Numbered from the stretch's first letter, positions 1 to 64,000 are shown. The stretch is DNA of 64,000 nucleotides from an uncultured Acidobacteriaceae bacterium (GCA_964563875.1 CAZLZA010000016.1:2518-66517); one strand, 5' to 3'. Translations and numbers: made by a program. Notes: generated from the letters alone by a model not told the origin.

Positions 1-1359
1 CTGACCCGCGATCATCCGCGTCCGTGTTTGCAGTTCTACATCAAGCGCTGCCTGGGGCCGTGCGTGAAAGAGCTGACCACACCGGAGATTTATTTGGAAG
101 CGGTCAGGGATGTACGGCTGCTGCTGGAGGGGAAACCAACCGAGCTTTCCGGGTCGCTGCGCGAGCGCATGGAGCGAGCGGCAGAGGCGATGCAGTTTGA
201 GACCGCAGCGAAGTATCGCGACCTGATCGTAACCGTGGAGCAACTGAATGAAAAGCAGCGCATGACGGCGGCGGAAGGCGATGACATCGACGTGCTCGGC
301 TATCACTATGAGAATCATCTGCTGGCGGTGAACCTGTTCCACATGCGCGGCGGCAAGGTGCTGGACCGGCGCGAATTCTTCTGGGAGGATCTGGGCGAGT
401 TGGAATCCGCCGTGGGCTTCGATGTGGGCGAATTCTTCAGCACGCTGCTGAAACAGCTCTACCTCGATGCGCCCTACGTTCCGCGCACGATCTACGTTCC
501 GGTGGATTTTGAAGACCGCGCGGCGCTGGAGGAGTTGCTCAGCGAAAAACGCGGCTCCCGGAGCTATATCGAGGTTCCGCAGAGGGGCGACAAGCGCTCG
601 CTGATCGATCTGGCAGGCAACAACGCGAAGCAATCCTACGACCAGCGCTTCCGAGTGATGAAGCCGCGAACCGATGAGTTGAAGAGCGTGCTGCAGGATG
701 TGTTCCTGCTGGCCGAGGAGCCGTCGCGCATTGAGTGCTTCGACATTTCGCACATCCAGGGCACGGAGACCGTCGCGTCCATGGTGGTGTGGGAAGACGG
801 CAAGATGAAGAACTCGGATTACCGCAAGTTCATCATCCGCATGGTGGAGGGGATTGACGACTTCAAGTCGATGCACGAGGTGGTGACGCGGCGCTACCGG
901 CGGGTGCTGGAAGAGGGTAAGGCGATGCCTTCGCTGGTGCTGGTGGACGGTGGACTGGGACAGTTGCACGCGGCGGCGCGGGCCTTGGAAGAGCTGGGAC
1001 TGGCGGCACAGCCGTTGGCTTCGATTGCCAAACGGGAGGAGATTCTTTATCTCTACGGGCAGGAGGACGAACCGATTGTGCTGGACCGTCACTCGCCGGT
1101 GCTGCTGCTGATCCAACAGGTTCGCGATGAGGCTCATCGCTTTGCCATCACCTTCCACCGTAAGCGCCGGCAGATGCGGGATCGCACCACGGAACTTGGC
1201 GAGGTGCCCGGCATTGGCGAGATGACGACGCGACGACTGCTGCAACACTTCGGCTCGCTGCGTGCCGTGAAGCAGGCGAACTACGCCGCCCTGACCTCGG
1301 TGGTGACGACCAAGCAGGCGGAGGCAATTCTGGAGTTCTTCCGGCGGGATGAGGCTTAG
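1..1359 (+). CDS. uvrC: Excinuclease ABC subunit C (UvrC), C-terminal ~450 aa; the 5' end lies outside the window
   Basis: Frame 1 is open from base 1. The translation has a UVR-like stretch (FETAAKYRDLI), the UvrC endonuclease core (ECFDISHIQGTETVASMVVW) and a C-terminal HhH pair (GIGEMTTRRLLQHFGSL). Confidence 0.9.
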   Translation: MTRDHPRPCLQFYIKRCLGPCVKELTTPEIYLEAVRDVRLLLEGKPTELSGSLRERMERAAEAMQFETAAKYRDLIVTVEQLNEKQRMTAAEGDDIDVLGYHYENHLLAVNLFHMRGGKVLDRREFFWEDLGELESAVGFDVGEFFSTLLKQLYLDAPYVPRTIYVPVDFEDRAALEELLSEKRGSRSYIEVPQRGDKRSLIDLAGNNAKQSYDQRFRVMKPRTDELKSVLQDVFLLAEEPSRIECFDISHIQGTETVASMVVWEDGKMKNSDYRKFIIRMVEGIDDFKSMHEVVTRRYRRVLEEGKAMPSLVLVDGGLGQLHAAARALEELGLAAQPLASIAKREEILYLYGQEDEPIVLDRHSPVLLLIQQVRDEAHRFAITFHRKRRQMRDRTTELGEVPGIGEMTTRRLLQHFGSLRAVKQANYAALTSVVTTKQAEAILEFFRRDEA

Positions 1360-1361
1360 GG

Positions 1362-1415
1362 GTGGCTAGAGATAGCGCTGTGGCTAGAGATAGCGTTGCG
1401 GCTGGCGATATCAAT
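1362..1415. repeat. 18-bp tandem repeat x3 (GTGGCTAGAGATAGCGYT twice, then a degenerate copy GCGGCTGGCGATATCAAT), starting 3 nt after the uvrC stop
   Basis: Read directly: gtggctagagatagcgct / gtggctagagatagcgtt / gcggctggcgatatcaat. Confidence 0.85.
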
Positions 1416-1479
1416 GTTGGGTCTACCCTTCTTGTGCCGCGCCTGCGCGCCGCGCTGGCGAACCTGCTGCCCGATCCCC

Positions 1480-1609
1480 GGCGGGTGGCCCAGAGTTGGC
1501 GCTGTTCCAACTCTGGGGCTCTGCAAATAAAGTAGATGTTTTGCAGCCGGGGTAGTTGGGCGGGTGGCCCACAACCGCCCTCCGTTGGGATTGTGGGGTG
1601 CGATCCCAC
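1480..1609. repeat. Cluster of consecutive hairpins. The 13-mer GGCGGGTGGCCCA occurs twice (1480-1492, 1559-1571), and each copy leads into a different stem-loop.
   Basis: Stems read directly: CCCAGAGTTGG(1489-1499)/CCAACTCTGGG(1507-1517), a perfect 11 bp; CTGCAAA(1521-1527)/TTTGCAG(1540-1546); CCCACAA(1568-1574)/TTGTGGG(1591-1597); GTGGG(1593-1597)/CCCAC(1605-1609). Confidence 0.7.
1521..1558 (+). repeat. Copy 1 of a repeated motif: a 7-bp stem enclosing AATAAAGTAGATGTTTTG, followed by CGGGGTAGTTG
   Basis: ctgcaaATAAAGTAGATGTTTTGcagcCGGGGTAGTTG. A similar sequence occurs at 2445-2496. Confidence 0.6.
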
Positions 1610-1804
1610 GCCTGCGCTCCCTCTCCCCATAGCGTGGGTCAATCAAAATCCATTTTGGGATACTGAGTGCCTTGGCCTGATATTGTCAGCTTTTGCGCTG
1701 GTGAGCAAAAACGGCGAGAGTGCGGCGGCGGGGATACTCCACTGCTGGCTTGGATTCCAGCCGACGCTCACTTAGCGGTTCTCCTTTTGACTCAGTGGAG
1801 CCGG

Positions 1805-2281
1805 TTAGCCACCGCAGTCCGAAATGAAGCGTACTTGGCCGCAGGAGGCTGAGTTAAATTCAGCCTCACAGCCAGGAGTGATTGAATTAGCGGGTAGATT
1901 TCGAACCTTTTGAGGGTGCCACCAGATTGCCACAGGTCCAGCAGCCCAGATGTATCCCTCGGGAACAAGCACCCTATCGAAATGAAGAATGTATTTCTCC
2001 GAGGCACATTCTGTCGGAAGCGATAACAGGATGAACTCGTGCCCGAGATCCGGACGACCACCAAAATACCCGTCGTACACATCGGACGGCGCCATCGGCT
2101 TCGGCTTAATACCCCTCAGATACTCGGAGTACCTGAAGTGGTCGACAGTGACATGGTCTGATTCGTCGTCAGTCCGAAAGTGAGTCCAGAAAATGCGGAC
2201 CTGGCCGGTGCGCATAAGAGCCGTGATCATTACCGAAGCGGTAATCAAGAAAATCCCGGCGGTCCAAAATACCTTTTTCAC
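1805..2281 (-). CDS. Hypothetical protein with one N-terminal TM helix
   Basis: 158-aa ORF. The N-terminus MKKVFWTAGIFLITASVMITALM is a TM/signal anchor. The DNA is visibly more AT-rich than its neighbours. I recognise no family. Confidence 0.45.
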   Translation of the reverse strand: MKKVFWTAGIFLITASVMITALMRTGQVRIFWTHFRTDDESDHVTVDHFRYSEYLRGIKPKPMAPSDVYDGYFGGRPDLGHEFILLSLPTECASEKYILHFDRVLVPEGYIWAAGPVAIWWHPQKVRNLPANSITPGCEAEFNSASCGQVRFISDCGG

Positions 2282-2444
2282 CGCTTCATAATGCTACATT
2301 TCACAGCAGGCAGCAACACTGATAAATGATTCCATGAAGGTCTTCAGCAACGGAGCCGCGTTGCTTCCGCAAGTAGCAACTGGTACCTGTAGCAAAATCG
2401 CCAAGTCACTCACAATCCCGAATCAGAACCGTTAGCCGGGCCTG

Positions 2445-2496
2445 CTTTGCCAATAAAGTTGATGTTTTGTTCTATCGGCAAAGCTCGGGGTAGTTG
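2445..2496 (+). repeat. Copy 2 of the AATAAAGTWGATGTTTTG ... CGGGGTAGTTG motif, with a different but still complementary 7-bp stem
   Basis: CTTTGCC(2445-2451) aataaagttgatgttttgttctatc GGCAAAG(2477-2483) ct CGGGGTAGTTG(2486-2496). Confidence 0.6.
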
Positions 2497-2872
2497 ACCC
2501 TGCCCTTCGCATCATTATCCACCCAGTAACTTACCGCCTCTCAACGATTACCCATCTTGCCAATCTTGCTGCCCCGACTTCGGTGCAAACCGCCAAAATC
2601 CACCGTATTCCAGCCGCCCCGAAACGCCCCGAAACGGCACCTTCGCACGTCAAAAACGCGCACTTCTGCTCCGAAATCGCCCATTCCGCACTGTTGTCAA
2701 GCGATTTTTCTTTCACTTTCCTTCCAACCAACTGATTCAAAACCACATACAGTTCGCCACCCATTGAGGGAATCACCCTCCATTTTTGCTATCCTGAAGT
2801 TAGGAAGCCCGGACGACAGGAGTTAACTATCCTGTTTTCAAATTTTTACCGGGAAATATAGAGGGGGTACAC

Positions 2873-2895
2873 ACCGCGCCGAAAAGCGCGGTTTT
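2873..2895 (+). terminator. Short terminator-like hairpin (ACCGCGC-cgaaaa-GCGCGGT + TTT) inside a 777-bp ORF-poor region
   Basis: Read directly: acaccgcgccgaaaagcgcggttttcc. The T-run is present only in the + orientation. No annotated + strand gene ends here. Confidence 0.3.
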
Positions 2896-3058
2896 CCGCC
2901 GACGCCGTTACCGCCGACATATCCAAAGGTCCAAAGGTCGGACGTGGTTTCGCTGCTGCCAAACCGGATTCAGATGTCGAGTAATTATGCGTTCAAGAGC
3001 CTTTGGGATGATACCTGTTTACGCACCAAGTGGCTCACTATCCAGACCTGCCGCTACT

Positions 3059-4024
3059 CTAGCTGGCGACGCAGGATGCGTCGGCGGGCAAGGTTTGCTG
3101 AGGCAAGGCCTGCTGAGCCAAGTAGAGAGCACCCTCATAGGGCTGGCGCGCGATCAAACGAACATGAACCTCGGGACGGTCGGTGCGGATGATATTGCTG
3201 AAGACCTGGCGAATGCGGGACGAGCGGGCAAAAACACCGCCGGTGATAGCGACTTCCAATCCGATGCGTCCGGCCCAGAGGCGGCGCAGGACGATCTGCG
3301 CGACGCGCGCCAGTTCGGTTCCGGCGACGGTGAGAATTTCACTGGCGAGCAGGTCGTTAGCCTCGGCGGCGGCGAGCACCACGGGGAACAACTCGGCAAA
3401 GCCTGGAAAATCCTGATGACAGCGCTGCACGAGTTGCTCGCGGGTAACGATTCGCCACTTCTCCATGATCCCGGTGATGAGACCGCTGCTACGGCCCATG
3501 TCCATGGCGCGCAGGCACTGCGAGACCGCACGCTGACCGATCCAGTATCCCGACCCTTCATCAGAGACCGCACGGCCCCACCCGCCAGCGCGCGCGAATT
3601 CGCCGCGTTCGTTGCGGCCAAAGGCGACGGAGCCAGTGCCGGAGATACAGACTACGCCGGGGCTTCCGGGAAAGGCAGCTTCCAGAGCGATGACGGTGTC
3701 TCCCACCACCTGGACGGCGGCGTGGGGAAGAAGTTCGGCGAGGATTGCGGAGATGGTTTCGGCCACCTCGGGGGAACTGCCTCCGGCGACTCCAGCACAT
3801 ACGCTGCTCACGGCAGAGGCGGAAATTCCGGCGGAGGAAAGCGCACCGTGAACGGCTTCGGCAAGCGCCACGCGGGCATTTTCACGGGAGACAAAGGTAA
3901 GGTTGCAGGCACCGGCGGTATGGGTCGCCAGCACCGAGATACCATCCGATACCGCGACCGCGGACTTGCTTCCGCCCCCGTCGATTCCCAAGAGAAAGGA
4001 CATAGCGGTTTTATTCTGGCACAT
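3059..4024 (-). CDS. BadF/BadG/BcrA/BcrD-type ATPase; N-acetylglucosamine-kinase-like sugar kinase
   Basis: N-terminal phosphate-1 motif LLGIDGGGSKS, then ISGTGSVAFG and a GGWG..SDEGSGYWIG motif typical of this ASKHA kinase family. The start could be 4024 or 4003 (MSFLLGIDGGG). It lies directly downstream of glgA on the same strand. Confidence 0.75.
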   Translation of the reverse strand: MCQNKTAMSFLLGIDGGGSKSAVAVSDGISVLATHTAGACNLTFVSRENARVALAEAVHGALSSAGISASAVSSVCAGVAGGSSPEVAETISAILAELLPHAAVQVVGDTVIALEAAFPGSPGVVCISGTGSVAFGRNERGEFARAGGWGRAVSDEGSGYWIGQRAVSQCLRAMDMGRSSGLITGIMEKWRIVTREQLVQRCHQDFPGFAELFPVVLAAAEANDLLASEILTVAGTELARVAQIVLRRLWAGRIGLEVAITGGVFARSSRIRQVFSNIIRTDRPEVHVRLIARQPYEGALYLAQQALPQQTLPADASCVAS

Positions 4025-4114
4025 TCCTGTTCGCGGAAGAATACCGGGAATACTAAGTGATACCCCCCAGAGAAGCCGAGCTCATCGGCATCCCGAAAGA
4101 GTGTGGGATGAGGT

Positions 4115-5578
4115 TCATCCCACGGTCAGCACCGCACGGCGCGAGGCGCGCACCTTTTCGTAGACCCTGAGGTATTCGCGGGCGGAGACCGTCCAGGAGA
4201 AGTCGCGGGCCATTCCGTTGAGCATGAGTTTGCGCCACTCGTTGGGCTTGGCAAACAGGGCGAGCGCCGTCCGCATGGTGGTCAGCAGAGCTTCCGGGGT
4301 GTGCTCGTGGAACTTGAAGCCGGTGCCTTTACCGGTGCGAAGTTCGTATGCTTCGATGGTGTCATCGAGTCCTCCGGTGGCGCGGACGATGGGGACGGTA
4401 CCGTACTTGAGCGAATAGATCTGGTTGAGGCCGCAGGGCTCATAGCGCGAGGGCATGAGAAATATATCGGAGCCAGCCTCGATCTTGTGAGCCACCTCAT
4501 TGTCGTATCCAATCTTGACGGCGAAGCGTTGCGGATACTGGCGGACGAGACGGCGGAAGAGATCTTCGTAATCCTTGTCTCCAGAGCCGAGAACGCAGAA
4601 GGTAAGATTCTCGTGAGCCAGGCGGTCGGCGGCGAGGGCGATCAGATCGAATCCCTTCTGGGCGGCAAAGCGGGAGACGATGCCGACGACCGGCCCAGTG
4701 GAGTCGGGGTCGAGCGAGAAGCGGAGCAACAGATCTCGGCGGCACTCCTGCTTGCCATCGAGTGACTCCGCCGAATAATGGGCGGCGATGAAGCGGTCGG
4801 TGGCAGGACTCCACTCCTCGTAATCGACCCCGTTGAGAATACCCGCGACATTCGGATTGCGGCTGCGCAAGACGCCTTCCAAACCGAAGCCGTACTCCAC
4901 GGTCTGGATCTCCTGGGCATATTTACGGCTGACGGTGGTGATGAAATCCGAGTAAGTCAGCGCACCCTTGAGGAAGTTCACTTTGCCGAAGAACTCCAGC
5001 TTGGTGATGGTGAACAGGTCCCAGGGCAGCATGAGAAGCGGCAGCGTGTCTGGGGGAAAGACACCTTGATACCCGATGTTATGGATGGTGAAGACCGTGG
5101 CGACCTTTTCAAACGCAGGGTCTTCGTCGTAGAGGGTGCGCAGGAGAACGGGAATCAGCGCGGTCTGCCAGTCATGGCAGTGGAAGACATCGGGCACGCC
5201 GAGGATTTTGGCGGCTTCCAGAACCGCGCGGCAATAGAGGGCGAAGCGCTCGGGATTGTCATGGTAATCGCCGAGAGGAGTGCCGTAGAGAGCGTCACGA
5301 TCAAAGAACGGAGGATAATCGATGAAGTAGAACTGGACGCCGTGTTGCTGGCCGCCATCGACCACCGCGCAGAACCGGTAATTATCGTCGAAGGGGACGG
5401 TAATGCTGGCGATGACGGTACGCGGATCTTTGAGATGGGTCTGCCGGTACAGAGGCAGGTACACTGTAACTTGATGGCCGAGTGCGGCGACGGCACGCGG
5501 CAAGGCTCCGACGACGTCGGCAAGACCTCCAGTTTTGGAAAACGGAACACACTCGGAAGCGGCAAACAGGACGTGCAC
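4115..5578 (-). CDS. glgA: Glycogen synthase (ADP-glucose type)
   Basis: 487 aa. Canonical N-terminus MHVLFAASECVPFSKTGGLADVVGALP, and C-terminal GT-B motifs (SRFAAQKGFDL, PSRYEPCGLNQIY). Confidence 0.93.
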   Translation of the reverse strand: MHVLFAASECVPFSKTGGLADVVGALPRAVAALGHQVTVYLPLYRQTHLKDPRTVIASITVPFDDNYRFCAVVDGGQQHGVQFYFIDYPPFFDRDALYGTPLGDYHDNPERFALYCRAVLEAAKILGVPDVFHCHDWQTALIPVLLRTLYDEDPAFEKVATVFTIHNIGYQGVFPPDTLPLLMLPWDLFTITKLEFFGKVNFLKGALTYSDFITTVSRKYAQEIQTVEYGFGLEGVLRSRNPNVAGILNGVDYEEWSPATDRFIAAHYSAESLDGKQECRRDLLLRFSLDPDSTGPVVGIVSRFAAQKGFDLIALAADRLAHENLTFCVLGSGDKDYEDLFRRLVRQYPQRFAVKIGYDNEVAHKIEAGSDIFLMPSRYEPCGLNQIYSLKYGTVPIVRATGGLDDTIEAYELRTGKGTGFKFHEHTPEALLTTMRTALALFAKPNEWRKLMLNGMARDFSWTVSAREYLRVYEKVRASRRAVLTVG

Positions 5579-5692
5579 AGAGCCTCCAGAAAAACACGAA
5601 CAGAATTTGGATGCGCGGGGGCATTAGCATGGAACAGGGAATGAAATACGCGCAAGCGTGAAGTCTATCGGGCGAACGAAAGGCGGTCAAAC

Positions 5693-6568
5693 TTGGCGAA
5701 GGTTCTACCGAATCGAGTGGTGAGCACCAGAAAACCCAAACTGGGGCAGAACTTTCTGGTGGACCTGGATGCGATGCAGCGCATTGTGGACGCACTGGGC
5801 GACATCTCGGAGACGACCGTGGTGGAGATTGGTCCCGGAGAAGCGGCGCTGACCGAGTTGCTGGCAAAGCGCGCCGGAAGACTGATTGCCGTGGAACTGG
5901 ATCGCGTGCTGGCCGCGCAACTGCGTATGCACTTTACGCCGCTGAGCAATGTGGAGGTTCTGGAGGCAGACATCTTGCAAGTGGATCTGGGAACGGTGCT
6001 GGGCTCAACTCCTGGTCCGCTGCGCGATCTGCGTCCCACCGGACTGTTCAAGACGCAGGTGGTGGGTAACCTGCCGTATTACATCACCACGGACATCCTG
6101 CTGAAGTTGTTTGCGGCGGGCGACCGGATCGAAAGCCTGGTGCTGATGGTACAGAAGGAAGTGGCCGACCGGATCGTGGCCGCCCCGGGAAGTCGCGATT
6201 ACGGACTGCTCTCGGCAACGGCGCAGATGTACGGCACGGTGCAGAAGCTCTTCGAATTGGGACCGGAGTCGTTTGACCCGCCACCTAACGTGCGTTCGGC
6301 GGTATTCCGAATGAAGATGCAGCCACGCTTCGCGGAGCTGCAGGTGGACGAGGCGGGGTTCATCAGTTTCCTGAAGGTGATGTTCGCGCAGAAGCGAAAA
6401 ACCGTGAGTAACAACCTGAAACTGGCCTACGATAAAGCGGTGGCCAAGGCCGCGCTGATGGGCGCAGAGATTGAGCCAACCATGAGGGCCGAGGCGATCT
6501 CGCTGCCAGATATGGCACGGCTGTATCGGGAACTGAAACGGTTGGGAAAGGACGCGGTGGGACGATGA
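5693..6568 (+). CDS. rsmA: 16S rRNA (adenine1518/1519-N6)-dimethyltransferase
   Basis: KPKLGQNFLVD motif, SAM motif VVEIGPGEAALT and NLPYYITT motif. The listed start is TTG at 5693. An internal GTG about 25 nt downstream is also possible. Confidence 0.88.
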   Translation: MAKVLPNRVVSTRKPKLGQNFLVDLDAMQRIVDALGDISETTVVEIGPGEAALTELLAKRAGRLIAVELDRVLAAQLRMHFTPLSNVEVLEADILQVDLGTVLGSTPGPLRDLRPTGLFKTQVVGNLPYYITTDILLKLFAAGDRIESLVLMVQKEVADRIVAAPGSRDYGLLSATAQMYGTVQKLFELGPESFDPPPNVRSAVFRMKMQPRFAELQVDEAGFISFLKVMFAQKRKTVSNNLKLAYDKAVAKAALMGAEIEPTMRAEAISLPDMARLYRELKRLGKDAVGR

Positions 6569-7380
6569 GCCAAGTGCGGGAGGCAGCAGTGGCCGGGCAG
6601 TTCTATCCGGATTCGAGGGCGGAGCTGCTGCGCGAGGTTCAGGGATACTTGAGCAAGGCCGGCGACGGCCCTCGAGTGAAGGCGCTGGGAGTGATTGCGC
6701 CACACGCGGCTTACGTGTATTCGGGAGCGGTGGCAGGAGCGGTGTATGCCCACGTCGAGATTCCTCGCAGGGTAATTGTGCTTTGCCCAAATCACACCGG
6801 ACTGGGTGAGCCACTATCCATCATGAGCACGGGAAGTTTCCGCACCCCGCTGGGCGATGCCGCGATTGACAGCACGCTGGCGGCGGCGCTGAAGGCCGGC
6901 TTCCCTCTGCTGCGCGAGGATGCGGCAGCGCAGATACGCGAGCACTCGGTGGAAGTTCAACTGCCCTTTTTGCAGGCGGTGCGGGACGATTTGGCGTTTG
7001 TGCCGATCACGGTGGGGACCGGGCAATTTGAGGTGCTGACCGCTTTGGGCGTGGTGCTGGCCAAGGTGATTGCAGAGAGTGGCGATGCTGTGCTCATGAT
7101 CGCCTCCAGCGATATGAATCACTATGAGGACGACGCGGAAACCAGGGTAAAGGATGCGCTGGCGATCGAGCAGGTGCTCGCCTTGCAGCCCAAAGGGCTC
7201 TTCCAGACCGTACTGGGCCAGCAGATTTCGATGTGCGGGTACGGCCCGGCGGTGGCGATGCTGACGGCCGCTCTGCGGCTGGGCGCGAGTTCCGCTGAGC
7301 TGGTGAAGTACGCGACCTCGGGAGATGTGTCGGGCGACCGGACGCACGTGGTGGGGTATGCGGGGATCGCCGTAGTGTAA
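6565..7380 (+). CDS. MEMO1-family protein (AmmeMemoRadiSam system protein B-like)
   Basis: AGQFYP near the N-terminus and APHAAYVYSG, both hallmark Memo motifs. The start overlaps the rsmA stop by 4 nt (ATGA). Confidence 0.8.
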   Translation: MSQVREAAVAGQFYPDSRAELLREVQGYLSKAGDGPRVKALGVIAPHAAYVYSGAVAGAVYAHVEIPRRVIVLCPNHTGLGEPLSIMSTGSFRTPLGDAAIDSTLAAALKAGFPLLREDAAAQIREHSVEVQLPFLQAVRDDLAFVPITVGTGQFEVLTALGVVLAKVIAESGDAVLMIASSDMNHYEDDAETRVKDALAIEQVLALQPKGLFQTVLGQQISMCGYGPAVAMLTAALRLGASSAELVKYATSGDVSGDRTHVVGYAGIAVV

Positions 7381-7493
7381 GCGCGCTCGCCCGGTCGATC
7401 ACAACAACGCAAAATCAAGAGATACGTTGGGCAATGTCTCTCCCTCCCACCTTGTATGTTCAAAACAAGATACCGAGGCGGGACAGCGCAGAA

Positions 7494-9047
7494 CTATCGA
7501 TGGCCACCCCCGCCACCGTGGAAACCGCCTCCACCGCTGATCCCGCCGCCACTGACGTGCGGAGCAGAGCTGGCGGGCGAAGCGCTGGGGGCATGCGGAA
7601 TCGAGACTGGCGGAGCGCTGAAGCTGCGTGGAGCCGGATTGCCAGCGCAGGAATATCCGCGAGAAGTCGGATTGCCGACATAGGAATAGTTGCGCGGCGG
7701 CATTGCGTGGGTCGTCGTCGTGGGTGGACGATGCACCTCATACCCACTATTTCCGTTGCGGCCAGTGCTGATATAACCGTTACGGCCAGCACCGGAACCA
7801 GTGACAGAGTACGATCCCCTCTGGCCGGTGATGGTCATGCCGTTGATCAGGGACACGACCGGTCCGTGGGCGAGGTTGGAGCCGCGCGCAGTGGGAGCAG
7901 TGACGGCTCCGGTGCTGCTGACGAATCCCGTGGCGTGGGCCGCCCCAGGAGCGTGGGTTTGGTTGATCGGTCCGACTGAAAGATGCGAGCCCGCCACGGC
8001 TACCGTGCCATGGGCCAGGTGAGCGGGAGGATGCGGTGCGGTCCAGTTGCCCGCCGGGTGACCGGCAATCAGAGGTCGCGGATGGAAACCGCCACCGGGG
8101 CCATAACCGTGCCAATGGCCAGAACGCCACCACCAGCCGCGCCCGCCGAGGTAGCACCAATTGCCGTAGTAGAAAGGCGCCCAGCCCCAGGGATATCCGG
8201 AGACAAAGGTCCAGCCCCAGTCTGGATAGTAACTCCAGGCACCATTGTCATAGGGGTCCCAGTCGAGACCGACACCGTTGGGCTGCCAGACCTCGCCGTA
8301 ACCGGGCTGGTCGCTGTATGTGCCATAGGCGCCGAGATCGGCTACTCCGGGGGCGTTGGCATCGTCACTGCCGGAGTACTGCGCTCCGGCGGAGGCATTC
8401 TGATCGTTGTAGCTGTTGCGCTGCTGATCCCAGGCGTCCTCCGGTTCCTGGGGAACGCTGTTGAGGCGAGCCGCGCTTTCGGGCTGTCCGAGGATGTAGT
8501 TGTAGGTCTCGCCGCTGTGGACCTTTGGGTTTCCCGCACTTGCCTGCACGATCGCCTCACCGTCCATCATGGCAAGCGATGCCGTCTGCTGATCGACCGT
8601 AAAGCGCAGATGCGACGGTTTGGTAATGGCAAAGGACTCGCTGGACGGCGCGAGGATGCGGAATTGCTCGTGATGCTGCATCCGCGCATTGACATAGACC
8701 TCGCCGGAATCGACTTGAATGACATTTACCAGAGAACCATCGGGGGCGGTGGAGAGCTCGGTCAGGGTGATCTGCGCGGGGCCGGCGAGACGGACGCTGC
8801 TGCCATCTTCGAACTCAAGCTCGGCTCGGGAGTTTTCGGCGGCGTAGAGGCGCGCTCCGCCGATGACCGGCATGTTGTTGATGGCCTGCTCCCAACCATC
8901 GCCGGCATTGCGATCAATCTGCACGTCTCCCTGGGCGAGGCTGAGACGGACGATCCGGACTGCCGGGGCACCAGAGGCAAAGGCAAAGGCCGAGAGAGCA
9001 AAGAGCACGACCGTACAGCAAAGGAGTCGAACTCTGCGGGTGTTCAT
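7494..9047 (-). CDS. Secreted FecR-domain protein with a W/Y/G/P-rich middle region and a poly-Gly C-terminus
   Basis: Signal peptide MNTRRVRLLCCTVVLFALSAFAFA. FecR-like segment (VRIVRLSLAQGDVQIDRN...ARLYAAENSRAELEFEDGSSVRL). The W-rich block is GYPWGWAPFYYGNWCYLGGRGWWWRSGHWHGYGPGGG. The tail is SGGGISGGGGFHGGGGGHR. Confidence 0.8.
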   Translation of the reverse strand: MNTRRVRLLCCTVVLFALSAFAFASGAPAVRIVRLSLAQGDVQIDRNAGDGWEQAINNMPVIGGARLYAAENSRAELEFEDGSSVRLAGPAQITLTELSTAPDGSLVNVIQVDSGEVYVNARMQHHEQFRILAPSSESFAITKPSHLRFTVDQQTASLAMMDGEAIVQASAGNPKVHSGETYNYILGQPESAARLNSVPQEPEDAWDQQRNSYNDQNASAGAQYSGSDDANAPGVADLGAYGTYSDQPGYGEVWQPNGVGLDWDPYDNGAWSYYPDWGWTFVSGYPWGWAPFYYGNWCYLGGRGWWWRSGHWHGYGPGGGFHPRPLIAGHPAGNWTAPHPPAHLAHGTVAVAGSHLSVGPINQTHAPGAAHATGFVSSTGAVTAPTARGSNLAHGPVVSLINGMTITGQRGSYSVTGSGAGRNGYISTGRNGNSGYEVHRPPTTTTHAMPPRNYSYVGNPTSRGYSCAGNPAPRSFSAPPVSIPHAPSASPASSAPHVSGGGISGGGGFHGGGGGHR

Positions 9048-9113
9048 GGCGATACTCCTGCGTTAAACAGTATGAACTCTAACGCGGCGTAGAAGGTGCG
9101 GTGGGGACGAGAT

Positions 9114-9785
9114 TTATTTCGGTTTGGCCGGAGAATCTTGCAGGATGCGGCGAGCACGCTGGCGGGCGATGTTCAGGACCGTGGGATCATTGGCGATACG
9201 CTGGAGCACCGGTTGCAGAATCTGCGGCTCTGGAAGCCGCTGCAGCGAAGCGAGCTCTTCCGCCCGGCGCAGCGTGGAATCGAGCGCCAGCTTATCAAAG
9301 CGATGCTGAAACTGGAGAATCTGGGAAAGCTCAATACTCTGCGAAATGCCTTGCAGGAGAGTGGTGAGCGCGGTGAGTTCCGGCGAGGAGGAATAGTTGT
9401 AGGAAAGAAGCGCGGAGTTTCCCGCCGGGTCGTCATAACGCAGCGTCTTGGTCCCGGTGAAGGCGACCTTCAGCTTGTCCAGTGAGCCCTGAAACCGGGG
9501 GAGCCGGGAAGCAACCGTGAAGATGAGCTGACGCGAGTGGTGGGACAGGGTAAAGCTGAATTCGTAAGGCTCGGGAGCAGGGTCGTCAGCAGAGGATTTC
9601 GAATCCTGGTGGGGCAAGGAGCGGTACCGGGCGCTGCCATCGGACTGAAAGACCAGTTCGAACCATTGCGGGTCGGACTGGGGCCAGCGCTGCTCAAAGC
9701 TGACGCGAGCGTTAGCCGAGCTTGGCGGTTGTGCGACGAGCGCACAGGCAGCGAGCAGAAGACAAGCTAAGCAGAGAGTTCTCAT
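9114..9785 (-). CDS. Hypothetical secreted protein
   Basis: 223-aa ORF with a signal peptide (MRTLCLACLLLAACALVAQP). It is on the same strand as, and just upstream of, the FecR-domain gene. No family recognised. Confidence 0.6.
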   Translation of the reverse strand: MRTLCLACLLLAACALVAQPPSSANARVSFEQRWPQSDPQWFELVFQSDGSARYRSLPHQDSKSSADDPAPEPYEFSFTLSHHSRQLIFTVASRLPRFQGSLDKLKVAFTGTKTLRYDDPAGNSALLSYNYSSSPELTALTTLLQGISQSIELSQILQFQHRFDKLALDSTLRRAEELASLQRLPEPQILQPVLQRIANDPTVLNIARQRARRILQDSPAKPK

Positions 9786-9860
9786 TCGTAGCGTGCGGCG
9801 TGTAGAGTCCAGCGTTTAGCGTTCGGCAGCTAAAATCAATAATTAAGACTTACCTAAGAC

Positions 9861-10361
9861 TTAGCCCAGTGATGCGGCCTGCCGCAACAAAGTGGCCGCC
9901 GTGTGAATGTGACAGATGGCAATGGCCAAGGCGTCGGCGGCATCAGCAGGCTGGGGAAGTTCGTCCAGGTGAAGCAGACGGGCGACCATGACCTGCACTT
10001 GCGACTTCTCGGCACGTCCGTAACCGACCACGGCAGACTTGATGGCCAGCGGCGCATAGGCGACGACGGAAAGACCGTGCTGGGAGGCCGACAACATCGC
10101 AACTCCGCGCACATGCCCCAGCTTCAGCGCGCTCTTGGCATTCACGGAATAGAAGACATCCTCGATGGCAACCACCTCGGGCTGATATTGCGCGATCAAC
10201 GCCGAGAGTCCGTCGTAAACCTTTTTCAGGCGAAGTTCGAGGGCTTCGCGCGGCGCCAGCCGGATGGCGCCGGTGGTGAGGCAGACGAGCGAGCGGCCTT
10301 CCCCCTCGACCACGCCGAAGCCGGTGTATTCGCCTCCACAATCCACGCCTAACACTCGCAT
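9861..10361 (-). CDS. ruvC: Crossover junction endodeoxyribonuclease RuvC
   Basis: MRVLGVDCGGEYTGFGVVE N-terminus (catalytic Asp), central AIEDVFY and C-terminal ADALAIAICH, all canonical RuvC motifs. Confidence 0.92.
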   Translation of the reverse strand: MRVLGVDCGGEYTGFGVVEGEGRSLVCLTTGAIRLAPREALELRLKKVYDGLSALIAQYQPEVVAIEDVFYSVNAKSALKLGHVRGVAMLSASQHGLSVVAYAPLAIKSAVVGYGRAEKSQVQVMVARLLHLDELPQPADAADALAIAICHIHTAATLLRQAASLG

Positions 10362-10513
10362 AGAGAAAGTTTAGCCGAAAGCAGGGGGCAGCGTGAGCCG
10401 ATTCAGCAAACGCCGTGCCCCCGGGCAAATAATTTCGTTCTAAGGTAATCTGGAGAGTTTGTAATGGCTTTGCCGCAGGATTCGCAACCAGCTGTCTCAA
10501 GTTAGGAGAGCCG

Positions 10514-12445
10514 ATGGAAATCCGTTGCTGGCGCATTTGCCTGATCGCAGTTGCGGCGTTGCTGACGGTCGGTGGCAGCGCTCAAACCGTTCCGTTGAGC
10601 GAACGCGTTGTGGCCTACCGGATCGAAGGGGTTTACAACCCCAAGACGCACACGCTGGATGCCACCGAAGTTCTCACCTACACGAATCACACCGGCGCCA
10701 CGCTCGACAAGTTTCCCTTTCATCTGTATCTCAACGCGTTCCAGCCGAAATCCACCTTTATGACCGAAGCTGAGCGAAGCGGCGATCGGGATGTAGAAAA
10801 AGGCTCGGGCTGGAATGATAAGCATTTCGGCTCGAATGAGGTGAAGTCGCTGGAAATTGTGGGGAGCGGCGACGTGACCCGGCAGATGAAGTTTGTCTCG
10901 CCCGACGACGGCAATGCGAATGATCGCACTGTGTTTGAGATCGCACTGCCCCGGCCGCTGCCGCCGAACCAGAGCGTGCAGTTCCGGATTCACTTTGTAG
11001 CGAAGTTCCCGGAAGTGGTAGCACGCACGGGCTACAAGCGCGATTTTCTGATGGCCGGACAATGGTTTCCGAAGGTGGGCGTGTGGTGGAACGGGGCGTG
11101 GAATTGTCACCAGTTTCACGCACTGACGGAGTTCTTCGCCGACTTCGGCACCTACGACGTGAAGCTGACGCTGCCGGCAAAATGGAATGTCGGCAGCACC
11201 GGCGTCGAGACCGGGACCAAGGACAACGGCAACGGCACGCAGACGGTAAGTTTCCACGCCGAAGACGTGCACGATTTTGCCTGGACCACCGACCCGACCA
11301 CCAAGGTCGTGGAAGACTCGATCCGGCTGAGCCACGGCACGGTGAAGATTCGGATGCTGATGCAACCGGGACACATGGCCAGTTCGGCACGCTATCTGAA
11401 CGCGCTGAAGGGCACGATGCGTAAGTTCGATGAATGGATCGGCCCCTATCCCTATGCGCAGATCACGGTGGTCGATCCGCCGCACGGCGGAGGCGCGGCA
11501 GGAGGGATGGAATATCCAACCCTGATTACGGCGGACACGACGTGGTGGATGCCTAAATCGGTTCTGGAACCAGAATTCGTGGTGGAGCACGAATTCGGAC
11601 ATCAGTACTGGTATGGCATGGTGGCCACCAATGAATTCGAAAATGCCTGGATGGACGAGGGAATCAACCAGTACATGGAAGCCAAGGTCATGGACGCGCT
11701 GTATGGCAAGGCGACGTCCAACGTAAATTCGCGGCTGGCCACGGATGGCGAACGGGGCACGGATCGCATGAGCTACGTGCCAGTGGCGGATCGCGATCCG
11801 CTGTCGCGACCGGCATGGCTTTTTATGGATGGCAGTTCGTACGGCGGTATTACCTATGCGAAGACCGCGCTGATGCTGCTGACGCTGGAGAACCTGATCG
11901 GCGAAAAGACAGTGTTGCACGGACTGCAAGTTTATTTTGACCGCTACAAGTTCAAACATCCCGCTCCAACCGACTTTACCGCGACCATGAATGACGCGAC
12001 GGGGCAGAACCTGGACTGGTACTGGAAGCAGGCCATCTACGGGACGGAGACGCTCGACGACCGCATTCTGACGGCGAGTTCGGAGCGGGTGGACTGGTAC
12101 AACAAAGCGGAGGAGAAGAAGGGCGTCACGGTTTATTACAACGAGGTGACCGTGGACCGCCGCGGCACTTTCGACCTGCCGGTGGTGCTGGAGGCGAAGT
12201 TTGACGATGGCTCCACGGTGCGCGAGCGCTGGGACGGCAAGGACCGCTGGCATCGCTTCACCTGGGAGCACAAGGCCAAGCTGGTTTCGGCGGAGGTCGA
12301 CCCCGACCATGGTTATCTGCTGGACCGCGACCCCTTCAACAATAGCTGGACGGCGACCGCCAACCGCAAGGCAAGCGGCAAACTCGCCGGATACTGGACA
12401 CTGCTGACGCAATGGCTGGAGCAGACGCTGAGCTGGTTGGCCTGA
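10514..12445 (+). CDS. M1-family zinc metallopeptidase (aminopeptidase N-like), secreted
   Basis: HEFGHQYWYG (HExxH) followed 18 aa later by WMDEG (third zinc ligand Glu), plus the upstream GGMEYPTL exopeptidase-type motif. N-terminal hydrophobic signal sequence. Confidence 0.88.
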   Translation: MEIRCWRICLIAVAALLTVGGSAQTVPLSERVVAYRIEGVYNPKTHTLDATEVLTYTNHTGATLDKFPFHLYLNAFQPKSTFMTEAERSGDRDVEKGSGWNDKHFGSNEVKSLEIVGSGDVTRQMKFVSPDDGNANDRTVFEIALPRPLPPNQSVQFRIHFVAKFPEVVARTGYKRDFLMAGQWFPKVGVWWNGAWNCHQFHALTEFFADFGTYDVKLTLPAKWNVGSTGVETGTKDNGNGTQTVSFHAEDVHDFAWTTDPTTKVVEDSIRLSHGTVKIRMLMQPGHMASSARYLNALKGTMRKFDEWIGPYPYAQITVVDPPHGGGAAGGMEYPTLITADTTWWMPKSVLEPEFVVEHEFGHQYWYGMVATNEFENAWMDEGINQYMEAKVMDALYGKATSNVNSRLATDGERGTDRMSYVPVADRDPLSRPAWLFMDGSSYGGITYAKTALMLLTLENLIGEKTVLHGLQVYFDRYKFKHPAPTDFTATMNDATGQNLDWYWKQAIYGTETLDDRILTASSERVDWYNKAEEKKGVTVYYNEVTVDRRGTFDLPVVLEAKFDDGSTVRERWDGKDRWHRFTWEHKAKLVSAEVDPDHGYLLDRDPFNNSWTATANRKASGKLAGYWTLLTQWLEQTLSWLA

Positions 12446-12457
12446 GAGGGAGACCCG

Positions 12458-13369
12458 ATGATAAATGATAGAGTTCGTAGCTCGGCGGGATTGGTTTGGC
12501 GTCATCAGCGCATAGTGTGGTGGATCTTTGCGGTGAACCTGCTGCTGGCGTGGCTCGGTTCCCTGCCCGTGCTCGCCACGCTGAGCACGGTGCTGGACCA
12601 CAGCCTGGAATCGGCAAAACTGGTCACGGGATTTGACATCGGCACATTTGTGCTGCTGCTGGAGCGTCCAGATGTTTCGGCACGTTCGCTGGCTCCGGGC
12701 ACCGTTGGGGCAGCGCTGATATTCCTGGTTTATCTGTTGCTCATCGATGGCGGCGTGATTACGGTTTACCTCGAAGACCGAAAGCTGAGCCGCGCGGAGT
12801 TCTTCGAAAACGCCGGGCTGTTCTTCTGGCGGATGGTGAGGCTGGCACTGTACTCGGTGATTCCCTTTGGCTTGCTGGCGGCGGCCGATGGCGGCATTGC
12901 AGGCTTCGCGGGAAAACTGTCGAGCGATGCGCCGCAGGAGCGGCTGGGATTTTTGGTGAACGTGGGGAGCAAGCTGGTACTGCTACTGGCAGCGCTGTTC
13001 GTGCGCCTGTGCTTCGACCTGGCGCAGGCTCAGGTGGTGCGGGACAACGAACGCGGGCTGTTGCGGGTGTTATGGGGCAGCCTGAGACTCGCATTCGGCT
13101 CAGGCATTCTGTTTGCAAAGTATCTTGGCGTCGGCCTGTTTGCCGCCGTCACATTCGCCATCGGCATCGGCATTTGGTTGTACCTGCCACATTCGGCAAC
13201 CGGTGCCAGCCTCCTGGTGCTGGAGCTGGTAACGCTGACGCAGATCGCCTCGCGGCTCTGGCTGAAAGCCGTCAGCGCCCGCTGGATTGCGCTGCTTCCT
13301 TTGCTTCCGGAGACAGTGCAGGAGGCTCCAGCGCGGGCAATTGAGGCGACAGATGTGCTGCCGGAGTAG
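12458..13369 (+). CDS. Hypothetical polytopic membrane protein
   Basis: 303-aa ORF with several long hydrophobic segments (WWIFAVNLLLAWLGSLPVLA, ALIFLVYLLLIDGGVI, LVLLLAALFVRLCF, VGLFAAVTFAIGIGIWLYL). It starts 12 nt after the peptidase gene. Confidence 0.6.
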   Translation: MINDRVRSSAGLVWRHQRIVWWIFAVNLLLAWLGSLPVLATLSTVLDHSLESAKLVTGFDIGTFVLLLERPDVSARSLAPGTVGAALIFLVYLLLIDGGVITVYLEDRKLSRAEFFENAGLFFWRMVRLALYSVIPFGLLAAADGGIAGFAGKLSSDAPQERLGFLVNVGSKLVLLLAALFVRLCFDLAQAQVVRDNERGLLRVLWGSLRLAFGSGILFAKYLGVGLFAAVTFAIGIGIWLYLPHSATGASLLVLELVTLTQIASRLWLKAVSARWIALLPLLPETVQEAPARAIEATDVLPE

Positions 13370-13422
13370 GACGGCAGCACATCAATAATTTTTCTTTCTC
13401 CTCAACTTTTACTGGCGGACAT

Positions 13423-13980
13423 TTACTTCTGGGGCGGAGCGCAATCGGTCATGTCGCCTTGCAACTTGCGAATGGTGTGGGGCACGGCAGGCCAGACGGC
13501 TTCGAGATTCTCCACGGCACCGGCTGGGCTGCCTGGAAGATTGAGAATCAGCGTCCGCTTGCGAATCCCGCAGACGGCGCGGGAGACCATGGCGTAAGGA
13601 GTCTTGCCGAGGCTGGTGGCGCGCATGACTTCACTGAAGCCGGGGACGATGCGATCGAGCACCCGCACGGTCGCCTCCGGTGTAACATCGCGCGGCGAGA
13701 CACCAGTTCCGCCGGTAGTCAGGATCAGGTCGGCATCGCCGGAGTCCGACCACTTGGCGATGGCTTGGGCGATAAGGTCCTGCTCATCGGCGACCATGGC
13801 CATGGTGGCAATCTCAACGCCGCGTTCGCCGAGCCATTGCGCAAGCGCGGGTCCGCTCCGGTCGACGCGTTCCCCACGGGAGCCTTTGTCGCTGACGGTG
13901 AGGATTGCCGCCCGAATTGGATTCGGCTTCACCACATCTTTGCCAGCTTCATGTTTGCCAGATTCATGCATGTTCGCCAC
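13423..13980 (-). CDS. mogA: Molybdopterin adenylyltransferase MogA/MoaB family
   Basis: AAILTVSDKGS...DRSGPAL...ADLILTTGGTGVSPRDVTPEAT...NLPGSP, the classic MoCF-biosynthesis domain motifs. Confidence 0.85.
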   Translation of the reverse strand: MANMHESGKHEAGKDVVKPNPIRAAILTVSDKGSRGERVDRSGPALAQWLGERGVEIATMAMVADEQDLIAQAIAKWSDSGDADLILTTGGTGVSPRDVTPEATVRVLDRIVPGFSEVMRATSLGKTPYAMVSRAVCGIRKRTLILNLPGSPAGAVENLEAVWPAVPHTIRKLQGDMTDCAPPQK

Positions 13981-13982
13981 GT

Positions 13983-16900
13983 TTACTCTCCGGGTTTCGA
14001 CACTGGCACTTTCTCTTCCGTTTCATCCAGCTTGGGCGAGGCAGGATTGGCCGCTTCCGGCTGGCTGCCTTCGCTCTCAAGTAACGCATCCAGGCTGTAG
14101 CCTGCGAATGCGGCAGCCTCTACGGCGCCGCGGATTGCCTGTCCGATCTCCTGAATCGCACCGCGTGCGGGAACGGATTCAGCCGCCAGCTTGCAGAGGG
14201 TTGGAAGCTGGAGCCACCACAGCAACTCCTCGTAGGACTCCTTTACAAAGTAAGAGCGCCCCTCGGCTTCGTGCACCCCGGTGAGCCAGCGAACATCCGG
14301 ATCCTGCCAGAGTACCGACGACAAAATGGGGATGCGGGAATGCACAACCGGAGCGTATGCCGGCGCAACGGGGACAAAGGCCTTCGCCTCGATGAGCAGG
14401 GCTACCTTGATTCTGGCGGCCACGCGCCAGCTTTCCTCAGCTTCGAATCCGAGAGCCTCGAAGGCATGGGCCAAGGGCTCGCGCAGGCGCAGGCGATCAA
14501 ACAAATCGAGCGCGGCGCGCTCCGGATTCTCGGCATTGACGGATTGAGCGAGCAGTTCCAGCGCCGACCAGGCAAGCACAGGTCCCCACACGGCAGTGGC
14601 CGTCCGTTGCGGACTGTGGCTGGGAAGGACGCGGCGGGCGGCGGGAGGCCAGGGCTCCGGGAAGAGGCTCTCTAGAGCGGGAATTCGCATGGCCGCCCGC
14701 ACGAGCAGACGGAATCGCTCATCCATGGAGGCTGGGTTCGCGAGATTCAGTGCCTGAGACTCGTCGTGGTGGGAGCGGTAGAACGACTGCGCCTCGCGCA
14801 GGAACTCACGGCTCCGCCTGCCGGCAGTTTCAAGGAATTCTTGACGGCTAACATCGAGAAGCTTCTGCTTCTCGGGAGGGTTTTTCTCGTACGCGCTCTT
14901 CCCGGATGCGCTTATGTCCGCGGCGCTTTTCTCAGAGGCAATCGCGGCAAACTTGGAGAGTTCGGCGAGATTGCGCACCACGGTCGGATCGAGCAGACGG
15001 CGCAGAGCATCGTGCGCGGGACGCAACTCAAGACCGATGAGAGCATCGTCGAGATTGGTCACGCCGCGGCCACCCAGGTGGTCGCAGAGCCGGTCCCACG
15101 GCTTCTCGGCGGTGGCGCGCAACTCGCGCCAGTTGAGAAAGACATGGCACTGATAGGCGTGTAGTTCGATGGTGAGGCCATGTCCGCCCAGATTGACCGC
15201 GCGGCGCAGATATTCCAGGCCAGTCAGGGAATCGTGGTAGGCGAGGATGATCGCGGGATCGTCCTTGAGTTCCAGACCTTCCTTGAGCCGCCGCTGGCGC
15301 AGGTGTCCGGATTGCTTATCGGCATAGGCAGCGGAATTGTCGATGGTTCCGCGGGTGGTGGAATATCGGTTGTTGTAGAGCACCAGGGCACGCTGGTCTC
15401 CGCGGCGGTTGGAGTAGGCAAAGACGTTTTCATCGACGCTGCCGTCCTCGCGGAAAAAATCGTAGAGCAGGAAATTACTGCTCTCGGCGAAGAGCCTGCG
15501 ATGATGCAGCAAGGGCGCAATCTGACGTTCGTGGCGTGCCACCAGCGCCGGGTCGGGATCTTCCTGGTAGCGCGGCCAGCGATACTCCATGCCGTACTTC
15601 TCGGTATAACCCTCGAACTGGCCGTGGCCGAACATTGGCAATCCTGGCAGAGTGGACATGACGGTGGCGACGCCGAAGTACTTGTCGCCGGTGCCGAACT
15701 GGTCAATCGCGGTGCGCTCATCGGGATTGCTCATGAAGTTCACGTAGCGCTTCATGATGTCCGGATCGAATTCCAGAGTGTTCTTGATCACCGAGCGGTA
15801 CTTGGAATTTTCCTCATCGCGCATCATGTTCATGAAGGCGCTGTTATAGACGCGATGCATTCCCAGGGTGCGGACGAAATAGCCCTCCATGAGCCAGAAA
15901 GCTTCCGCCAGCAGCAGGGTCCCGGGGACCTCGGCAGCCACCCGGTCCACCACTTCCCGCCAGAACTCCTGCGGCATGTGCTTGTTGAATTCCTCGGTGG
16001 TCATGGCGTACTCAGCCCGCGAAGGAATGGCTCCGCTGCTGCCGGGATTGGGGAACCAGAGGCGCTGAAAATGCCGTTTGGCGAGCGTCATGGCAGCATC
16101 GAAGCGGATCACCGGAAACAGACGTGCGACGTGCAGGATGGTCTGAATGAGTTGCTCGCGCACCACCGGATTCAGGTAGTTGAGTTGCGCGGTATCGTTC
16201 CAGGGAAAGCTGGTGCCATCGTTACCGTGATAAATGTAGCGGGTCTCACCACTCTGGCGGTCGCGGCGCTGGAAGACCACGGCGGCATCGGTCTGCTCGT
16301 AGTAGTGCTTTTCGATCTTGATTTCGACGCGCGGGTCCGGAGAGAGGTCGGGACCATCGAAATTGTAAGCGGGATAAGGCACATCCGGGCGCGAGATGAA
16401 CCAGTCGGGATGCTCGACGACCCAGGGCGAATCGATCCCCATGTGGTTAGGCACCATGTCACTGGCGAGGCGAATGCCACGCCGGTAACACCGGTCGCGC
16501 AAGGTGATGTAAGCAGGTTCGCCGCCTAGATCTTCGGCAATGCGGTAATCGTAAAGCGAATAAGCGGAGGCGACAGCATCCTGATTTCCGCACAACTGTT
16601 TGATGGTCCTGGAGGCGCGGCTGCGCTCCCAGATGCCGATCAGCCAGAGTGAATTGAGACCGCGTCGCGCCAGTGCGTCCAGGTCTTCGTCAGGAATCTG
16701 GTCGAGCCGGTCAATGGCTCGGCTGTATTTTCGGGAAAGCTGGGCGAGCCAGACATAGGTGCTTTTGGCGATGAGTACGGCGGTAGGCATCCAGTCAACG
16801 TCGGCGCTGAACTTCTCGTACTCGTTGGCTGGATCACCGAATGTTGGAACATCAGAGTGGCTGGTGATCGATGGCCATTGTTGCGTGCCGGCTTCGCGAC

Positions 16901-17756
16901 GGCGGCGCGCAGCATCTTCGGCGGCTTTGGCTGCGGCGGCCCTGGCGGCGGCCTCCGATTCCGGATTGGGAGGATTGAAGCGCATCCAGATTGCCAACTC
17001 CTCCTCGTGCAGGATGTCTCCGGCGATCAACAGGAAGCGATCCAGGCTTTCGCCGAGCAGAGACTTCCACCGCTTCCGGATCACGGAAAGCTGCTCGCTC
17101 AACGAACCGGGGGCGGAGACGGCAGGTGCGCGCAGCAGATCGAAGAGATTGACCGACGCAGCGCCTTCGACGGGAATCAACGGTCGCGTGGCAAAGTATG
17201 CAGGAAGTTGCTCGGCGACACGACGGTAGGCGGTCTTCTCCACCAGCGTGCTGTCTTCGAACAGTTCCTCGAAGGGACGGAAGGCCACGTTACGGTTCGC
17301 CATCCAGAGCAGCATCATCTCTTCCAAGGCGGCCGCGCGGTGCGAGGTGCCATCGGTGGAACCGGCGAGCCATTCCCTGGGGGTTTGCTCTCCACGATAA
17401 ACGCTGGTGCCGGGAAACTGCTCGACAAAGGTGAGCAGCAGCTTATCCAGTTCCCGCGAACCAATCTGCCCGGAGAAGAAAGCGAGAGCATCGACCATCA
17501 CGTTGGGATCAAAGCGCTGGCGATAGCTCGCCATGAGGGCGTGGCTGGCTTCATCGATCAAACCCATGGCATAGAGCGCGCCGGCATTAACCACGCGCTC
17601 CGGATGCTTCTCAACATCCCGAACGAGGTTCATCCGGTGGGCGAGTTGACGGCTTGCCGCGACGTTCGCGAAAACAACATTTCCGGTAAAGGAGAAGAGA
17701 TTGTCCGCAAACTGATAGCGGTTTCGTACATCTCTGGAGATATGGAATTCCATCAT
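13983..17756 (-). CDS. Very large (1257 aa) GH13 alpha-amylase-family protein with long N- and C-terminal extensions
   Basis: GH13 conserved regions: DMVPNHMG (region I), VIRFDAAMTL (region II-like) and LLLAEAFW (region III Glu). About 380 aa upstream and about 450 aa downstream of the catalytic core have no motif I recognise. Confidence 0.8.
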   Translation of the reverse strand: MMEFHISRDVRNRYQFADNLFSFTGNVVFANVAASRQLAHRMNLVRDVEKHPERVVNAGALYAMGLIDEASHALMASYRQRFDPNVMVDALAFFSGQIGSRELDKLLLTFVEQFPGTSVYRGEQTPREWLAGSTDGTSHRAAALEEMMLLWMANRNVAFRPFEELFEDSTLVEKTAYRRVAEQLPAYFATRPLIPVEGAASVNLFDLLRAPAVSAPGSLSEQLSVIRKRWKSLLGESLDRFLLIAGDILHEEELAIWMRFNPPNPESEAAARAAAAKAAEDAARRRREAGTQQWPSITSHSDVPTFGDPANEYEKFSADVDWMPTAVLIAKSTYVWLAQLSRKYSRAIDRLDQIPDEDLDALARRGLNSLWLIGIWERSRASRTIKQLCGNQDAVASAYSLYDYRIAEDLGGEPAYITLRDRCYRRGIRLASDMVPNHMGIDSPWVVEHPDWFISRPDVPYPAYNFDGPDLSPDPRVEIKIEKHYYEQTDAAVVFQRRDRQSGETRYIYHGNDGTSFPWNDTAQLNYLNPVVREQLIQTILHVARLFPVIRFDAAMTLAKRHFQRLWFPNPGSSGAIPSRAEYAMTTEEFNKHMPQEFWREVVDRVAAEVPGTLLLAEAFWLMEGYFVRTLGMHRVYNSAFMNMMRDEENSKYRSVIKNTLEFDPDIMKRYVNFMSNPDERTAIDQFGTGDKYFGVATVMSTLPGLPMFGHGQFEGYTEKYGMEYRWPRYQEDPDPALVARHERQIAPLLHHRRLFAESSNFLLYDFFREDGSVDENVFAYSNRRGDQRALVLYNNRYSTTRGTIDNSAAYADKQSGHLRQRRLKEGLELKDDPAIILAYHDSLTGLEYLRRAVNLGGHGLTIELHAYQCHVFLNWRELRATAEKPWDRLCDHLGGRGVTNLDDALIGLELRPAHDALRRLLDPTVVRNLAELSKFAAIASEKSAADISASGKSAYEKNPPEKQKLLDVSRQEFLETAGRRSREFLREAQSFYRSHHDESQALNLANPASMDERFRLLVRAAMRIPALESLFPEPWPPAARRVLPSHSPQRTATAVWGPVLAWSALELLAQSVNAENPERAALDLFDRLRLREPLAHAFEALGFEAEESWRVAARIKVALLIEAKAFVPVAPAYAPVVHSRIPILSSVLWQDPDVRWLTGVHEAEGRSYFVKESYEELLWWLQLPTLCKLAAESVPARGAIQEIGQAIRGAVEAAAFAGYSLDALLESEGSQPEAANPASPKLDETEEKVPVSKPGE

Positions 17757-17952
17757 CTGCGAATCGTCCTAAGCAAAGCCTGCCAACCATCATGCCAGAT
17801 GCGAGGGATATCGGCATCCGCCAAAGCTTCCAGAGTAGTCTCTTGGGGGAGGAAAAGCTTGAAATGGTCGCCGGATTCGCCGCCGACGCAACGGAAGGCA
17901 GGACTTCCAGCCTCTGCACTGCCGTGGCGCGGGGGATTTTCCGGATAAAGTG

Positions 17953-17984
17953 CAAGGGCCGCTGCGCGATGGCGGCGGCCCTTG
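17953..17984 (-). terminator. Hairpin downstream of rpsU (CAAGGGCCGC / GCGGCCCTTG, 10-bp stem)
   Basis: Read directly. On the minus strand the stem is followed by CACTTTATCC, a modest T-run. Confidence 0.5.
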
Positions 17985-17988
17985 ACGG

Positions 17989-18189
17989 CTATTCTTTGGG
18001 CTCTTTGCGAATCTTCTTCTGTGCCCGCTTGCGAGCCAGAGCTTGCTTTACGCGGAGCTTCGCGCCGGGCTTCAGATAATAGGAGTGACGCTTAACTTCC
18101 TTAATAATGTCTTCCGTCTGAACTTTGCGCTTGAAGCGACGCAGGGCGCTCTCAATGGACTCGCCTTCCTGCAATCGAATTTCTGCCAA
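17989..18189 (-). CDS. rpsU: 30S ribosomal protein S21
   Basis: 66 aa, MAEIRLQEGESIESALRRFKRKVQTEDIIKEVKRHSYYLKPG..., typical S21. Confidence 0.93.
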   Translation of the reverse strand: MAEIRLQEGESIESALRRFKRKVQTEDIIKEVKRHSYYLKPGAKLRVKQALARKRAQKKIRKEPKE

Positions 18190-18286
18190 ACAAAATCACC
18201 ACCCAACCCAGCCATAATCGGCCATGCGTAAAGTCTACCACGAAGCTTCGCGCAGCGCCGCCTGCGCTGGGGACGAGTGGAAGACG

Positions 18287-19219
18287 CTAGCGGGCGACTA
18301 CCCGCGCAATCGCCGTCTCCAGAACTTCGCGGGTAAAAATGGCGCCGGTGGTTTGCCGGGTTCGCTTACGGTAGATTGCGGTGGTCTGGCAGAGCACGAC
18401 GATGTCTTCGATCTCGGCGGGGTTCACAACACATTCGAGAATTCGCGAGCGAAATTCGTCTTCCGTCATTCCTGCCAGTTGAAAGCCCCGGTGCTGCGCC
18501 TCGGCCAGGTAGAAGTGGACCACATCGGATAACATACGCCCCGCCTCGGCGGGGATTTCCGGACGGTCTGCAGGATTGAGGCCGGCGCCGGGAAGAGCTA
18601 GCTTGATTCCAAACATGTTATCCAGATCGCTGTCCGCTGCAAAATCTACGGTTGTGGCAACGACGAGAACATTGGGGCGCTCCGAGGTGGTCTCAATCAG
18701 CGCGTCGAGTTCGGCGAGCAACTCAGGATCGCCCAACTGATAGGCGAGGTCGATGCGCGGCAGCAGCAACATTACTTTTTTGCGGCGGTATCCCCGCACG
18801 ATGCCTTTGGCCTTGGCCAGGGCGTCACTGTCGCGCGGATTGTAGACGGTGACCAGGCGCTCCATTCCAGCCATCTGGGCGATGCGCTGCGCCAAGCTTT
18901 TTTTGCCACTCTGGTTGGGCCCGATGATGAGCACCTCGTTACCGATTTTCAAATCCTGATAGGCCGAGGGCGTACGCGCGCGATCGACCAGATCGGCAAT
19001 GCCTTCGAGCAGATGGTCCAGCCCCGCCAGACGCGGGTTGAGGCTACTGACCGCAACATCTTCAAGGCTGAGATAGACCCGTTCACGCCGTTTGCGCCGA
19101 TCCGAAATGAAGTCGATGAAGGCGGGAAGAGCCGCGATCGAGCCGACGATGGTTGCCAGTACGAGGATTTCTTCCGTCAGCAGAAGAGCAGCGTCGCTGC
19201 TTGAGGTAGGCTCAAACAT
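18287..19219 (-). CDS. Membrane-anchored P-loop NTPase of unknown function
   Basis: N-terminal TM (ILVLATIVGSIAALPAFIDFI) and Walker A IIGPNQSGKKSLA. The presumptive Walker B strand KKVMLLLPRIDL lacks the usual DE/DD. Confidence 0.6.
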   Translation of the reverse strand: MFEPTSSSDAALLLTEEILVLATIVGSIAALPAFIDFISDRRKRRERVYLSLEDVAVSSLNPRLAGLDHLLEGIADLVDRARTPSAYQDLKIGNEVLIIGPNQSGKKSLAQRIAQMAGMERLVTVYNPRDSDALAKAKGIVRGYRRKKVMLLLPRIDLAYQLGDPELLAELDALIETTSERPNVLVVATTVDFAADSDLDNMFGIKLALPGAGLNPADRPEIPAEAGRMLSDVVHFYLAEAQHRGFQLAGMTEDEFRSRILECVVNPAEIEDIVVLCQTTAIYRKRTRQTTGAIFTREVLETAIARVVAR

Positions 19220-19350
19220 ACGCTGAGAATAACACTGGCATTTGGAATCGGGATGGGGTAACTATTGCGCTTCCGGGTTGGCAAGGGGCGGTTATTGCTC
19301 GTCAGCACATACGTTCTTGTGTACGATACGATCTCAACCGATTCTGATTT

Positions 19351-21537
19351 ATGCCAGTGCAGTCCCGCTACTTGCGGCTGGTCGACATCGTGGAAGAGAA
19401 GAAGTTCAAAGCTTTACTTCGGCGGATGGTGGGGATTCCGGTGATTGCACTGGCGATCCTTGCGGCACTGCTCCTGGTGGAGATCCAGGCCCTGAGGAAT
19501 TCCCTGCGCGGGGTGGAGCACGCCGATCAGGTGATCAACGCCGACCGCGAACTGATCAAGCTGACCGTCGACATGCAGACCGATGTCCGCGGCTTTCTGT
19601 ATACCGGGAAAAGCGAATTTCTGCAGCCCTACAAAGAATCCGTACAGATCATTAACTCGGAATTCACCACTCTTAATCAGCTTGTTTCCGACGATCCGGG
19701 GCAACAGGCCCGTCTGGCAGCCATCCATCGGCGGTTTGACGAGTGGCAGCAGCAAGCCGAGCATTCGATTGAATTGCGCCATAGGAGCCTACCGCCCCTC
19801 GATATAGGAGAGGGTGGTTACGAGAGCAGCCTGCAACGCAACCAGATGCGGGCTTCGGTCCGTGCGGACCATGACGCCTTCACGGCTGCCGAAGCGCAGT
19901 TGCGCGCTGAGCGCAAGCGCATGGTTGAGCGCCGGTCTGGAATTTTGGTGATCACCATTTTGCTGGCCCCACTGGTGGGAGGCGGTTTGGCGATGTTCAC
20001 GAGCCGCCAGATTCGCCTGTTGGCAGAACGCTTTAAGGAATCGTTGGACATCGCCGGGAAACGTGCCGAGGCGCTCCACGAGCAGGCGGAACTGTTAGAC
20101 CTCGCGCACGACACGATCATGGTGCGTGACCTCCATGGGACGATTCGTTTCTGGAATCACGGGGCGGAGGAGATGTACGGATACTCCAAAGAGCAGGCCA
20201 CCGGAAAAATCGCCCAGGAATTGCTCCACACGATATTTTTGAGACCGTCGGCCGAGATCGACGCTGAACTTCTGCGAAAAGGACGATGGGAAGGTGAGCT
20301 GACGCGCGCCACGAAGGACGGCAAACCTGCCGTGGTGAACACCCACTGGGTATTGCAACGGGATAAGGACGGCATGGCCTGTGGCGTGATGGAGATCTCC
20401 ACCGACATCACCGAGTACAAGCGGGCGGAAGAGGAAAGTAAGAGGAGCAAGCATCTGCTGGAGATGTTCGTCGAGAATGCTCCCGCCGCCCTGGCCATGT
20501 TCAACCGCAATATGTGCTACGTGCGGGTCAGCAAGAAATGGGATGAGGTATGCCGCCTGGAGGGCGGTTCGATTCTGGGAAAATCTCACTACGAGCTGTT
20601 CCCTAACTTGCCCGAGCATTGGAAGGAGGCGCACCGGCGCGGTCTGGCGGGAGAATCGCTGGGCGCTGAAGAGGAATGGGTGGCAGGGGATGGCACAAAG
20701 CGAACCGTCCGATGGGCCATCCATCCCTGGGGAGACTCCGGTACGGAGACCGGCGGCATCATTATTTTCTCCGAGGACATCACCCAGCGCAAGCAGACGG
20801 AGTTGGCGCTTCTGCGCAGCGAAAAACTGGCCTCCGTGGGACGCATGGCAGCGGTCATCGCACATGAGATCAACAATCCACTGGCGGCGACGATGAACGC
20901 GGTCTACCTCGCTTTGAACATGAAAAACCTGCCGACCGAGGCACGCCGGTATCTGGAAATGGCGGACGCGGAACTGAAACGGATCGCGCACATTACGCGA
21001 CAGTCGCTCGGCTTCTATCGCGAATCCAATGCGCCGGCGCGCATGACGGTGCAATCGGTGCTGAACTCAGCGGTGGACTTGTTATCCAGCCGGATTAAAG
21101 CCAAGCACGCGGCAATCGAGAGGCAATGGGAGGAAGATGTGGAGATCACCGCCGTCGCCGGTGAACTCCGGCAGGTGTTTTCCAATCTTCTGGCCAACAG
21201 TCTGGACGCTCTCGACGACCACGGCACGGTCAAATTGCGAGTATCCTCCGGCACCGGGCTCAAAGGCGGCCAACGTTGCGTTCGGGTGACCATCGCGGAC
21301 AATGGCAAAGGCATCGCAGCGAATCTACGGCCGCACATTTTCGAACCGTTCTTCACCACCAAAGGTACGATCGGCACCGGCCTCGGCCTCTGGGTCACCA
21401 AAGAGATCATCGACAAACACGGAGGAACGATCCAGGTGCGTTCCAATACTCGCGAGGTGCGTCGGGGCACGGTGTTCTCGGTTGTTCTACCGGTGGAGCC
21501 CACGGCAGCGGCACGCGGCAAATCCGCCGGGGATTAA
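19351..21537 (+). CDS. Sensor histidine kinase (CHASE3-like extracytoplasmic region, two PAS domains, HisKA/HATPase)
   Basis: TM after about 25 aa. CHASE3-like DVRGFLYTGKSEFLQPY. Second TM. PAS-type repeats (RFWNHGAEEMYGYSKEQATG and FNRNMCYVRVSKKW). H-box AAVIAHEINNPLAA. G-boxes DNGKGI and GTGLGLWV. Confidence 0.88.
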   Translation: MPVQSRYLRLVDIVEEKKFKALLRRMVGIPVIALAILAALLLVEIQALRNSLRGVEHADQVINADRELIKLTVDMQTDVRGFLYTGKSEFLQPYKESVQIINSEFTTLNQLVSDDPGQQARLAAIHRRFDEWQQQAEHSIELRHRSLPPLDIGEGGYESSLQRNQMRASVRADHDAFTAAEAQLRAERKRMVERRSGILVITILLAPLVGGGLAMFTSRQIRLLAERFKESLDIAGKRAEALHEQAELLDLAHDTIMVRDLHGTIRFWNHGAEEMYGYSKEQATGKIAQELLHTIFLRPSAEIDAELLRKGRWEGELTRATKDGKPAVVNTHWVLQRDKDGMACGVMEISTDITEYKRAEEESKRSKHLLEMFVENAPAALAMFNRNMCYVRVSKKWDEVCRLEGGSILGKSHYELFPNLPEHWKEAHRRGLAGESLGAEEEWVAGDGTKRTVRWAIHPWGDSGTETGGIIIFSEDITQRKQTELALLRSEKLASVGRMAAVIAHEINNPLAATMNAVYLALNMKNLPTEARRYLEMADAELKRIAHITRQSLGFYRESNAPARMTVQSVLNSAVDLLSSRIKAKHAAIERQWEEDVEITAVAGELRQVFSNLLANSLDALDDHGTVKLRVSSGTGLKGGQRCVRVTIADNGKGIAANLRPHIFEPFFTTKGTIGTGLGLWVTKEIIDKHGGTIQVRSNTREVRRGTVFSVVLPVEPTAAARGKSAGD

Positions 21538-21571
21538 GCGGCTCGCCATCCAGTACCCCGTACTGACAAGC

Positions 21572-22570
21572 TTAGCTGAAGCCAAGTACAGGATGCGGCG
21601 TGTACGGCTCTTCGAGAGCAGCAATCTCTTCGGACCTGAGGTGCAGCGACAGCGCCGCCACGGCATCCTCAAGATGATGCGGCTTGGTAGCGCCGACGAT
21701 CGGCGCGGTAACTCCCGGTTTGCTGAGCAGCCAGGCCAGCGCCACTTGCGCGCGGGGAACACCGCGTTGTTCGGCAACCTGACCCAGGCGGTCCACAACT
21801 TTCTTATCCGTCTCTTCGGTCTGCGCGTACATCTTCCTCCCGAACTGGTCGGTTTCGTAACGTTTGGTGCTTTCACTTTGCCAGGGGCGGGCGAGGCGTC
21901 CACGCGCGAGAGGGCTCCAGGGAATGACGCCGATGCCTTCGGCGCGGCAAAGCGGAAGCATCTCGCGCTCTTCTTCGCGATAGAGCAGGTTGTAATGATT
22001 CTGCATGGAGACGAAGCGGGTCCAGCCGTGGAGGTCTGCCAGATAAAGCGCTTTGGTGAATTGCCAGGCAAACATCGACGAGGCTCCGAGGTAACGCACC
22101 TTGCCGGATTTCACCAGGTCGTGCAGTGCTTCCAAGGTCTCTTCGATCGGCGTTTCATAGTCGAAGCGATGAATCTGGTATAGGTCCACATAGTCGGTCC
22201 CCAGGCGGCGGAGACTCTCGTCGAGTTCGAAGAAGATGGCTTTGCGGGAGAGACCGCGTCCGTTGGGTTCATCGCGCATGACCCCTTGCACTTTGGTGGC
22301 GATGACCACGGATTCACGGCGAGCGTTTGCTTTCAGGAATCGCCCGACCACCGCCTCGCTGGCACCGCTGGAGTAGACATTTGCAGTATCGAAGAAGTTG
22401 ATGCCGAGATCGAGCGCCGCGCGGAGAAAGGGCTGACTCGCTTCTTCGTTCAGAGCCCACGCGTGCCGTCCGCCTTTCAGTTCTCCGGTGGCAGGCTCTC
22501 CGTAGGTCATGCAGCCGAGGCAGATGCGGGAGACCTTGAGGCCGGTTTTGCCGAGGTTGATGTAGTCCAT
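21572..22570 (-). CDS. Aldo/keto reductase
   Basis: MDYINLGKTGLKVSRICLGCMTYG, FFDTANVYS, DLYQIHRFD: AKR signatures. I chose the start at 22570 because AAGGAGG lies 5 nt upstream. The ORF is open to 22618. Confidence 0.88.
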   Translation of the reverse strand: MDYINLGKTGLKVSRICLGCMTYGEPATGELKGGRHAWALNEEASQPFLRAALDLGINFFDTANVYSSGASEAVVGRFLKANARRESVVIATKVQGVMRDEPNGRGLSRKAIFFELDESLRRLGTDYVDLYQIHRFDYETPIEETLEALHDLVKSGKVRYLGASSMFAWQFTKALYLADLHGWTRFVSMQNHYNLLYREEEREMLPLCRAEGIGVIPWSPLARGRLARPWQSESTKRYETDQFGRKMYAQTEETDKKVVDRLGQVAEQRGVPRAQVALAWLLSKPGVTAPIVGATKPHHLEDAVAALSLHLRSEEIAALEEPYTPHPVLGFS

Positions 22571-22815
22571 GATTCCTCCTTTATAGTCCGCACAAGCCCT
22601 AAGTCCAATGTAGCTCATAAAAATGCGTTATTCCGTGGCCTGAGAAGCGTTCGGAGCCGCATTACAAGAGGATAAAGTATAAACCTGTCTGATGAGCATA
22701 ATTCGCTTTTAAGTCAAGCCGAACATTGTTAGATTTCAGCATCCGACGTGATGTGTGTCACGGTGGACTCACAAATTGGCGACCGCCGATCAACTCGGCG
22801 CGCGGAGAGAATCGA

Positions 22816-23337
22816 ATGGTGTTCATCGCGTGGAGACCGGAATTCAGTGTTGGAATCGTTGAATTAGATGACGACCATCGTCACTTGATTGCATTGTTGA
22901 ACGAGTCGCATTCGGCTTTGGCGATGGACGAAGATAAGGGCAGACTAGCTCTGCGATCCATCTTGGAAAGTTTGATCTGGTACACGCGATCACACTTCAA
23001 GGCGGAAGAAGTGCTCATGCAGCACTATGCCTACCCAAAATCCGCTTCGCATAAGGCGGAGCACGACCGCCTCACAAAGCAGGTAACTCAGTTCGCTAAC
23101 AGCTTTAAGTTGGGATCCAACGCGATTTCACTCGAAGTGGCCACGATGCTGGAAGAGGAATGGCTGGGGAAACACATATTACAGTGTGATGCGGCGTATG
23201 CCCACTTCTTCCGATCGAACGGTATGATGGACATGGTTATCAAGCACGTGAATGGGCAAAAAGCCGCGCGAGAGCGCCACCACACCCCCGTGCAGGATTG
23301 GCTCCGTCACGGAAGAGTTGCAGCGCCGCATTGGTAA
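22816..23337 (+). CDS. Hemerythrin-like metal-binding protein
   Basis: From the internal Met: MVFIAWRPEFSVGIVELDDDHRHLIALLN, then HFKAEE and SHKAEHD, the bacteriohemerythrin H/E ligand pattern. The ORF is open from 22726. Confidence 0.75.
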   Translation: MVFIAWRPEFSVGIVELDDDHRHLIALLNESHSALAMDEDKGRLALRSILESLIWYTRSHFKAEEVLMQHYAYPKSASHKAEHDRLTKQVTQFANSFKLGSNAISLEVATMLEEEWLGKHILQCDAAYAHFFRSNGMMDMVIKHVNGQKAARERHHTPVQDWLRHGRVAAPHW

Positions 23338-23345
23338 GAACTGAA

Positions 23346-23717
23346 TCAGGGTTTCCCCGGAGCAGATAAACAATTCAGCGAGCAGTGCAGGGCATCGATC
23401 GACAACTGGGCGGCGTGGACCGAGGTCTCGGGAATTCCTCCCAGCGATTCGATAATCGACTCGCGACGGATGGCAAGCGCGTCGGTCAGGTTCGTTCCCT
23501 GAATCATCTCGGTTAACCGCGATGCGCACGCGATGGTCGGGACACAGCCCTTGGCACGGAAGCGGGCTTCGAGAATGGTTTGATCTTCGACCCGAAGGCT
23601 CAATTCCAGCATGTCGCCGCACACGGGATTCTCAACTCGTGCCACAGCGTTGGCGTCCGGCAGCACGCCCGAGTTGCGCGTATTGGTGAAATGATCCATT
23701 ACCAGCGTTGAATACAT
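23346..23717 (-). CDS. iscU: IscU/NifU-N-type Fe-S cluster scaffold protein
   Basis: 123 aa with the three scaffold cysteines in their usual contexts: NPVCGDM, AKGCVPTIACAS, ALHCS. Confidence 0.85.
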   Translation of the reverse strand: MYSTLVMDHFTNTRNSGVLPDANAVARVENPVCGDMLELSLRVEDQTILEARFRAKGCVPTIACASRLTEMIQGTNLTDALAIRRESIIESLGGIPETSVHAAQLSIDALHCSLNCLSAPGKP

Positions 23718-23772
23718 AGAAGCCTGAGTCCTTCAGATTGCGCGCTTGTCGTCTCCGGCAGCCGAGCCAATC

Positions 23773-24966
23773 CTAATCGTGTACTGAGGCGGAGGAGCCT
23801 TTTTTCTTGCGATTGCGGTTGCTCCAAACCGGACTCAGCTTCCGGAGCTTCGCGACTTCCGCAAAAAGACAGCTCTGCGCGTAATCCATCTCCTCTTGCG
23901 TTGTCTGTTTGCCGAGGCTGAAGCGAACGGTCGCATGCGCACGGTCGCGCTTTAGCCCCATCGCCAGTAGTACGTAGGGAGGGTGATTATCGCCGGAGGC
24001 GCACGCCGATCCGGTCGAAACCGATACTTCCCTTTGATCGAGCGCTACCATCAGCGAGCCTCCCGAGATCCCATCGAAAGAGATGTCCGAGGTATTAGGC
24101 GTGCGTGGGGCTCCAAGGCCATGAATATGAATGCACTCCAGCTGTTCGCTCACCACACGCTCGAAGTCATCGCGCAGTTTGGCCATCCGCTCTGCGCCGC
24201 CATCCGCCAGCCAGTGGCTCGCAATCTCGGCGGCCTTGCCCAGGCCCACGATTCCCGGTAGGTTTTCCGTGCCGCCGCGCCGGTTGTGTTCCTGTGGCCC
24301 TCCCACAATCAGGGGCTGCATCGGCGTCCCACGCCGCACGTAGAGGGCGCCGATGCCCTGCGGTGCGTTGAGTTTATGCCCGGAAATACTGAGCAGATCG
24401 CATTGGATACGGGCCACCTTCACAGCCAGTTTGCCGGCTGCCTGTACGGCGTCGGTGTGGAACCAGACGTCGGCTTCGGCGGCAATCTTGCCGATCTCCT
24501 CCAACGGCTGAACGACGCCGGTCTCGTTGTTGGCCATCATTACGGAAATCAGTTTTGTATTCTTCCGCAAGGCCGCCCGCACGTCCTCGGGATTGACCTG
24601 CCCCTGGCCGTCCACTGGGAGGTAGGTCACGGTTACGCCATCGGCCTCCAGCCGCTTGCAGACGTTGAGGATAGCAGGGTGCTCGATGACGCTGGTAATG
24701 ACGTGATCGCCCGCTGAGACCAGGCCCAAGATTGCCTGGTTGTCGCCTTCGGTACCGCCGCTGTTGAAAACGATTTCCGCCGGATCGGCTCCCAGCAAAG
24801 CGGCGACCGCCTTGCGCGCAGCCTCAACCGCGGCACGTGCCTGCTGACCACGCTCGTAGAGTGACGAGGCGTTGCCGAACTTTTCCACGAAATACGGCCG
24901 CATGGCCTCGAAGACTTCCGGAAGAAGTTGGGTGGTCGCATTATTGTCAAGATAAACACTGGGCAT
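23773..24966 (-). CDS. nifS: Cysteine desulfurase (NifS/IscS class I)
   Basis: MPSVYLDNNATT, PLP-lysine motif ISGHKLNAPQGIGALYVRRG, active-site loop STGSACASG. Confidence 0.9.
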   Translation of the reverse strand: MPSVYLDNNATTQLLPEVFEAMRPYFVEKFGNASSLYERGQQARAAVEAARKAVAALLGADPAEIVFNSGGTEGDNQAILGLVSAGDHVITSVIEHPAILNVCKRLEADGVTVTYLPVDGQGQVNPEDVRAALRKNTKLISVMMANNETGVVQPLEEIGKIAAEADVWFHTDAVQAAGKLAVKVARIQCDLLSISGHKLNAPQGIGALYVRRGTPMQPLIVGGPQEHNRRGGTENLPGIVGLGKAAEIASHWLADGGAERMAKLRDDFERVVSEQLECIHIHGLGAPRTPNTSDISFDGISGGSLMVALDQREVSVSTGSACASGDNHPPYVLLAMGLKRDRAHATVRFSLGKQTTQEEMDYAQSCLFAEVAKLRKLSPVWSNRNRKKKGSSASVHD

Positions 24967-25007
24967 TCAATTCCCTCCTTCGCCCGCACGGCCTCTGGGC
25001 AGTGCTT

Positions 25008-26153
25008 CTAACTGGCTGCCTGCGGCGCCTGCACCAACTTGCGTAACAGCCGCAGATGGGGCAGGGCGGCTTCGGAGTTGCGGCGGGCGGCAATGAGTTC
25101 GGCGACCACGGAGACGCCGATCTCTTCCGGCGTTCTGGCACCGATGTCGATCCCAATCGGAGCGCTGACGCGATTCAGTTTGTCGGGAGCGATGCCTTCT
25201 TTTTCCAACTCGCGGAAAATCGTAACCACTTTGCGCTTCGAACCGATCATGCCGACGTAGTGGGCGGGGGTATTGGCAGCCCAGCGTAGAACCCGCATAT
25301 CGTCGCGGTGACCCCGCGTGGCAATGACCACGAATGCCGCCTCGGGCAACACCAGCTGTGCCATGACGCGATCGAATTCCTCCGCATGGACATCGCGGGC
25401 TTCCGGAAAGCGCTCCCGATTGGCGAAGGCCTCGCGATCGTCGATCACGACGACCTCAAATCCCGCGATGCGAGCCACACGATACACGTTGAACCCGACG
25501 TGGCCGGCGCCGAATACATAGACCGTCGAAACCGGAAGAAGCGGCTCAATAAAAGTTTCGAGCGAGCCGCCGCTGGCCAGACCGGTATCATATTGTGGAT
25601 TCTTTTCCAGGTCGAAGGATAGCGTGCGCGGTTCTTCCCGCGCGATAACCTCGGCCGCCGCCTGCCTTACCTCGGCCTCGACCGGGCCACCACCGATGGC
25701 GCCTACGGTAATGCCGTCGTCACGCACCAGCAGTTTGGCCGCTTCCAGGGAGCCACCGGCGCTGATGATGGTCGCCAGGGCGGCACGGCGGCCTTCCCGG
25801 CGCCAGCGCACCAGCTCTTCGTAGATATCCATCACGGTCGAACCGGGGAGAAGAGGCTCAATGAAGATTTCAAGCGAACCGCCGCAGACCAGACCGGTGT
25901 CGTATTTGGGATTCTTATTCAGGTTGAAGGCCAGGGTGCGCGGCTTTTCCTGCTCAATGACTTCGCGGGCGGCCTGCCACACTTCGGCCTCGACGCAGCC
26001 GCCGCCGATGCTGCCTGCCATGGTGCCATCGTCGCGAACCAGCATTTTCGCGGCTTCAAAGGAAGGGATGGAGCCGCGCACGCCGATAATGGTCGCCAGC
26101 GCGGCGCGACGGCCCTCATGCCGCCAGCGCACAAGCTCTTCGTAAATATCCAT
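25008..26153 (-). CDS. xdhC: XdhC/CoxI-family molybdenum-hydroxylase accessory protein with a duplicated N-terminal domain
   Basis: Two tandem XdhC_CoxI-type N-domains, both beginning MDIYEELVRWR.EGRRAALATII. They are followed by the Rossmann-like XdhC_C domain (VYVFGAGHVG...VIATRGHRDD...YVGMIGSKRK). Confidence 0.85.
   Translation of the reverse strand: MDIYEELVRWRHEGRRAALATIIGVRGSIPSFEAAKMLVRDDGTMAGSIGGGCVEAEVWQAAREVIEQEKPRTLAFNLNKNPKYDTGLVCGGSLEIFIEPLLPGSTVMDIYEELVRWRREGRRAALATIISAGGSLEAAKLLVRDDGITVGAIGGGPVEAEVRQAAAEVIAREEPRTLSFDLEKNPQYDTGLASGGSLETFIEPLLPVSTVYVFGAGHVGFNVYRVARIAGFEVVVIDDREAFANRERFPEARDVHAEEFDRVMAQLVLPEAAFVVIATRGHRDDMRVLRWAANTPAHYVGMIGSKRKVVTIFRELEKEGIAPDKLNRVSAPIGIDIGARTPEEIGVSVVAELIAARRNSEAALPHLRLLRKLVQAPQAAS
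25521..26153 (-). repeat. In-frame tandem duplication inside xdhC (copy 1 = aa 1-107, nt 26153-25833; copy 2 = aa 108-211, nt 25832-25521)
   Basis: Protein copies align end to end. Copy 2 has a 3-aa deletion and replaces both Cys of copy 1 (GGGCVEAE to GGGPVEAE; GLVCGGS to GLASGGS). Confidence 0.9.
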
Positions 26154-26289
26154 AGCCCCTCAATGGCAGACCGGCGCCCCAGGTAAGGATCGTCCGCTGC
26201 AATGTTTTTGTGCCCCTATAACGTACCGTCATCACGTACAAATTACAACGTAATCTATCCAAGACCATCCCGACGCCAAGGCAGCTTTA

Positions 26290-26305
26290 TGGCAACGCAA
26301 TTGCG
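26290..26305 (+). promoter_or_regulatory. Candidate sigma54 (-24/-12) promoter element TGGCAacgcaaTTGCg, pointing toward the moeA-like/mop operon
   Basis: GG and GC have exactly the consensus spacing of TGGCAC-N5-TTGCW. The element sits 111 nt upstream of the ATG at 26416. No enhancer-binding protein gene is visible in the window. Confidence 0.35.
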
Positions 26306-26415
26306 CGTCTGCTTGACGTAACTTATGCTTGACAATGTTGCGTCGCGGTGACAGTCTGGTTCCGTTCCGGTCAAATGCGGAAATCTAGTCCAGTTCCTCT
26401 TTCTGTGGGCGTGCA

Positions 26416-27441
26416 ATGAAGGTTATCCCGGTATACGAAGCTGAAGGGGCGGTTTTGTGTCACGACATTACGGAAATTGTGCCCGGAAAATTCAAGGGCC
26501 GGGCCTTCAAAAAAGGGCATGTCGTACGCAAAGAAGACATTCTTAAGTTGCTGAATCTAGGGAAAGAACATGTATATGTGTGGGAGCTCACCGACACCCT
26601 GATGCATGAGGACGAGGCGGCCACAAGGCTCGCCAAAGCGGTCGCCGGCCCAGGGCTCTACTTGAGGGAACCGGCCGAGGGCAAGGTCGAACTCAAGGCG
26701 GCCATCAGCGGTCTTTTGAAGATTGATGTCGATGCCATGGAAGAGATCAACTGCATTGACCAGATCGTGCTGGCCTCCCTGCACTCCAATCAGCGAATCA
26801 CCGAGGGAACCACGGTCGCGGGCAGCCGGGTTGTGCCGCTGGTAATCGAGGCGAACAAGATACTCGGGGTGGAGGACTTCTGCCGGCAGCGTGCCCCGAT
26901 TATCGAAATCAAACCGTTCAAGAGCATGAAAGCAGGACTGGTTACGACCGGCAGCGAAGTCTATCACCACCGCATTAAGGATGAATTTGGGCCGGTAGTA
27001 CAGAAGAAAATTATTGAGATGGGCAGCCAGGTCATCCGGCAGATCTACGTGCCCGACGATATCGCAATGATTCGGCAGGCGATTCGGACGTTGATCCAGG
27101 AAGGCGCCGAGTTGATCCTCACCACCGGGGGCATGTCGGTGGATCCGGACGACGTGACCCCGGCAGCAATTCGAGGAGTTGGAGGGCGGGTGGTTGTGTA
27201 TGGAGCCCCGGTACTTCCTGGGTCCATGTTCATGCTCGCCTATCTTGGCGATGTCCCGATCTTAGGATTGCCGGGATGTGTGATGTATCACAAGACCACG
27301 ATCTTTGATTTGATCCTGCCGAGAATATTGGCCGGCGACGAAGTCACGCGCAAGGATATTGCCCGGTTAGGCCATGGCGGGCTTTGTCTGGAATGTAGCG
27401 CTTGTCAGTTTCCAAACTGTGCGTTTGGGAAGTGTAATTAA
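26416..27441 (+). CDS. MoeA-like molybdopterin-binding protein (MoCF-biosynthesis domain) with a C-terminal cysteine cluster
   Basis: 341 aa. The MoCF domain has LILTTGGMSVDPDDVTPAAI and LPGCVMY. The C-terminus is GGLCLECSACQFPNCAFGKCN (5 Cys in 17 aa). It is shorter than a canonical MoeA (about 400 aa). Confidence 0.8.
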   Translation: MKVIPVYEAEGAVLCHDITEIVPGKFKGRAFKKGHVVRKEDILKLLNLGKEHVYVWELTDTLMHEDEAATRLAKAVAGPGLYLREPAEGKVELKAAISGLLKIDVDAMEEINCIDQIVLASLHSNQRITEGTTVAGSRVVPLVIEANKILGVEDFCRQRAPIIEIKPFKSMKAGLVTTGSEVYHHRIKDEFGPVVQKKIIEMGSQVIRQIYVPDDIAMIRQAIRTLIQEGAELILTTGGMSVDPDDVTPAAIRGVGGRVVVYGAPVLPGSMFMLAYLGDVPILGLPGCVMYHKTTIFDLILPRILAGDEVTRKDIARLGHGGLCLECSACQFPNCAFGKCN

Positions 27442-27521
27442 CCGAATCACTACTAACTGCGACAGCCGAACGCTGTCAATTACGTCCCACTCTTTAATAC
27501 TCAAACAGAGGAGAGGCAGTC

Positions 27522-30275
27522 ATGAAGAGGATGTTATTCAATATCAATGGTGTCGACCGCTGGTTAGTGGCCGACCCCGAAACCACCTTAGCCGACGTGC
27601 TAAGGAATAACCTGATGCTCACCGGATGCAAGGTCTGCTGCAATGAAGGCCACTGCGGCACTTGCACCGTTATCGTCGACGCCAAGCAGGTCAAGGCTTG
27701 CATGGTCAAGATGAAGAAGATTCCGGAACGGGCTGCGATCACCACGATCGAAGGCATCGGCGCTCCCGGGCATCTCCATCCTCTCCAGGTTGCCTGGATG
27801 GTTCATGGCGGCGCGCAGTGCGGCATTTGTACTCCCGGCTTCATCATGTCCGCCGTAGCCATGCTCGATAAGAACAACAATCCGACGCGGGAAGAAGTTC
27901 GTACCTGGTTCGACAAGAACCGCAACCTCTGCCGCTGCACCGGCTACAAGCCCCTCGTCGATGCCGTGATGGATGCCGCCAAGATTATGCGCGGCGAAAT
28001 CAAGGCCGAAGACTTCCTGGCCAAATGCACCCCGGAAGATCCGAAGACCTTGGTCGGCAGCAACTTCATTCGTCCGTCCGCCATCGCGAAGGTCACCGGC
28101 ACCTGGGATTTCGGCGCCGATGTCGCCTTGCGTATGCCCGAAGGCACCCTGCGTCTGGCTCTGACCCAGGCCGAAGTGTCGCACGCCAACATCAAGAGCA
28201 TCGACACCTCGGAAGCCGAGAAGATGCCCGGCGTCGCCAAGGTCATCACCTGGAAGGATGTCAAAGGCAAGAACGCAATTACTGGTCTGATCACCTTCCC
28301 GACCAACAAGGGTGATGGCTGGGATCGCCCGATCCTTTGCCATGAGAAGGTCTTCCAGTACGGCGACGCGATCGCCATCGTAGCTGCGGACACCGAAGAA
28401 CATGCCAAGGCTGCCGCCAAGATGGTCAAGGTGGACCTGGAAGTTCTGCCGGCTTACATGAGCGGTTATGAAGCCCTGGCTCCCGATGCCATGGAAATCC
28501 ATCCCGGCGTGCCGAATGCTTATTATGAGCAGGGCGTCGTGAAGGGCGAAGACACTAAGCCGCTGATGGCGAAGGCAGCTCACACCGTCGAGTTGACAAC
28601 CTACTGCAGCCGTCAACCCCACCTTCACCTGGAGCCGGATTGCGGCGAAGCATACATGGAAGAAGATGGCACCCTGACCATCCTCTCCAAGAGCATCGGC
28701 CTGCATCTGCACCATGCCATGATCTGCCCCGGCATCGGTATTGCTCCTGAAAAGCTGCGCATCATCCAAAACCCCACCGGCGGCACCTTCGGCTACAAGT
28801 TCAGCCCGACGATGGAAGCTCTGTTGGCCGTGGCTTGCATGGCAACGGATGGCAAACCGGTTTCCCTGGTTTATGACCAGTATCAGAACATCACCTACAC
28901 CGGTAAGCGCTCACCGGCCGAAATTAAGGCCAAGTGGGGCTTCGACAAGGACGGCAACATCATCGCGCTGGAATATGACTGGTGGCTCGATCACGGTCCG
29001 TACTCCGAATTCGGTGACTTGGTAACGGTTCGTCAGGCCCAGTTCATGGGCGCTGGCTACAATGTCCCGAACATTCGCGCCAAGGGCTTCACGGTGGCCA
29101 CCAACCACGGTTGGGGTTCGGCATTCCGTGGATACGGCTCTCCGCAGGCATTCCTCAATGGCGAAATTGCCATGGATATGGCTGCCGAAAAGATGGGCAT
29201 CGATCCGCTCGAGTTGCGCTTGAGGAACTGCTACAAGGAGGGTAAGGACCACACCACTCCGACCGGGCAGGTTCCGGAAGTGTTCGTCATGGATAAGCTG
29301 CTCAAGATGATCCAGCCGAAGTGGGAAGAGGCGAAGAAGCGCAAGGCCGCCTACAATGTTCCGGGCAAGGCCTATGGTGTCGGCCTCTCGCTGGGCATCT
29401 ACGGCAGCGGTCTGGACGGTCCGGATGCCTCTGAAGCCGCGGCGGAATTGCTCCCCAACGGTGACGTGAGGATCTACAACGCCTGGCAGGATCACGGCCA
29501 GGGCTCGGATCTCGGCACACTGACCTTTGCTCACGAGGCGCTGCGCCCGATGGGCATCAAACCGGGCCAGATTCAATTGGACATGAACGATACGCGCAAC
29601 CCGAATTCCGGTCCTTCGGGCGGCAGCCGTTCCAACGTGTTCAGCGGCAACGCAATTTATGTATCGTGCCAAATGCTGGTCAACGCCATGAAGAAAGCTG
29701 ACGGAACCTATCGCACTTACGACGAAATGAAGGCGGAAAATATTCCCCTGCGTTACGACGGCAAGTGGTGCGCAGCGGCTCAGACAGCTTGCAGTGAATC
29801 TACCGCCCAGGGCGCCCCGTTCCCGATCTATATGTACGGGACCTTCGTAGTCGAAGTGGTGGTAGACCTGAAGACCTACCATACCAAGTGCGTCGGGATT
29901 ACCTCGGCGATGGACGTGGGCACGATCATCAACAAGGTGACCGTTGATGGTCAGAACTACGGCGGCATTACGCAGGCCATGGGCCTCGGGTTGACCGAGG
30001 ACTTCGATGACCTGAAGGTGCACGTCAATCTGAACAAGTGCGGTATCCCATACCCGAACGATGTTCCCGATCACTTCGAACTTATGTACCTGGAGACCCC
30101 GCGTCCATTGGGTCTTTTGGGACAGGCCGGTACCGGCGAAGTGTCGCTCACCGCTCTTCACCCGGCGTGTTGCAACGCCATTTACAGCGCTGTCGGCGCT
30201 CGTGTGTTCCGGGTTCCCGCGATTCCTGAAAGAATCAAGGCGGCTCTGGAACTAGCGAAAGGTGCCAAGGCCTAA
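27522..30275 (+). CDS. mop: Single-chain aldehyde oxidoreductase of the Desulfovibrio Mop type (2x[2Fe-2S] + molybdopterin-cytosine-dinucleotide domains, no FAD domain)
   Basis: 917 aa. N-terminal plant-type and second [2Fe-2S] motifs (CNEGHCGTCTV; GGAQCGICTPGF; CRCTGYKP). The Mo domains have long blocks I recognise from D. gigas MOP: ITGLITFPTNKGDGWDRPILC, GGTFGYKFSP, HGPYSEFGDL, GWGSAFRGYGSPQ, NSGPSGGSRS. RBS GAGGAGAGG lies upstream. Confidence 0.92.
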   Translation: MKRMLFNINGVDRWLVADPETTLADVLRNNLMLTGCKVCCNEGHCGTCTVIVDAKQVKACMVKMKKIPERAAITTIEGIGAPGHLHPLQVAWMVHGGAQCGICTPGFIMSAVAMLDKNNNPTREEVRTWFDKNRNLCRCTGYKPLVDAVMDAAKIMRGEIKAEDFLAKCTPEDPKTLVGSNFIRPSAIAKVTGTWDFGADVALRMPEGTLRLALTQAEVSHANIKSIDTSEAEKMPGVAKVITWKDVKGKNAITGLITFPTNKGDGWDRPILCHEKVFQYGDAIAIVAADTEEHAKAAAKMVKVDLEVLPAYMSGYEALAPDAMEIHPGVPNAYYEQGVVKGEDTKPLMAKAAHTVELTTYCSRQPHLHLEPDCGEAYMEEDGTLTILSKSIGLHLHHAMICPGIGIAPEKLRIIQNPTGGTFGYKFSPTMEALLAVACMATDGKPVSLVYDQYQNITYTGKRSPAEIKAKWGFDKDGNIIALEYDWWLDHGPYSEFGDLVTVRQAQFMGAGYNVPNIRAKGFTVATNHGWGSAFRGYGSPQAFLNGEIAMDMAAEKMGIDPLELRLRNCYKEGKDHTTPTGQVPEVFVMDKLLKMIQPKWEEAKKRKAAYNVPGKAYGVGLSLGIYGSGLDGPDASEAAAELLPNGDVRIYNAWQDHGQGSDLGTLTFAHEALRPMGIKPGQIQLDMNDTRNPNSGPSGGSRSNVFSGNAIYVSCQMLVNAMKKADGTYRTYDEMKAENIPLRYDGKWCAAAQTACSESTAQGAPFPIYMYGTFVVEVVVDLKTYHTKCVGITSAMDVGTIINKVTVDGQNYGGITQAMGLGLTEDFDDLKVHVNLNKCGIPYPNDVPDHFELMYLETPRPLGLLGQAGTGEVSLTALHPACCNAIYSAVGARVFRVPAIPERIKAALELAKGAKA

Positions 30276-30406
30276 GTTAGGCTGCTAGCGCCATGCCATA
30301 CCGGAGACCAGGGGCGACGATGATCACTTCGCTTGCTCCTGGTTTCCGGGTATTCTTCTGTTGTCTTTTCAAAATGACCCAAGTACCAGAGATGTGAGAG
30401 AGATCG

Positions 30407-32755
30407 ATGGACCGTCAACGAGTACGGGAGCGCGAAAACCAGTGTATTCAGGAGCAACCGCCAACCTGCACGGCGGCCTGCCCGATTCATGTCGACGCGC
30501 GGGGCATGATCGAGGGTATAGGCAAGCAGGATTTTTCGGCGGCATTCGCCATCTTCAACCGCTTTGTTCCATTTCCGCGCATCATCAGCCGGATCTGCGA
30601 CCACCCCTGTGAACCGGAGTGCTTGCGCCACGAACTTGGGGGCGCGATTCGCATCAACGCGCTGGAGCGGGCGTGCGTGGATTATTCCACCAAGAAGCCC
30701 GCGTGCGTCACCTACTCGGCCAAGAAGAGCACGCGAATTGCTGTGGTCGGCGGGGGATTGAGCGGGCTGACAGCCGCCTTCGACCTGATCACCAAGGGAT
30801 ACCAGGTGGTGCTGTTTGAGGCCACCGGCCAGCTCGCGGGACGGCTGCGCGAACTGGGCGAAGAGAGTCTGCCGCAGCAGTTGATTGACGAGGACCTTGC
30901 CGCCCTTCAGAGTTTGCCGGTCGAGGTGCGCCTCAATACCCGGGTCGGCGGCTATGCGCAAACCGGACCCAGCCTGAGCGCGGTGATCGAGGAGTTCGAC
31001 GCCGTGTACCTCGGCGTGGGACCAGACAGTGCTGCCTATCTTGAAAACGAGCTGACGCTTGAGGCGGGCGAGCGCATTGCGATCGAGCCCCTGACCTTTG
31101 CCACCAGCCATCCCAAGGTGTTTGCCGGCGGCAGCCAGCGCTACTCTCGCGATAAAGACAACGACGGAGCCAATGGATTCTCGCCGATTACATCGGTGCA
31201 TGACGGCCGTTATGCGGTGCTGTCGATTGAGCGTTTTCTGCAGAAGGCGTCGCTGTCGGCCAATCGCGATCAGCAGGGCCCATTTAAAACCAAGCTCTTC
31301 ACCACCACCAAGGGAATCGAACCCGCGGCCACCGTCCCCATGACCGACCCATCGCAAGGTTACAGCCGGGAAGAGGCGGTCGGGGAGGCCAAGCGCTGCC
31401 TGCACTGCGAATGTCTGGAGTGCGTGAAGGTCTGCGAATACCTGGCCCACTTCAAGTCGTATCCCAAGCGCTACATCCGTGAGCTCTACAATAACTACTG
31501 CATCGTCCTGGGCATGCACCCGTCCAACCGGCTGATGAACTCCTGCGCCCTGTGCGAACTCTGTACCACCGTGTGTCCGGAGAATCTCAGCATGGGCGGC
31601 TTCGTCCTGGAGACCCGGCAGGCCATGGTCGAGATCGGCAAGATGCCGCCCTCGGTGCACGCGTTTGCCTTGCGCGACCTGGCGTTCAGCACCAGCGAGC
31701 AGTTCACCTTGGCGCGCCATCAGCCCGGACACCAGAGCAGCCGTTACCTGTTTTTTCCCGGCTGCCAGTTAAGCGCTTCCTCGCCCGGACAGGTCTTTGA
31801 TATTTACCAACACCTGCAGCAAAGTATCGCCGGCGGCGTGGGACTAATGCTGGGCTGCTGCGGCGCTCCCGCCGACTGGGCCGGACGCAAGGATTTATTC
31901 GGTGAAACCCTCGCCGCTATTCAAAAGCAATGGGAGGAGCTGGGCTCACCGCAGGTGATTACCGCCTGTTCGAGCTGTTACCGGATGTTCAAGGATCATG
32001 CGCCATCCATGCCGGTCGAATCCTTGTGGACGGTGCTCGACCGGGTTGGTCTGCCAGCCTCGGCCGCCCCGGCCAGTTCCACTCTGGTGGCCATTCACGA
32101 TGCCTGCACCACCCGGCACGAGAACGAGATCCAGGACAGCGTTCGCCACCTGCTCGGCAAACTTGGCGTCGAGATCTCCGAACTGAAAGACAACCGCAGC
32201 CTCACCACCTGCTGCGGCTACGGTGGCCTGATGTCATTGGCCAATCCGGAGGTTGCCGGCAAGGTCGTCCAGCGCCGAATTCACGATAGCGAAGCCGACT
32301 ACCTGACGTATTGCGCGATGTGCCGCGACAATTTTGCGGCCAAGGGCAAACGTACGTTCCATCTGCTGGACCTGATCTGCGGCAGCAGCAACGGGGATGC
32401 GGCCCAGCGCAAAGGCCCCGGATACTCGCAGCGTCACGAAAACCGCGCCCGGTTGAAGAGCCGCGTGCGGCGTGAACTATGGGGAGAAAACGTGGTTGAC
32501 GAAGCTGATCCCATCCAACTCATCCTCTCGCCGGAAGTACTCCAGATCATGGAAAAGAGAATGGTTCTGGCCGAGGACATCCGTAAGGTGATCGCTCACG
32601 CCGAGGCGACGGGCGAAAAGATGGAAGACACCGCCACCGGCCGATTGCTGGCCTCCTACCGCCCGATTGCGGTTACCTACTGGGTAGAGTATTCCGTGCG
32701 GGAGACCGGATTCGAGATTCACAACGTGTACAGCCACCGTATGGAAGTCAGCTAG
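30407..32755 (+). CDS. Multidomain flavo-iron-sulfur oxidoreductase: GltD-like N-terminal FeS, NAD(P)/FAD Rossmann fold, 2x[4Fe-4S] ferredoxin and two CCG (HdrD/GlcF-like) domains
   Basis: CTAACPIHVD...CDHPCEPEC (GltD-N style). IAVVGGGLSGLTAAFDL (GxGxxG). CLHCECLECVKVC and CALCELCTTVCP. FFPGCQL...LGCCGAP and HDACTT...LTTCCGYGG (two CCG motifs). The last ~130 aa match nothing I recognise. Confidence 0.85.
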   Translation: MDRQRVRERENQCIQEQPPTCTAACPIHVDARGMIEGIGKQDFSAAFAIFNRFVPFPRIISRICDHPCEPECLRHELGGAIRINALERACVDYSTKKPACVTYSAKKSTRIAVVGGGLSGLTAAFDLITKGYQVVLFEATGQLAGRLRELGEESLPQQLIDEDLAALQSLPVEVRLNTRVGGYAQTGPSLSAVIEEFDAVYLGVGPDSAAYLENELTLEAGERIAIEPLTFATSHPKVFAGGSQRYSRDKDNDGANGFSPITSVHDGRYAVLSIERFLQKASLSANRDQQGPFKTKLFTTTKGIEPAATVPMTDPSQGYSREEAVGEAKRCLHCECLECVKVCEYLAHFKSYPKRYIRELYNNYCIVLGMHPSNRLMNSCALCELCTTVCPENLSMGGFVLETRQAMVEIGKMPPSVHAFALRDLAFSTSEQFTLARHQPGHQSSRYLFFPGCQLSASSPGQVFDIYQHLQQSIAGGVGLMLGCCGAPADWAGRKDLFGETLAAIQKQWEELGSPQVITACSSCYRMFKDHAPSMPVESLWTVLDRVGLPASAAPASSTLVAIHDACTTRHENEIQDSVRHLLGKLGVEISELKDNRSLTTCCGYGGLMSLANPEVAGKVVQRRIHDSEADYLTYCAMCRDNFAAKGKRTFHLLDLICGSSNGDAAQRKGPGYSQRHENRARLKSRVRRELWGENVVDEADPIQLILSPEVLQIMEKRMVLAEDIRKVIAHAEATGEKMEDTATGRLLASYRPIAVTYWVEYSVRETGFEIHNVYSHRMEVS

Positions 32756-32757
32756 CC

Positions 32758-32970
32758 ATGACCGATAAACAGAAAGCGTCGGATACTCCCAGCCTCGTTT
32801 GCCAAAAGTGCCAGCAGCCAATGACGATGGGCAAGGTGGTCGTTTCCTATCTTGGGGCCAAGTTTCCCATCGAACTCTTGCGCTGCCCAAGCTGCGGATT
32901 AATCTATGTCCCCGAGTCGCTTGCCACCGGCAAAATGGAGCAAGTGGAGCAATCGCTCGAAGACAAATGA
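32758..32970 (+). CDS. 70-aa zinc-ribbon/rubredoxin-like protein with two CxxC pairs
   Basis: CQKCQ ... CPSCG, 32 residues apart. It starts 2 nt after the upstream stop, and its stop overlaps the next ATG (ATGA). Confidence 0.7.
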   Translation: MTDKQKASDTPSLVCQKCQQPMTMGKVVVSYLGAKFPIELLRCPSCGLIYVPESLATGKMEQVEQSLEDK

Positions 32971-33728
32971 CCACCGCCGGTAACAGTGCGTGCCAGCCAT
33001 GTTACGAGAGCGGCTTGGTCGAAAAGGCTGGGGGCGGCGTGATGCGTCCCGGCGGCCTTGCCCTGACCGCAAGAGCCGTCGATTACTGCGCATTCGCACC
33101 CAGCGCAGATCTGGTCGATGTTGGATGCGGTACGGGTATTACGGTTGGGTTCCTGCGGGATACCTACGGCCTGAATGCAATCGGCATCGATCCTTCGACG
33201 GTAATTCTGGAGCGTGGGCGGCAGCGAAACCCCGATCTCCCGCTCCTCGAAGGTAGCGGAGAGCAACTGCCCTTGGCTGCCGGAACCATCGATGGCATAG
33301 TCGTGGAATGCGCGCTGTCCGTGATGGCCGACAAGCAGAAAGCATTGGCGGAGTTTAATCGCATCCTGGTTCCGGGGGGAAAGCTGATCGTGACCGACTT
33401 ATACGCTCGCGCCGCAACCGGAACCGGCGCGATGGGTCTGCGGCCAACCTCATGCCTTGCCGGAATGATGACCCGGGAGGATTGGTTCAGTGAACTGGAG
33501 GACAGCGGTTTTACCACTGAACTGTGGGAAGATCACACGCCGAAGCTGCCCGAGTTTGTGATCCGCATGATTATGGAGCATGGATCGCTCGAGCCATTCT
33601 GGCAGGGTGAGTGTGAGAGCGGTAATCCGCGAATGATCCAAGACGCGGTGAAGGAAGCTCGACCGGGATATTTTTTGCTGGTTGGCAAAAAAATAAGAGA
33701 GTTGGCAGAGGGAGATAAGCATGAGTGA
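32967..33728 (+). CDS. Class I SAM-dependent methyltransferase
   Basis: Motif I LVDVGCGTGIT, post-I IGIDPS, motif II/III GIVVECAL...LVPGGKLIV. N-terminal CQPC plus GGGVMRPGG. I chose the start at 32967 (ATGA overlap). The ORF is open from 32799 but would overlap the previous gene. Confidence 0.8.
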   Translation: MTTAGNSACQPCYESGLVEKAGGGVMRPGGLALTARAVDYCAFAPSADLVDVGCGTGITVGFLRDTYGLNAIGIDPSTVILERGRQRNPDLPLLEGSGEQLPLAAGTIDGIVVECALSVMADKQKALAEFNRILVPGGKLIVTDLYARAATGTGAMGLRPTSCLAGMMTREDWFSELEDSGFTTELWEDHTPKLPEFVIRMIMEHGSLEPFWQGECESGNPRMIQDAVKEARPGYFLLVGKKIRELAEGDKHE

Positions 33729-34176
33729 CGAGTCCTTGCGCATGATGGAGCTGTCGCTGGAAGGCTTTGGCTGCAGCCAGATCACGCTGATTCTAGGACT
33801 GGAAGCCCAGGGAAAAAGTAACCCGGATCTGGTGAGGGCCATATCCGGATTGCATGGTGGACTGGGTTTTTCTGGAAAAATTTGTGGGGCTCTGGCGGGT
33901 GGCTGCTGCCTGCTGGCACTCTATGCCGGCAGAGGTACGCCTGAAGAAACTGAGGACAGCCGCTTGCCGCGGATGATTCAATCTCTTGTTGAATGGTTCG
34001 AAGAGGAATATAAGAGCCGGTATGGAGGCATTGACTGCGCGGTGATTCTGCAGGGTGACGCCCGCAATCAGATTGCGCGGTGCCCCATGATCGTGGCGGA
34101 GACTTTCAACAAGGCGAAGGAAATTCTGGCGGCGAATAACATCGACTTCTACCGGGACCCGCATGTGAGTGCATGA
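33721..34176 (+). CDS. C-GCAxxG-C-C family protein
   Basis: 151 aa. GFGCSQ near the N-terminus, core ICGALAGGCCLL, later CAVIL and ARCPMIV: the Cys pattern that names the family. Overlaps the upstream gene by 8 nt. Confidence 0.75.
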   Translation: MSDESLRMMELSLEGFGCSQITLILGLEAQGKSNPDLVRAISGLHGGLGFSGKICGALAGGCCLLALYAGRGTPEETEDSRLPRMIQSLVEWFEEEYKSRYGGIDCAVILQGDARNQIARCPMIVAETFNKAKEILAANNIDFYRDPHVSA

Positions 34177-35330
34177 AGCAAAATATTACCGCAGTCGTTC
34201 TAGCCGGAGGATACTCATCCCGGATGCAGAGGTTTAAGCCGCTACTGCCCTTGAACGGCTCCCCTGTCATTGCGCATGTCGTAACCAATTTCCGCACGGC
34301 TGGGATCGAAGACATCACGATTGTTGCCGGCCATAACGCCGAAACCCTGAGGCAAGGGGTGGAGAGCCTGGGCGTACGAGTGGCATTCAATGCGCAGTAC
34401 GCCGAGGGAATGTATTCGTCGGTGGTGGCTGGAATTCGCTCGCTTGAGGCGGGAGTGGATGGCTGCCTGCTGATCCCCGCCGACATGCCGCTGGTGCGCA
34501 GCAGTACGGTGAGGCGCGTCTGCAGCGCCTTTCGCCGCACCGGCGCGAGCGTGGTGTATCCCGTCTTCCAGAAACGGCGCGGACATCCTACATTAATCTC
34601 ATCCCGCTTGTTCCCCGCGATCCTCTCCGGCGACGGAGTGGGAGGTCTGCGCGCACGGTTGGCCGAACATGACAGCGAATCGCACGAGGAGCGGGTTCCG
34701 GACGAAGGAATACTCATCGATCTCGACACCCACGCCGATTACGTGAAGGCGCAGGAGCGCGTCGGCCAGCTCGCGATTCCAACTCTGAATGAGTGTGCAG
34801 CCATTCTGGATGAGTTGGCGGTCTTCGAACACATTGTCTGCCACGGCCGAAGGGTGTCCGAGGTCGCCGAAAAGCTTACCGTCCAGTTGAACGATGCCGG
34901 CTTGCACCTCAACCTTGCCCTAGTGAAAGCCGCAGCGATTTTGCATGACGTCGCCAAGGGCAAACCGAATCACGCACGGGCAGGAGCGCAAATTCTGGAA
35001 GACATTGGGTTCCCCGAGGTGGCACGGGTAGTCGGCTTACACATGGATTGTGACTTCCAAAAGGGCGCGACGTTGGACGAGGCGGCAATCGTCTACTTGG
35101 CCGATAAATTCGTCCAAGGCGAGCGCATCGTATCGCTGGCCGTGCGTTTTCAACGGAAGTTCGCCGCCGCCAGGGGTAACGGAACCCTGCCATTCGTCCA
35201 AACACGATGGGAGACGGCCAAGCGCATGGTCGCGGCTGTCGAGCACATTCTCGGCACCGATGTACGGCGGATTATTTCGCCGGAAAGCGATGTTCCGGGC
35301 ACGATGGTGGGTAATGTTCCCACACCCTGA
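34173..35330 (+). CDS. MobA/MocA-like nucleotidyltransferase fused to an HD phosphohydrolase domain
   Basis: N-terminal AVVLAGGYSSRM...KPLLPL and ADMPLV (MobA/MocA signature). C-terminal half has AAILHDVAKG ... GLHMDCD (HD domain). 4-nt ATGA overlap with the upstream gene. Confidence 0.8.
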   Translation: MKQNITAVVLAGGYSSRMQRFKPLLPLNGSPVIAHVVTNFRTAGIEDITIVAGHNAETLRQGVESLGVRVAFNAQYAEGMYSSVVAGIRSLEAGVDGCLLIPADMPLVRSSTVRRVCSAFRRTGASVVYPVFQKRRGHPTLISSRLFPAILSGDGVGGLRARLAEHDSESHEERVPDEGILIDLDTHADYVKAQERVGQLAIPTLNECAAILDELAVFEHIVCHGRRVSEVAEKLTVQLNDAGLHLNLALVKAAAILHDVAKGKPNHARAGAQILEDIGFPEVARVVGLHMDCDFQKGATLDEAAIVYLADKFVQGERIVSLAVRFQRKFAAARGNGTLPFVQTRWETAKRMVAAVEHILGTDVRRIISPESDVPGTMVGNVPTP

Positions 35331-36732
35331 AGTGCTTGCTTCGCAGCGTACGGAAAGCGTGTGCCCGGTATGCCTGCAGCGGATTCCGGCAGAGCGCATC
35401 GCGGATGGCGATGACGTGTATCTGGACAAAAACTGCCCGGAGCACGGCTCCTTCCGCACCATCATTTGGCGCGGTCCCCCGTCGTATGAATCGTGGACTG
35501 GTCCGGCGAAACTGCCATCTCCGCCGGAGCGGCCCTCCACATCCGTGAGCCAAGGGTGTCCATTCGATTGTGGCTTATGTCCGGAGCACCGTCAGCATAC
35601 CTGCTGCGTGGTGCTCGAAGTTACGAAGCGCTGCAATCTGAACTGCCCTGTCTGTTTTGCCGAGTCTCGCGCGCAAGCCGCGGATCCGGACATGGCCACG
35701 ATTGAGAGCTGGTTCAAACGACTGCTTTCGACCGGCGGACCATACAACATCCAGCTTTCTGGCGGCGAACCCACGCTGCGCGATGACCTGCCGGAAATCA
35801 TTACGCTCGGACGGTCGTTGGGTTTCAGCTTTTTTCAACTGAATACGAATGGCCTGCGGCTTGCCTCCGATATCGCCTATGTGCGGCGATTGAAAGCGGC
35901 TGGACTCGGCTGCGTGTTCCTGCAATTTGACGGCACCAACGACGCAATCTACCGCACGATTCGCGGGGCAGCCTTGCTTGCCGACAAGACGAAAGCCATC
36001 TCGAACTGCGCCGCCGAACGCCTTGGCGTGGTGCTGGTGCCGACCCTTGTGCCCGGGGTAAATACCGGAGATATCGGCGGAATCATCGACTACGCTCTGG
36101 CACGGAGGCCGGCGGTCCGCGGAGTGCATTTTCAGCCCATCAGCTATTTCGGCAGATACCCCAAACCGCCCTGCGATGGCGACCGCATCACCATCCCCGA
36201 AGTCATGCACCAGATCGAGCGGCAAACCGAAGGACGAATCAGAGCCGCGGAGTTTCGTCCCCCGGCCGCCGAGAATGCCCATTGCTCTTTTCATGGCAAT
36301 TTCGTCGTCACCTCCGATGGAACGCTCAAACCGGCGGCCAACCTGAGCGACTCCGGATGCTGTGGACCGGCCGCGCCGGAAACCAAGCCGCTGGTGCAAC
36401 TGGGCTGCTGCGAATCCGAAGCCGCCGGGGCAGCCTCCCGGAAGGCGCAACAGTATGTAGCTCTCCGTTGGACTCTCCCTGGAGCCGACGCCGCGGGCAG
36501 TGCGGCAGAGTGCCCGGAGACCATGCGGGTGGACAGTCTGGATGCGTTCCTTGCGCAGTCCCGGCAGCAATCATTCTGCGTCTCCGGCATGGCCTTTCAG
36601 GATGCCTGGAACATTGATTTGGAGCGCTTGCGGGACTGCTTTATTCACGTTGTCGGCGCAGATGAAAGAATCGTGCCTTTTTGCGCCTATAACCTGACTG
36701 ACGCGCTCGGCAATGCACTCTACCGGAAGTAA
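35314..36732 (+). CDS. Radical SAM enzyme with an N-terminal Zn-ribbon and a Cys-rich C-terminal region
   Basis: CPVCLQRI...NCPEHG (Zn-ribbon). CNLNCPVCF (CxxxCxxC). GGEPTLR. C-terminal DSGCCGPAAPETKPLVQLGCCESE and FCAYN. In-frame ATGs at 35290 and 35314; either overlaps the upstream stop (35330). Confidence 0.8.
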   Translation: MFPHPEVLASQRTESVCPVCLQRIPAERIADGDDVYLDKNCPEHGSFRTIIWRGPPSYESWTGPAKLPSPPERPSTSVSQGCPFDCGLCPEHRQHTCCVVLEVTKRCNLNCPVCFAESRAQAADPDMATIESWFKRLLSTGGPYNIQLSGGEPTLRDDLPEIITLGRSLGFSFFQLNTNGLRLASDIAYVRRLKAAGLGCVFLQFDGTNDAIYRTIRGAALLADKTKAISNCAAERLGVVLVPTLVPGVNTGDIGGIIDYALARRPAVRGVHFQPISYFGRYPKPPCDGDRITIPEVMHQIERQTEGRIRAAEFRPPAAENAHCSFHGNFVVTSDGTLKPAANLSDSGCCGPAAPETKPLVQLGCCESEAAGAASRKAQQYVALRWTLPGADAAGSAAECPETMRVDSLDAFLAQSRQQSFCVSGMAFQDAWNIDLERLRDCFIHVVGADERIVPFCAYNLTDALGNALYRK

Positions 36733-36734
36733 TC

Positions 36735-38129
36735 ATGGGCGAAAAGGCAATCAAGAGAACTCCGATGGAATCGGCAATCGCCAGCAAGATTGGCTCAGCC
36801 GTGGCGAATATCGGTCGCGAGCTCGCAGCATACCAGTTGCTAAAACTGCGTGAAACCATTGCTTACGCGTCTCTGCACAGCCCGTTTTATCGCCACAAGC
36901 TGAGCCCGCAAACTCACACCGAGCTGACATCTTTGTCCGATCTGGGGCGCTTTCCGTTGACTACTCCTGAGGAGTTGAGAGATGAGGGTCTGCGCTTTCT
37001 CTGCGTCTCCCAGGACGAAATCAGCCGGGTGGTTACCCTGAGCAGCTCTGGTACCACAGGCACTCCGAAGCGCGTCTTCTTCACCGCCGATGACCAGGAT
37101 CTGGCGGTCGATTTCTTTCAGTGCGGCACCGCGAATCTGGCGGAGAAAGGTGATCGCGTTCTGGTTCTGCTGCCGGGGGAAACACCGGGCAGTGTCGGCG
37201 ATCTGCTAGCCGCGGGGATCTGCCGTTTCGGAGCCGTGCCGGTCCGCCACGGAATGATTCGCAGCCTGGCCGAGACCCTCCGCCAAGTGACCGCCGAAGG
37301 CGTCAGCACGGTCATTGGCATTCCTGTGCAGGTTTTGGCGTTGGCCCGGTACGCGGAAACTAAAGGAATCGCTCTGCGCATCAAGAGCGTGGCGCTGGTC
37401 TCTGACCATGTGCCCTCCAGCATTGTTGCCGAACTCAAGCGGTTGTGGCAGTGTGCGGTCTTCGAGCACTACGGTGCCACCGAGATGGGCCTGGGCGGAG
37501 GCGTGGATTGCGAAGCTCATGCCGGCTACCATTTGCGTGAAGCGGACTTGTACTTTGAGATCGTCGATCCACGAAGCGGCGAAGTTGTCAGCGAAAACCA
37601 GCCCGGCGAAATTGTATTCACGACCCTGACCCGCCGCGGAATGCCGCTGATCCGTTATCGGACGGGCGACCTCTCCAGAATTTTTGCCGCGCGATGCGCG
37701 TGTGGTTCGGTGCTGCGCCGGTTGGATCGTATTAAATCGCGAGGAACCGCTATCGTTGTATCGCCTGGCCATCCGGATGGTCTTCTCAACATGGCCATGC
37801 TCGACGAAGCGTTGTTCAAGGTGCCGGGACTGATCGATTTCAAAGCCTCGATCCGTCGCCGTGGAGACCGCACCACGTTGACCATTGCAGCCCAGTCGGT
37901 CGATGACCCTGCCCACCCCGCGGAGCGAACGATTTCTGAGGCATTGGATAACGTTCCTGCGATATATTTGGCACAAAGCTCTGGGAATCTTCTCATCAAT
38001 ATCGATACTCGATACGGGGTTGACGTGTTAGAACCCCGGGCAGAAAAAAGAATAATCGAAGAACAGGACCGTAATGGAGAACAGGGTTGTCTATCTCATC
38101 CGGCACGGCAAAATTCAGCAAGAGGATGA
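36735..38129 (+). CDS. PaaK / coenzyme-F390-synthetase-like adenylate-forming ligase
   Basis: LSSSGTTGTPKRVFFT (AMP-binding P-loop), YGATEMG, and YRTGD followed by a LDRIKSRG-type hinge. Size and layout resemble phenylacetate-CoA ligase rather than long acyl-CoA synthetases. Confidence 0.8.
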   Translation: MGEKAIKRTPMESAIASKIGSAVANIGRELAAYQLLKLRETIAYASLHSPFYRHKLSPQTHTELTSLSDLGRFPLTTPEELRDEGLRFLCVSQDEISRVVTLSSSGTTGTPKRVFFTADDQDLAVDFFQCGTANLAEKGDRVLVLLPGETPGSVGDLLAAGICRFGAVPVRHGMIRSLAETLRQVTAEGVSTVIGIPVQVLALARYAETKGIALRIKSVALVSDHVPSSIVAELKRLWQCAVFEHYGATEMGLGGGVDCEAHAGYHLREADLYFEIVDPRSGEVVSENQPGEIVFTTLTRRGMPLIRYRTGDLSRIFAARCACGSVLRRLDRIKSRGTAIVVSPGHPDGLLNMAMLDEALFKVPGLIDFKASIRRRGDRTTLTIAAQSVDDPAHPAERTISEALDNVPAIYLAQSSGNLLINIDTRYGVDVLEPRAEKRIIEEQDRNGEQGCLSHPARQNSARG

Positions 38130-38691
38130 TCAGCGCCGCTACATCGGTCAAATCGACCTGCCGCTGGCCGAGGAAGGAATCAAACAGGCGCAGACTTTGC
38201 AAAAGAGATTTGAGCGCTCCGACATTGGCGCGATCTTTTGCAGCGACCTGTCGCGTTCCATTAAAACCGCAAGGATCATTGCCGGCTCACGAAGAGTACC
38301 GGTGGTGATTCGCCAGGATTTACGCGAAGTCAGCATGGGCGAATGGGAAGGCTGCGCGTTCGGCGATATCGCGCGGCGCTTTCCGGAGGAGTTCAAAGCC
38401 CGCGGCAGCGATATCGTTTCCTATCGCGTGCCTGGAGGAGAAAGTTTTGCCGATTGCCACCAGCGGATGGTTGCAGCCCTGGAGGACATCCTGGCATCTT
38501 CCTCCGGCAATCTCGTAATCGTCGGCCATGCCGGAGGGATTCGGTTGCTGTTGTGCCATATGCTCGGCATGCCGATCACGAACCTGTTCAGAATCGCGCA
38601 GGATTACGGATGCTTGAACGTGATTCAATGCGGCAGTACGGGCTACCAGGTCAAACTGATGAACGGTAGTGGCCGCAGCAATCGCCGTTAG
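38074..38691 (+). CDS. Histidine phosphatase (phosphoglycerate mutase/CobC-like) family protein
   Basis: VVYLIRHGK (RHG catalytic His), SDLSRS, GESF and VGHAGGIR (second His). Overlaps the ligase ORF by 56 nt. Confidence 0.8.
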   Translation: MENRVVYLIRHGKIQQEDDQRRYIGQIDLPLAEEGIKQAQTLQKRFERSDIGAIFCSDLSRSIKTARIIAGSRRVPVVIRQDLREVSMGEWEGCAFGDIARRFPEEFKARGSDIVSYRVPGGESFADCHQRMVAALEDILASSSGNLVIVGHAGGIRLLLCHMLGMPITNLFRIAQDYGCLNVIQCGSTGYQVKLMNGSGRSNRR

Positions 38692-38719
38692 AGAAAGCGA
38701 AGATTCATAAGGAAAACCA

Positions 38720-39772
38720 ATGGTTGAGGATAACGAAAGCATTTCGGCGATCCGCGAATATTATGGAATAGTTCTTCAGGGCAAGCGCGATCTGAAAACC
38801 AACGCGTGCTGCTGCGCCGAATCGATTCCAGAATTGCACCGCGAAATATTGGCGGAGATCGACGGCGAAGTGCTGGAGAAATTTTACGGCTGCGGTTCTC
38901 CCATTCCACCGGCGCTCGCCGGATGCACCGTGCTCGACCTGGGCTGCGGCGCTGGACGAGATGTCTACCTAGTCTCACGCCTGGTAGGGCCGGACGGCTT
39001 TGTGATCGGCGTGGATATGACCGACGAGCAACTTGCGGTAGGCCGGCGGCACCAGACTGCACAGGCCAAACGCTTCGGATTCCCGCGCTCCAACGTGGAT
39101 TTCCGCCAAGGCTATATCGAAGATCTGAGGACGGCGGGCATCGCCGATCATTCCATTGACGTTGTGATCTCCAACTGTGTCATCAACCTGTCGCCGCAAA
39201 AAGAGCGGGTGTTCGCCGAGATTTTCCGGGTGCTGAAACCTGGTGGCGAACTGTACTTCTCCGATGTCTTTGCCGGACGCCGCCTTCCAATTGAATTGCA
39301 GCACGATCCGCTCCTGCTCGGAGAGTGCATGGGCGGCGCAATGTACATCGAGGATTTCCGGCGGCTCCTGCGAGACATCGGATGCCCTGACTACCGAGTG
39401 GTTTCCACGACGCGGATCGCGATTGGGAACCCCGAGGTCGAGGCGCAAGTGGGCATGGTCGATTTCTATTCCATGACGATCCGCGCCTTCCAACTCGGCT
39501 CGCTCGAAGACATCTGCGAAGATTACGGTCAGGTTGCTTATTACCTCGGCACCATTCCCGATCATCCGTTCCGCTTTGCGCTCGATGACCATCACACGTT
39601 CATCACCGGCAAGCCGATGCTGGTTTGCGGCAATACTGCTGCCATGGTGAGTGACACACGGCTCTCCAGGCATTTCAAAGTAACGGGCGATAGGTCGGTG
39701 CACTACGGCCCGTTCGACTGCAAACCGGCAACCGGCACTCAGGCCGCCAGCGCCTGTGGCTCCTGCTGCTAA
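38720..39772 (+). CDS. ArsM-like (arsenite methyltransferase family) SAM-dependent methyltransferase
   Basis: Family-typical blocks: YYG...KTNACCC, FYGCGSP, VLDLGCGAGRD, ISNCVINLSP, LKPGGELYFSDV, LLLGECMGGAMY. The C-terminus ends ASACGSCC. Confidence 0.8.
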   Translation: MVEDNESISAIREYYGIVLQGKRDLKTNACCCAESIPELHREILAEIDGEVLEKFYGCGSPIPPALAGCTVLDLGCGAGRDVYLVSRLVGPDGFVIGVDMTDEQLAVGRRHQTAQAKRFGFPRSNVDFRQGYIEDLRTAGIADHSIDVVISNCVINLSPQKERVFAEIFRVLKPGGELYFSDVFAGRRLPIELQHDPLLLGECMGGAMYIEDFRRLLRDIGCPDYRVVSTTRIAIGNPEVEAQVGMVDFYSMTIRAFQLGSLEDICEDYGQVAYYLGTIPDHPFRFALDDHHTFITGKPMLVCGNTAAMVSDTRLSRHFKVTGDRSVHYGPFDCKPATGTQAASACGSCC

Positions 39773-39816
39773 ACCCAAATCGTGGAAGATTTCGCCTTTT
39801 ACCGGGAGAGAAAAAT

Positions 39817-40167
39817 ATGACAATCGCAAATGAAACACTGACCGTTGATTCCGCATTCACTGACGAATACGTCCACGATGCACGGGAAATCGTAGCCGAA
39901 TATAACTTTCGCGTTGGAGAACTCTCCACCCTCATCCGTATCCGGATCTCGCGGCGAATCGCGCAGCGTGACTTTGTTTTCGAGCAGAGCCATTTCATCA
40001 AGACGCCGGCGCAGTACACGGCATACGCTGCCAGCCAGCCCTTTGCCGGTGATCAAGCCAAGGCAACGTCTGACGCGGTTCGCTCGCTTACAAGCTTCTA
40101 CGAATCGGCGATGAAGCGCGGACACAAACCGTCAGAAAGCTGGTTCGTGGCGAACGAAAGTTTCTGA
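39817..40167 (+). CDS. Hypothetical protein (116 aa)
   Basis: ORF with an upstream GGGAGAG RBS-like sequence. No family recognised. Confidence 0.45.
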   Translation: MTIANETLTVDSAFTDEYVHDAREIVAEYNFRVGELSTLIRIRISRRIAQRDFVFEQSHFIKTPAQYTAYAASQPFAGDQAKATSDAVRSLTSFYESAMKRGHKPSESWFVANESF

Positions 40168-40216
40168 CGTCGATGTCGTTGAGCTGAAACTGGGCACCAA
40201 GCCCGGAAAGGTCATT

Positions 40217-40639
40217 ATGGATGAGAATGCACCAAGGGTGGCCGGACAATTACGCGCCCTCGCCCCGGAGATTCAGCGCGCCATCTTAGCCAAAGCGTTT
40301 GCCTTTACCGCCTCCCGTCTCGGCGGGGTGGCAGCGGAAGTTTCCGAACTCCTCAACGCGATCCAGACCCACGGAAAGCTGTCGCCGGAGCAAGCGGCTA
40401 AAGCGACCGCCTTCGCCGCCGAAGCCGATAAACGATCTTTCCAGCTGGAGGAAGCGGACGCGCCTCGGTCGGAATGGCTGAAGCCATTATCCGAGGCCCG
40501 TCTCGCCACGGCTATCGCGATGGCGTTTGGACCCCACCCGGAAACCGCTTCCGGCGCGTACTATGAATTGCTCAGATCGCTGGACCATGGAGCAGGAATC
40601 GAGCGGCTGATCGAAGCTGAAATCAGCGCCTTGAAATGA
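40217..40639 (+). CDS. Hypothetical Ala-rich protein (140 aa)
   Basis: ORF preceded by GGAAAGG. No family recognised. It ends 16 nt from the convergent modC stop. Confidence 0.45.
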   Translation: MDENAPRVAGQLRALAPEIQRAILAKAFAFTASRLGGVAAEVSELLNAIQTHGKLSPEQAAKATAFAAEADKRSFQLEEADAPRSEWLKPLSEARLATAIAMAFGPHPETASGAYYELLRSLDHGAGIERLIEAEISALK

Positions 40640-40655
40640 TGCTCCGCGGCTGGCC

Positions 40656-41801
40656 TTACCTGCTGCGAAGCAAAAGGCAGGAATGCGTCTTGATGATGAC
40701 CCAGACCTGGCGTTCGGCATGCAACTGTAAAGATGTTTCCGCCGCCGGTGTCAGATGAACTTCAAAGAGTACACCGCAATCAACTTGCGCGACGACCGTG
40801 ATATCGCGACGGGTCAGCGCGACCAGCCGTCCGCTCAGCACGTTCCGGGCACTGATATCCTTCGGGGCCGACGTCGCCAAAATGATATCGCCAGCCCGGA
40901 TGCCGATCCGCACCCGGGCTCCCGGCTTGACCGTCGCCAGCGGTACCTCCAGATGCAACTGACCTTCGCAGACCGCACCCGATAGCTCGCAGGTCATGGT
41001 TCCCTGGCTCTCGTGGAGTGCGAGCACGACTCCGTCAAACAGATTCTCAACCCCGGTAAGCTCTGCGATGGCCTCCTGCCGGGGCGCTTGCAGAACCTCG
41101 TAGGGTGAGCCCTGCGCCAGCAGTTTGCCGGCCTCGAAGACCATAACCCGTTCGCTGAGCGCAAAGACCTCCTCGCGCGCATGGGTAACGTACATCATAG
41201 GAATCCGGTGCTCGTCGTTCCAGGCGCGAAGATCGTCGATCAACCGCGAGCGCGTCGGCGCATCCAGCCCTGAGAGCGGCTCATCCAGCAGCAGGATAGA
41301 CGGATTCATTACCAACGAGCGAGCCAGCGCCACCCGCTGACGCTGCCCACCGGAAATCTCCCGTGGCTTGCGGTCGCGCAAATCCGCAATGCGAAAGCCT
41401 TCCAGTATCGCCTGAGAGCGCTCGCGCCGGGTGCGAACGGGTAAACGAAATAGTCCATATTCAACGTTGGCCCCGACGCTGAGGTGAGGAAACAAGGCCA
41501 GATCCTGAAACACGTACCCGGCGTTACGCTGCTCCGCGGGAATGTCGATCCGCCGTTCCGAGTCGAAGAGCACGCGATCGCCGATGGCGATGCGCCCGCT
41601 ATCCGGCCTAGATAATCCGGCAAGGCAATTGAGCAGCGTTGTCTTTCCCGAACCGGATGCACCAAACAGGATGGTGATCCCAGCGGGAGCGGTAAATTCA
41701 CTGTCGAGCGTGAACTCGCCTAACGATTTTCGAATGGCGACCGCGAGTGACGCACTGGGGCCTGCATCCTTTTCCATAAAGTTTGTCGTCACGATTGCCA
41801 T
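40656..41801 (-). CDS. modC: Molybdate ABC transporter ATP-binding protein with C-terminal TOBE/Mop domain
   Basis: Walker A GASGSGKTT, signature ISGGQRQRVALAR, Walker B ILLLDEP. A ~120-aa C-terminal TOBE-like domain (ARVRIGIRAGDIILA...NVLSGRLV). The start may be the internal Met at 41777. Confidence 0.88.
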   Translation of the reverse strand: MAIVTTNFMEKDAGPSASLAVAIRKSLGEFTLDSEFTAPAGITILFGASGSGKTTLLNCLAGLSRPDSGRIAIGDRVLFDSERRIDIPAEQRNAGYVFQDLALFPHLSVGANVEYGLFRLPVRTRRERSQAILEGFRIADLRDRKPREISGGQRQRVALARSLVMNPSILLLDEPLSGLDAPTRSRLIDDLRAWNDEHRIPMMYVTHAREEVFALSERVMVFEAGKLLAQGSPYEVLQAPRQEAIAELTGVENLFDGVVLALHESQGTMTCELSGAVCEGQLHLEVPLATVKPGARVRIGIRAGDIILATSAPKDISARNVLSGRLVALTRRDITVVAQVDCGVLFEVHLTPAAETSLQLHAERQVWVIIKTHSCLLLRSR

Positions 41802-41817
41802 GGATAATAACCGCTGC

Positions 41818-42492
41818 TCATTTGAACAGAGATACCAGCGAAGCTTTGCGATTCAATGCAAATACCGTCGACAGGGTCAGGAATGAGATCGCCATTAGCA
41901 GCAGCGCCGTCTGGTTCGCCGCAGCGTAGTCGCCGGACTGAGTGAAATCGTATATCTGGATGGAAACCGTTGTGGTCACGCCCGGAATGTTGCCGCCAAT
42001 CATCAGCACCACACCGAACTCGCCGAGGGTGTGAGCGAAGGTCAGAACCATACCAGTCACAATTCCCGGCAGCGAAAGCGGCAGCACAATGCGCAGGAAG
42101 GTTTTGAATCGGGAGACGCCAAGGATGACCGAAGCGGAGATTAATCTGGTATCCACTGCCGCAAAGGACGCCGCGAAGGGCTGTACGGCAAATGGCAAGC
42201 TGAAGAGGATGGAACCGATAACCAAACCCTCGAAGGTAAAGGCCAGAGTGTGTCCGGTAATCGACTGCCACCAGCGGCCAAGCGGACTGCGTGAACCCAG
42301 CGCAACCAGCAGGAAGTAGCCCAGCACGGTGGGCGGCAGCACCAGGGGCATTGCCACCAGCGCCTCCACCAGGAACTTCCAGCGCCAGCGCGAGTAGGTG
42401 ATCCAGTAGGCGATCGGCATCCCAATGATCAAAAGCACGCCGGCGACGATCATCGCCAGGCGCAATGTCAGGAGGAGCGGATTCCAGTCCAT
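41818..42492 (-). CDS. modB: Molybdate ABC transporter permease
   Basis: 224 aa, five or more TM segments, an EAA-like loop (AASFAAVDTRLISASVILGVSRFKTF). Position between modC and the divergent modA. Confidence 0.85.
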   Translation of the reverse strand: MDWNPLLLTLRLAMIVAGVLLIIGMPIAYWITYSRWRWKFLVEALVAMPLVLPPTVLGYFLLVALGSRSPLGRWWQSITGHTLAFTFEGLVIGSILFSLPFAVQPFAASFAAVDTRLISASVILGVSRFKTFLRIVLPLSLPGIVTGMVLTFAHTLGEFGVVLMIGGNIPGVTTTVSIQIYDFTQSGDYAAANQTALLLMAISFLTLSTVFALNRKASLVSLFK

Positions 42493-42512
42493 GGCCCAAT
42501 CTTTCTATAGAG

Positions 42513-42538
42513 AGTTCAGTATGAGATAGTTCAGTATG
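42513..42538. promoter_or_regulatory. Perfect 11-bp direct repeat AGTTCAGTATG-agat-AGTTCAGTATG (15-bp period) in the divergent modB/modA promoter region
   Basis: Read directly at 42513-42523 and 42528-42538, within a markedly AT-rich 182-bp intergenic region. Confidence 0.45.
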
Positions 42539-42674
42539 TCTTACACAATTCGCACTTGTATTGTATCAATGAACTAAGGTCCTGTATAAATGACAACCGG
42601 GACCAATTTCTTCGCATCGCACGTGTTCAGAGCCTGCGGAGCTGGACTGCACTTCTAATAATAAAGGAGCTCAT

Positions 42675-43442
42675 GTGAAATTCCGCCTAGCCGGACTATT
42701 CTTGCTGTTTGCTTCTATCGCCTGCACTGCCCAGGAGATCACGGTCGCCGCCGCCGCCGACCTCAACTACGCACTCAGGGAGATTGCTCAGAAGTTTGAG
42801 TCGCAAACCGGCAAGAAGGTGCAGATCACCTTCGGTTCCTCGGGCAACTTCTTCACCGGAATTCAGAATGGCGCACCCTATGATGTCTTTTTTTCCGCCG
42901 ACATCGCCTACCCGAGAAAGCTTGAGGCGGCGGGTCTAACCGTGCCCGGCACGCTCTACGAATACGCCGTCGGCAGGATTGTGCTGTGGGTGCCGAACGA
43001 GTCGAAATTGAACCTGACACGCGGACTCGCGATCCTGACCGATCCATCGGTCAGAAAGATTGCCATTGCGAATCCACAGCACGCGCCCTACGGACGGGCC
43101 GCGGTAGCAGCGTTGCAGTCCACCAAGCTTTATGACCGAGTGTCGCCCAAGTTTGTACTGGGAGAAAACATCTCCCAGACAGCTCAATTCGTCCAGTCGG
43201 GCAACGCCGACATCGGAATCATCGCGCTTTCGCTTGCCAAGGGACCGGCGATGAGTAGCGTCGGCCGGTACTACATAATCCCCGCTGACACCTATCCGCC
43301 CATCGAGCAGGCCGCCGTCGTTCTGAAGTCCGCCAAGGACCAAGCGGCATCTCGCCAGTTCCTCGACTTCGTCAAATCACGTACCGGGTCTGAAGTGCTA
43401 GCCCGCTATGGATTCGGCGACGAAGCGGTTGCAAAAAAGTAA
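42675..43442 (+). CDS. modA: Molybdate ABC transporter periplasmic substrate-binding protein
   Basis: GTG start 7 nt after AAAGGAG. Signal peptide. ITVAAAADL...ITFGSSGNFFTGIQNGAPYDVFFSAD, which is typical ModA. Confidence 0.88.
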   Translation: MKFRLAGLFLLFASIACTAQEITVAAAADLNYALREIAQKFESQTGKKVQITFGSSGNFFTGIQNGAPYDVFFSADIAYPRKLEAAGLTVPGTLYEYAVGRIVLWVPNESKLNLTRGLAILTDPSVRKIAIANPQHAPYGRAAVAALQSTKLYDRVSPKFVLGENISQTAQFVQSGNADIGIIALSLAKGPAMSSVGRYYIIPADTYPPIEQAAVVLKSAKDQAASRQFLDFVKSRTGSEVLARYGFGDEAVAKK

Positions 43443-43500
43443 GGCAATCGGTTCGCAGGCGTTACATCCTGAACCTGTCGGCGCGTTCGCTTCTTCTCGC

Positions 43501-43531
43501 CGGTGAGAGACAAGGCACAAGTCTCTCACCG
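43501..43531 (+). terminator. Perfect 11-bp hairpin (CGGTGAGAGAC-aaggcacaa-GTCTCTCACCG), 59 nt after the modA stop
   Basis: Read directly. There is no real T-run after it (ATTCTCGTCC), so it may be an attenuator, processing site or protein-binding site rather than a canonical terminator. Confidence 0.4.
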
Positions 43532-43647
43532 ATTCTCGTCCGACCGTAAACTGCCATCCATCTCTCCCGTCAGGGAGATTTCCTGTATCAATTCCATAAA
43601 CCTGTCCGTTAAAATCGATTTCCGGCCCCCGATTAGGATCAACCTGC

Positions 43648-44886
43648 ATGCCCGGTAACGAGGAACGAACTCAGCGAGAGCAGATGGCAGACATTCGCGA
43701 GCGTGGTTTTTCTGACCGCGCCCCGTTCGATAAAGCTACGAGCTGGATAGACGCCCACGGCGCCAAGCTGCTGGCGGAAGAAATCGCCGTCTCCGAAGCT
43801 GCCGGCCGCGTTCTCGCCGAGCCCATCGCAGCGGCCTGCGCGATTCCGCCCGCCGACCGCGCCTCCTCCGACGGCTATGCCGTTCGTTCCGACGACACGG
43901 TAGGGGCCGGGGATTACAACCCGCTCGCCCTCGCCCTTTGCGATTGCGACAATGAGTTACCTCCGGCTGCCGCCGCCCCGATCGCGACTGGAGCGTCTCT
44001 GCCCCGAGGGGCCGATGCCATTCTGCCCTTCGAATCGGCGCGTGCGAATAACTCCGTCCTCGAGGTCTTCAGCGCGGTCGCTCAGGGCCGGGGAGTCGAA
44101 CGCAAGGGACAGCAACTCCAGGCAGGCGCAGCGCTTCTCGATCGTGCAAGAACGCTTCTGCCACAGGATATTGGCCTTATCGCCTCGCTCGGAATCGAGC
44201 GTGTGCAGGTGATTCGTCGTCCCCGCGTCCGGCTGATCGTCAGCCGTCCCAAATCTTCTGGCAAACTCGGTCCGCTGGAGGATGCCAACAGCCCCATGCT
44301 GAGCGCGCTGGTGGCCCGAGACGGTGGAATCGTCGAGTCGATGATCCTGGGTACAGGCCAGCGTGCCGCGATTACCCAGGCACTGGCCGCTCCCGGAGCG
44401 GATTTGATTCTCGTCGCTGGCCGCACCGGAACCGGCTGGGACGACGAAGCCCCGCTGGCCGTTGCTGAATCCGGCGAGCTGGCAATTCACGGCATCGCTC
44501 TCCGGCCGGGTGGCTCTGCCGGAATGGGCATGGTAGGTACCGCGCCGGTGCTTCTACTGCCGGGCGATCCGCTCGACTGCTTTTGCGCTTATGAGGTGCT
44601 CGCAGGCCGAATGGTCCGGCGGCTGGCTGGCCGCAGCCCTGAGCTCCCTTATGCGGTGCGGGAGGCCGAGGTCGGACGCAAGATCGTCTCCGCCATCGGT
44701 ATTGTCGACCTCTACCGGGTCTCTCTGGTCAACGGACGCGCCGAAGCCATCGGGTCGGCGGAATCCGGCGGTCTCGCGTCGACTCTCCGGGCTGACGGCT
44801 TCGTGATCGTGCCGGCTCCTCTTGAGGGATATGCCCCCGGAGTCCGCATTCCCGTACACATTTACAGAACCGCTGGTACCGACTAA
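43648..44886 (+). CDS. moeA: Molybdopterin molybdotransferase MoeA
   Basis: MoeA_N (SSDGYAVRSDD, ATGASLPRGADAI), MoCF domain (DLILVAGRTGTG) and MoeA_C. An alternative start is Met at 43684. Confidence 0.85.
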   Translation: MPGNEERTQREQMADIRERGFSDRAPFDKATSWIDAHGAKLLAEEIAVSEAAGRVLAEPIAAACAIPPADRASSDGYAVRSDDTVGAGDYNPLALALCDCDNELPPAAAAPIATGASLPRGADAILPFESARANNSVLEVFSAVAQGRGVERKGQQLQAGAALLDRARTLLPQDIGLIASLGIERVQVIRRPRVRLIVSRPKSSGKLGPLEDANSPMLSALVARDGGIVESMILGTGQRAAITQALAAPGADLILVAGRTGTGWDDEAPLAVAESGELAIHGIALRPGGSAGMGMVGTAPVLLLPGDPLDCFCAYEVLAGRMVRRLAGRSPELPYAVREAEVGRKIVSAIGIVDLYRVSLVNGRAEAIGSAESGGLASTLRADGFVIVPAPLEGYAPGVRIPVHIYRTAGTD

Positions 44887-44929
44887 ATACGACAAGTGGA
44901 ATGCTCGCAGTGGGGTTGAGGAGTTCAGC

Positions 44930-46912
44930 ATGGCAACCGGAGAGTTGATAAAAGCAACGCTGCTCAGGGCGGCAAAACAGCGGCAGTTCCTTGAAGTGAT
45001 CGACCGCGACGAGGCGGAAATGCGCTTCCGCCGCCACCTCCGTTTAGCGCCGCTCGGTGAGGAAACCATCCCCTTGTCGCAGGCTCTGGGACGCGTCCTG
45101 GCCCAGGACATTCTCGCCAATGTCGATGTCCCTGGCTTCGACCGGTCGAGCGTCGACGGATTTGCCGTGCGTGCCGCCGATACTGCTGGGGCCTCCGACG
45201 ATCTGCCGCGCTTGCTGCGGCTCAATTCTGAAATCCTGACCCCCGGTGTGCAGCCGAAAGTTGCCGTCGTCGACGGTACTGCCACCATCGTTGCCACCGG
45301 AGGAATGGTGCCGCGCGGAGCCGACGCCGTCCTCATGATTGAATATACCGACGTGCGCGACGAGGGCGGCGAATTGCTCATCGAAGTGCATCGTCCGGTA
45401 GCGCCCGGGGAAGCCGTAGCCGCCGCCGGTGGAGACATCGCGCGCGGCGAAACCGTGCTGCGCGTGGGACAAGTGCTGACTTCGCGGGAGATTGGCTCGC
45501 TGGCGGCCATCGGCATGGCGGAGATTTCCGTATGGCGCAAGCCGCGCGTCGCCATCTTCTCCACCGGAGACGAACTGGTCGCTCCCGGTCAGCCTGCCCG
45601 TGCTGGATCTGTCTTCGACTCCAACGGCGCAATCCTGGCCGCCGCGGTGGAGGAGTTGGGCGGCGTTCCAGTTCCGCTCGGCATCGGCCGCGACAACGAA
45701 GAAACCCTGTCGGCCCTCCTCCGCCAAGGGCTGGAAAGCGACATGGTATTGCTCTCCGGCGGAACTTCCAAGGGCGCTGGCGATCTGGCTTATCAGGTGG
45801 TGAGCCACCTTTCCAACCCCGGCATTCTGGTGCACGGAGTCGCCCTCAAACCCGGCAAGCCAATCTGCCTGGCGGTCACGGACGGCAAGCCTGTGGTCAT
45901 TCTGCCGGGTTTCCCCACCTCCGCGATCTTTACTTTTCACGAATTCGTCGCGCCGGTGATCCGTGCCTTTGCCGGGCTGCCCGCCGAGCGCCGTGAAACC
46001 GTGCCGGCAACTCTACCGATGCGCATTGGCTCCGACCGTGGACGAACCGAATACGTCATGGTTTCGCTGGTGCAGAACGGAGACGGCGGACTCACCGCTT
46101 ACCCTACGCCCAAGGGCTCCGGTTCGGTAACCGCGTTCAGTCACGCGGATGGCTTCTTCTCCATCGCCGCGCAGACCGAAACCGTCCCGGCGGGAAGCGG
46201 CGTCGATGTTTCCATCATCGGCGCAAAACACAAGATCGCGGATCTGGTCTTCGTGGGCAGCCATTGTGCCGGTTTGGACATGCTGATCGGCCGCCTCACC
46301 CGGGAAGGCATTTCCGTAAAAGCGCTCAATGTCGGGAGCACCGGGGGCTTTGTGGCCGCGAAGCGGGGCGAGTGCGACATCGCGGGAGTTCATCTGATGG
46401 AGCCTTCCAGCGGCGAGTACAATCGGCCATTCTTGACCGAAGACCTTGTCCTCATCCCCGGCTATGGCCGCCTGCAAGGAATCCTTTTCCGTCCGGGCGA
46501 CAAGCGTTTCGAGGGCCGCTCCGCCGAAGCGGCGGTCGCCGAAGTCCTAAAGGATCCTACCTGCCTGATGATTAATCGCAACGCCGGAAGCGGAACCCGG
46601 ATTCTGATCGACCGCCTGCTTGAGGGAGACCGTCCCGCCGGTTATGCCAACCAGGCGAAGACCCATAATGCCGTTGCCGCCGCCATCGTGCAGGAACGGG
46701 CCGACTGGGGCGTAGCCATCGTGACCGTGGCCCGGCAATACGGTCTCGGCTTCCTTCCGCTGCAGGCCGAACAGTATGACTTTGTGGTGCCGAAGAATCG
46801 TCTCGCCCGGCCGCCTGTCCAGCGCTTCGCAGAACTCCTGAGGGAGCCGTCGGTTAGAGCTTCATTGGAGCAGCTCGGCTTCACCCCCGCGGAAGATCCC
46901 GGCCGTCGCTGA
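44930..46912 (+). CDS. MoeA fused to a C-terminal periplasmic-binding-protein-like (PBP/ModA-LysR-substrate-type) domain
   Basis: MoeA motifs (SSVDGFAVRAADT, ATGGMVPRGADAV, MVLLSGGTSKGAGD, LPGFPTSA). A further ~260 aa follow (VFVGSHCAGLD...VHLMEPSSGEYN...LINRNAGSGTR) resembling a type-2 PBP fold. I chose the start at 44930 (GAGGAG upstream). The ORF is open from 44822 but would overlap moeA. Confidence 0.8.
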   Translation: MATGELIKATLLRAAKQRQFLEVIDRDEAEMRFRRHLRLAPLGEETIPLSQALGRVLAQDILANVDVPGFDRSSVDGFAVRAADTAGASDDLPRLLRLNSEILTPGVQPKVAVVDGTATIVATGGMVPRGADAVLMIEYTDVRDEGGELLIEVHRPVAPGEAVAAAGGDIARGETVLRVGQVLTSREIGSLAAIGMAEISVWRKPRVAIFSTGDELVAPGQPARAGSVFDSNGAILAAAVEELGGVPVPLGIGRDNEETLSALLRQGLESDMVLLSGGTSKGAGDLAYQVVSHLSNPGILVHGVALKPGKPICLAVTDGKPVVILPGFPTSAIFTFHEFVAPVIRAFAGLPAERRETVPATLPMRIGSDRGRTEYVMVSLVQNGDGGLTAYPTPKGSGSVTAFSHADGFFSIAAQTETVPAGSGVDVSIIGAKHKIADLVFVGSHCAGLDMLIGRLTREGISVKALNVGSTGGFVAAKRGECDIAGVHLMEPSSGEYNRPFLTEDLVLIPGYGRLQGILFRPGDKRFEGRSAEAAVAEVLKDPTCLMINRNAGSGTRILIDRLLEGDRPAGYANQAKTHNAVAAAIVQERADWGVAIVTVARQYGLGFLPLQAEQYDFVVPKNRLARPPVQRFAELLREPSVRASLEQLGFTPAEDPGRR

Positions 46913-46924
46913 GTCGCTATCGGT

Positions 46925-47338
46925 TCAGCTTGCTTTGCGACGCGCCGCCTGGGTCTTCTTGTCCTGCTTTTGGTCTTCGTGCGCGATCAGCAAGGCTTCC
47001 ACCTGCCGTAGTAGATCTTCCGTCCCTACGGGCTTCACCAGCAGTGACTGTGCCCCGGCGGCACGCCAGTCGCTGCCCAGCGCCGGGTAGGCGGTCAAGA
47101 TGGCAGTCGCCGGATCATATTCCTGAAGCCTCGCCGCCCGAAGAACGTCGTATCCCGCCCTGTCCGTCTCCATCTTCATGTCGGTGATGACCATGTGATA
47201 CGGGCCATCCGCAAGTTTCGCAATACCCTCACGGGCTGATCCGGCAGTGTCTACATCAAAATCATGCATTTCGAGAATTGCCTTCAACGTGAGCAGGATT
47301 CTAATCTCGTCATCGACCAACAATATGCGCCGCTTCAT
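46925..47338 (-). CDS. Stand-alone response regulator receiver protein
   Basis: ILLVDDE ... MVITDMKM ... receiver-domain Asp pattern. 137 aa, no output domain. Confidence 0.85.
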   Translation of the reverse strand: MKRRILLVDDEIRILLTLKAILEMHDFDVDTAGSAREGIAKLADGPYHMVITDMKMETDRAGYDVLRAARLQEYDPATAILTAYPALGSDWRAAGAQSLLVKPVGTEDLLRQVEALLIAHEDQKQDKKTQAARRKAS

Positions 47339-47614
47339 GCTTCCCTCCCAACGATCCGCCGCAACTGGCGCGGCTGCGTTTCAACCTCGCGTTGAGTGTT
47401 CGTACTTAATCGCAACCTTGCTGTCACCTGCCGGCAAAGACAAAGTTTTGCTGCTGCCTGACATCGTCTTGGAGGCTTGGATGTCGAACTTTACGTCGCG
47501 GATTTCTCCTAAATGCGGCTCAGGCCGGGTGCCCACAGGACAACCGGTCGATCCCAGAACTGCATCTCACTTGCAACAAGTAATTCACGCCTCTCAACTA
47601 GCAGCCGCGATTCT

Positions 47615-49510
47615 ATGAACAACCGGCACAATCGACATATTCCCCACTCCATCAATCGCGAAGAAGACGCCCGTCGGCTGTTGGAGAGCAGCTTCGATGG
47701 AATCTGGGCCATCGACTCCGAACTGCGCACCAGCTTCGTGAATACTCGCATGGCTGAGATGCTCGGCTACTCTCCGCAGGAGATGCTCGGCCGCAGTCTA
47801 TATGATTTTCTCTTTCCCGAGGATATTCCGGCAGAACGGGATGCGATTAACCGGCGAAGGAGCGGGGTCGCCGAGGAATTTGAACTCAGGTATCGCCGCA
47901 AGGATGGTTCCGCGCTCTGGGCGCGGATTGCCACTGCACCGATCCTCGCCGCTGATGGAACCTTCCAGGGAGCAGTCGCGATTCACAGCGACACCGCGCG
48001 CCGCCAGCACATGGAACATGCGCTCCGGGATCGCGAGCGGGAATTGCGCGAGGCAGAGCGCCTTGCGGGCATCGGAAGTTGGCAGTGGATTTCCGACACC
48101 GATACCGTCGTCTGGTCCGAGGGGCTTTACCGTATCGCAGGTCGCGAGGCAGATTTGCGCCCTATTCGCTACCGCGAGTATCCCCGGCTATTCACTCCCG
48201 GAAGTTGGTCGCGGTTGGATGTCGCGGTCCAGCAGGCGCGCTCCGACGGTGCCCCGTTCGAACTCGACCTGGAATTGCTCCGCCCCGATGGCAGCACCCG
48301 CTGGGTTATCGCCCGGGCCGAAACCTTGCACGACCACGACGGCGACATCGTCGGTTTGCGCGGCACGGTGCAAGACATCACCGAGCGCAAGCACGCCGAG
48401 GCAGCAACATCGCACCTCGCCGCGATCGTTGAATCCTCTGACGACGCGATTGTTTCGAAAGATCTCAGCGGCATCATTAAAAGCTGGAACACGGCCGCCA
48501 CACGGATGTTTGGCTACGCTCCTGAGGAGGTCATCGGCCGCTCCATTTTGGTTTTGATTCCCCCTGAACTGTATGCCGAAGAGGAGACGATTCTCAGGCG
48601 GTTACGCGCCGGAGAGCGCATCGATCACTTCGAAACCGAGCGGCTCCGCAAGGACGGCCAGCGGCTTCAAGTGTCCGTCACAATTTCGCCGGTTAGGGAT
48701 TCGAAGGGAAAAATTATCGGCGCCTCCAAGATCGCCCGCGACATTCGCGACCGTAAACGTGCCGAACAGGCGCTGCTCACCAGCGAGAAGCTGGCAACCG
48801 CCGGCCGTCTGGCCGCCACCGTGGCGCATGAGATCAACAATCCCCTGGAGTCAGTCATTAACCTGGTGTATCTCGCCAAGCGCGCCGAAACCGATGCCGT
48901 GATTCAGACCTACCTCGTCACGGCCGAGGAGGAGTTGAATCGCATCGCCCATCTCGCCAAACAAACCCTCGGCTTTTATCGCGAGCGGTCGGAGAAGACC
49001 CGGGTGCATGTTGGCGACCTCCTGCGTCAGTTGGTCGCGGTCTTTTCGTCGCGGGCACAGAACAAGGGATTGCGTATCGACCTTAAAATAGTAAGCAATG
49101 CAGAGATTGTGGTGGACTGTACCGAGTTCCGGCAACTGTTCGCCAATCTAATCAGCAATGCCATCGACGCGTGCGAACGCGGAGGCCTTATCCGGGTGCG
49201 CGCCGCAGTCACGGGAAGCGCCCCGGGGTCGACTGAAGGATTGCGCGTTACGGTGGCCGACAACGGTTCGGGAATCAAACCTGCCGACCGGCCGCACATC
49301 TTCGATGCATTCTTCACTACCAAGCAGGATGTCGGAACCGGGCTCGGACTCTGGATATGCAAACAGATCGCGGAAAAGTCCGGCGGCACGATCCGCGTCC
49401 GTAGTGTTGCCGAGCCAGGGCGAAGTTGGACCGCGGTATCGGTATTCTTGCCCGTGACGGTCTCAGTGCGTCCACCCGGCGTGCTCCGGTCACTCAAAAA
49501 AGTTGTGTAG
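47615..49510 (+). CDS. PAS-domain sensor histidine kinase (three PAS/PAC repeats, cytoplasmic)
   Basis: Three PAS-like repeats (FVNTRMAEMLGYSPQEMLG; WQWISDTDTVVWSEGLYRI; KSWNTAATRMFGYAPEEVIG). H-box TVAHEINNPLES. G-boxes DNGSGI and GTGLGLWI. I chose the start at Met 47615. The ORF is open from 47513. Confidence 0.85.
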   Translation: MNNRHNRHIPHSINREEDARRLLESSFDGIWAIDSELRTSFVNTRMAEMLGYSPQEMLGRSLYDFLFPEDIPAERDAINRRRSGVAEEFELRYRRKDGSALWARIATAPILAADGTFQGAVAIHSDTARRQHMEHALRDRERELREAERLAGIGSWQWISDTDTVVWSEGLYRIAGREADLRPIRYREYPRLFTPGSWSRLDVAVQQARSDGAPFELDLELLRPDGSTRWVIARAETLHDHDGDIVGLRGTVQDITERKHAEAATSHLAAIVESSDDAIVSKDLSGIIKSWNTAATRMFGYAPEEVIGRSILVLIPPELYAEEETILRRLRAGERIDHFETERLRKDGQRLQVSVTISPVRDSKGKIIGASKIARDIRDRKRAEQALLTSEKLATAGRLAATVAHEINNPLESVINLVYLAKRAETDAVIQTYLVTAEEELNRIAHLAKQTLGFYRERSEKTRVHVGDLLRQLVAVFSSRAQNKGLRIDLKIVSNAEIVVDCTEFRQLFANLISNAIDACERGGLIRVRAAVTGSAPGSTEGLRVTVADNGSGIKPADRPHIFDAFFTTKQDVGTGLGLWICKQIAEKSGGTIRVRSVAEPGRSWTAVSVFLPVTVSVRPPGVLRSLKKVV

Positions 49511-49542
49511 TCACCCTCTCGGAAACATTCGCTGGCTCGCTT

Positions 49543-49884
49543 TCAGTGACCCACCCCGATCGCCCCTAACGCCTGCCTGACCCTGGAGGTGCTTTCGGCG
49601 CGCGGAGATTTCGCCGGAGCCTTAGGCCCAACCGCCAGAGGGCGCAGAACGATGATCAGGAGCACGAAACCTAAGAAGCCCAACATGCTGGTTAGACGAG
49701 CAGCATACGAGAACGTTATCAGGCGCACAGAAGAAAGTTGCTGAGGTTGGCTGGAACCTCGTATCCTGGCTGCGGTAATCGGAACGCGGGAGGTGTATCC
49801 GCCGGGCATTTTCCCGGCGAAGATAACGACGGACTCACCAGTCCTCAAAGTGCTCTGCCAGCACGAAAGTCGCCCGCGTTTCAA
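49543..49884 (-). CDS. Possible small membrane protein; weak call
   Basis: ORF directly downstream of panE on the same strand. Only the C-terminal 47 aa (from Met at 49686: MLGFLGFVLLIIVLRPLA...) look protein-like. Confidence 0.25.
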   Translation of the reverse strand: MKRGRLSCWQSTLRTGESVVIFAGKMPGGYTSRVPITAARIRGSSQPQQLSSVRLITFSYAARLTSMLGFLGFVLLIIVLRPLAVGPKAPAKSPRAESTSRVRQALGAIGVGH

Positions 49885-49888
49885 ATGT

Positions 49889-50821
49889 TCAACTCTGGGA
49901 CTCTCTCATCCGGCGGGCTTCGTAGGCCTTTAGGTTCGCATAGACCACGCGCAGCAGTGGGCTGGCGAGTGCCTGCCCCTCCCCTCGGCGCAATAGATCG
50001 CCAATCATGTGTTCGGCTTCAATCGGTGCGTGGCGCTCCATGTCACGAAACATCGATGCCACCAGCGGCGAGTTCGCCGCCGTCAGCACGGCGCGACTCT
50101 GCTGCATAGAGGCCGCACGGGGCGGGAAGCCCTCGCCTGCCGCGATTGCGGCACACTCGTCCAGCAGGGTCGCGGCAAGGTCGGCGGCGCCCGCCGTCAC
50201 GATGTCGCCGATGCTGGCGCGCATCAGGCAGGTAATTCCCGCGCAGGCCGCGATGAACACCCACTTCTCCCACATCTCCTGCAGAATTATTTCGCTCAGG
50301 TGCGACTCGAAGCGGGCGCCGGCAAACGCCGCTTCAATGGCCTCGGCCCGCGCGCTGCGTGAACCATCGCGCTCGCCGAAGACAAGGCTGTCGAGCCGGT
50401 TGAGGTGCAGCACCCGGCCGCCCGGTGCGAGCACGCTCGAAATCATGCACAGTCCGCCAAGCACCCGTGCCGCCCCAAAGCGCTGGTCGAGAACATCCAG
50501 ATGCCTCATCCCGTTCAGCAACGGGAGGATCGCCGTGCTGGCTCTCACAGCGGGCGCAAACGAAGTGATCGCGCTCTCCAGGTCATAGGCCTTGCAGCTC
50601 AGCATGATGAGATCGAAGCTGGCGTGGAGATCTTCCGCCAGAACCGTGGGCGGTTGCGGAATCCTCACATCGCCGTTGGGGCTCTGCACTTCCAGCCCCG
50701 AGTTCGCCAATTCCGCAGCGCGCCGGGGACGCACCAGGAAGGTCACATCCTGCTTCGCCTCCAGTAATCGGCCGCCGAAATAGCCGCCGATAGCTCCCGC
50801 CCCGACCACGAGAATGCGCAT
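49889..50821 (-). CDS. panE: 2-dehydropantoate 2-reductase (ApbA/PanE family)
   Basis: MRILVVGAGAIGGYFGGRL Rossmann start with AAGGAG 5 nt upstream. ApbA-type C-terminal domain. Confidence 0.8.
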   Translation of the reverse strand: MRILVVGAGAIGGYFGGRLLEAKQDVTFLVRPRRAAELANSGLEVQSPNGDVRIPQPPTVLAEDLHASFDLIMLSCKAYDLESAITSFAPAVRASTAILPLLNGMRHLDVLDQRFGAARVLGGLCMISSVLAPGGRVLHLNRLDSLVFGERDGSRSARAEAIEAAFAGARFESHLSEIILQEMWEKWVFIAACAGITCLMRASIGDIVTAGAADLAATLLDECAAIAAGEGFPPRAASMQQSRAVLTAANSPLVASMFRDMERHAPIEAEHMIGDLLRRGEGQALASPLLRVVYANLKAYEARRMRESQS

Positions 50822-50903
50822 CTCCACTCCTTGCGTCCCAGCCAAACTTTTATGATGGCCCGCAAATCAGTAAAGTTTCATCCTTCACCGCAGGCCCAAT
50901 CAG

Positions 50904-51644
50904 CTAGACCTGCACGTGAAACAATTTGTCCAGCACAAAGAGCATGGCAACTCCGACGAACAGCAGCAGCGGCATGCGGATGCCACGTTCGCGATTGACT
51001 TCCGGCACAATGTCGGAGGCGGCGACATAGATTGTGACTCCGGCGGAGACGGGCAGGCCGATGGCTACGCCGTGCCGAATCACCACCATCGTGAGCACCC
51101 CCAGCAGAGTTCCGAAGCCGAGCACGATCGACGCGCCAAAGGCCTTTGCAGCGCTGCGTCCGCCCGCCAGCATCACCGACGAAACCGTGAAGCCCTCGGG
51201 AATCTTATGCAGGAAGATCGCCAGGAAGACGATCCATCCCAGCCAGTTTGAGACCATGAAGCCGGACGCGATTGCGATGCCATCAAAAAACGCATGAATC
51301 GCCAACCCGAGCAGCACGGTCGTGCTCCGGTGATGATCCACAAACTCGTCATGGTGCGTTTCCTCACCAAAATGGAAATGGCCGGTCACCACGTGCTCGC
51401 AGAAGTGAATGATCAGATAACCGAGCAGCACCAGGAAGCCCGCGTGCTCTCCGCCTTCCATGGTGACGCTGGCGGGCACCATCTCGGTGATCGACGTGGC
51501 GAGCATAAAGCCCGCGCCCAGGGCCATGAAGTACTTGAGATAGCGCTGCTCCCACTCGCGACGGGCCAGCAGCGCACCACCGGCGATATTGGCCGCTCCG
51601 GCGGTAAAGCCGAGAAGAACGCTCAGTGTGATCGGAGTCATCAC
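50904..51644 (-). CDS. ZIP-family divalent metal transporter (ZupT-like)
   Basis: Polytopic. His-rich loop (HFHFGEETHHDEFVDHH) and the LHKIPEGF motif (ZIP signature HNxPEG). GTG at 51644 or ATG at 51641. It abuts the ychF stop. Confidence 0.82.
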   Translation of the reverse strand: MMTPITLSVLLGFTAGAANIAGGALLARREWEQRYLKYFMALGAGFMLATSITEMVPASVTMEGGEHAGFLVLLGYLIIHFCEHVVTGHFHFGEETHHDEFVDHHRSTTVLLGLAIHAFFDGIAIASGFMVSNWLGWIVFLAIFLHKIPEGFTVSSVMLAGGRSAAKAFGASIVLGFGTLLGVLTMVVIRHGVAIGLPVSAGVTIYVAASDIVPEVNRERGIRMPLLLFVGVAMLFVLDKLFHVQV

Positions 51645-52730
51645 TTAGCCGCTGTGCCGGATGTGGAGAATGTCGCCGTCCTGCACGATGTATTCCTTGC
51701 CCTCCAGCCGCAACTTACCGGCAGCCCGCGCGGCCGCCTCTGAGCCGAGTTCGAGCAACGCATCCCAGCGAATCGTCTCGGCGCGGATGAAGTGCTTCTG
51801 CAGATCGGTGTGAATCGCTCCGGCGGCGTCCTGCGCCCGGGTGTTCTTTTCGATGGTCCAGGCACGGCACTCGTCTTCGCCCACGGTGAAAAACGAGATC
51901 AGTCCGAGTAGTTCGTAGCTCTTGCGGATGAGCCGCGTCAGGCCGCTCTCGGTCAGTCCATAGCTGCCTAAAAATTCGGCGGCTTCTTCGTCGCTCATGT
52001 CCGCCAGTTCCGCTTCCACCTTGCCGCAGATCGCGCTAACGCCCGTGTTCGGCTTGTTAGCGTAGGCGGTGAGGCCATACTTTTCCACCGCTGCATCCAG
52101 GTCGACGCCCAGCGTCGTGCTCTCGCTGATGTTGAGAACGTAGAGGATCGGCTTCTCCGAGAGGAACATGAAGCCGCGAATGACCTTTTTCTCCTCCTTC
52201 GTCATCTCCATCTCGCGCAGCGGGCGTTCGCTTTCCAGGAAAATTTTAGTGCGCTGCAGCAGTTCATTTTCCTTTTCCAGCTCAGGAGTTTTCTTCTTGA
52301 GCAGATCCTTCTTCATGCGCTCCAGACGTGCTTCCACTTGTCCAAGGTCGCTCACCATCAAGTCGAACTCGACGTTGGAAATATCGCGGATCGCATCCAG
52401 CGTACCGCCAACGTGCGGAATGGAGTCGTCTTCAAAGACGCGCAGTACATGCACCAGCGCATCCACTCCGCGCAGGTTCGCCAGATATGCGGTCTCCTTC
52501 AGCGCCTCCTGCCCAATCGCGCCCACATCGGCGTACTCCACCTGAGCATGCACGAGTTTGCGCGGGTTGCATTGCGCTGCGAGCCGGTCCAGACGATCGT
52601 CGGGAACCGTGGCGATACCGATGTGCGCCTCGCGCGGATTAGAGCTGCGGTTAGAAATATCCGCTCGGGTAAGGATCTTGAACAGAGAGGTTTTGCCCAC
52701 CTGCGGCAGGCCAATAATTCCAGTCTTCAT
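51645..52730 (-). CDS. ychF: Redox-regulated ATPase YchF
   Basis: MKTGIIGLPQVGKTSLF (G1), DVGAIG, and a C-terminal TGS-like FIRAETI...GKEYIVQDGDILHIR. Confidence 0.9.
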   Translation of the reverse strand: MKTGIIGLPQVGKTSLFKILTRADISNRSSNPREAHIGIATVPDDRLDRLAAQCNPRKLVHAQVEYADVGAIGQEALKETAYLANLRGVDALVHVLRVFEDDSIPHVGGTLDAIRDISNVEFDLMVSDLGQVEARLERMKKDLLKKKTPELEKENELLQRTKIFLESERPLREMEMTKEEKKVIRGFMFLSEKPILYVLNISESTTLGVDLDAAVEKYGLTAYANKPNTGVSAICGKVEAELADMSDEEAAEFLGSYGLTESGLTRLIRKSYELLGLISFFTVGEDECRAWTIEKNTRAQDAAGAIHTDLQKHFIRAETIRWDALLELGSEAAARAAGKLRLEGKEYIVQDGDILHIRHSG

Positions 52731-52905
52731 ATTGATATTTATCGATTCCGTTTCACGCATCAGCGCCGGACTATTCCCGGCATAGACTCGCGCGACTACG
52801 ACATGTCCTCATCCATGATAAACGAGAGCAGCGATTGAGGAGCGCAGGTGAGAAAAACCCGGTACCGGATCGTCGCAGTCCAGGATAGTGCCAAGGCATT
52901 GCCCC

Positions 52906-53406
52906 CTAGCTCCGGTAATATCGTCGCTCGCTCGACTCCTGCTCCCGCACAACCAGATAGAGCAGCACCAGGCCGCAGAAGAACACCGATCCTTCCAGCC
53001 GCTCGGACCAGACATGCAAACGATTGAACTCGACCCGCCGTGTATCCTGCGGGGGAATCACGTCGATCACACCCATCTCGGTTTTCAGATTATTCATGCG
53101 GCGCTCAATTCCAAAGTGCGCGGTCAGCGTGATTGCCATCATCAGCACCAGCAGAAGATCGCGGCCATGAAACGGCGATGGCCCTCCTTCGATCATCGCC
53201 AGCAGAACCGAACACAGTAGAAAAATCAACCCGCAGACAATCCCGATCCAGTGCAAATTAGCCAGTGAACGGCTGACCACCATTCCAGCAAGGGTGCGCG
53301 ACGGCAGCACGGCAAACGCCGTCGGCGCCACCACGGCTGCAAAATAAAAGATCGAACCGATCCACAGAGCGAGCACAAGCATCTTGATGAAGCGCAGAAT
53401 CGACAA
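52906..53406 (-). CDS. Four-TM membrane protein (DUF4149/TMEM205-like, from memory)
   Basis: 166-aa ORF with hydrophobic segments and a WIGSIFYFAAVVAPTAF N-terminal helix. Confidence 0.6.
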   Translation of the reverse strand: MSILRFIKMLVLALWIGSIFYFAAVVAPTAFAVLPSRTLAGMVVSRSLANLHWIGIVCGLIFLLCSVLLAMIEGGPSPFHGRDLLLVLMMAITLTAHFGIERRMNNLKTEMGVIDVIPPQDTRRVEFNRLHVWSERLEGSVFFCGLVLLYLVVREQESSERRYYRS

Positions 53407-53435
53407 AATCGGACCTCCTGAAAACGGCAGGATTG

Positions 53436-54434
53436 CTATACAGGTACCGGCACGCTCTCCACAACTTCCCGCAGGATCTGCTCGGACTGCTCGGCGCGCT
53501 TGAGCGTGGAGGTGTAGCGCGCGCTGATCACCAGCCGGTGCGCAAACGTCGGCACCGTCAGTTTCTTGAAGTCATCTGGAATACAATAGTTCCGGCCTTC
53601 GAGGAATGCCATGGCCTGCGCCGCGTGATAGAGCATCAACGATCCGCGGGGCGAAACTCCGAGTGAGAGTTGCTCGTGCTGCCGCGTGCGCTCCACAATG
53701 GCCAGCGAGTAGTCGATCAGCGAATCCTCCACCCGCACGGTGGAAACCTCATTCTGCAGCGCGATGACATCCTCGGCGTTGAGCACTGGGCGAATATCTT
53801 CCAGCACTGCCGCCCCCGCCTGACCGCGTAAAATCTCGCGTTCGCTGCCCGGCTCCGGATATCCCATGCGGGCGCGAATCAGAAAGCGGTCGAGTTGCGA
53901 CTCCGGCAAAGGATAGGTGCCGTGGTGCTCCACTGGATTTTGCGTGGCAATCACCAGAAATGGATTGGGCAGCGGATGCGGATGACCATCTACCGTGACC
54001 TGGCGTTCGTTCATCGCCTCCAGCAGCGCCGACTGAGTCTTCGGCGTTGTGCGGTTGATCTCGTCGGCCAGCAGAATATTGGTAAAGATCGGCCCGCGCT
54101 TGAACTCGAAGCGCTCCTCCACCGTAGAGTACACGGAGATGCCGAGCACGTCGCTGGGCAGCATGTCACTGGTAAACTGCACCCGCCGGAAGTCGCAGTC
54201 GATAGCGCGCGCCAGCGCATGAGCCAGCGTGGTTTTGCCAACTCCCGGAACGCCTTCGATGAGCAGGTGTCCGCGAGCAAGAATGGCCACCAGGGCCAGC
54301 CGCACCACGTCGTCCTTGCCACGGATGATCGAGCGCAGGGCGCGCTCCAGTTCAGCAGCGTGTTGAAGGGTCGAGCCCGGTGCTTGCGACATTAGGTTGA
54401 TTGTATCCGCTGCGCCCCGCGAGACAAAGCTCAA
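53436..54434 (-). CDS. MoxR-family AAA+ ATPase
   Basis: GVPGVGKTTLA (Walker A), ILLADEINR (Walker B), ATQNP...G, LPESQLDRF: the MoxR hallmark set. An alternative start is at 54392. Confidence 0.9.
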   Translation of the reverse strand: MSFVSRGAADTINLMSQAPGSTLQHAAELERALRSIIRGKDDVVRLALVAILARGHLLIEGVPGVGKTTLAHALARAIDCDFRRVQFTSDMLPSDVLGISVYSTVEERFEFKRGPIFTNILLADEINRTTPKTQSALLEAMNERQVTVDGHPHPLPNPFLVIATQNPVEHHGTYPLPESQLDRFLIRARMGYPEPGSEREILRGQAGAAVLEDIRPVLNAEDVIALQNEVSTVRVEDSLIDYSLAIVERTRQHEQLSLGVSPRGSLMLYHAAQAMAFLEGRNYCIPDDFKKLTVPTFAHRLVISARYTSTLKRAEQSEQILREVVESVPVPV

Positions 54435-54455
54435 AACCCGGCTGCCGATCGCACC

Positions 54456-55322
54456 TCAGTAACTGCCCGGACGCATCCCGGTTAGCCGCGCAATGCGCTC
54501 GGCCGTCGGCGGATGGGTAGAGAACAGGTTGCCGAAGCTGATGCCGCCAAGCAGCGGTTGAATAATATACATGTGCGCCGTCGCCGGCGACGCTTGCATC
54601 GGAACCCGCACCGCGTACGTCTCCATCTTGCGCAGCGCGCTGGCCAACGCCCCAGGATTGCCCGTAAAGCGCGCGCCGGTTGCGTCCGCCTGATATTCGC
54701 GCGAGCGCGAAACCGCCATCTGGATGAGCATCGCCGCAATCGGAGCCAGGATCATCATGGCAATCGCGGAAATCACGCCGCCTCCGCCATCGCGGTCCCG
54801 GTCGCGTCCGCCACCGCCGCCGAACATCGCCGCCCATCCCGCCATGCGCGCCAGGATGGTGACAGCTCCAGCGAAGGTCGCGGCAATTGAGCTGATGAGA
54901 ATGTCGCGATTGCGGACATGTCCCAGCTCGTGTGCCAGTACCCCTTCCAGTTCGTCGTCATTCAGCAGATCGAGAATGCCCGCGGTCACCGCGACCGACG
55001 CATGACTCGGATTTCTCCCGGTGGCAAACGCATTGGGCGAACCGGTAGGAATAACGAAAATTTTCGGCATCGGCAAGCCGGTCTTAGCGCACAACCGCTC
55101 CACAATCTGATACACCCGGGGCAGTTCCTCGCGCGTCACCGGCTTCGCGCCGCTGGACATGATCGCCAGTTTGTCGCTGAAGAAGTAAGAGAAGAAATTC
55201 ATCGCCCCGGCGATGAAAAAGGCCATCACCGCACCATTGCGGCCGCCTAGCGCCTGTCCGACCAGTACCAGAAAGACGGTCATCGCCGTCAACAAGAATG
55301 CGGTTTTCAGATTATTTCCCAT
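54456..55322 (-). CDS. htpX: Zinc metalloprotease HtpX (M48)
   Basis: [10 protein letters not shown], four TM segments, a C-terminal STHPP motif. It contains a [15 protein letters not shown] insert. Confidence 0.88.
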
Positions 55323-55451
55323 GGCTATCTATGTAGATGCTAAACCACGGCGGCTGGTCGCGCCAATCAGCTTTGGTCCACAGCTCTGGCGAGCCGCGCA
55401 GAAGGAACAATCAGCAGTCAAAGATAAGCGAATCAAAGATAAGCAGCGGTC

Positions 55452-55895
55452 TCACGCAATGTGATCCCGCGCCCAACTAGGCTCTTCCCTCTTCGTCTCG
55501 GTACCATAGTCGGTGAACCCTGCGGCCAGGGTTTCCGCCACCGCGGTAGCCTCAAAAAAGCGTGCCTGCGGGTCGTCTCCAAAACCCATCAAGCGAGGAA
55601 TGGTAGCGCTGATTCCGGCAAGGCCAACGTCGATTTTGCCATGAGTTTCAAAGTTGACCGCCCGAACCACTCCGCCCGGATAATCGGTGAACAGCGTATT
55701 GAGCATCACTCCGGCCCCACATAGAAGCGCGCTCACCGAGGCACTCTTGTGGCGACTCCAGAACATCGCGCCCGCGCTAAAGAAGAGTGCGGCAATCGAA
55801 TAATCAATAATGCAATGTGCCCCAGGGCCGAGCACCTTCGGCAGACGGTTGGAAAAAGCGGTCACACTCTTCTGCAGCAAGGCCATGGCAGACAT
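55452..55895 (-). CDS. Hypothetical membrane protein
   Basis: 147-aa ORF with 3-4 hydrophobic segments. No family recognised. Confidence 0.5.
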   Translation of the reverse strand: MSAMALLQKSVTAFSNRLPKVLGPGAHCIIDYSIAALFFSAGAMFWSRHKSASVSALLCGAGVMLNTLFTDYPGGVVRAVNFETHGKIDVGLAGISATIPRLMGFGDDPQARFFEATAVAETLAAGFTDYGTETKREEPSWARDHIA

Positions 55896-56140
55896 ATCCT
55901 CCGTAAATCAAGATGCAAGGAGAGGATGCGACGTTGCGGTAACCCTCTTGACTATCCAGAGTTGATATGACCGCCTTGGTCGATATTTGTGAAATAAATA
56001 TGCTTTTGTTTGTTTGTTTTTGAGAGTTGCCATCCTGGACGACGTGAAAGATCCCAGCACCGCCCAATCTCCCCGTGCCGTCTCAAGCTTTTCAACCACC
56101 AATCGATCCTTCTTTTTGTCCTGCCCCGGTTTCTCTCGCG

Positions 56141-56169
56141 AAAATAAGTGGACCGCCCGAAGGCGGCCC
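56141..56169 (-). terminator. Rho-independent terminator after the ccm-linked operon
   Basis: On the minus strand: GGGCCGCC-ttcg-GGCGGTCC (one G-U pair) followed by ACTTATTTTC. Confidence 0.5.
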
Positions 56170-56193
56170 AGCATTGCAAAACGCGATTCGCAA

Positions 56194-57516
56194 CTAGCCC
56201 TGGCTTCTCGCCAGCGCACGCTTCAAGGTCTGCTCCAGAGCAGCGCGCGCCGAATCATACTCCTCCGGTGTAAGCTTTCCCTGCTGGCGTTCAATCTCCA
56301 ACTGGAACAGTTCTTCCTTCAGCGCCGCCAGTAAAAGATTGCTCGGAGCTGGCTGCTGCGCACCGTCGTATACCGGTGGCGTGGCGCTAACCGGCGTTGC
56401 GTTTCGCGGTGTAGGCTGCAGCGCAACCGCCGACGAAGCTGGTACGACCGGCCCATTCTCCGCCTCTTCCTGCTTCGTGCGCTCATGAGTCCAAATGCCG
56501 CCGCCAACCAAACACGTGAGCAGCGCTCCGAGAATGTACCAACGATATTTGGCGAGCCCATCCGGCGCGTCAATCGGTTTGCCCAGCCCGCCGCCGGGGC
56601 GGTTACTGTCGTCGGTTGCCTGGCCGCCCATGGCTCCTCCGCTGTCACCACCACCAGGCGCTGCCTGGGCCTGCTCATCCCGAATCGTGCCCGTACCGGA
56701 GATGGCATAGCTCAAATCCTGACCGGCCTGCGCCCGCAGGCTCACCTGCACATTGCTCCCCGGCTCATTCGTCATCGCCTGGAATAACTTCGCGTCCTTC
56801 GGAGCAAAGCTCATCGTGGAAGGAATGACCAGCACGTAATGCTCGAAATTACGCGTCAGTTGCGGAGACAGCGACGCGCTGCCGCTGTACGGAAAATGAT
56901 AGGCAATCTGGAAGCGAGTCTCGCCGGGCTTCAGCGCAAACGAAAAAGTATAGTGATTCTTCTCCTTCGCCGGCTTCGCCGTGGCGCTGATGGGCTGCCC
57001 ATTCGGAGCCTGCGCATCGGCGCCTTCAATCTGCGCACCGTCCGGCAACACAAATTCAAACGTCGTCCCGGAAGCCAACGTGCGCGGCGGTTTGCTGTCG
57101 TTCTTGATGGCGAACAACTCAACCGCCTGGATCGCCGAACCTTCTGTCTGCATGCGAACCACGTCCGCCGAACCACTGATGCCTTCCACCGAACCGGCAG
57201 CGTCATACACGCTTAGATCGATACTTGTCGATCCCGGCGTAAGCATCTTGAAGTAGTTGACGCCGTTCTTCTCGGCCCGCACCAGTCGAGGCCCTTGCGC
57301 GGCCGGAGCCGCGAACGTAAAGTGCCCTTGCGCATCCGACTTCGCGGTGGCAATTTCCGCCATGCCTCCCATGGGATCGACCAGTGTAACGGCCACTCCG
57401 GCCGCAGGCTTGCCCGTCGTGCCATTGGTCACCACCCCGGCGATGTTGTCGGCGACGGCCGCTCCAGCGCAGAGTAGCAGGAGCAGCAGGATTGAAGCCA
57501 TATGAGTTCTACGCAT
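56194..57516 (-). CDS. Exported CarboxypepD_reg-like domain protein with a C-terminal TM helix and a CcmI-like cytoplasmic tail
   Basis: Signal peptide. IAGVVTNGTTGKPAAGVAVTLVD...DAQGHFTF (carboxypeptidase regulatory-like fold). TM YRWYILGALLTCLVGGGIW. Tail LKEELFQLEIERQQGKLTPEEYDSARAALEQTL. The start overlaps the upstream stop by 1 nt (TGATG). Confidence 0.75.
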   Translation of the reverse strand: MRRTHMASILLLLLLCAGAAVADNIAGVVTNGTTGKPAAGVAVTLVDPMGGMAEIATAKSDAQGHFTFAAPAAQGPRLVRAEKNGVNYFKMLTPGSTSIDLSVYDAAGSVEGISGSADVVRMQTEGSAIQAVELFAIKNDSKPPRTLASGTTFEFVLPDGAQIEGADAQAPNGQPISATAKPAKEKNHYTFSFALKPGETRFQIAYHFPYSGSASLSPQLTRNFEHYVLVIPSTMSFAPKDAKLFQAMTNEPGSNVQVSLRAQAGQDLSYAISGTGTIRDEQAQAAPGGGDSGGAMGGQATDDSNRPGGGLGKPIDAPDGLAKYRWYILGALLTCLVGGGIWTHERTKQEEAENGPVVPASSAVALQPTPRNATPVSATPPVYDGAQQPAPSNLLLAALKEELFQLEIERQQGKLTPEEYDSARAALEQTLKRALARSQG

Positions 57517-57860
57517 CAGGCGATTCCCTCGCGGACCTTGCCGGTTGCCCGCTCAATCTCTTCAATCTCGGCGAGAATGTTCGCTGCCTCCTGCTCCATG
57601 GCATCGCGCATGGTGCTGAAATCGGCATCGCTCAGTTTGCCCGCCTTGTATTCGAAATTCAGATCGCGCAGGTTTTCAAAGGTCTGCTCCTTGCGTTCGT
57701 AGAGGAACGCCAGCCGCGTCTTCTCCAGTGCATGTTCGGCGCGCGCTGGTTTGAAGATGTAGAAGAACACGGCGACGGTAAGCAGCACGGTGGCAAAGAG
57801 CAGAAAACTGTTTCCGGTGCCGTCCGGCTGACTGGCTGGCATTTGCAATATTGCAATCAC
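57516..57860 (-). CDS. Small single-TM protein with a CcmI-N-like helical motif
   Basis: TM FLLFATVLLTVAVFFYIF, then FENLRDLNFEYKAGKLSDADFSTMRDAMEQEA. 4-nt overlap with ccmH. Confidence 0.65.
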   Translation of the reverse strand: MIAILQMPASQPDGTGNSFLLFATVLLTVAVFFYIFKPARAEHALEKTRLAFLYERKEQTFENLRDLNFEYKAGKLSDADFSTMRDAMEQEAANILAEIEEIERATGKVREGIA

Positions 57861-58351
57861 AGGGTTGACGTCTCCTCGCGGGCGCGGCGCCGGAATTCAT
57901 CCAGTTCGCCGGGTCCGGAACCTCCCGGGTTCGACGGCGGATTTGGCGTACGGCGCTTCCACGCTCGCACCACCAGAACCACCGCCGTCAATGCGGCGAT
58001 GAAGATGACAACGGGCATAATCCACGCCACCCGGTTGAAACCCGTAGTGGTGGGTGCCGAGAGCACGGCGGGTCCGTACCTGGCAACAAACCCCGCCAGA
58101 ATCACGTCGTCCGAGTCGCCCCGATCCATGGCGAGTTTCAGTTCCTTGCGCATCTGCTCGGAGGTCGTGCAGCCTACGTGGTTGCACTCCATCAGCACCT
58201 GACCGCAGCCGCACTCGCACATCAGGTTGTGCCCCAGGCGATCAAAGCGCTGGCCCGTGCGATCGCCCGAGGCTCCCATCAACAGCAAAGCACTGGCCAG
58301 CAGCAGCCCCAACGCCCAGCGGTGATGCATCTTGAGAACGATCCCCATCAA
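57857..58351 (-). CDS. ccmH: Cytochrome c-type biogenesis protein CcmH/NrfF family (non-canonical Cys motif)
   Basis: Signal peptide. LMCECGCGQVLMECNHVGC in place of the LRCxxC motif. Then the family-typical GDSDDVILAGFVARYGPAVL and a C-terminal TM. It abuts the ccmF stop. Confidence 0.8.
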   Translation of the reverse strand: MMGIVLKMHHRWALGLLLASALLLMGASGDRTGQRFDRLGHNLMCECGCGQVLMECNHVGCTTSEQMRKELKLAMDRGDSDDVILAGFVARYGPAVLSAPTTTGFNRVAWIMPVVIFIAALTAVVLVVRAWKRRTPNPPSNPGGSGPGELDEFRRRAREETSTL

Positions 58352-60385
58352 TCAGTTTCTCGCCTCCACCGGCGAAACCTCATCTGCCAGCGCCGAACGA
58401 ATTCGCTCCTGCGGCGAACGCTTCTTGCGCTTGGCTTGCATGTTCGGCAGCAACGCCACAAGGGTGCCCACCAGGATCAGATGCGCGCCCGCCCAGATCC
58501 ACCAGACCAGCGGATTCAAGTGCGCCTTGATGATGGGACGGCCGTTCTCCGGATTCTTGCCCGTGTACACCAGGTACAAATCCTCCATCACCGTCGAGCG
58601 ATTGGCGACGATCGTGGCCGGCTGCCCGCTCGCCTTGTAAAAGCGTTGCTCCGGATACATGGTCGTAATCTGCTTGCCATTCTTGTAGATGTCGAGAATG
58701 GCCCATTCGCTGGAATAATTCGGCTGATCGTTCTGCGTGTAAGACCGGCATACCAGCGTGTAGGGACCGATCGCCATCTTGTCGCCGAAGCCCAGCTCCT
58801 GCTCGGTGTTCTGATAGAAGGCCACCCCGGCAAAGCCGATCATCGTCACGATCACCCCGAGGTGCACGATGTAGCCGCCGTAACGCCGTGTGTTGCGCCG
58901 CGTCAGCAGATACATTCCGTGAAAGATGTTGCTGTGATGATGGCGCGAAATCACCAGCCCGCCGCGAATGAACTCGCTGCCAACCGTGGACGCGACCAGA
59001 ACTGAAAGCATGATCGTCATCAACGCGTAGAAATAGCTGATGTCCACCCACGGCTTCATTCCCCGCATCATCAGCACCACGCCGGTCGAGAGCGCAATCA
59101 ACGCTGGAATCAGGAAATTTTTGCGAATGCTCTCCGCGGATGTTCTTCCCCATGCCAGCAGAGGCCCCACTGCGGTCAGCAGTAGCAGGCAGAGCGCGAT
59201 CGGGATGTTGACCTTGTTGAAGAACGGCGGTCCCACCGTCACCTTGTGTCCGGTAACCCATTCGCTCAGCACCGGGAACAGCGTACCCCAGAGCACGGCG
59301 AATGCCGCCACCAGCAGCAGCACGTTATTGAACAGGAAACTCGACTCGCGTGAAACCAGCGACTCCAGCTTGTGCTCGCTTTCCAGATGCGAGCGGTTGC
59401 GCACAAAAAAGAAGACGCAGGTTGCAAAGGTGAGCGCCATGAAAACAACGAAGTAGGGACCAATGTCCGACTCGGCAAACGCATGCACCGAACTCACCAC
59501 CCCGGAGCGCGTCAGGAAGGTTCCGAATATCGCCAGCAGGAATGTGGAGAAGATCAGCCACATGTTCCAGACCTTCATCATGCCGCGCTTTTCCTGCATC
59601 ATCACAGAGTGCAGAAACGCCGTCCCGGTCAGCCACGGCAGCAGCGATGCATTCTCCACCGGGTCCCATCCCCACCATCCGCCCCAGCCTAAAACGCGGT
59701 ATGCCCAGTAGGAGCCCAGGAAGATGCCGCAGGTCAGGAACAGCCAGCCCACCATGGTCCAGCGCCGCGTAATGTGGATCCACTTCTCGCCCGGATATTT
59801 CATGATGAGCGCGGCCAGAGCGAAGCAGAACGGCACGGTCATGCCGACATATCCCAGGTACAGCATCGGCGGATGGATCACCATCTCCGGATACTGCAGC
59901 AGCGGATTGAGACCATTGCCATCGGCGGGAATCGTTCCCGCCACCAGCGCAAACGGATGCGCCGCGAAATTCACCAGCGCCAGGAAAAATATCTGCACCG
60001 CGCTGATCACCACCGACGCATGCGCCACTAATCGCGTGTCCACCTTGTGCCGCAGACGCAACACCAGTCCGTAGGTAGCCAGCAGCCAACACCAGAACAG
60101 CAGCGAGCCCTCTTGTCCCGACCAGAGCGCAGCAAACTTGTAAGGTGCAGGCAAAGCGCGATTGGAGTGGTGCAGGATGTAGGCGACCGAGAAGTCGTTG
60201 TGGAACGCGGCCCAGACCAGTACCGCCGAAGCAGCGGTCACAGCGATAAAAACCGCGATTCCGGCACGACGCGCCGTCTCGCTCAATCGATCGTCATTGC
60301 GGACCAATGCGAATAGTCCGGCGGCGAACGCATAGACGCTCAAAGCAAGCCCGAGCAGTAGAGTGAAGCTTCCGATTTGTGGCAT
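58352..60385 (-). CDS. ccmF: Cytochrome c-type biogenesis heme lyase CcmF
   Basis: WGGWWGWDPVEN (WWD motif), many TM segments, about 677 aa. I chose the start at MPQIGSFTLLLGL (60385). The ORF is open to 60403. Confidence 0.92.
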   Translation of the reverse strand: MPQIGSFTLLLGLALSVYAFAAGLFALVRNDDRLSETARRAGIAVFIAVTAASAVLVWAAFHNDFSVAYILHHSNRALPAPYKFAALWSGQEGSLLFWCWLLATYGLVLRLRHKVDTRLVAHASVVISAVQIFFLALVNFAAHPFALVAGTIPADGNGLNPLLQYPEMVIHPPMLYLGYVGMTVPFCFALAALIMKYPGEKWIHITRRWTMVGWLFLTCGIFLGSYWAYRVLGWGGWWGWDPVENASLLPWLTGTAFLHSVMMQEKRGMMKVWNMWLIFSTFLLAIFGTFLTRSGVVSSVHAFAESDIGPYFVVFMALTFATCVFFFVRNRSHLESEHKLESLVSRESSFLFNNVLLLVAAFAVLWGTLFPVLSEWVTGHKVTVGPPFFNKVNIPIALCLLLLTAVGPLLAWGRTSAESIRKNFLIPALIALSTGVVLMMRGMKPWVDISYFYALMTIMLSVLVASTVGSEFIRGGLVISRHHHSNIFHGMYLLTRRNTRRYGGYIVHLGVIVTMIGFAGVAFYQNTEQELGFGDKMAIGPYTLVCRSYTQNDQPNYSSEWAILDIYKNGKQITTMYPEQRFYKASGQPATIVANRSTVMEDLYLVYTGKNPENGRPIIKAHLNPLVWWIWAGAHLILVGTLVALLPNMQAKRKKRSPQERIRSALADEVSPVEARN

Positions 60386-60608
60386 TTGAGTCAGGCAGTG
60401 CAAATCTGGAGTGATTATGCACGATAACCAAGAAATGCCGCAACTCTAAGTACCAATTCCCGGATAAATTATAAGTGCTGATTTGAAAACAACCCGGCAG
60501 TACTAAGTAAATTGGCCTGCTGGAACTAAGACGCACAACCGTAAGCTCAAGCAGTCATCAATCCGGCTTCCTTATGGAATCCGCTCATTGAGGCCTCCCG
60601 ATACAGCT

Positions 60609-60641
60609 AAATGAGTTCGCCCGGTGCGAACTCATTTTTTT
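60609..60641. terminator. Strong 12-bp hairpin AAATGAGTTCGC-ccggt-GCGAACTCATTT followed by T7 on the + strand; it overlaps the stop codon of the minus-strand receiver gene
   Basis: Read directly. The A-tract before and T-tract after make it potentially bidirectional, but the uninterrupted T-run is in the + orientation. Confidence 0.6.
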
Positions 60642-60994
60642 CCGTTGAGAGAATTTTGGACGACGCTGATCAGTTCATCGGGAGGAAAGGGTTTCAGCCG
60701 GATGCTCACGTTCAGCCCGTCGTATTCTTCCTCGATTCCGGGCATGCCGCTCAGCACCACCACCGGCATAGCGGGCAGGATGAAGCGCAACTGGCGCACC
60801 AGTTCGGACCCCGTGTGTCCGGCCAGATAGTGGTCCGTAACCACCACCCCGACTTTATCTCCCGTGGAGCGCAGAAGGGCTAGAGCACTTTCCACGCCGG
60901 TCGCGCTGTGAACGACCAACCCCGCGTTGCGCAAAATAATCTCTCTTATGCGCAACTGACTGGGGTCGTCGTCGACCATTAGTACTTGGAGCAT
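60632..60994 (-). CDS. Stand-alone response regulator receiver protein
   Basis: VLMVDDD...VVVTDHYL...LSG...K pattern, 120 aa. Confidence 0.8.
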   Translation of the reverse strand: MLQVLMVDDDPSQLRIREIILRNAGLVVHSATGVESALALLRSTGDKVGVVVTDHYLAGHTGSELVRQLRFILPAMPVVVLSGMPGIEEEYDGLNVSIRLKPFPPDELISVVQNSLNGKK

Positions 60995-61033
60995 GTATGC
61001 CTGACGATCTTATAAAGTCTTTTTTGTTTGAAC

Positions 61034-61318
61034 TTATCTGTATTTCGAACGTACTTCCGACTCGGCGCGATGCCAGTCCGCCTCGTGCGACCCGTGCTGA
61101 CCACCGCGCTGGCAAAAAAATTCGTATGCACGTCGGCGGATTTCCTCATAAAGTTCCGCGGTCGCAGGTGGTGCCGTAATCACGTCAGGCGGAAAGACCG
61201 GAGCTGCGGTGACGATCTCCTCAGCAGCCGAACCGTTCGGAGCAGCCTTGTTCGGCGCAGCGCTCTTCTTAGTTTTCTTGGCAGTGGATTTGTCCGAAGA
61301 CTTTTTCTCTTTGGCCAT
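61034..61318 (-). CDS. Lys-rich small protein with a DUF2934-type C-terminus
   Basis: C-terminal EEIRRRAYEFFCQRGGQHGSHEADWHRAESE matches the DUF2934 pattern (as I remember it). The N-terminus is KKS/KKT-rich. Confidence 0.65.
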   Translation of the reverse strand: MAKEKKSSDKSTAKKTKKSAAPNKAAPNGSAAEEIVTAAPVFPPDVITAPPATAELYEEIRRRAYEFFCQRGGQHGSHEADWHRAESEVRSKYR

Positions 61319-61707
61319 TCGTCTTCACAATCTCCTGAATTCAATTTAGGCCGTGCGGAAACCATTCGCCCGTCCTCCCTACTACTATAGCGCGGGCTTG
61401 CCCCCACTGTTAAGACTCGCCATTGAATTCGCCGTCGATTCACACGGGACAAATGACGTGGGTAACAGAAATCTCTGAGTCCACAGCCATGTGAGCTGCT
61501 CTGGTCGTCGTCTCTGCCTTTTTATTCCATCCGTGCGACATTCCACGAATCTAACGCTTCTAATCGCGCAGCGTTGTTTGTGCGAGCGTACTCCGTGGAG
61601 AGATAGGGCCTTATAGCAAGGTATTCACCTGAGGCAATTTAGTTCTGGTCCCGATTAGCCCAGGACTGTCGGTAAGACATGCTTTGGAATAGGAAGGAGT
61701 CTGTTGT

Positions 61708-62082
61708 ATGAAGCGTACGCTTGGAGCGCTCGCAGTGCTGCTGTTTGTCGCCACATTGGCGATAGGTCAGCAATCGCAATTCCCCATGGCCGCCAATCCA
61801 TCACTGGAGGCCAACACGAACGATGAGACAGTATTGTTCTATCAGCCTCATGTCGGTTTACCGTCATCGATGGCTGCCAACGCGGACACATCGTCTTCCC
61901 TCGCAGACTGGCGCTATGAGGATTGGCGCCACGATGTTCAGAACAACTTTGAATCGACCTTCCCAGTCGCCGCGGACCCATCGATTGGCGCGATCGCTGA
62001 AATGGCTCCACTCACCGAGCACCATCGGATCAGCGGTGAATCGCCGTTTCCAGCAGGGGTGAACCCAAACGCGAATTGGTGA
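61708..62082 (+). CDS. Small secreted protein with three FPxAxNP-type repeats
   Basis: AGGAAGGAG RBS. Signal peptide MKRTLGALAVLLFVATLAIG. Repeats FPMAANPS, FPVAADPS, FPAGVNPN. Confidence 0.6.
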   Translation: MKRTLGALAVLLFVATLAIGQQSQFPMAANPSLEANTNDETVLFYQPHVGLPSSMAANADTSSSLADWRYEDWRHDVQNNFESTFPVAADPSIGAIAEMAPLTEHHRISGESPFPAGVNPNANW

Positions 62083-62109
62083 TTCGGCAGCGATGCCCCG
62101 TGTAACCGC

Positions 62110-62652
62110 CTAGAAAGTTACAGCCTTCGGCGCGCGGCAAACGTCAACCGCCTGACGAACGGCCTGTTCCAATCGTGAAGCCGAGGCGGCATCGCCATCG
62201 AATTCCAACCTGAAGGACGGGAGTCGCTTCGGACTCGCACTCGCGCAGTCGGTAACGATTCCGTCCTTGTTCTTCGTACACGTGGAAGTGGAGTAAACGC
62301 AATTCTCTTTGCTGTTGCAGTTCAATAGCAGATAGGACTTCTGCAGAGCAATGCTGTAGGGGTCAAGCGCTCCCATCGAAAATTGAACCGTCTCTGTGCG
62401 GGTGGTGTCCTCGGCAAAATTATCGATCACTCGAACGGAAAACTCAGCCCGGCAATCTTCCATCTTCTCCAGCCGTGTACTCCAGTGATATGCGTCCCGT
62501 CCCAGTACGCGCTCGCCATGGCTTGCGAGCTCTGTCTGAATCGCCGACGCCAGTTGCGTGAACGAGCGGGAACTTGCTTCTTCGGCCGGTTGAGCGAACA
62601 GCAGCGCAGTTAAGAAAGGCAGTCCAAGGGCGAGCCAGTACGATTGCTTCAT
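62110..62652 (-). CDS. Hypothetical secreted protein
   Basis: 180 aa. Signal peptide MKQSYWLALGLPFLTALLFAQP. Six Cys. No family recognised. Confidence 0.6.
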   Translation of the reverse strand: MKQSYWLALGLPFLTALLFAQPAEEASSRSFTQLASAIQTELASHGERVLGRDAYHWSTRLEKMEDCRAEFSVRVIDNFAEDTTRTETVQFSMGALDPYSIALQKSYLLLNCNSKENCVYSTSTCTKNKDGIVTDCASASPKRLPSFRLEFDGDAASASRLEQAVRQAVDVCRAPKAVTF

Positions 62653-62903
62653 GCAAGTGTCCGTGAATGATCCGGGAGATAAATTGGGGCGAGCACCCCA
62701 ATTATCCGGCTTCGCGCATCAATCAGCAAGCAAGCTTCCGGGCAAAATCACGAGTTGGATGTGCCTCTCACGGAGCGGTGACCGCGCTCACTGCGGAAAA
62801 TTCCGTGGCGACGTATGATAGACGCAGACCGAATAATCGAACCAAACACTACCGCGCCCCCCAACGCGTGGTAACTGCACGGATCAAGAAGCGAGCGTTA
62901 TCA

Positions 62904-63146
62904 ATGGAACAAGGAACGCGGCAATACGTGGTTTCAATTCAGGCGCAGTCTTTCCGCAAGAAGACACGCTATCACTGGATGATTTGCTGGGAAAACAATC
63001 CCGACGAATTAGTTTCCTGGGGCCACGCCCCAACCATGGAGTTGGCCGAAACCGAAGCCCGCAATGAGGTCAAGGACTTGACCTCTGGGCTGACGCAGGG
63101 CGGACGCGTGGCCAGCACCAGCTACTCGGCCATTCACCACTGCTAA
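62904..63146 (+). CDS. Hypothetical small protein (80 aa)
   Basis: Internal Met of ORF 62667-63146. The upstream part of the ORF looks non-coding. No family recognised. Confidence 0.3.
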   Translation: MEQGTRQYVVSIQAQSFRKKTRYHWMICWENNPDELVSWGHAPTMELAETEARNEVKDLTSGLTQGGRVASTSYSAIHHC

Positions 63147-63240
63147 TCAGCATCCGGCGCGCGAGACAACCAAGCCTTTCGCGGGTGCATCGGCACCTGC
63201 GGCATACCGGCAAGGGGCCAGGGATTCTCAGTCAGAAATT

Positions 63241-64000
63241 CTAGTCAACCTCATGCTTGGCCGTGTAGCCATCGCGCGTCAGCACTTGGTACTTGAGCTC
63301 TTTGCCTTTCTGATCTTTCACAATCAGCGGCTTGTCCGTGCCCGGTTGCACCACCTGCACTTTCAGTTTGCGGTAGGTGCCGTCCCGTTTGGAGTTGGTC
63401 GGGCGATAGGTAATGGTGTACTGGTTGCGCACGGCGGATGCAATCTCGCGGAAGTCATCCGGCAACTCGCCCTCGAAGCGCGGACTGAACCAGCGTCCGC
63501 CGGTCATCTTGGCGAACGTACTCATCTCATTATCGGCCTGCAGAAAATCCATATTGCGCAGGGCTGCCGACATTCCCCCGCGGGCCTCCATGTAATTCCG
63601 CCACAGGAAGCCGGTGCTGATCGTGTAGATCGTCACATTGGGCGTGGCCTTGATTTTTTTCAGAACTTTGTCGTAAGTAATTCTGCTGAACGTATCCAGC
63701 CCGCTGCTGATCAGAATCACTTCCTTGCGGCCATCAATCCGGTCCAATCGGTCCAGGGTGTCGTAAAGCGCGTCGAACAAGTTGGTGTCGCTGAAGCCGG
63801 GGATGCGCAGAGTGTTCAGCGCACCATAAATCGCCTGCTTGTCAGAGGTGAAGTCCACCAGAATGCTCGGCTTCAAGTCGTAACTGATGACCGAAACATA
63901 ATCGTTCTTCTGCATCTGATCGGTAAACGCATACGACGCCCGCAGCGCGTCATAAAGGAATTGCCTGCGGCTGACCTGGAAGGCCGGAGTGGAGGCGAAC
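63241..64000 (-). CDS. VWA-domain protein (Acidobacteria-type VWFA-related), N-terminus outside the window
   Basis: The reading frame stays open upstream of the listed Met (63915) to the window edge. VWA-like LFDALYDTLDRL...EVILISSGLDT...TIYTIS, and a C-terminal YTITYRP...GTYRKLKVQV beta-sandwich-type tail. Confidence 0.75.
   Translation of the reverse strand, partial: FASTPAFQVSRRQFLYDALRASYAFTDQMQKNDYVSVISYDLKPSILVDFTSDKQAIYGALNTLRIPGFSDTNLFDALYDTLDRLDRIDGRKEVILISSGLDTFSRITYDKVLKKIKATPNVTIYTISTGFLWRNYMEARGGMSAALRNMDFLQADNEMSTFAKMTGGRWFSPRFEGELPDDFREIASAVRNQYTITYRPTNSKRDGTYRKLKVQVVQPGTDKPLIVKDQKGKELKYQVLTRDGYTAKHEVD

What the first reader, a model, noticed from the sequence alone, without database searches (positions are those of the whole stretch)
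26416..39772. Eleven-gene coupled operon: Desulfovibrio-type Mop aldehyde oxidoreductase plus nine accessory genes with no assigned joint function
**Seen in the sequence.**
- All eleven genes are on the + strand.
- The gaps from the gene at 30407 onward are 2, -4, -8, -4, -17 (or -41), 2, -56 and 28 nt. This is tight translational coupling.
- The order after Mop is:
  1. GltD/FAD/2x4Fe4S/2xCCG oxidoreductase
  2. 70-aa 2xCxxC protein
  3. class I methyltransferase
  4. C-GCAxxG-C-C protein
  5. MocA-like NTP transferase fused to HD
  6. Zn-ribbon radical SAM
  7. PaaK/F390-synthetase-like ligase
  8. histidine phosphatase
  9. ArsM-like methyltransferase

**Established knowledge, from memory and to be verified.**
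- The same gene set sits next to the aldehyde oxidoreductase gene of Desulfovibrio vulgaris Hildenborough (locus tags around DVU1551-DVU1559).
- Several of these proteins are named only after those locus tags, as 'DVU_155x family' proteins. That means no biochemical role is assigned to them.

**Inference.** A nucleotidyltransferase, phosphohydrolase, phosphatase, adenylating enzyme, radical SAM and two methyltransferases is the kind of toolkit used to build or tailor a nucleotide-linked cofactor. Comparable cases are the cobamide nucleotide loop, F420/F390 and MCD. The cluster may therefore make or insert a modified pyranopterin/MCD cofactor, or another prosthetic group, for Mop. The HdrD-like protein would then be the dedicated redox partner.

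**Alternative.** It could be a catabolic route (aldehyde to acid to acyl-CoA via the ligase). That would leave the radical SAM, phosphatase and NTP-transferase unexplained.
Basis: partly seen in the sequence, partly recalled or inferred. Interest (0 to 1): 0.88.

Follow-up and report, generated by a model that had tools for sequence, protein, structure and literature searches.

The report
Conserved Mop aldehyde-oxidoreductase gene system
This is a widely conserved gene set around the classic molybdenum aldehyde oxidoreductase (Mop); database curators already recognise it, but what its radical-SAM, ligase and methyltransferase genes do is still unknown and can now be tested directly.

Summary
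All eleven + strand ORFs, their gaps and their domain assignments are as described. Nine of them score above the curated cut-off of a dedicated NCBIfam model (pterin_aldehy, diclust_near_Sec, DVU_1557, DVU_1556, DVU_1555, DVU_1551, TrsS, DVU_1553, CobC-type phosphatase). The neighbourhood is therefore already catalogued, but it has no assigned function.

- **Linkage runs both ways.** Mop lies beside 49 of 53 TrsS-centred genome loci. TrsS lies beside 37 of 38 Mop-centred metagenome loci.
- **Gene 11 is a true ArsM.** It is found only in one close relative, so it is a passenger.
- **The set splits into modules.**
  - A catalytic and redox core: Mop, Dic, DVU_1557 and the C-GCAxxG-C-C protein.
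  - A Moco layer: MoCF-domain protein, XdhC, NifS, MocA-like NTP transferase fused to HD, and the phosphatase.
  - A trio of probable maturation enzymes: TrsS, the ligase and the methyltransferase.
- **A modified pterin in Mop is unlikely.** D. gigas carries the same genes, yet its 1.28 Å MOP structure shows ordinary MCD.
- **The core is not specific to aldehydes.** In a few loci it follows a DMSO-reductase-family enzyme instead of Mop.
- **New leads.** DVU_1557 is repeatedly fused to the C-terminus of Dic-type proteins and ends in a near-invariant ΦE(D/E)K tail. TrsS keeps all four metal sites of the lipid synthase GDGT-MAS and occurs fused to the NTP transferase-HD protein.

The mechanism remains inferred.

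The parts
23773..24966 (-). NifS-type cysteine desulfurase, divergent from the operon
   Evidence: TIGR03402 scores 475 bits, below its 530 cut-off. A NifS homologue recurs in the cluster in 15 of 53 loci, often directly upstream of TrsS.
25008..26153 (-). XdhC-family aldehyde oxidoreductase maturation factor. Its N-terminal XdhC_CoxI domain is tandemly duplicated.
   Evidence: NF045664 scores 352.3 against a cut-off of 350. The two internal copies share 78 of 105 residues.
26416..27441 (+). Gene 1: MoCF_biosynth-domain (molybdopterin-binding) protein with a conserved C-terminal Cys motif
   Evidence: PF00994 scores 90 bits. It lies upstream of Mop in 18 of 53 loci, and also in D. gigas. The motif GGlC..C..C.yP.C.FGK is conserved.
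27522..30275 (+). Gene 2: Mop, the molybdopterin-dependent aldehyde oxidoreductase (two [2Fe-2S] domains plus Moco domains, no FAD domain)
   Evidence: NF045668 scores 1480 bits against a cut-off of 1100. It is 57% identical to D. gigas MOP, P0147.
30301..30350 (+). Stable hairpin followed by a U-rich tract after the Mop stop codon; a possible attenuator or terminator
   Evidence: The MFE structure holds a roughly 20-bp stem; z = -2.77 against shuffles. The consensus scan also flags 30338-30350.
30407..32755 (+). Gene 3: Dic. It combines an NfnB/GltD-like Fe-S and Rossmann module, a 2x[4Fe-4S] domain, two CCG (HdrD-like) domains and a C-terminal domain of about 90 aa ('DicC').
   Evidence: NF045663 scores 1032 bits against a cut-off of 530. 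Pfam finds Fer4_20, Pyr_redox_2, Fer4_17 and CCG. The best PDB matches are NfnA/StnC-type modules.
32758..32970 (+). Gene 4: DVU_1557 / DUF7479, a 70-aa zinc-ribbon protein (2x CxxC) with a C-terminal LEDK tail
   Evidence: NF045645 scores 97.9 bits against a cut-off of 60. LEDK is the C-terminus in 73 of 75 homologues, and 111 of 150 representatives end in [LMIV]E[DNG]K (about 130 with E or S allowed in the third position). It is fused to the C-terminus of Dic-type proteins.
32967..33728 (+). Gene 5: DVU_1556-family class I methyltransferase (ArsM/UbiE-like); facultative member of the set
   Evidence: NF045667 scores 242 bits against a cut-off of 155. It is present in 50 of 53 loci. The 'EC.LS' cysteine is conserved.
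33721..34176 (+). Gene 6: DVU_1555-family C-GCAxxG-C-C protein (four conserved Cys)
   Evidence: NF045669 scores 170 bits against a cut-off of 103. It is present in 52 of 53 loci. Similarity to the split-Soret cytochrome c is weak.
34173..35330 (+). Gene 7: DVU_1551-family MocA-like NTP transferase fused to an HD phosphohydrolase
   Evidence: NF045665 scores 418 bits against a cut-off of 315. MocA (TIGR03310) scores 137.5, below its 186 cut-off. In-frame fusions to TrsS (P0020) and to the phosphatase (L083 and L049) exist.
35314..36732 (+). Gene 8: TrsS, a radical SAM protein (Cys form) and full-length homologue of GDGT-MAS/Tes
   Evidence: NF045646 scores 664 bits against a cut-off of 490. 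The match to 7TOL has E = 3.8e-89 over residues 11-461. The motifs CX2CX20CX2H, C82/C86/C89 and CX3CX2C, and the C-terminal Cys, are conserved.
36735..38129 (+). Gene 9: DVU_1553-family PaaK-like adenylate-forming ligase
   Evidence: NF045666 scores 439 bits against a cut-off of 300. PaaK structures match at E = 1e-32. It is present in 52 of 53 loci.
38074..38691 (+). Gene 10: histidine phosphatase (CobC-like)
   Evidence: TIGR03162 scores 173.4 against a cut-off of 162.9, and PF00300 scores 189 bits. It travels with XdhC and NTP transferase-HD in 38 of 53 loci.
38720..39772 (+). Gene 11: arsenite S-adenosylmethionine methyltransferase (ArsM); a lineage-specific passenger, not part of the conserved system
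   Evidence: The match to ArsM structure 5EVJ has E = 9e-112. It is absent from L001-L080 and present only in L086. Its stop codon is TAA.
40656..44886 (.). Molybdenum context: modC (40656-41801, -), modB (41818-42492, -), modA-type binding protein (42675-43442, +) and MoeA (43648-44886, +)

Best explanation
The region encodes the conserved Mop system, which has three layers.

1. **Catalytic and redox core.** Mop (Mo-MCD plus two [2Fe-2S]) oxidises aldehydes. It hands electrons to a dedicated partner made of Dic (flavin/Fe-S/HdrD-like CCG protein), the small zinc-ribbon protein DVU_1557 and the four-Cys C-GCAxxG-C-C protein. DVU_1557 packs against the C-terminal domain of Dic.
2. **Moco layer.** The MoCF-domain protein, XdhC, NifS, the MocA-like cytidylyltransferase-HD and the CobC-like phosphatase make, possibly sulfurate, and insert the MCD cofactor.
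3. **Maturation trio.** TrsS (a GDGT-MAS-like radical SAM enzyme), the PaaK-like ligase and the ArsM/UbiE-like methyltransferase act on the partner module or on a cofactor for it. The best candidate target is the near-invariant, always C-terminal ΦE(D/E)K tail of DVU_1557. They do not produce an altered pterin inside Mop.

The ArsM gene at the end is a passenger.

**Shown here:** gene content, conservation, the fusions, and the module structure. **Inferred:** electron flow from Mop to Dic, and what the trio acts on.
For: - **Family membership.** Each gene reaches the curated cut-off of a neighbourhood-specific NCBIfam model.
- **Forward linkage.** Of 53 TrsS-centred loci with full flanks, 46 carry Mop and 3 more are cut at the edge. 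Dic is in 50, DVU_1557 in 52, CGA in 52 and the ligase in 52.
- **Reverse linkage.** Of 38 Mop-centred loci with at least 9.5 kb downstream, 38 carry Dic and DVU_1557, and 37 carry CGA and TrsS.
- **Separable modules.** XdhC, NTP transferase-HD and the phosphatase travel together (38 of 53). They are missing within 10 kb in 10 loci that keep the core.
- **Not tied to aldehydes.** L028, L051 and L070 put the core behind a DMSO-reductase-family enzyme. There, a small fusion of DicC and DVU_1557 replaces Dic.
- **DVU_1557 belongs to the reductase.** DUF7479 is fused to the extreme C-terminus of full Dic-type and CCG-type proteins.
- **Packing.** The AlphaFold2 model of a DicC::DVU_1557 fusion is confident (pLDDT 85, pTM 0.80). 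Only the C-terminal tail helix is of low confidence.
- **D. gigas.** It has the same cluster. Its MOP holds plain MCD and two Fe/S centres, lacks a flavin domain, and its assumed partner, flavodoxin, is described only as putative (PMC10223205).
- **Independent notice.** In C. ljungdahlii the four-gene set Mop-Dic-4Cys-CGA occurs twice in tandem and is induced on syngas/H2 (PMC5640608).
- **Known Moco route.** XdhC with a NifS-type desulfurase is the established Moco sulfuration and insertion route for this enzyme family (PMC13653126).
Against: - No experiment links any accessory protein to Mop activity.
- D. gigas MOP is purified alone and works in vitro with flavodoxin.
- The in-frame NTP transferase-HD::TrsS fusion ties TrsS to the nucleotidyltransferase. 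TrsS could therefore act on a pterin or nucleotide intermediate rather than on DVU_1557.
- Dic shows only one clear Rossmann fold, so a link to NAD(P) is uncertain.
- The tail hypothesis rests on conservation alone.
- A few loci (L042, L049, L044, L067) hold parts of the core with no molybdenum enzyme within reach.
Confidence: 0.5

Rival explanations
1. One reading: the accessory genes build or tailor a modified pyranopterin/MCD, or another stable prosthetic group, that resides in Mop.
For: - The toolkit resembles those for nucleotide-linked cofactors.
- MocA-like NTP transferase, HD, phosphatase and TrsS are joined by gene fusions.
- Co-occurrence with Mop is near-obligate.
Against: - D. gigas has the cluster. 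Its native MOP at 1.28 Å shows ordinary MCD and two [2Fe-2S] centres, with excellent definition of the pterin rings (PMC10223205).
- The core also accompanies DMSO-reductase-family enzymes, which use a different pterin dinucleotide.
- 10 of 53 loci keep the core without NTP transferase-HD or the phosphatase nearby.
Confidence: 0.08
2. The TrsS-ligase-methyltransferase trio, together with NifS, installs or regenerates a labile feature of the molybdenum centre that is lost on purification. Candidates are a sulfido or selenido-type ligand, or the redox state of the dithiolene. The trio would act on Mo-MPT-level cofactor or on the assembled enzyme, in both xanthine-oxidase-type and DMSO-reductase-type enzymes.
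For: - The core associates with two molybdenum enzyme families that share the Mo-dithiolene core and, in many members, a terminal sulfido ligand (PMC13653126).
- NifS sits directly before TrsS in several lineages.
- GDGT-MAS chemistry passes through a bond between carbon and a cluster sulfur (PMC9433317).
- D. gigas AOR is anomalous. It has no sulfido ligand and its inactive samples are activated by a dithiolene-based process.
- Some TrsS family members are selenoproteins.
Against: - Known sulfuration needs only XdhC/FdhD plus a desulfurase.
- A ligase and a methyltransferase have no obvious role in such a process.
- DVU_1557 is fused to the electron-transfer protein, not to the molybdenum subunit.
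- No Sec codon was found in TrsS at loci L001-L080, the only set scanned for in-frame stops.
Confidence: 0.15
3. The dependence runs the other way. The molybdenum enzyme and Dic serve as a low-potential electron source for a TrsS-centred pathway. That pathway makes a small organosulfur, organoselenium or organoarsenic molecule or a thiol cofactor.
For: - The molybdenum enzyme is interchangeable: Mop in most loci, a DMSO-reductase-type enzyme with AsrAB-like or XdhB-like subunits in others.
- The methyltransferase keeps one ArsM-like substrate cysteine (≥90% of homologues); a second is only partly conserved (60–90%).
- A few loci lack any adjacent molybdenum enzyme.
Against: - No transporter or further biosynthetic genes are conserved with the set.
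- DVU_1557 and CGA are duplicated together with Mop and Dic in C. ljungdahlii, as structural partners would be.
- The linkage to Mop is far tighter than expected for a generic electron donor.
Confidence: 0.15
4. A catabolic route: aldehyde to acid by Mop, then acyl-CoA formation by the PaaK-like ligase.
For: The ligase's closest solved relatives are phenylacetate-CoA ligases. Mop oxidises aromatic aldehydes.
Against: - The ligase and its neighbours persist where Mop is replaced by a DMSO-reductase-family enzyme.
- No downstream catabolic genes are conserved.
- The radical SAM enzyme, DVU_1557 and CGA are left unexplained.
Confidence: 0.05
5. TrsS is a bacterial membrane-spanning-lipid (brGDGT-type) synthase that merely sits next to Mop.
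For: - TrsS is homologous to GDGT-MAS over its full length.
- Bacterial Tes homologues, including some from Acidobacteria, were proposed as brGDGT enzymes (PMC8941075).
Against: - Synteny with Mop holds across at least nine phyla.
- TrsS occurs fused in frame to the NTP transferase-HD protein.
- It scores 355.6 bits against a 450-bit Tes cut-off.
- The region that forms the lipid pocket in GDGT-MAS is replaced by a short Cys-rich segment.
Confidence: 0.03

Closest known systems
The NCBIfam-defined DVU_1551-DVU_1559 / TrsS neighbourhood (models NF045645, NF045646, NF045663-NF045669). TrsS is cited as a selenoprotein family from Haft & Tolstoy 2025, mSystems, a paper that could not be read here.
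   Same: All nine family models are matched above their curated cut-offs. The core order Mop-Dic-DVU_1557-methyltransferase-CGA-...-TrsS-ligase is the same.
   Different: - TrsS is the Cys form here.
- NTP transferase-HD sits directly before TrsS.
- XdhC and NifS are divergent and upstream.
- An ArsM gene is appended.
- No function is attached to these families beyond their names.
The Desulfovibrio (Megalodesulfovibrio) gigas MOP/AOR locus and enzyme
   Same: Mop is 57% identical. The locus has the same neighbours: MoCF, Dic, DUF7479, methyltransferase, CGA, TrsS, ligase, XdhC and phosphatase.
   Different: D. gigas has a nitroreductase gene between mop and dic and a HEAT-repeat gene at the end. 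It has no NTP transferase-HD gene within the stretch read.
XdhC / NifS4 / MocA maturation of xanthine-oxidase-family enzymes (R. capsulatus XDH, E. coli MocA)
   Same: An XdhC-family chaperone, a NifS-type desulfurase and a MocA-like cytidylyltransferase lie next to the enzyme.
   Different: - The transferase is fused to an HD domain and coupled to a histidine phosphatase.
- It scores below the MocA equivalog cut-off.
- D. gigas AOR reportedly needs no sulfido ligand.
GDGT-MAS / Tes (MJ0619, PDB 7TOL)
   Same: TrsS aligns over the full length at E = 3.8e-89. The rubredoxin-like site, the N-terminal and C-terminal auxiliary cluster ligands and the radical SAM motif are all conserved.
   Different: - TrsS scores below the Tes family cut-off.
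- The central lipid-pocket region is replaced.
- The genomic context is bacterial and molybdenum-enzyme-linked.
- The substrate is unknown.
The E. coli ygf/yqe island (XdhD, YgfK, YgfM, MocA/YgfJ, YqeB), linked to selenium-dependent molybdenum hydroxylases
   Same: Both have a fused Fe-S/Mo subunit, a GltD-like Fe-S flavoprotein partner, a MocA-type transferase and an XdhC-like factor. The matches to TIGR03313, TIGR03315 and TIGR03310 are weak.
   Different: All scores are far below the cut-offs. The E. coli island has no TrsS, ligase, DVU_1557 or CGA. This resemblance comes from memory plus the weak HMM hits only.
Carrier-protein prosthetic-group systems (lipoyl domain with LplA/LipA/E3; citrate lyase ACP with CitG/CitX/CitC). 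This is a functional analogy only.
   Same: Both combine a small protein with an invariant attachment-type motif, an adenylate-forming ligase, a radical SAM enzyme of the sulfur-handling type, a nucleotidyl-transferase toolkit and a disulfide-type reductase.
   Different: There is no sequence relationship, and the attachment has not been demonstrated. The analogy is an inference.

Membership tests
Mop-type molybdopterin-dependent aldehyde oxidoreductase (NF045668) | Whole-protein score at or above the curated cut-off | tested here: met
   1480.5 bits against a cut-off of 1100
Mop-type molybdopterin-dependent aldehyde oxidoreductase (NF045668) | A single chain with two [2Fe-2S] domains, a hammerhead domain and two Moco-binding domains, and no FAD domain | tested here: met
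   Pfam finds Fer2, Fer2_2, Ald_Xan_dh_C, MoCoBD_1 and MoCoBD_2
Mop-type molybdopterin-dependent aldehyde oxidoreductase (NF045668) | MCD cofactor and aldehyde-oxidising activity | not testable with these tools
   Needs biochemistry
TrsS radical SAM (seleno)protein (NF045646) | Score at or above the cut-off, with the radical SAM CX3CX2C motif | tested here: met
   663.9 bits against a cut-off of 490. C107/C111/C114 are conserved.
TrsS radical SAM (seleno)protein (NF045646) | A selenocysteine codon | tested here: not met
   The ORF is uninterrupted. No TGA aligns to Cys in TrsS in loci L001-L080. The family name allows Cys forms.
Tes / GDGT-MAS tetraether lipid synthase (NF045702) | Score at or above the curated cut-off | tested here: not met
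   355.6 bits against a cut-off of 450
Tes / GDGT-MAS tetraether lipid synthase (NF045702) | Four metallocofactor sites (rubredoxin-like Fe and three [4Fe-4S]) | tested here: met
   The motifs are conserved across 81 sequences, compared with PMC9433317
Tes / GDGT-MAS tetraether lipid synthase (NF045702) | A hydrophobic lipid-binding pocket and a lipid substrate | tested here: inconclusive
   The central region aligns poorly and is a short Cys-rich segment. No coordinates were available for inspection.
MocA molybdenum cofactor cytidylyltransferase (TIGR03310) | Score at or above the equivalog cut-off | tested here: not met
   137.5 bits against a cut-off of 186.45. The protein belongs to the NF045665 subfamily instead.
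CobC alpha-ribazole phosphatase (TIGR03162) | Score at or above the cut-off | tested here: met
   173.4 bits against a cut-off of 162.9
CobC alpha-ribazole phosphatase (TIGR03162) | A cobamide-biosynthesis gene context | tested here: not met
   Its neighbours are molybdenum-enzyme genes. Elsewhere it is fused to the NTP transferase-HD protein.
ArsM arsenite methyltransferase (gene 11) | Close homology to solved ArsM enzymes, including the Cys motifs | tested here: met
   E = 9.4e-112 to 5EVJ. The N-terminal CC(C) and the SNCVINL and LLGEC motifs align.
ArsM arsenite methyltransferase (gene 11) | The NCBIfam curated cut-off | tested here: not met
   NF008823 scores 189 bits against a cut-off of 263
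Single operon of eleven genes | Same strand, with short or overlapping junctions | tested here: met
Single operon of eleven genes | One transcript | not testable with these tools
   The hairpin and U-tract after Mop suggest attenuation. RNA data are needed.
Conserved DVU_1551-1559-type neighbourhood | Co-occurrence of the accessory genes with Mop in unrelated genomes | tested here: met
   49 of 53 in the forward direction and 37 of 38 in reverse

The most novel reading that the evidence does not exclude
DVU_1557 is a carrier domain. A thiol-bearing prosthetic arm is built on its invariant, always-terminal ΦE(D/E)K lysine tail.

- The PaaK-like ligase attaches a carboxylic acid to the tail.
- TrsS functionalises an unactivated carbon of that acid through the carbon-to-cluster-sulfur chemistry known from GDGT-MAS.
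- The ArsM-like methyltransferase optionally caps the product.
- The HdrD-like CCG domains of Dic then cycle the arm's disulfide.

This would be a new protein-bound redox cofactor, comparable to lipoyl-lysine or coenzyme B. It would couple molybdenum enzymes to disulfide chemistry.
Probability: 0.1. Interest if true: 0.9.

Novelty: new member of a known kind. Interest (0 to 1): 0.6.

Why it matters
[quoted passage not shown] Its physiological partner, and the oddities of its molybdenum centre, have stayed open for decades.

The gene context points to answers that can be tested:
- It names a specific candidate partner: Dic with DVU_1557 and CGA.
- It shows a radical-SAM, ligase and methyltransferase module, of unknown chemistry, that almost never separates from the enzyme.
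- This holds in hundreds of anaerobes, including acetogens, sulfate reducers and peat Acidobacteria.

Solving the module could reveal a new cofactor or a new maturation step for molybdenum enzymes. It would also correct two misleading annotations of the TrsS family, 'pterin dimethyltransferase' and 'brGDGT synthase'.

Tried and rejected
- **RNA elements.** An Rfam scan of the whole window gave no hit, so no Moco riboswitch or SECIS-type element was found.
- **Promoters and terminators.** The consensus scan found fewer sites than in shuffled sequence. Only the hairpin after Mop stood out once folded.
- **Selenocysteine positions.** I looked for in-frame TGA codons aligned to Cys in the 80 genome loci, hoping to locate catalytic residues. 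None was found in TrsS, CGA, DVU_1557 or Dic.
- **Fold of the DicC::DVU_1557 model.** A Foldseek search against the PDB gave no significant match. The best hit had E = 0.18, a vague RelE-like topology.
- **Literature.** Haft & Tolstoy 2025 (PMC12013261) is not held in the library. Searches for the DVU locus tags and for DUF7479 found no functional study.
- **Rejected idea: gene 11 as a read-through selenoprotein.** Its stop codon is TAA.
- **Rejected idea: the pterin-methylase annotation of TrsS homologues.** JGI uses it, but the founding assignment for MJ0619 was overturned (PMC9433317).

Full report
**1. The observation**

From 30407 onward the gaps are 2, -4, -8, -4, -17 or -41, 2, -56 and 28 nt. 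The first two junctions are longer, at 80 and 131 nt.

Profile searches confirm each domain call. They also show that nearly every protein scores above the curated cut-off of a dedicated NCBIfam model:

| Gene | Model | Bits / cut-off |
|---|---|---|
| Mop | pterin_aldehy NF045668 | 1480 / 1100 |
| Dic | diclust_near_Sec NF045663 | 1032 / 530 |
| DVU_1557 | DVU_1557_fam NF045645 | 98 / 60 |
| Methyltransferase | MTase_DVU1556 NF045667 | 242 / 155 |
| C-GCAxxG-C-C protein | DVU1555_fam_CGA NF045669 | 170 / 103 |
| NTP transferase-HD | NTPtran_DVU1551 NF045665 | 418 / 315 |
| Radical SAM | rSAM_Se_TrsS NF045646 | 664 / 490 |
| Ligase | DVU1553_fam_AMP NF045666 | 439 / 300 |
| Phosphatase | CobC-type TIGR03162 | 173 / 163 |

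The divergent upstream gene matches XdhC_rel_AOR NF045664 (352 / 350). DVU_1559 is the Aor of D. vulgaris (PMC10920352).

The run of consecutive model numbers shows that NCBI curators modelled this neighbourhood as a unit. TrsS is listed as a selenoprotein family taken from Haft & Tolstoy 2025 (PMC13188914). That paper was not available to me.

**2. Surroundings**

The operon sits in a molybdenum island:
- Upstream and divergent: a NifS-type desulfurase and XdhC.
- Downstream: modC, modB, a ModA-type binding protein and MoeA.

No Rfam family is present in the window.

A roughly 20-bp hairpin followed by a U-rich tract lies directly after the Mop stop codon (30301-30350; z = -2.8). Gene 1 and Mop may therefore be expressed above the downstream genes.

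The closest relatives of these proteins come from a peat-bog Acidobacteriaceae MAG (L001, 61-87% identity) and a metagenome contig (L086, 84-94% identity). The host is probably not a Desulfovibrio.

**3. Conservation in both directions**

*Forward test.* TrsS has more than 8000 database relatives and at least 591 loci among GTDB species representatives. The best 80 span Acidobacteriota, Nitrospirota, Negativicutes, Desulfotomaculia, Clostridia, Desulfobacterota, Myxococcota, Chloroflexota and Spirochaetota. I mapped the window's proteins onto them with tblastn. Among the 53 loci with full flanks:
- Mop is present in 46, and in 3 more it is cut at the locus edge.
- Dic is in 50, DVU_1557 in 52, the methyltransferase in 50, CGA in 52 and the ligase in 52.
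- XdhC, NTP transferase-HD and the phosphatase are each in 38.
- The MoCF-domain protein is in 18 and NifS in 15.
- The ArsM-like gene 11 is in none.

*Reverse test.* Of 80 Mop-centred metagenome loci:
- All 38 with at least 9.5 kb downstream carry Dic and DVU_1557. 37 carry CGA and TrsS.
- 55 of the 57 with at least 2.6 kb downstream carry Dic.

The first refutation criterion, 'accessory genes frequently without Mop', is therefore not met.

Gene 11 is a genuine ArsM (E = 9e-112 to structure 5EVJ). It is shared only with L086, so it is a lineage-specific passenger.

**4. Anatomy: separable modules**

XdhC, NTP transferase-HD and the phosphatase move as one block. The block lies before, after or inside the core, and it is absent within 10 kb in 10 of the 53 loci. 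NTP transferase-HD and the phosphatase occur as one polypeptide in L083 and L049. Together with the MoCF-domain protein and NifS, this block is most simply the layer that makes and inserts the MCD form of Moco. XdhC plus a NifS-type desulfurase is the known route for this enzyme family (PMC13653126).

The invariant core is Dic (or only its C-terminal domain), DVU_1557, CGA, TrsS and the ligase. The methyltransferase is usually present as well.

**5. The exceptions are informative**

In L028 (Thermincola), L051 and L070 there is no Mop. The core instead follows a cytoplasmic DMSO-reductase-family molybdopterin enzyme. That enzyme comes with AsrA/AsrB-like subunits, or with XdhB-like and Fer2 electron-transfer parts.

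In these loci Dic is reduced to a small fusion protein of its last 90 or so residues with DVU_1557. L081 shows a split form: Fer4, then CCG, then DicC::DVU_1557.

The core is therefore tied to pterin-molybdenum enzymes and their electron-transfer partners, not to aldehydes. This argues against the catabolic alternative.

**6. DVU_1557**

A search of 1.8 billion representative proteins shows DUF7479 either alone or fused to the extreme C-terminus of full Dic-type, Fer4-CCG or CCG proteins.

Its C-terminus is nearly invariant. LEDK ends 73 of 75 homologues from the loci. Of the 150 representatives, 111 end in [LMIV]E[DNG]K, and about 130 end in ΦExK once E or S is allowed in the third position. 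That includes nearly every long fusion; three unrelated or frameshifted hits (P0318, P0364, P0412) do not.

An AlphaFold2 model of a DicC::DVU_1557 fusion is confident (pLDDT 85, pTM 0.80). DicC and the zinc ribbon form one body. Only the terminal helix carrying the tail is of low confidence. The fold has no significant match in the PDB.

A tail that is conserved and always free is the signature of a functional end, either a docking motif or an attachment arm.

**7. TrsS**

TrsS is a full-length homologue of GDGT-MAS/MJ0619 (7TOL, E = 3.8e-89). It keeps all four metal sites of that enzyme: the rubredoxin-like CX2CX20CX2H site, the N-terminal auxiliary cluster Cys, the radical SAM motif and the C-terminal Cys (PMC9433317). 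However, it is below the Tes cut-off, and a short Cys-rich segment replaces the region that forms the lipid pocket.

One database protein (P0020) is an in-frame fusion of NTP transferase-HD, a Ser/Gly/Glu linker and TrsS. This ties TrsS functionally to the nucleotidyltransferase.

JGI labels TrsS homologues '7,8-dihydro-6-hydroxymethylpterin dimethyltransferase'. That label descends from an assignment for MJ0619 that has since been overturned.

**8. The D. gigas test**

I recalled the MOP sequence from memory. The database returned it at 100% identity as the Megalodesulfovibrio gigas enzyme.

Its locus in CP006585 reads: MoCF, MOP, nitroreductase, Dic, DUF7479, methyltransferase, CGA, TrsS, ligase, XdhC, phosphatase, HEAT.

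Native D. gigas MOP was solved at 1.28 Å with excellent definition of the pterin rings. It contains MCD and two Fe/S centres, has no flavin domain and needs no sulfido ligand. Flavodoxin is only its 'putative' physiological partner (PMC10223205).

A stably modified pterin, or an extra prosthetic group inside Mop, is therefore very unlikely. A labile feature lost on purification is not excluded.

**9. Interpretation**

*Best supported, at about 0.5.* The locus is a three-layer system:
- an enzyme with a dedicated redox partner (Mop, Dic, DVU_1557, CGA);
- a Moco layer;
- a maturation trio (TrsS, ligase, methyltransferase) acting on the partner module, most plausibly on the DVU_1557 tail.

C. 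ljungdahlii supports the split between structural partners and maturation enzymes. There the four-gene set Mop-Dic-4Cys-CGA occurs twice in tandem and is induced on syngas and H2 (PMC5640608). That TrsS and the ligase occur only once there is my inference from the locus-tag numbering.

*Rivals.*
- A labile molybdenum ligand or a repair function: 0.15.
- The molybdenum enzyme as electron donor to a small-molecule pathway: 0.15.
- The modified-pterin model: 0.08.
- Catabolism: 0.05.
- Lipid synthesis: 0.03.

**10. Novelty and score**

The neighbourhood is known and this locus is a new member of it. The function is unknown.

- the two-way co-occurrence numbers;
- the presence of the cluster in D. 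gigas;
- the DMSO-reductase-linked variant;
- the Dic::DVU_1557 fusions and the invariant tail;
- the NTP transferase-HD::TrsS and NTP transferase-HD-phosphatase fusions.

I score interest at 0.6. The puzzle is real and testable and attaches to a classic enzyme. But the neighbourhood is already catalogued, and nothing about its mechanism is shown.

Noticed in passing
window 38720-39772: A bona fide arsenite methyltransferase (ArsM) is appended 28 nt after the phosphatase gene. It is conserved only in the close relative L086. Arsenite is a classic inhibitor of xanthine-oxidase-family enzymes, so the placement could be protective, or it could be coincidental.
   Followed up: partly
window 30301-30350: A roughly 20-bp hairpin followed by a U-rich tract lies directly after the Mop stop codon (z = -2.8). 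It may be an attenuator that raises Mop expression above that of the downstream genes.
   Followed up: partly
window 25008-26153 (- strand): The XdhC-family protein carries a tandem duplication of its N-terminal XdhC_CoxI domain. The two copies share 78 of 105 residues.
   Followed up: partly
window 39817-40167 and 40217-40639: Two + strand ORFs (116 and 140 aa) have no Pfam or NCBIfam match. The first is 90% identical in L086, so it is probably a real gene of unknown function.
   Followed up: no
window 21572-22618 (-) and 22726-23337 (+): An aldo/keto reductase and a hemerythrin-domain protein lie just upstream of the NifS gene. The reductase could act on the same aldehyde pool as Mop.
   Followed up: no
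TrsS homologues P0002, P0003, P0029, P0052 and others; loci L001, L005, L006, L015-L022: TrsS homologues are annotated as a pterin dimethyltransferase, a label now overturned. They would also pass the BLAST thresholds used to call 'bacterial Tes homologues' as brGDGT-synthase candidates, including in Acidobacteria (PMC8941075). Their Mop-linked context argues for a different role.
   Followed up: partly
L082 281-4471: A second, divergent Mop paralogue is followed by a DsrC/TusE-like protein and a NifS-type aminotransferase, just upstream of the standard Mop cluster. This hints at a sulfur relay to the molybdenum enzyme.
   Followed up: no
L042 1824-4170: In an uncultured gut Desulfovibrio, the cluster Dic-DVU_1557-CGA-NifS-TrsS-ligase has no Mop within 5 kb. 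It lies beside the glycine reductase genes grdB and grdE, on the opposite strand.
   Followed up: partly
L084 12800-13414 and 21244-21861: The D. gigas cluster holds a nitroreductase-family gene between mop and dic, and a HEAT-repeat gene after the phosphatase. Neither is present in the window.
   Followed up: no
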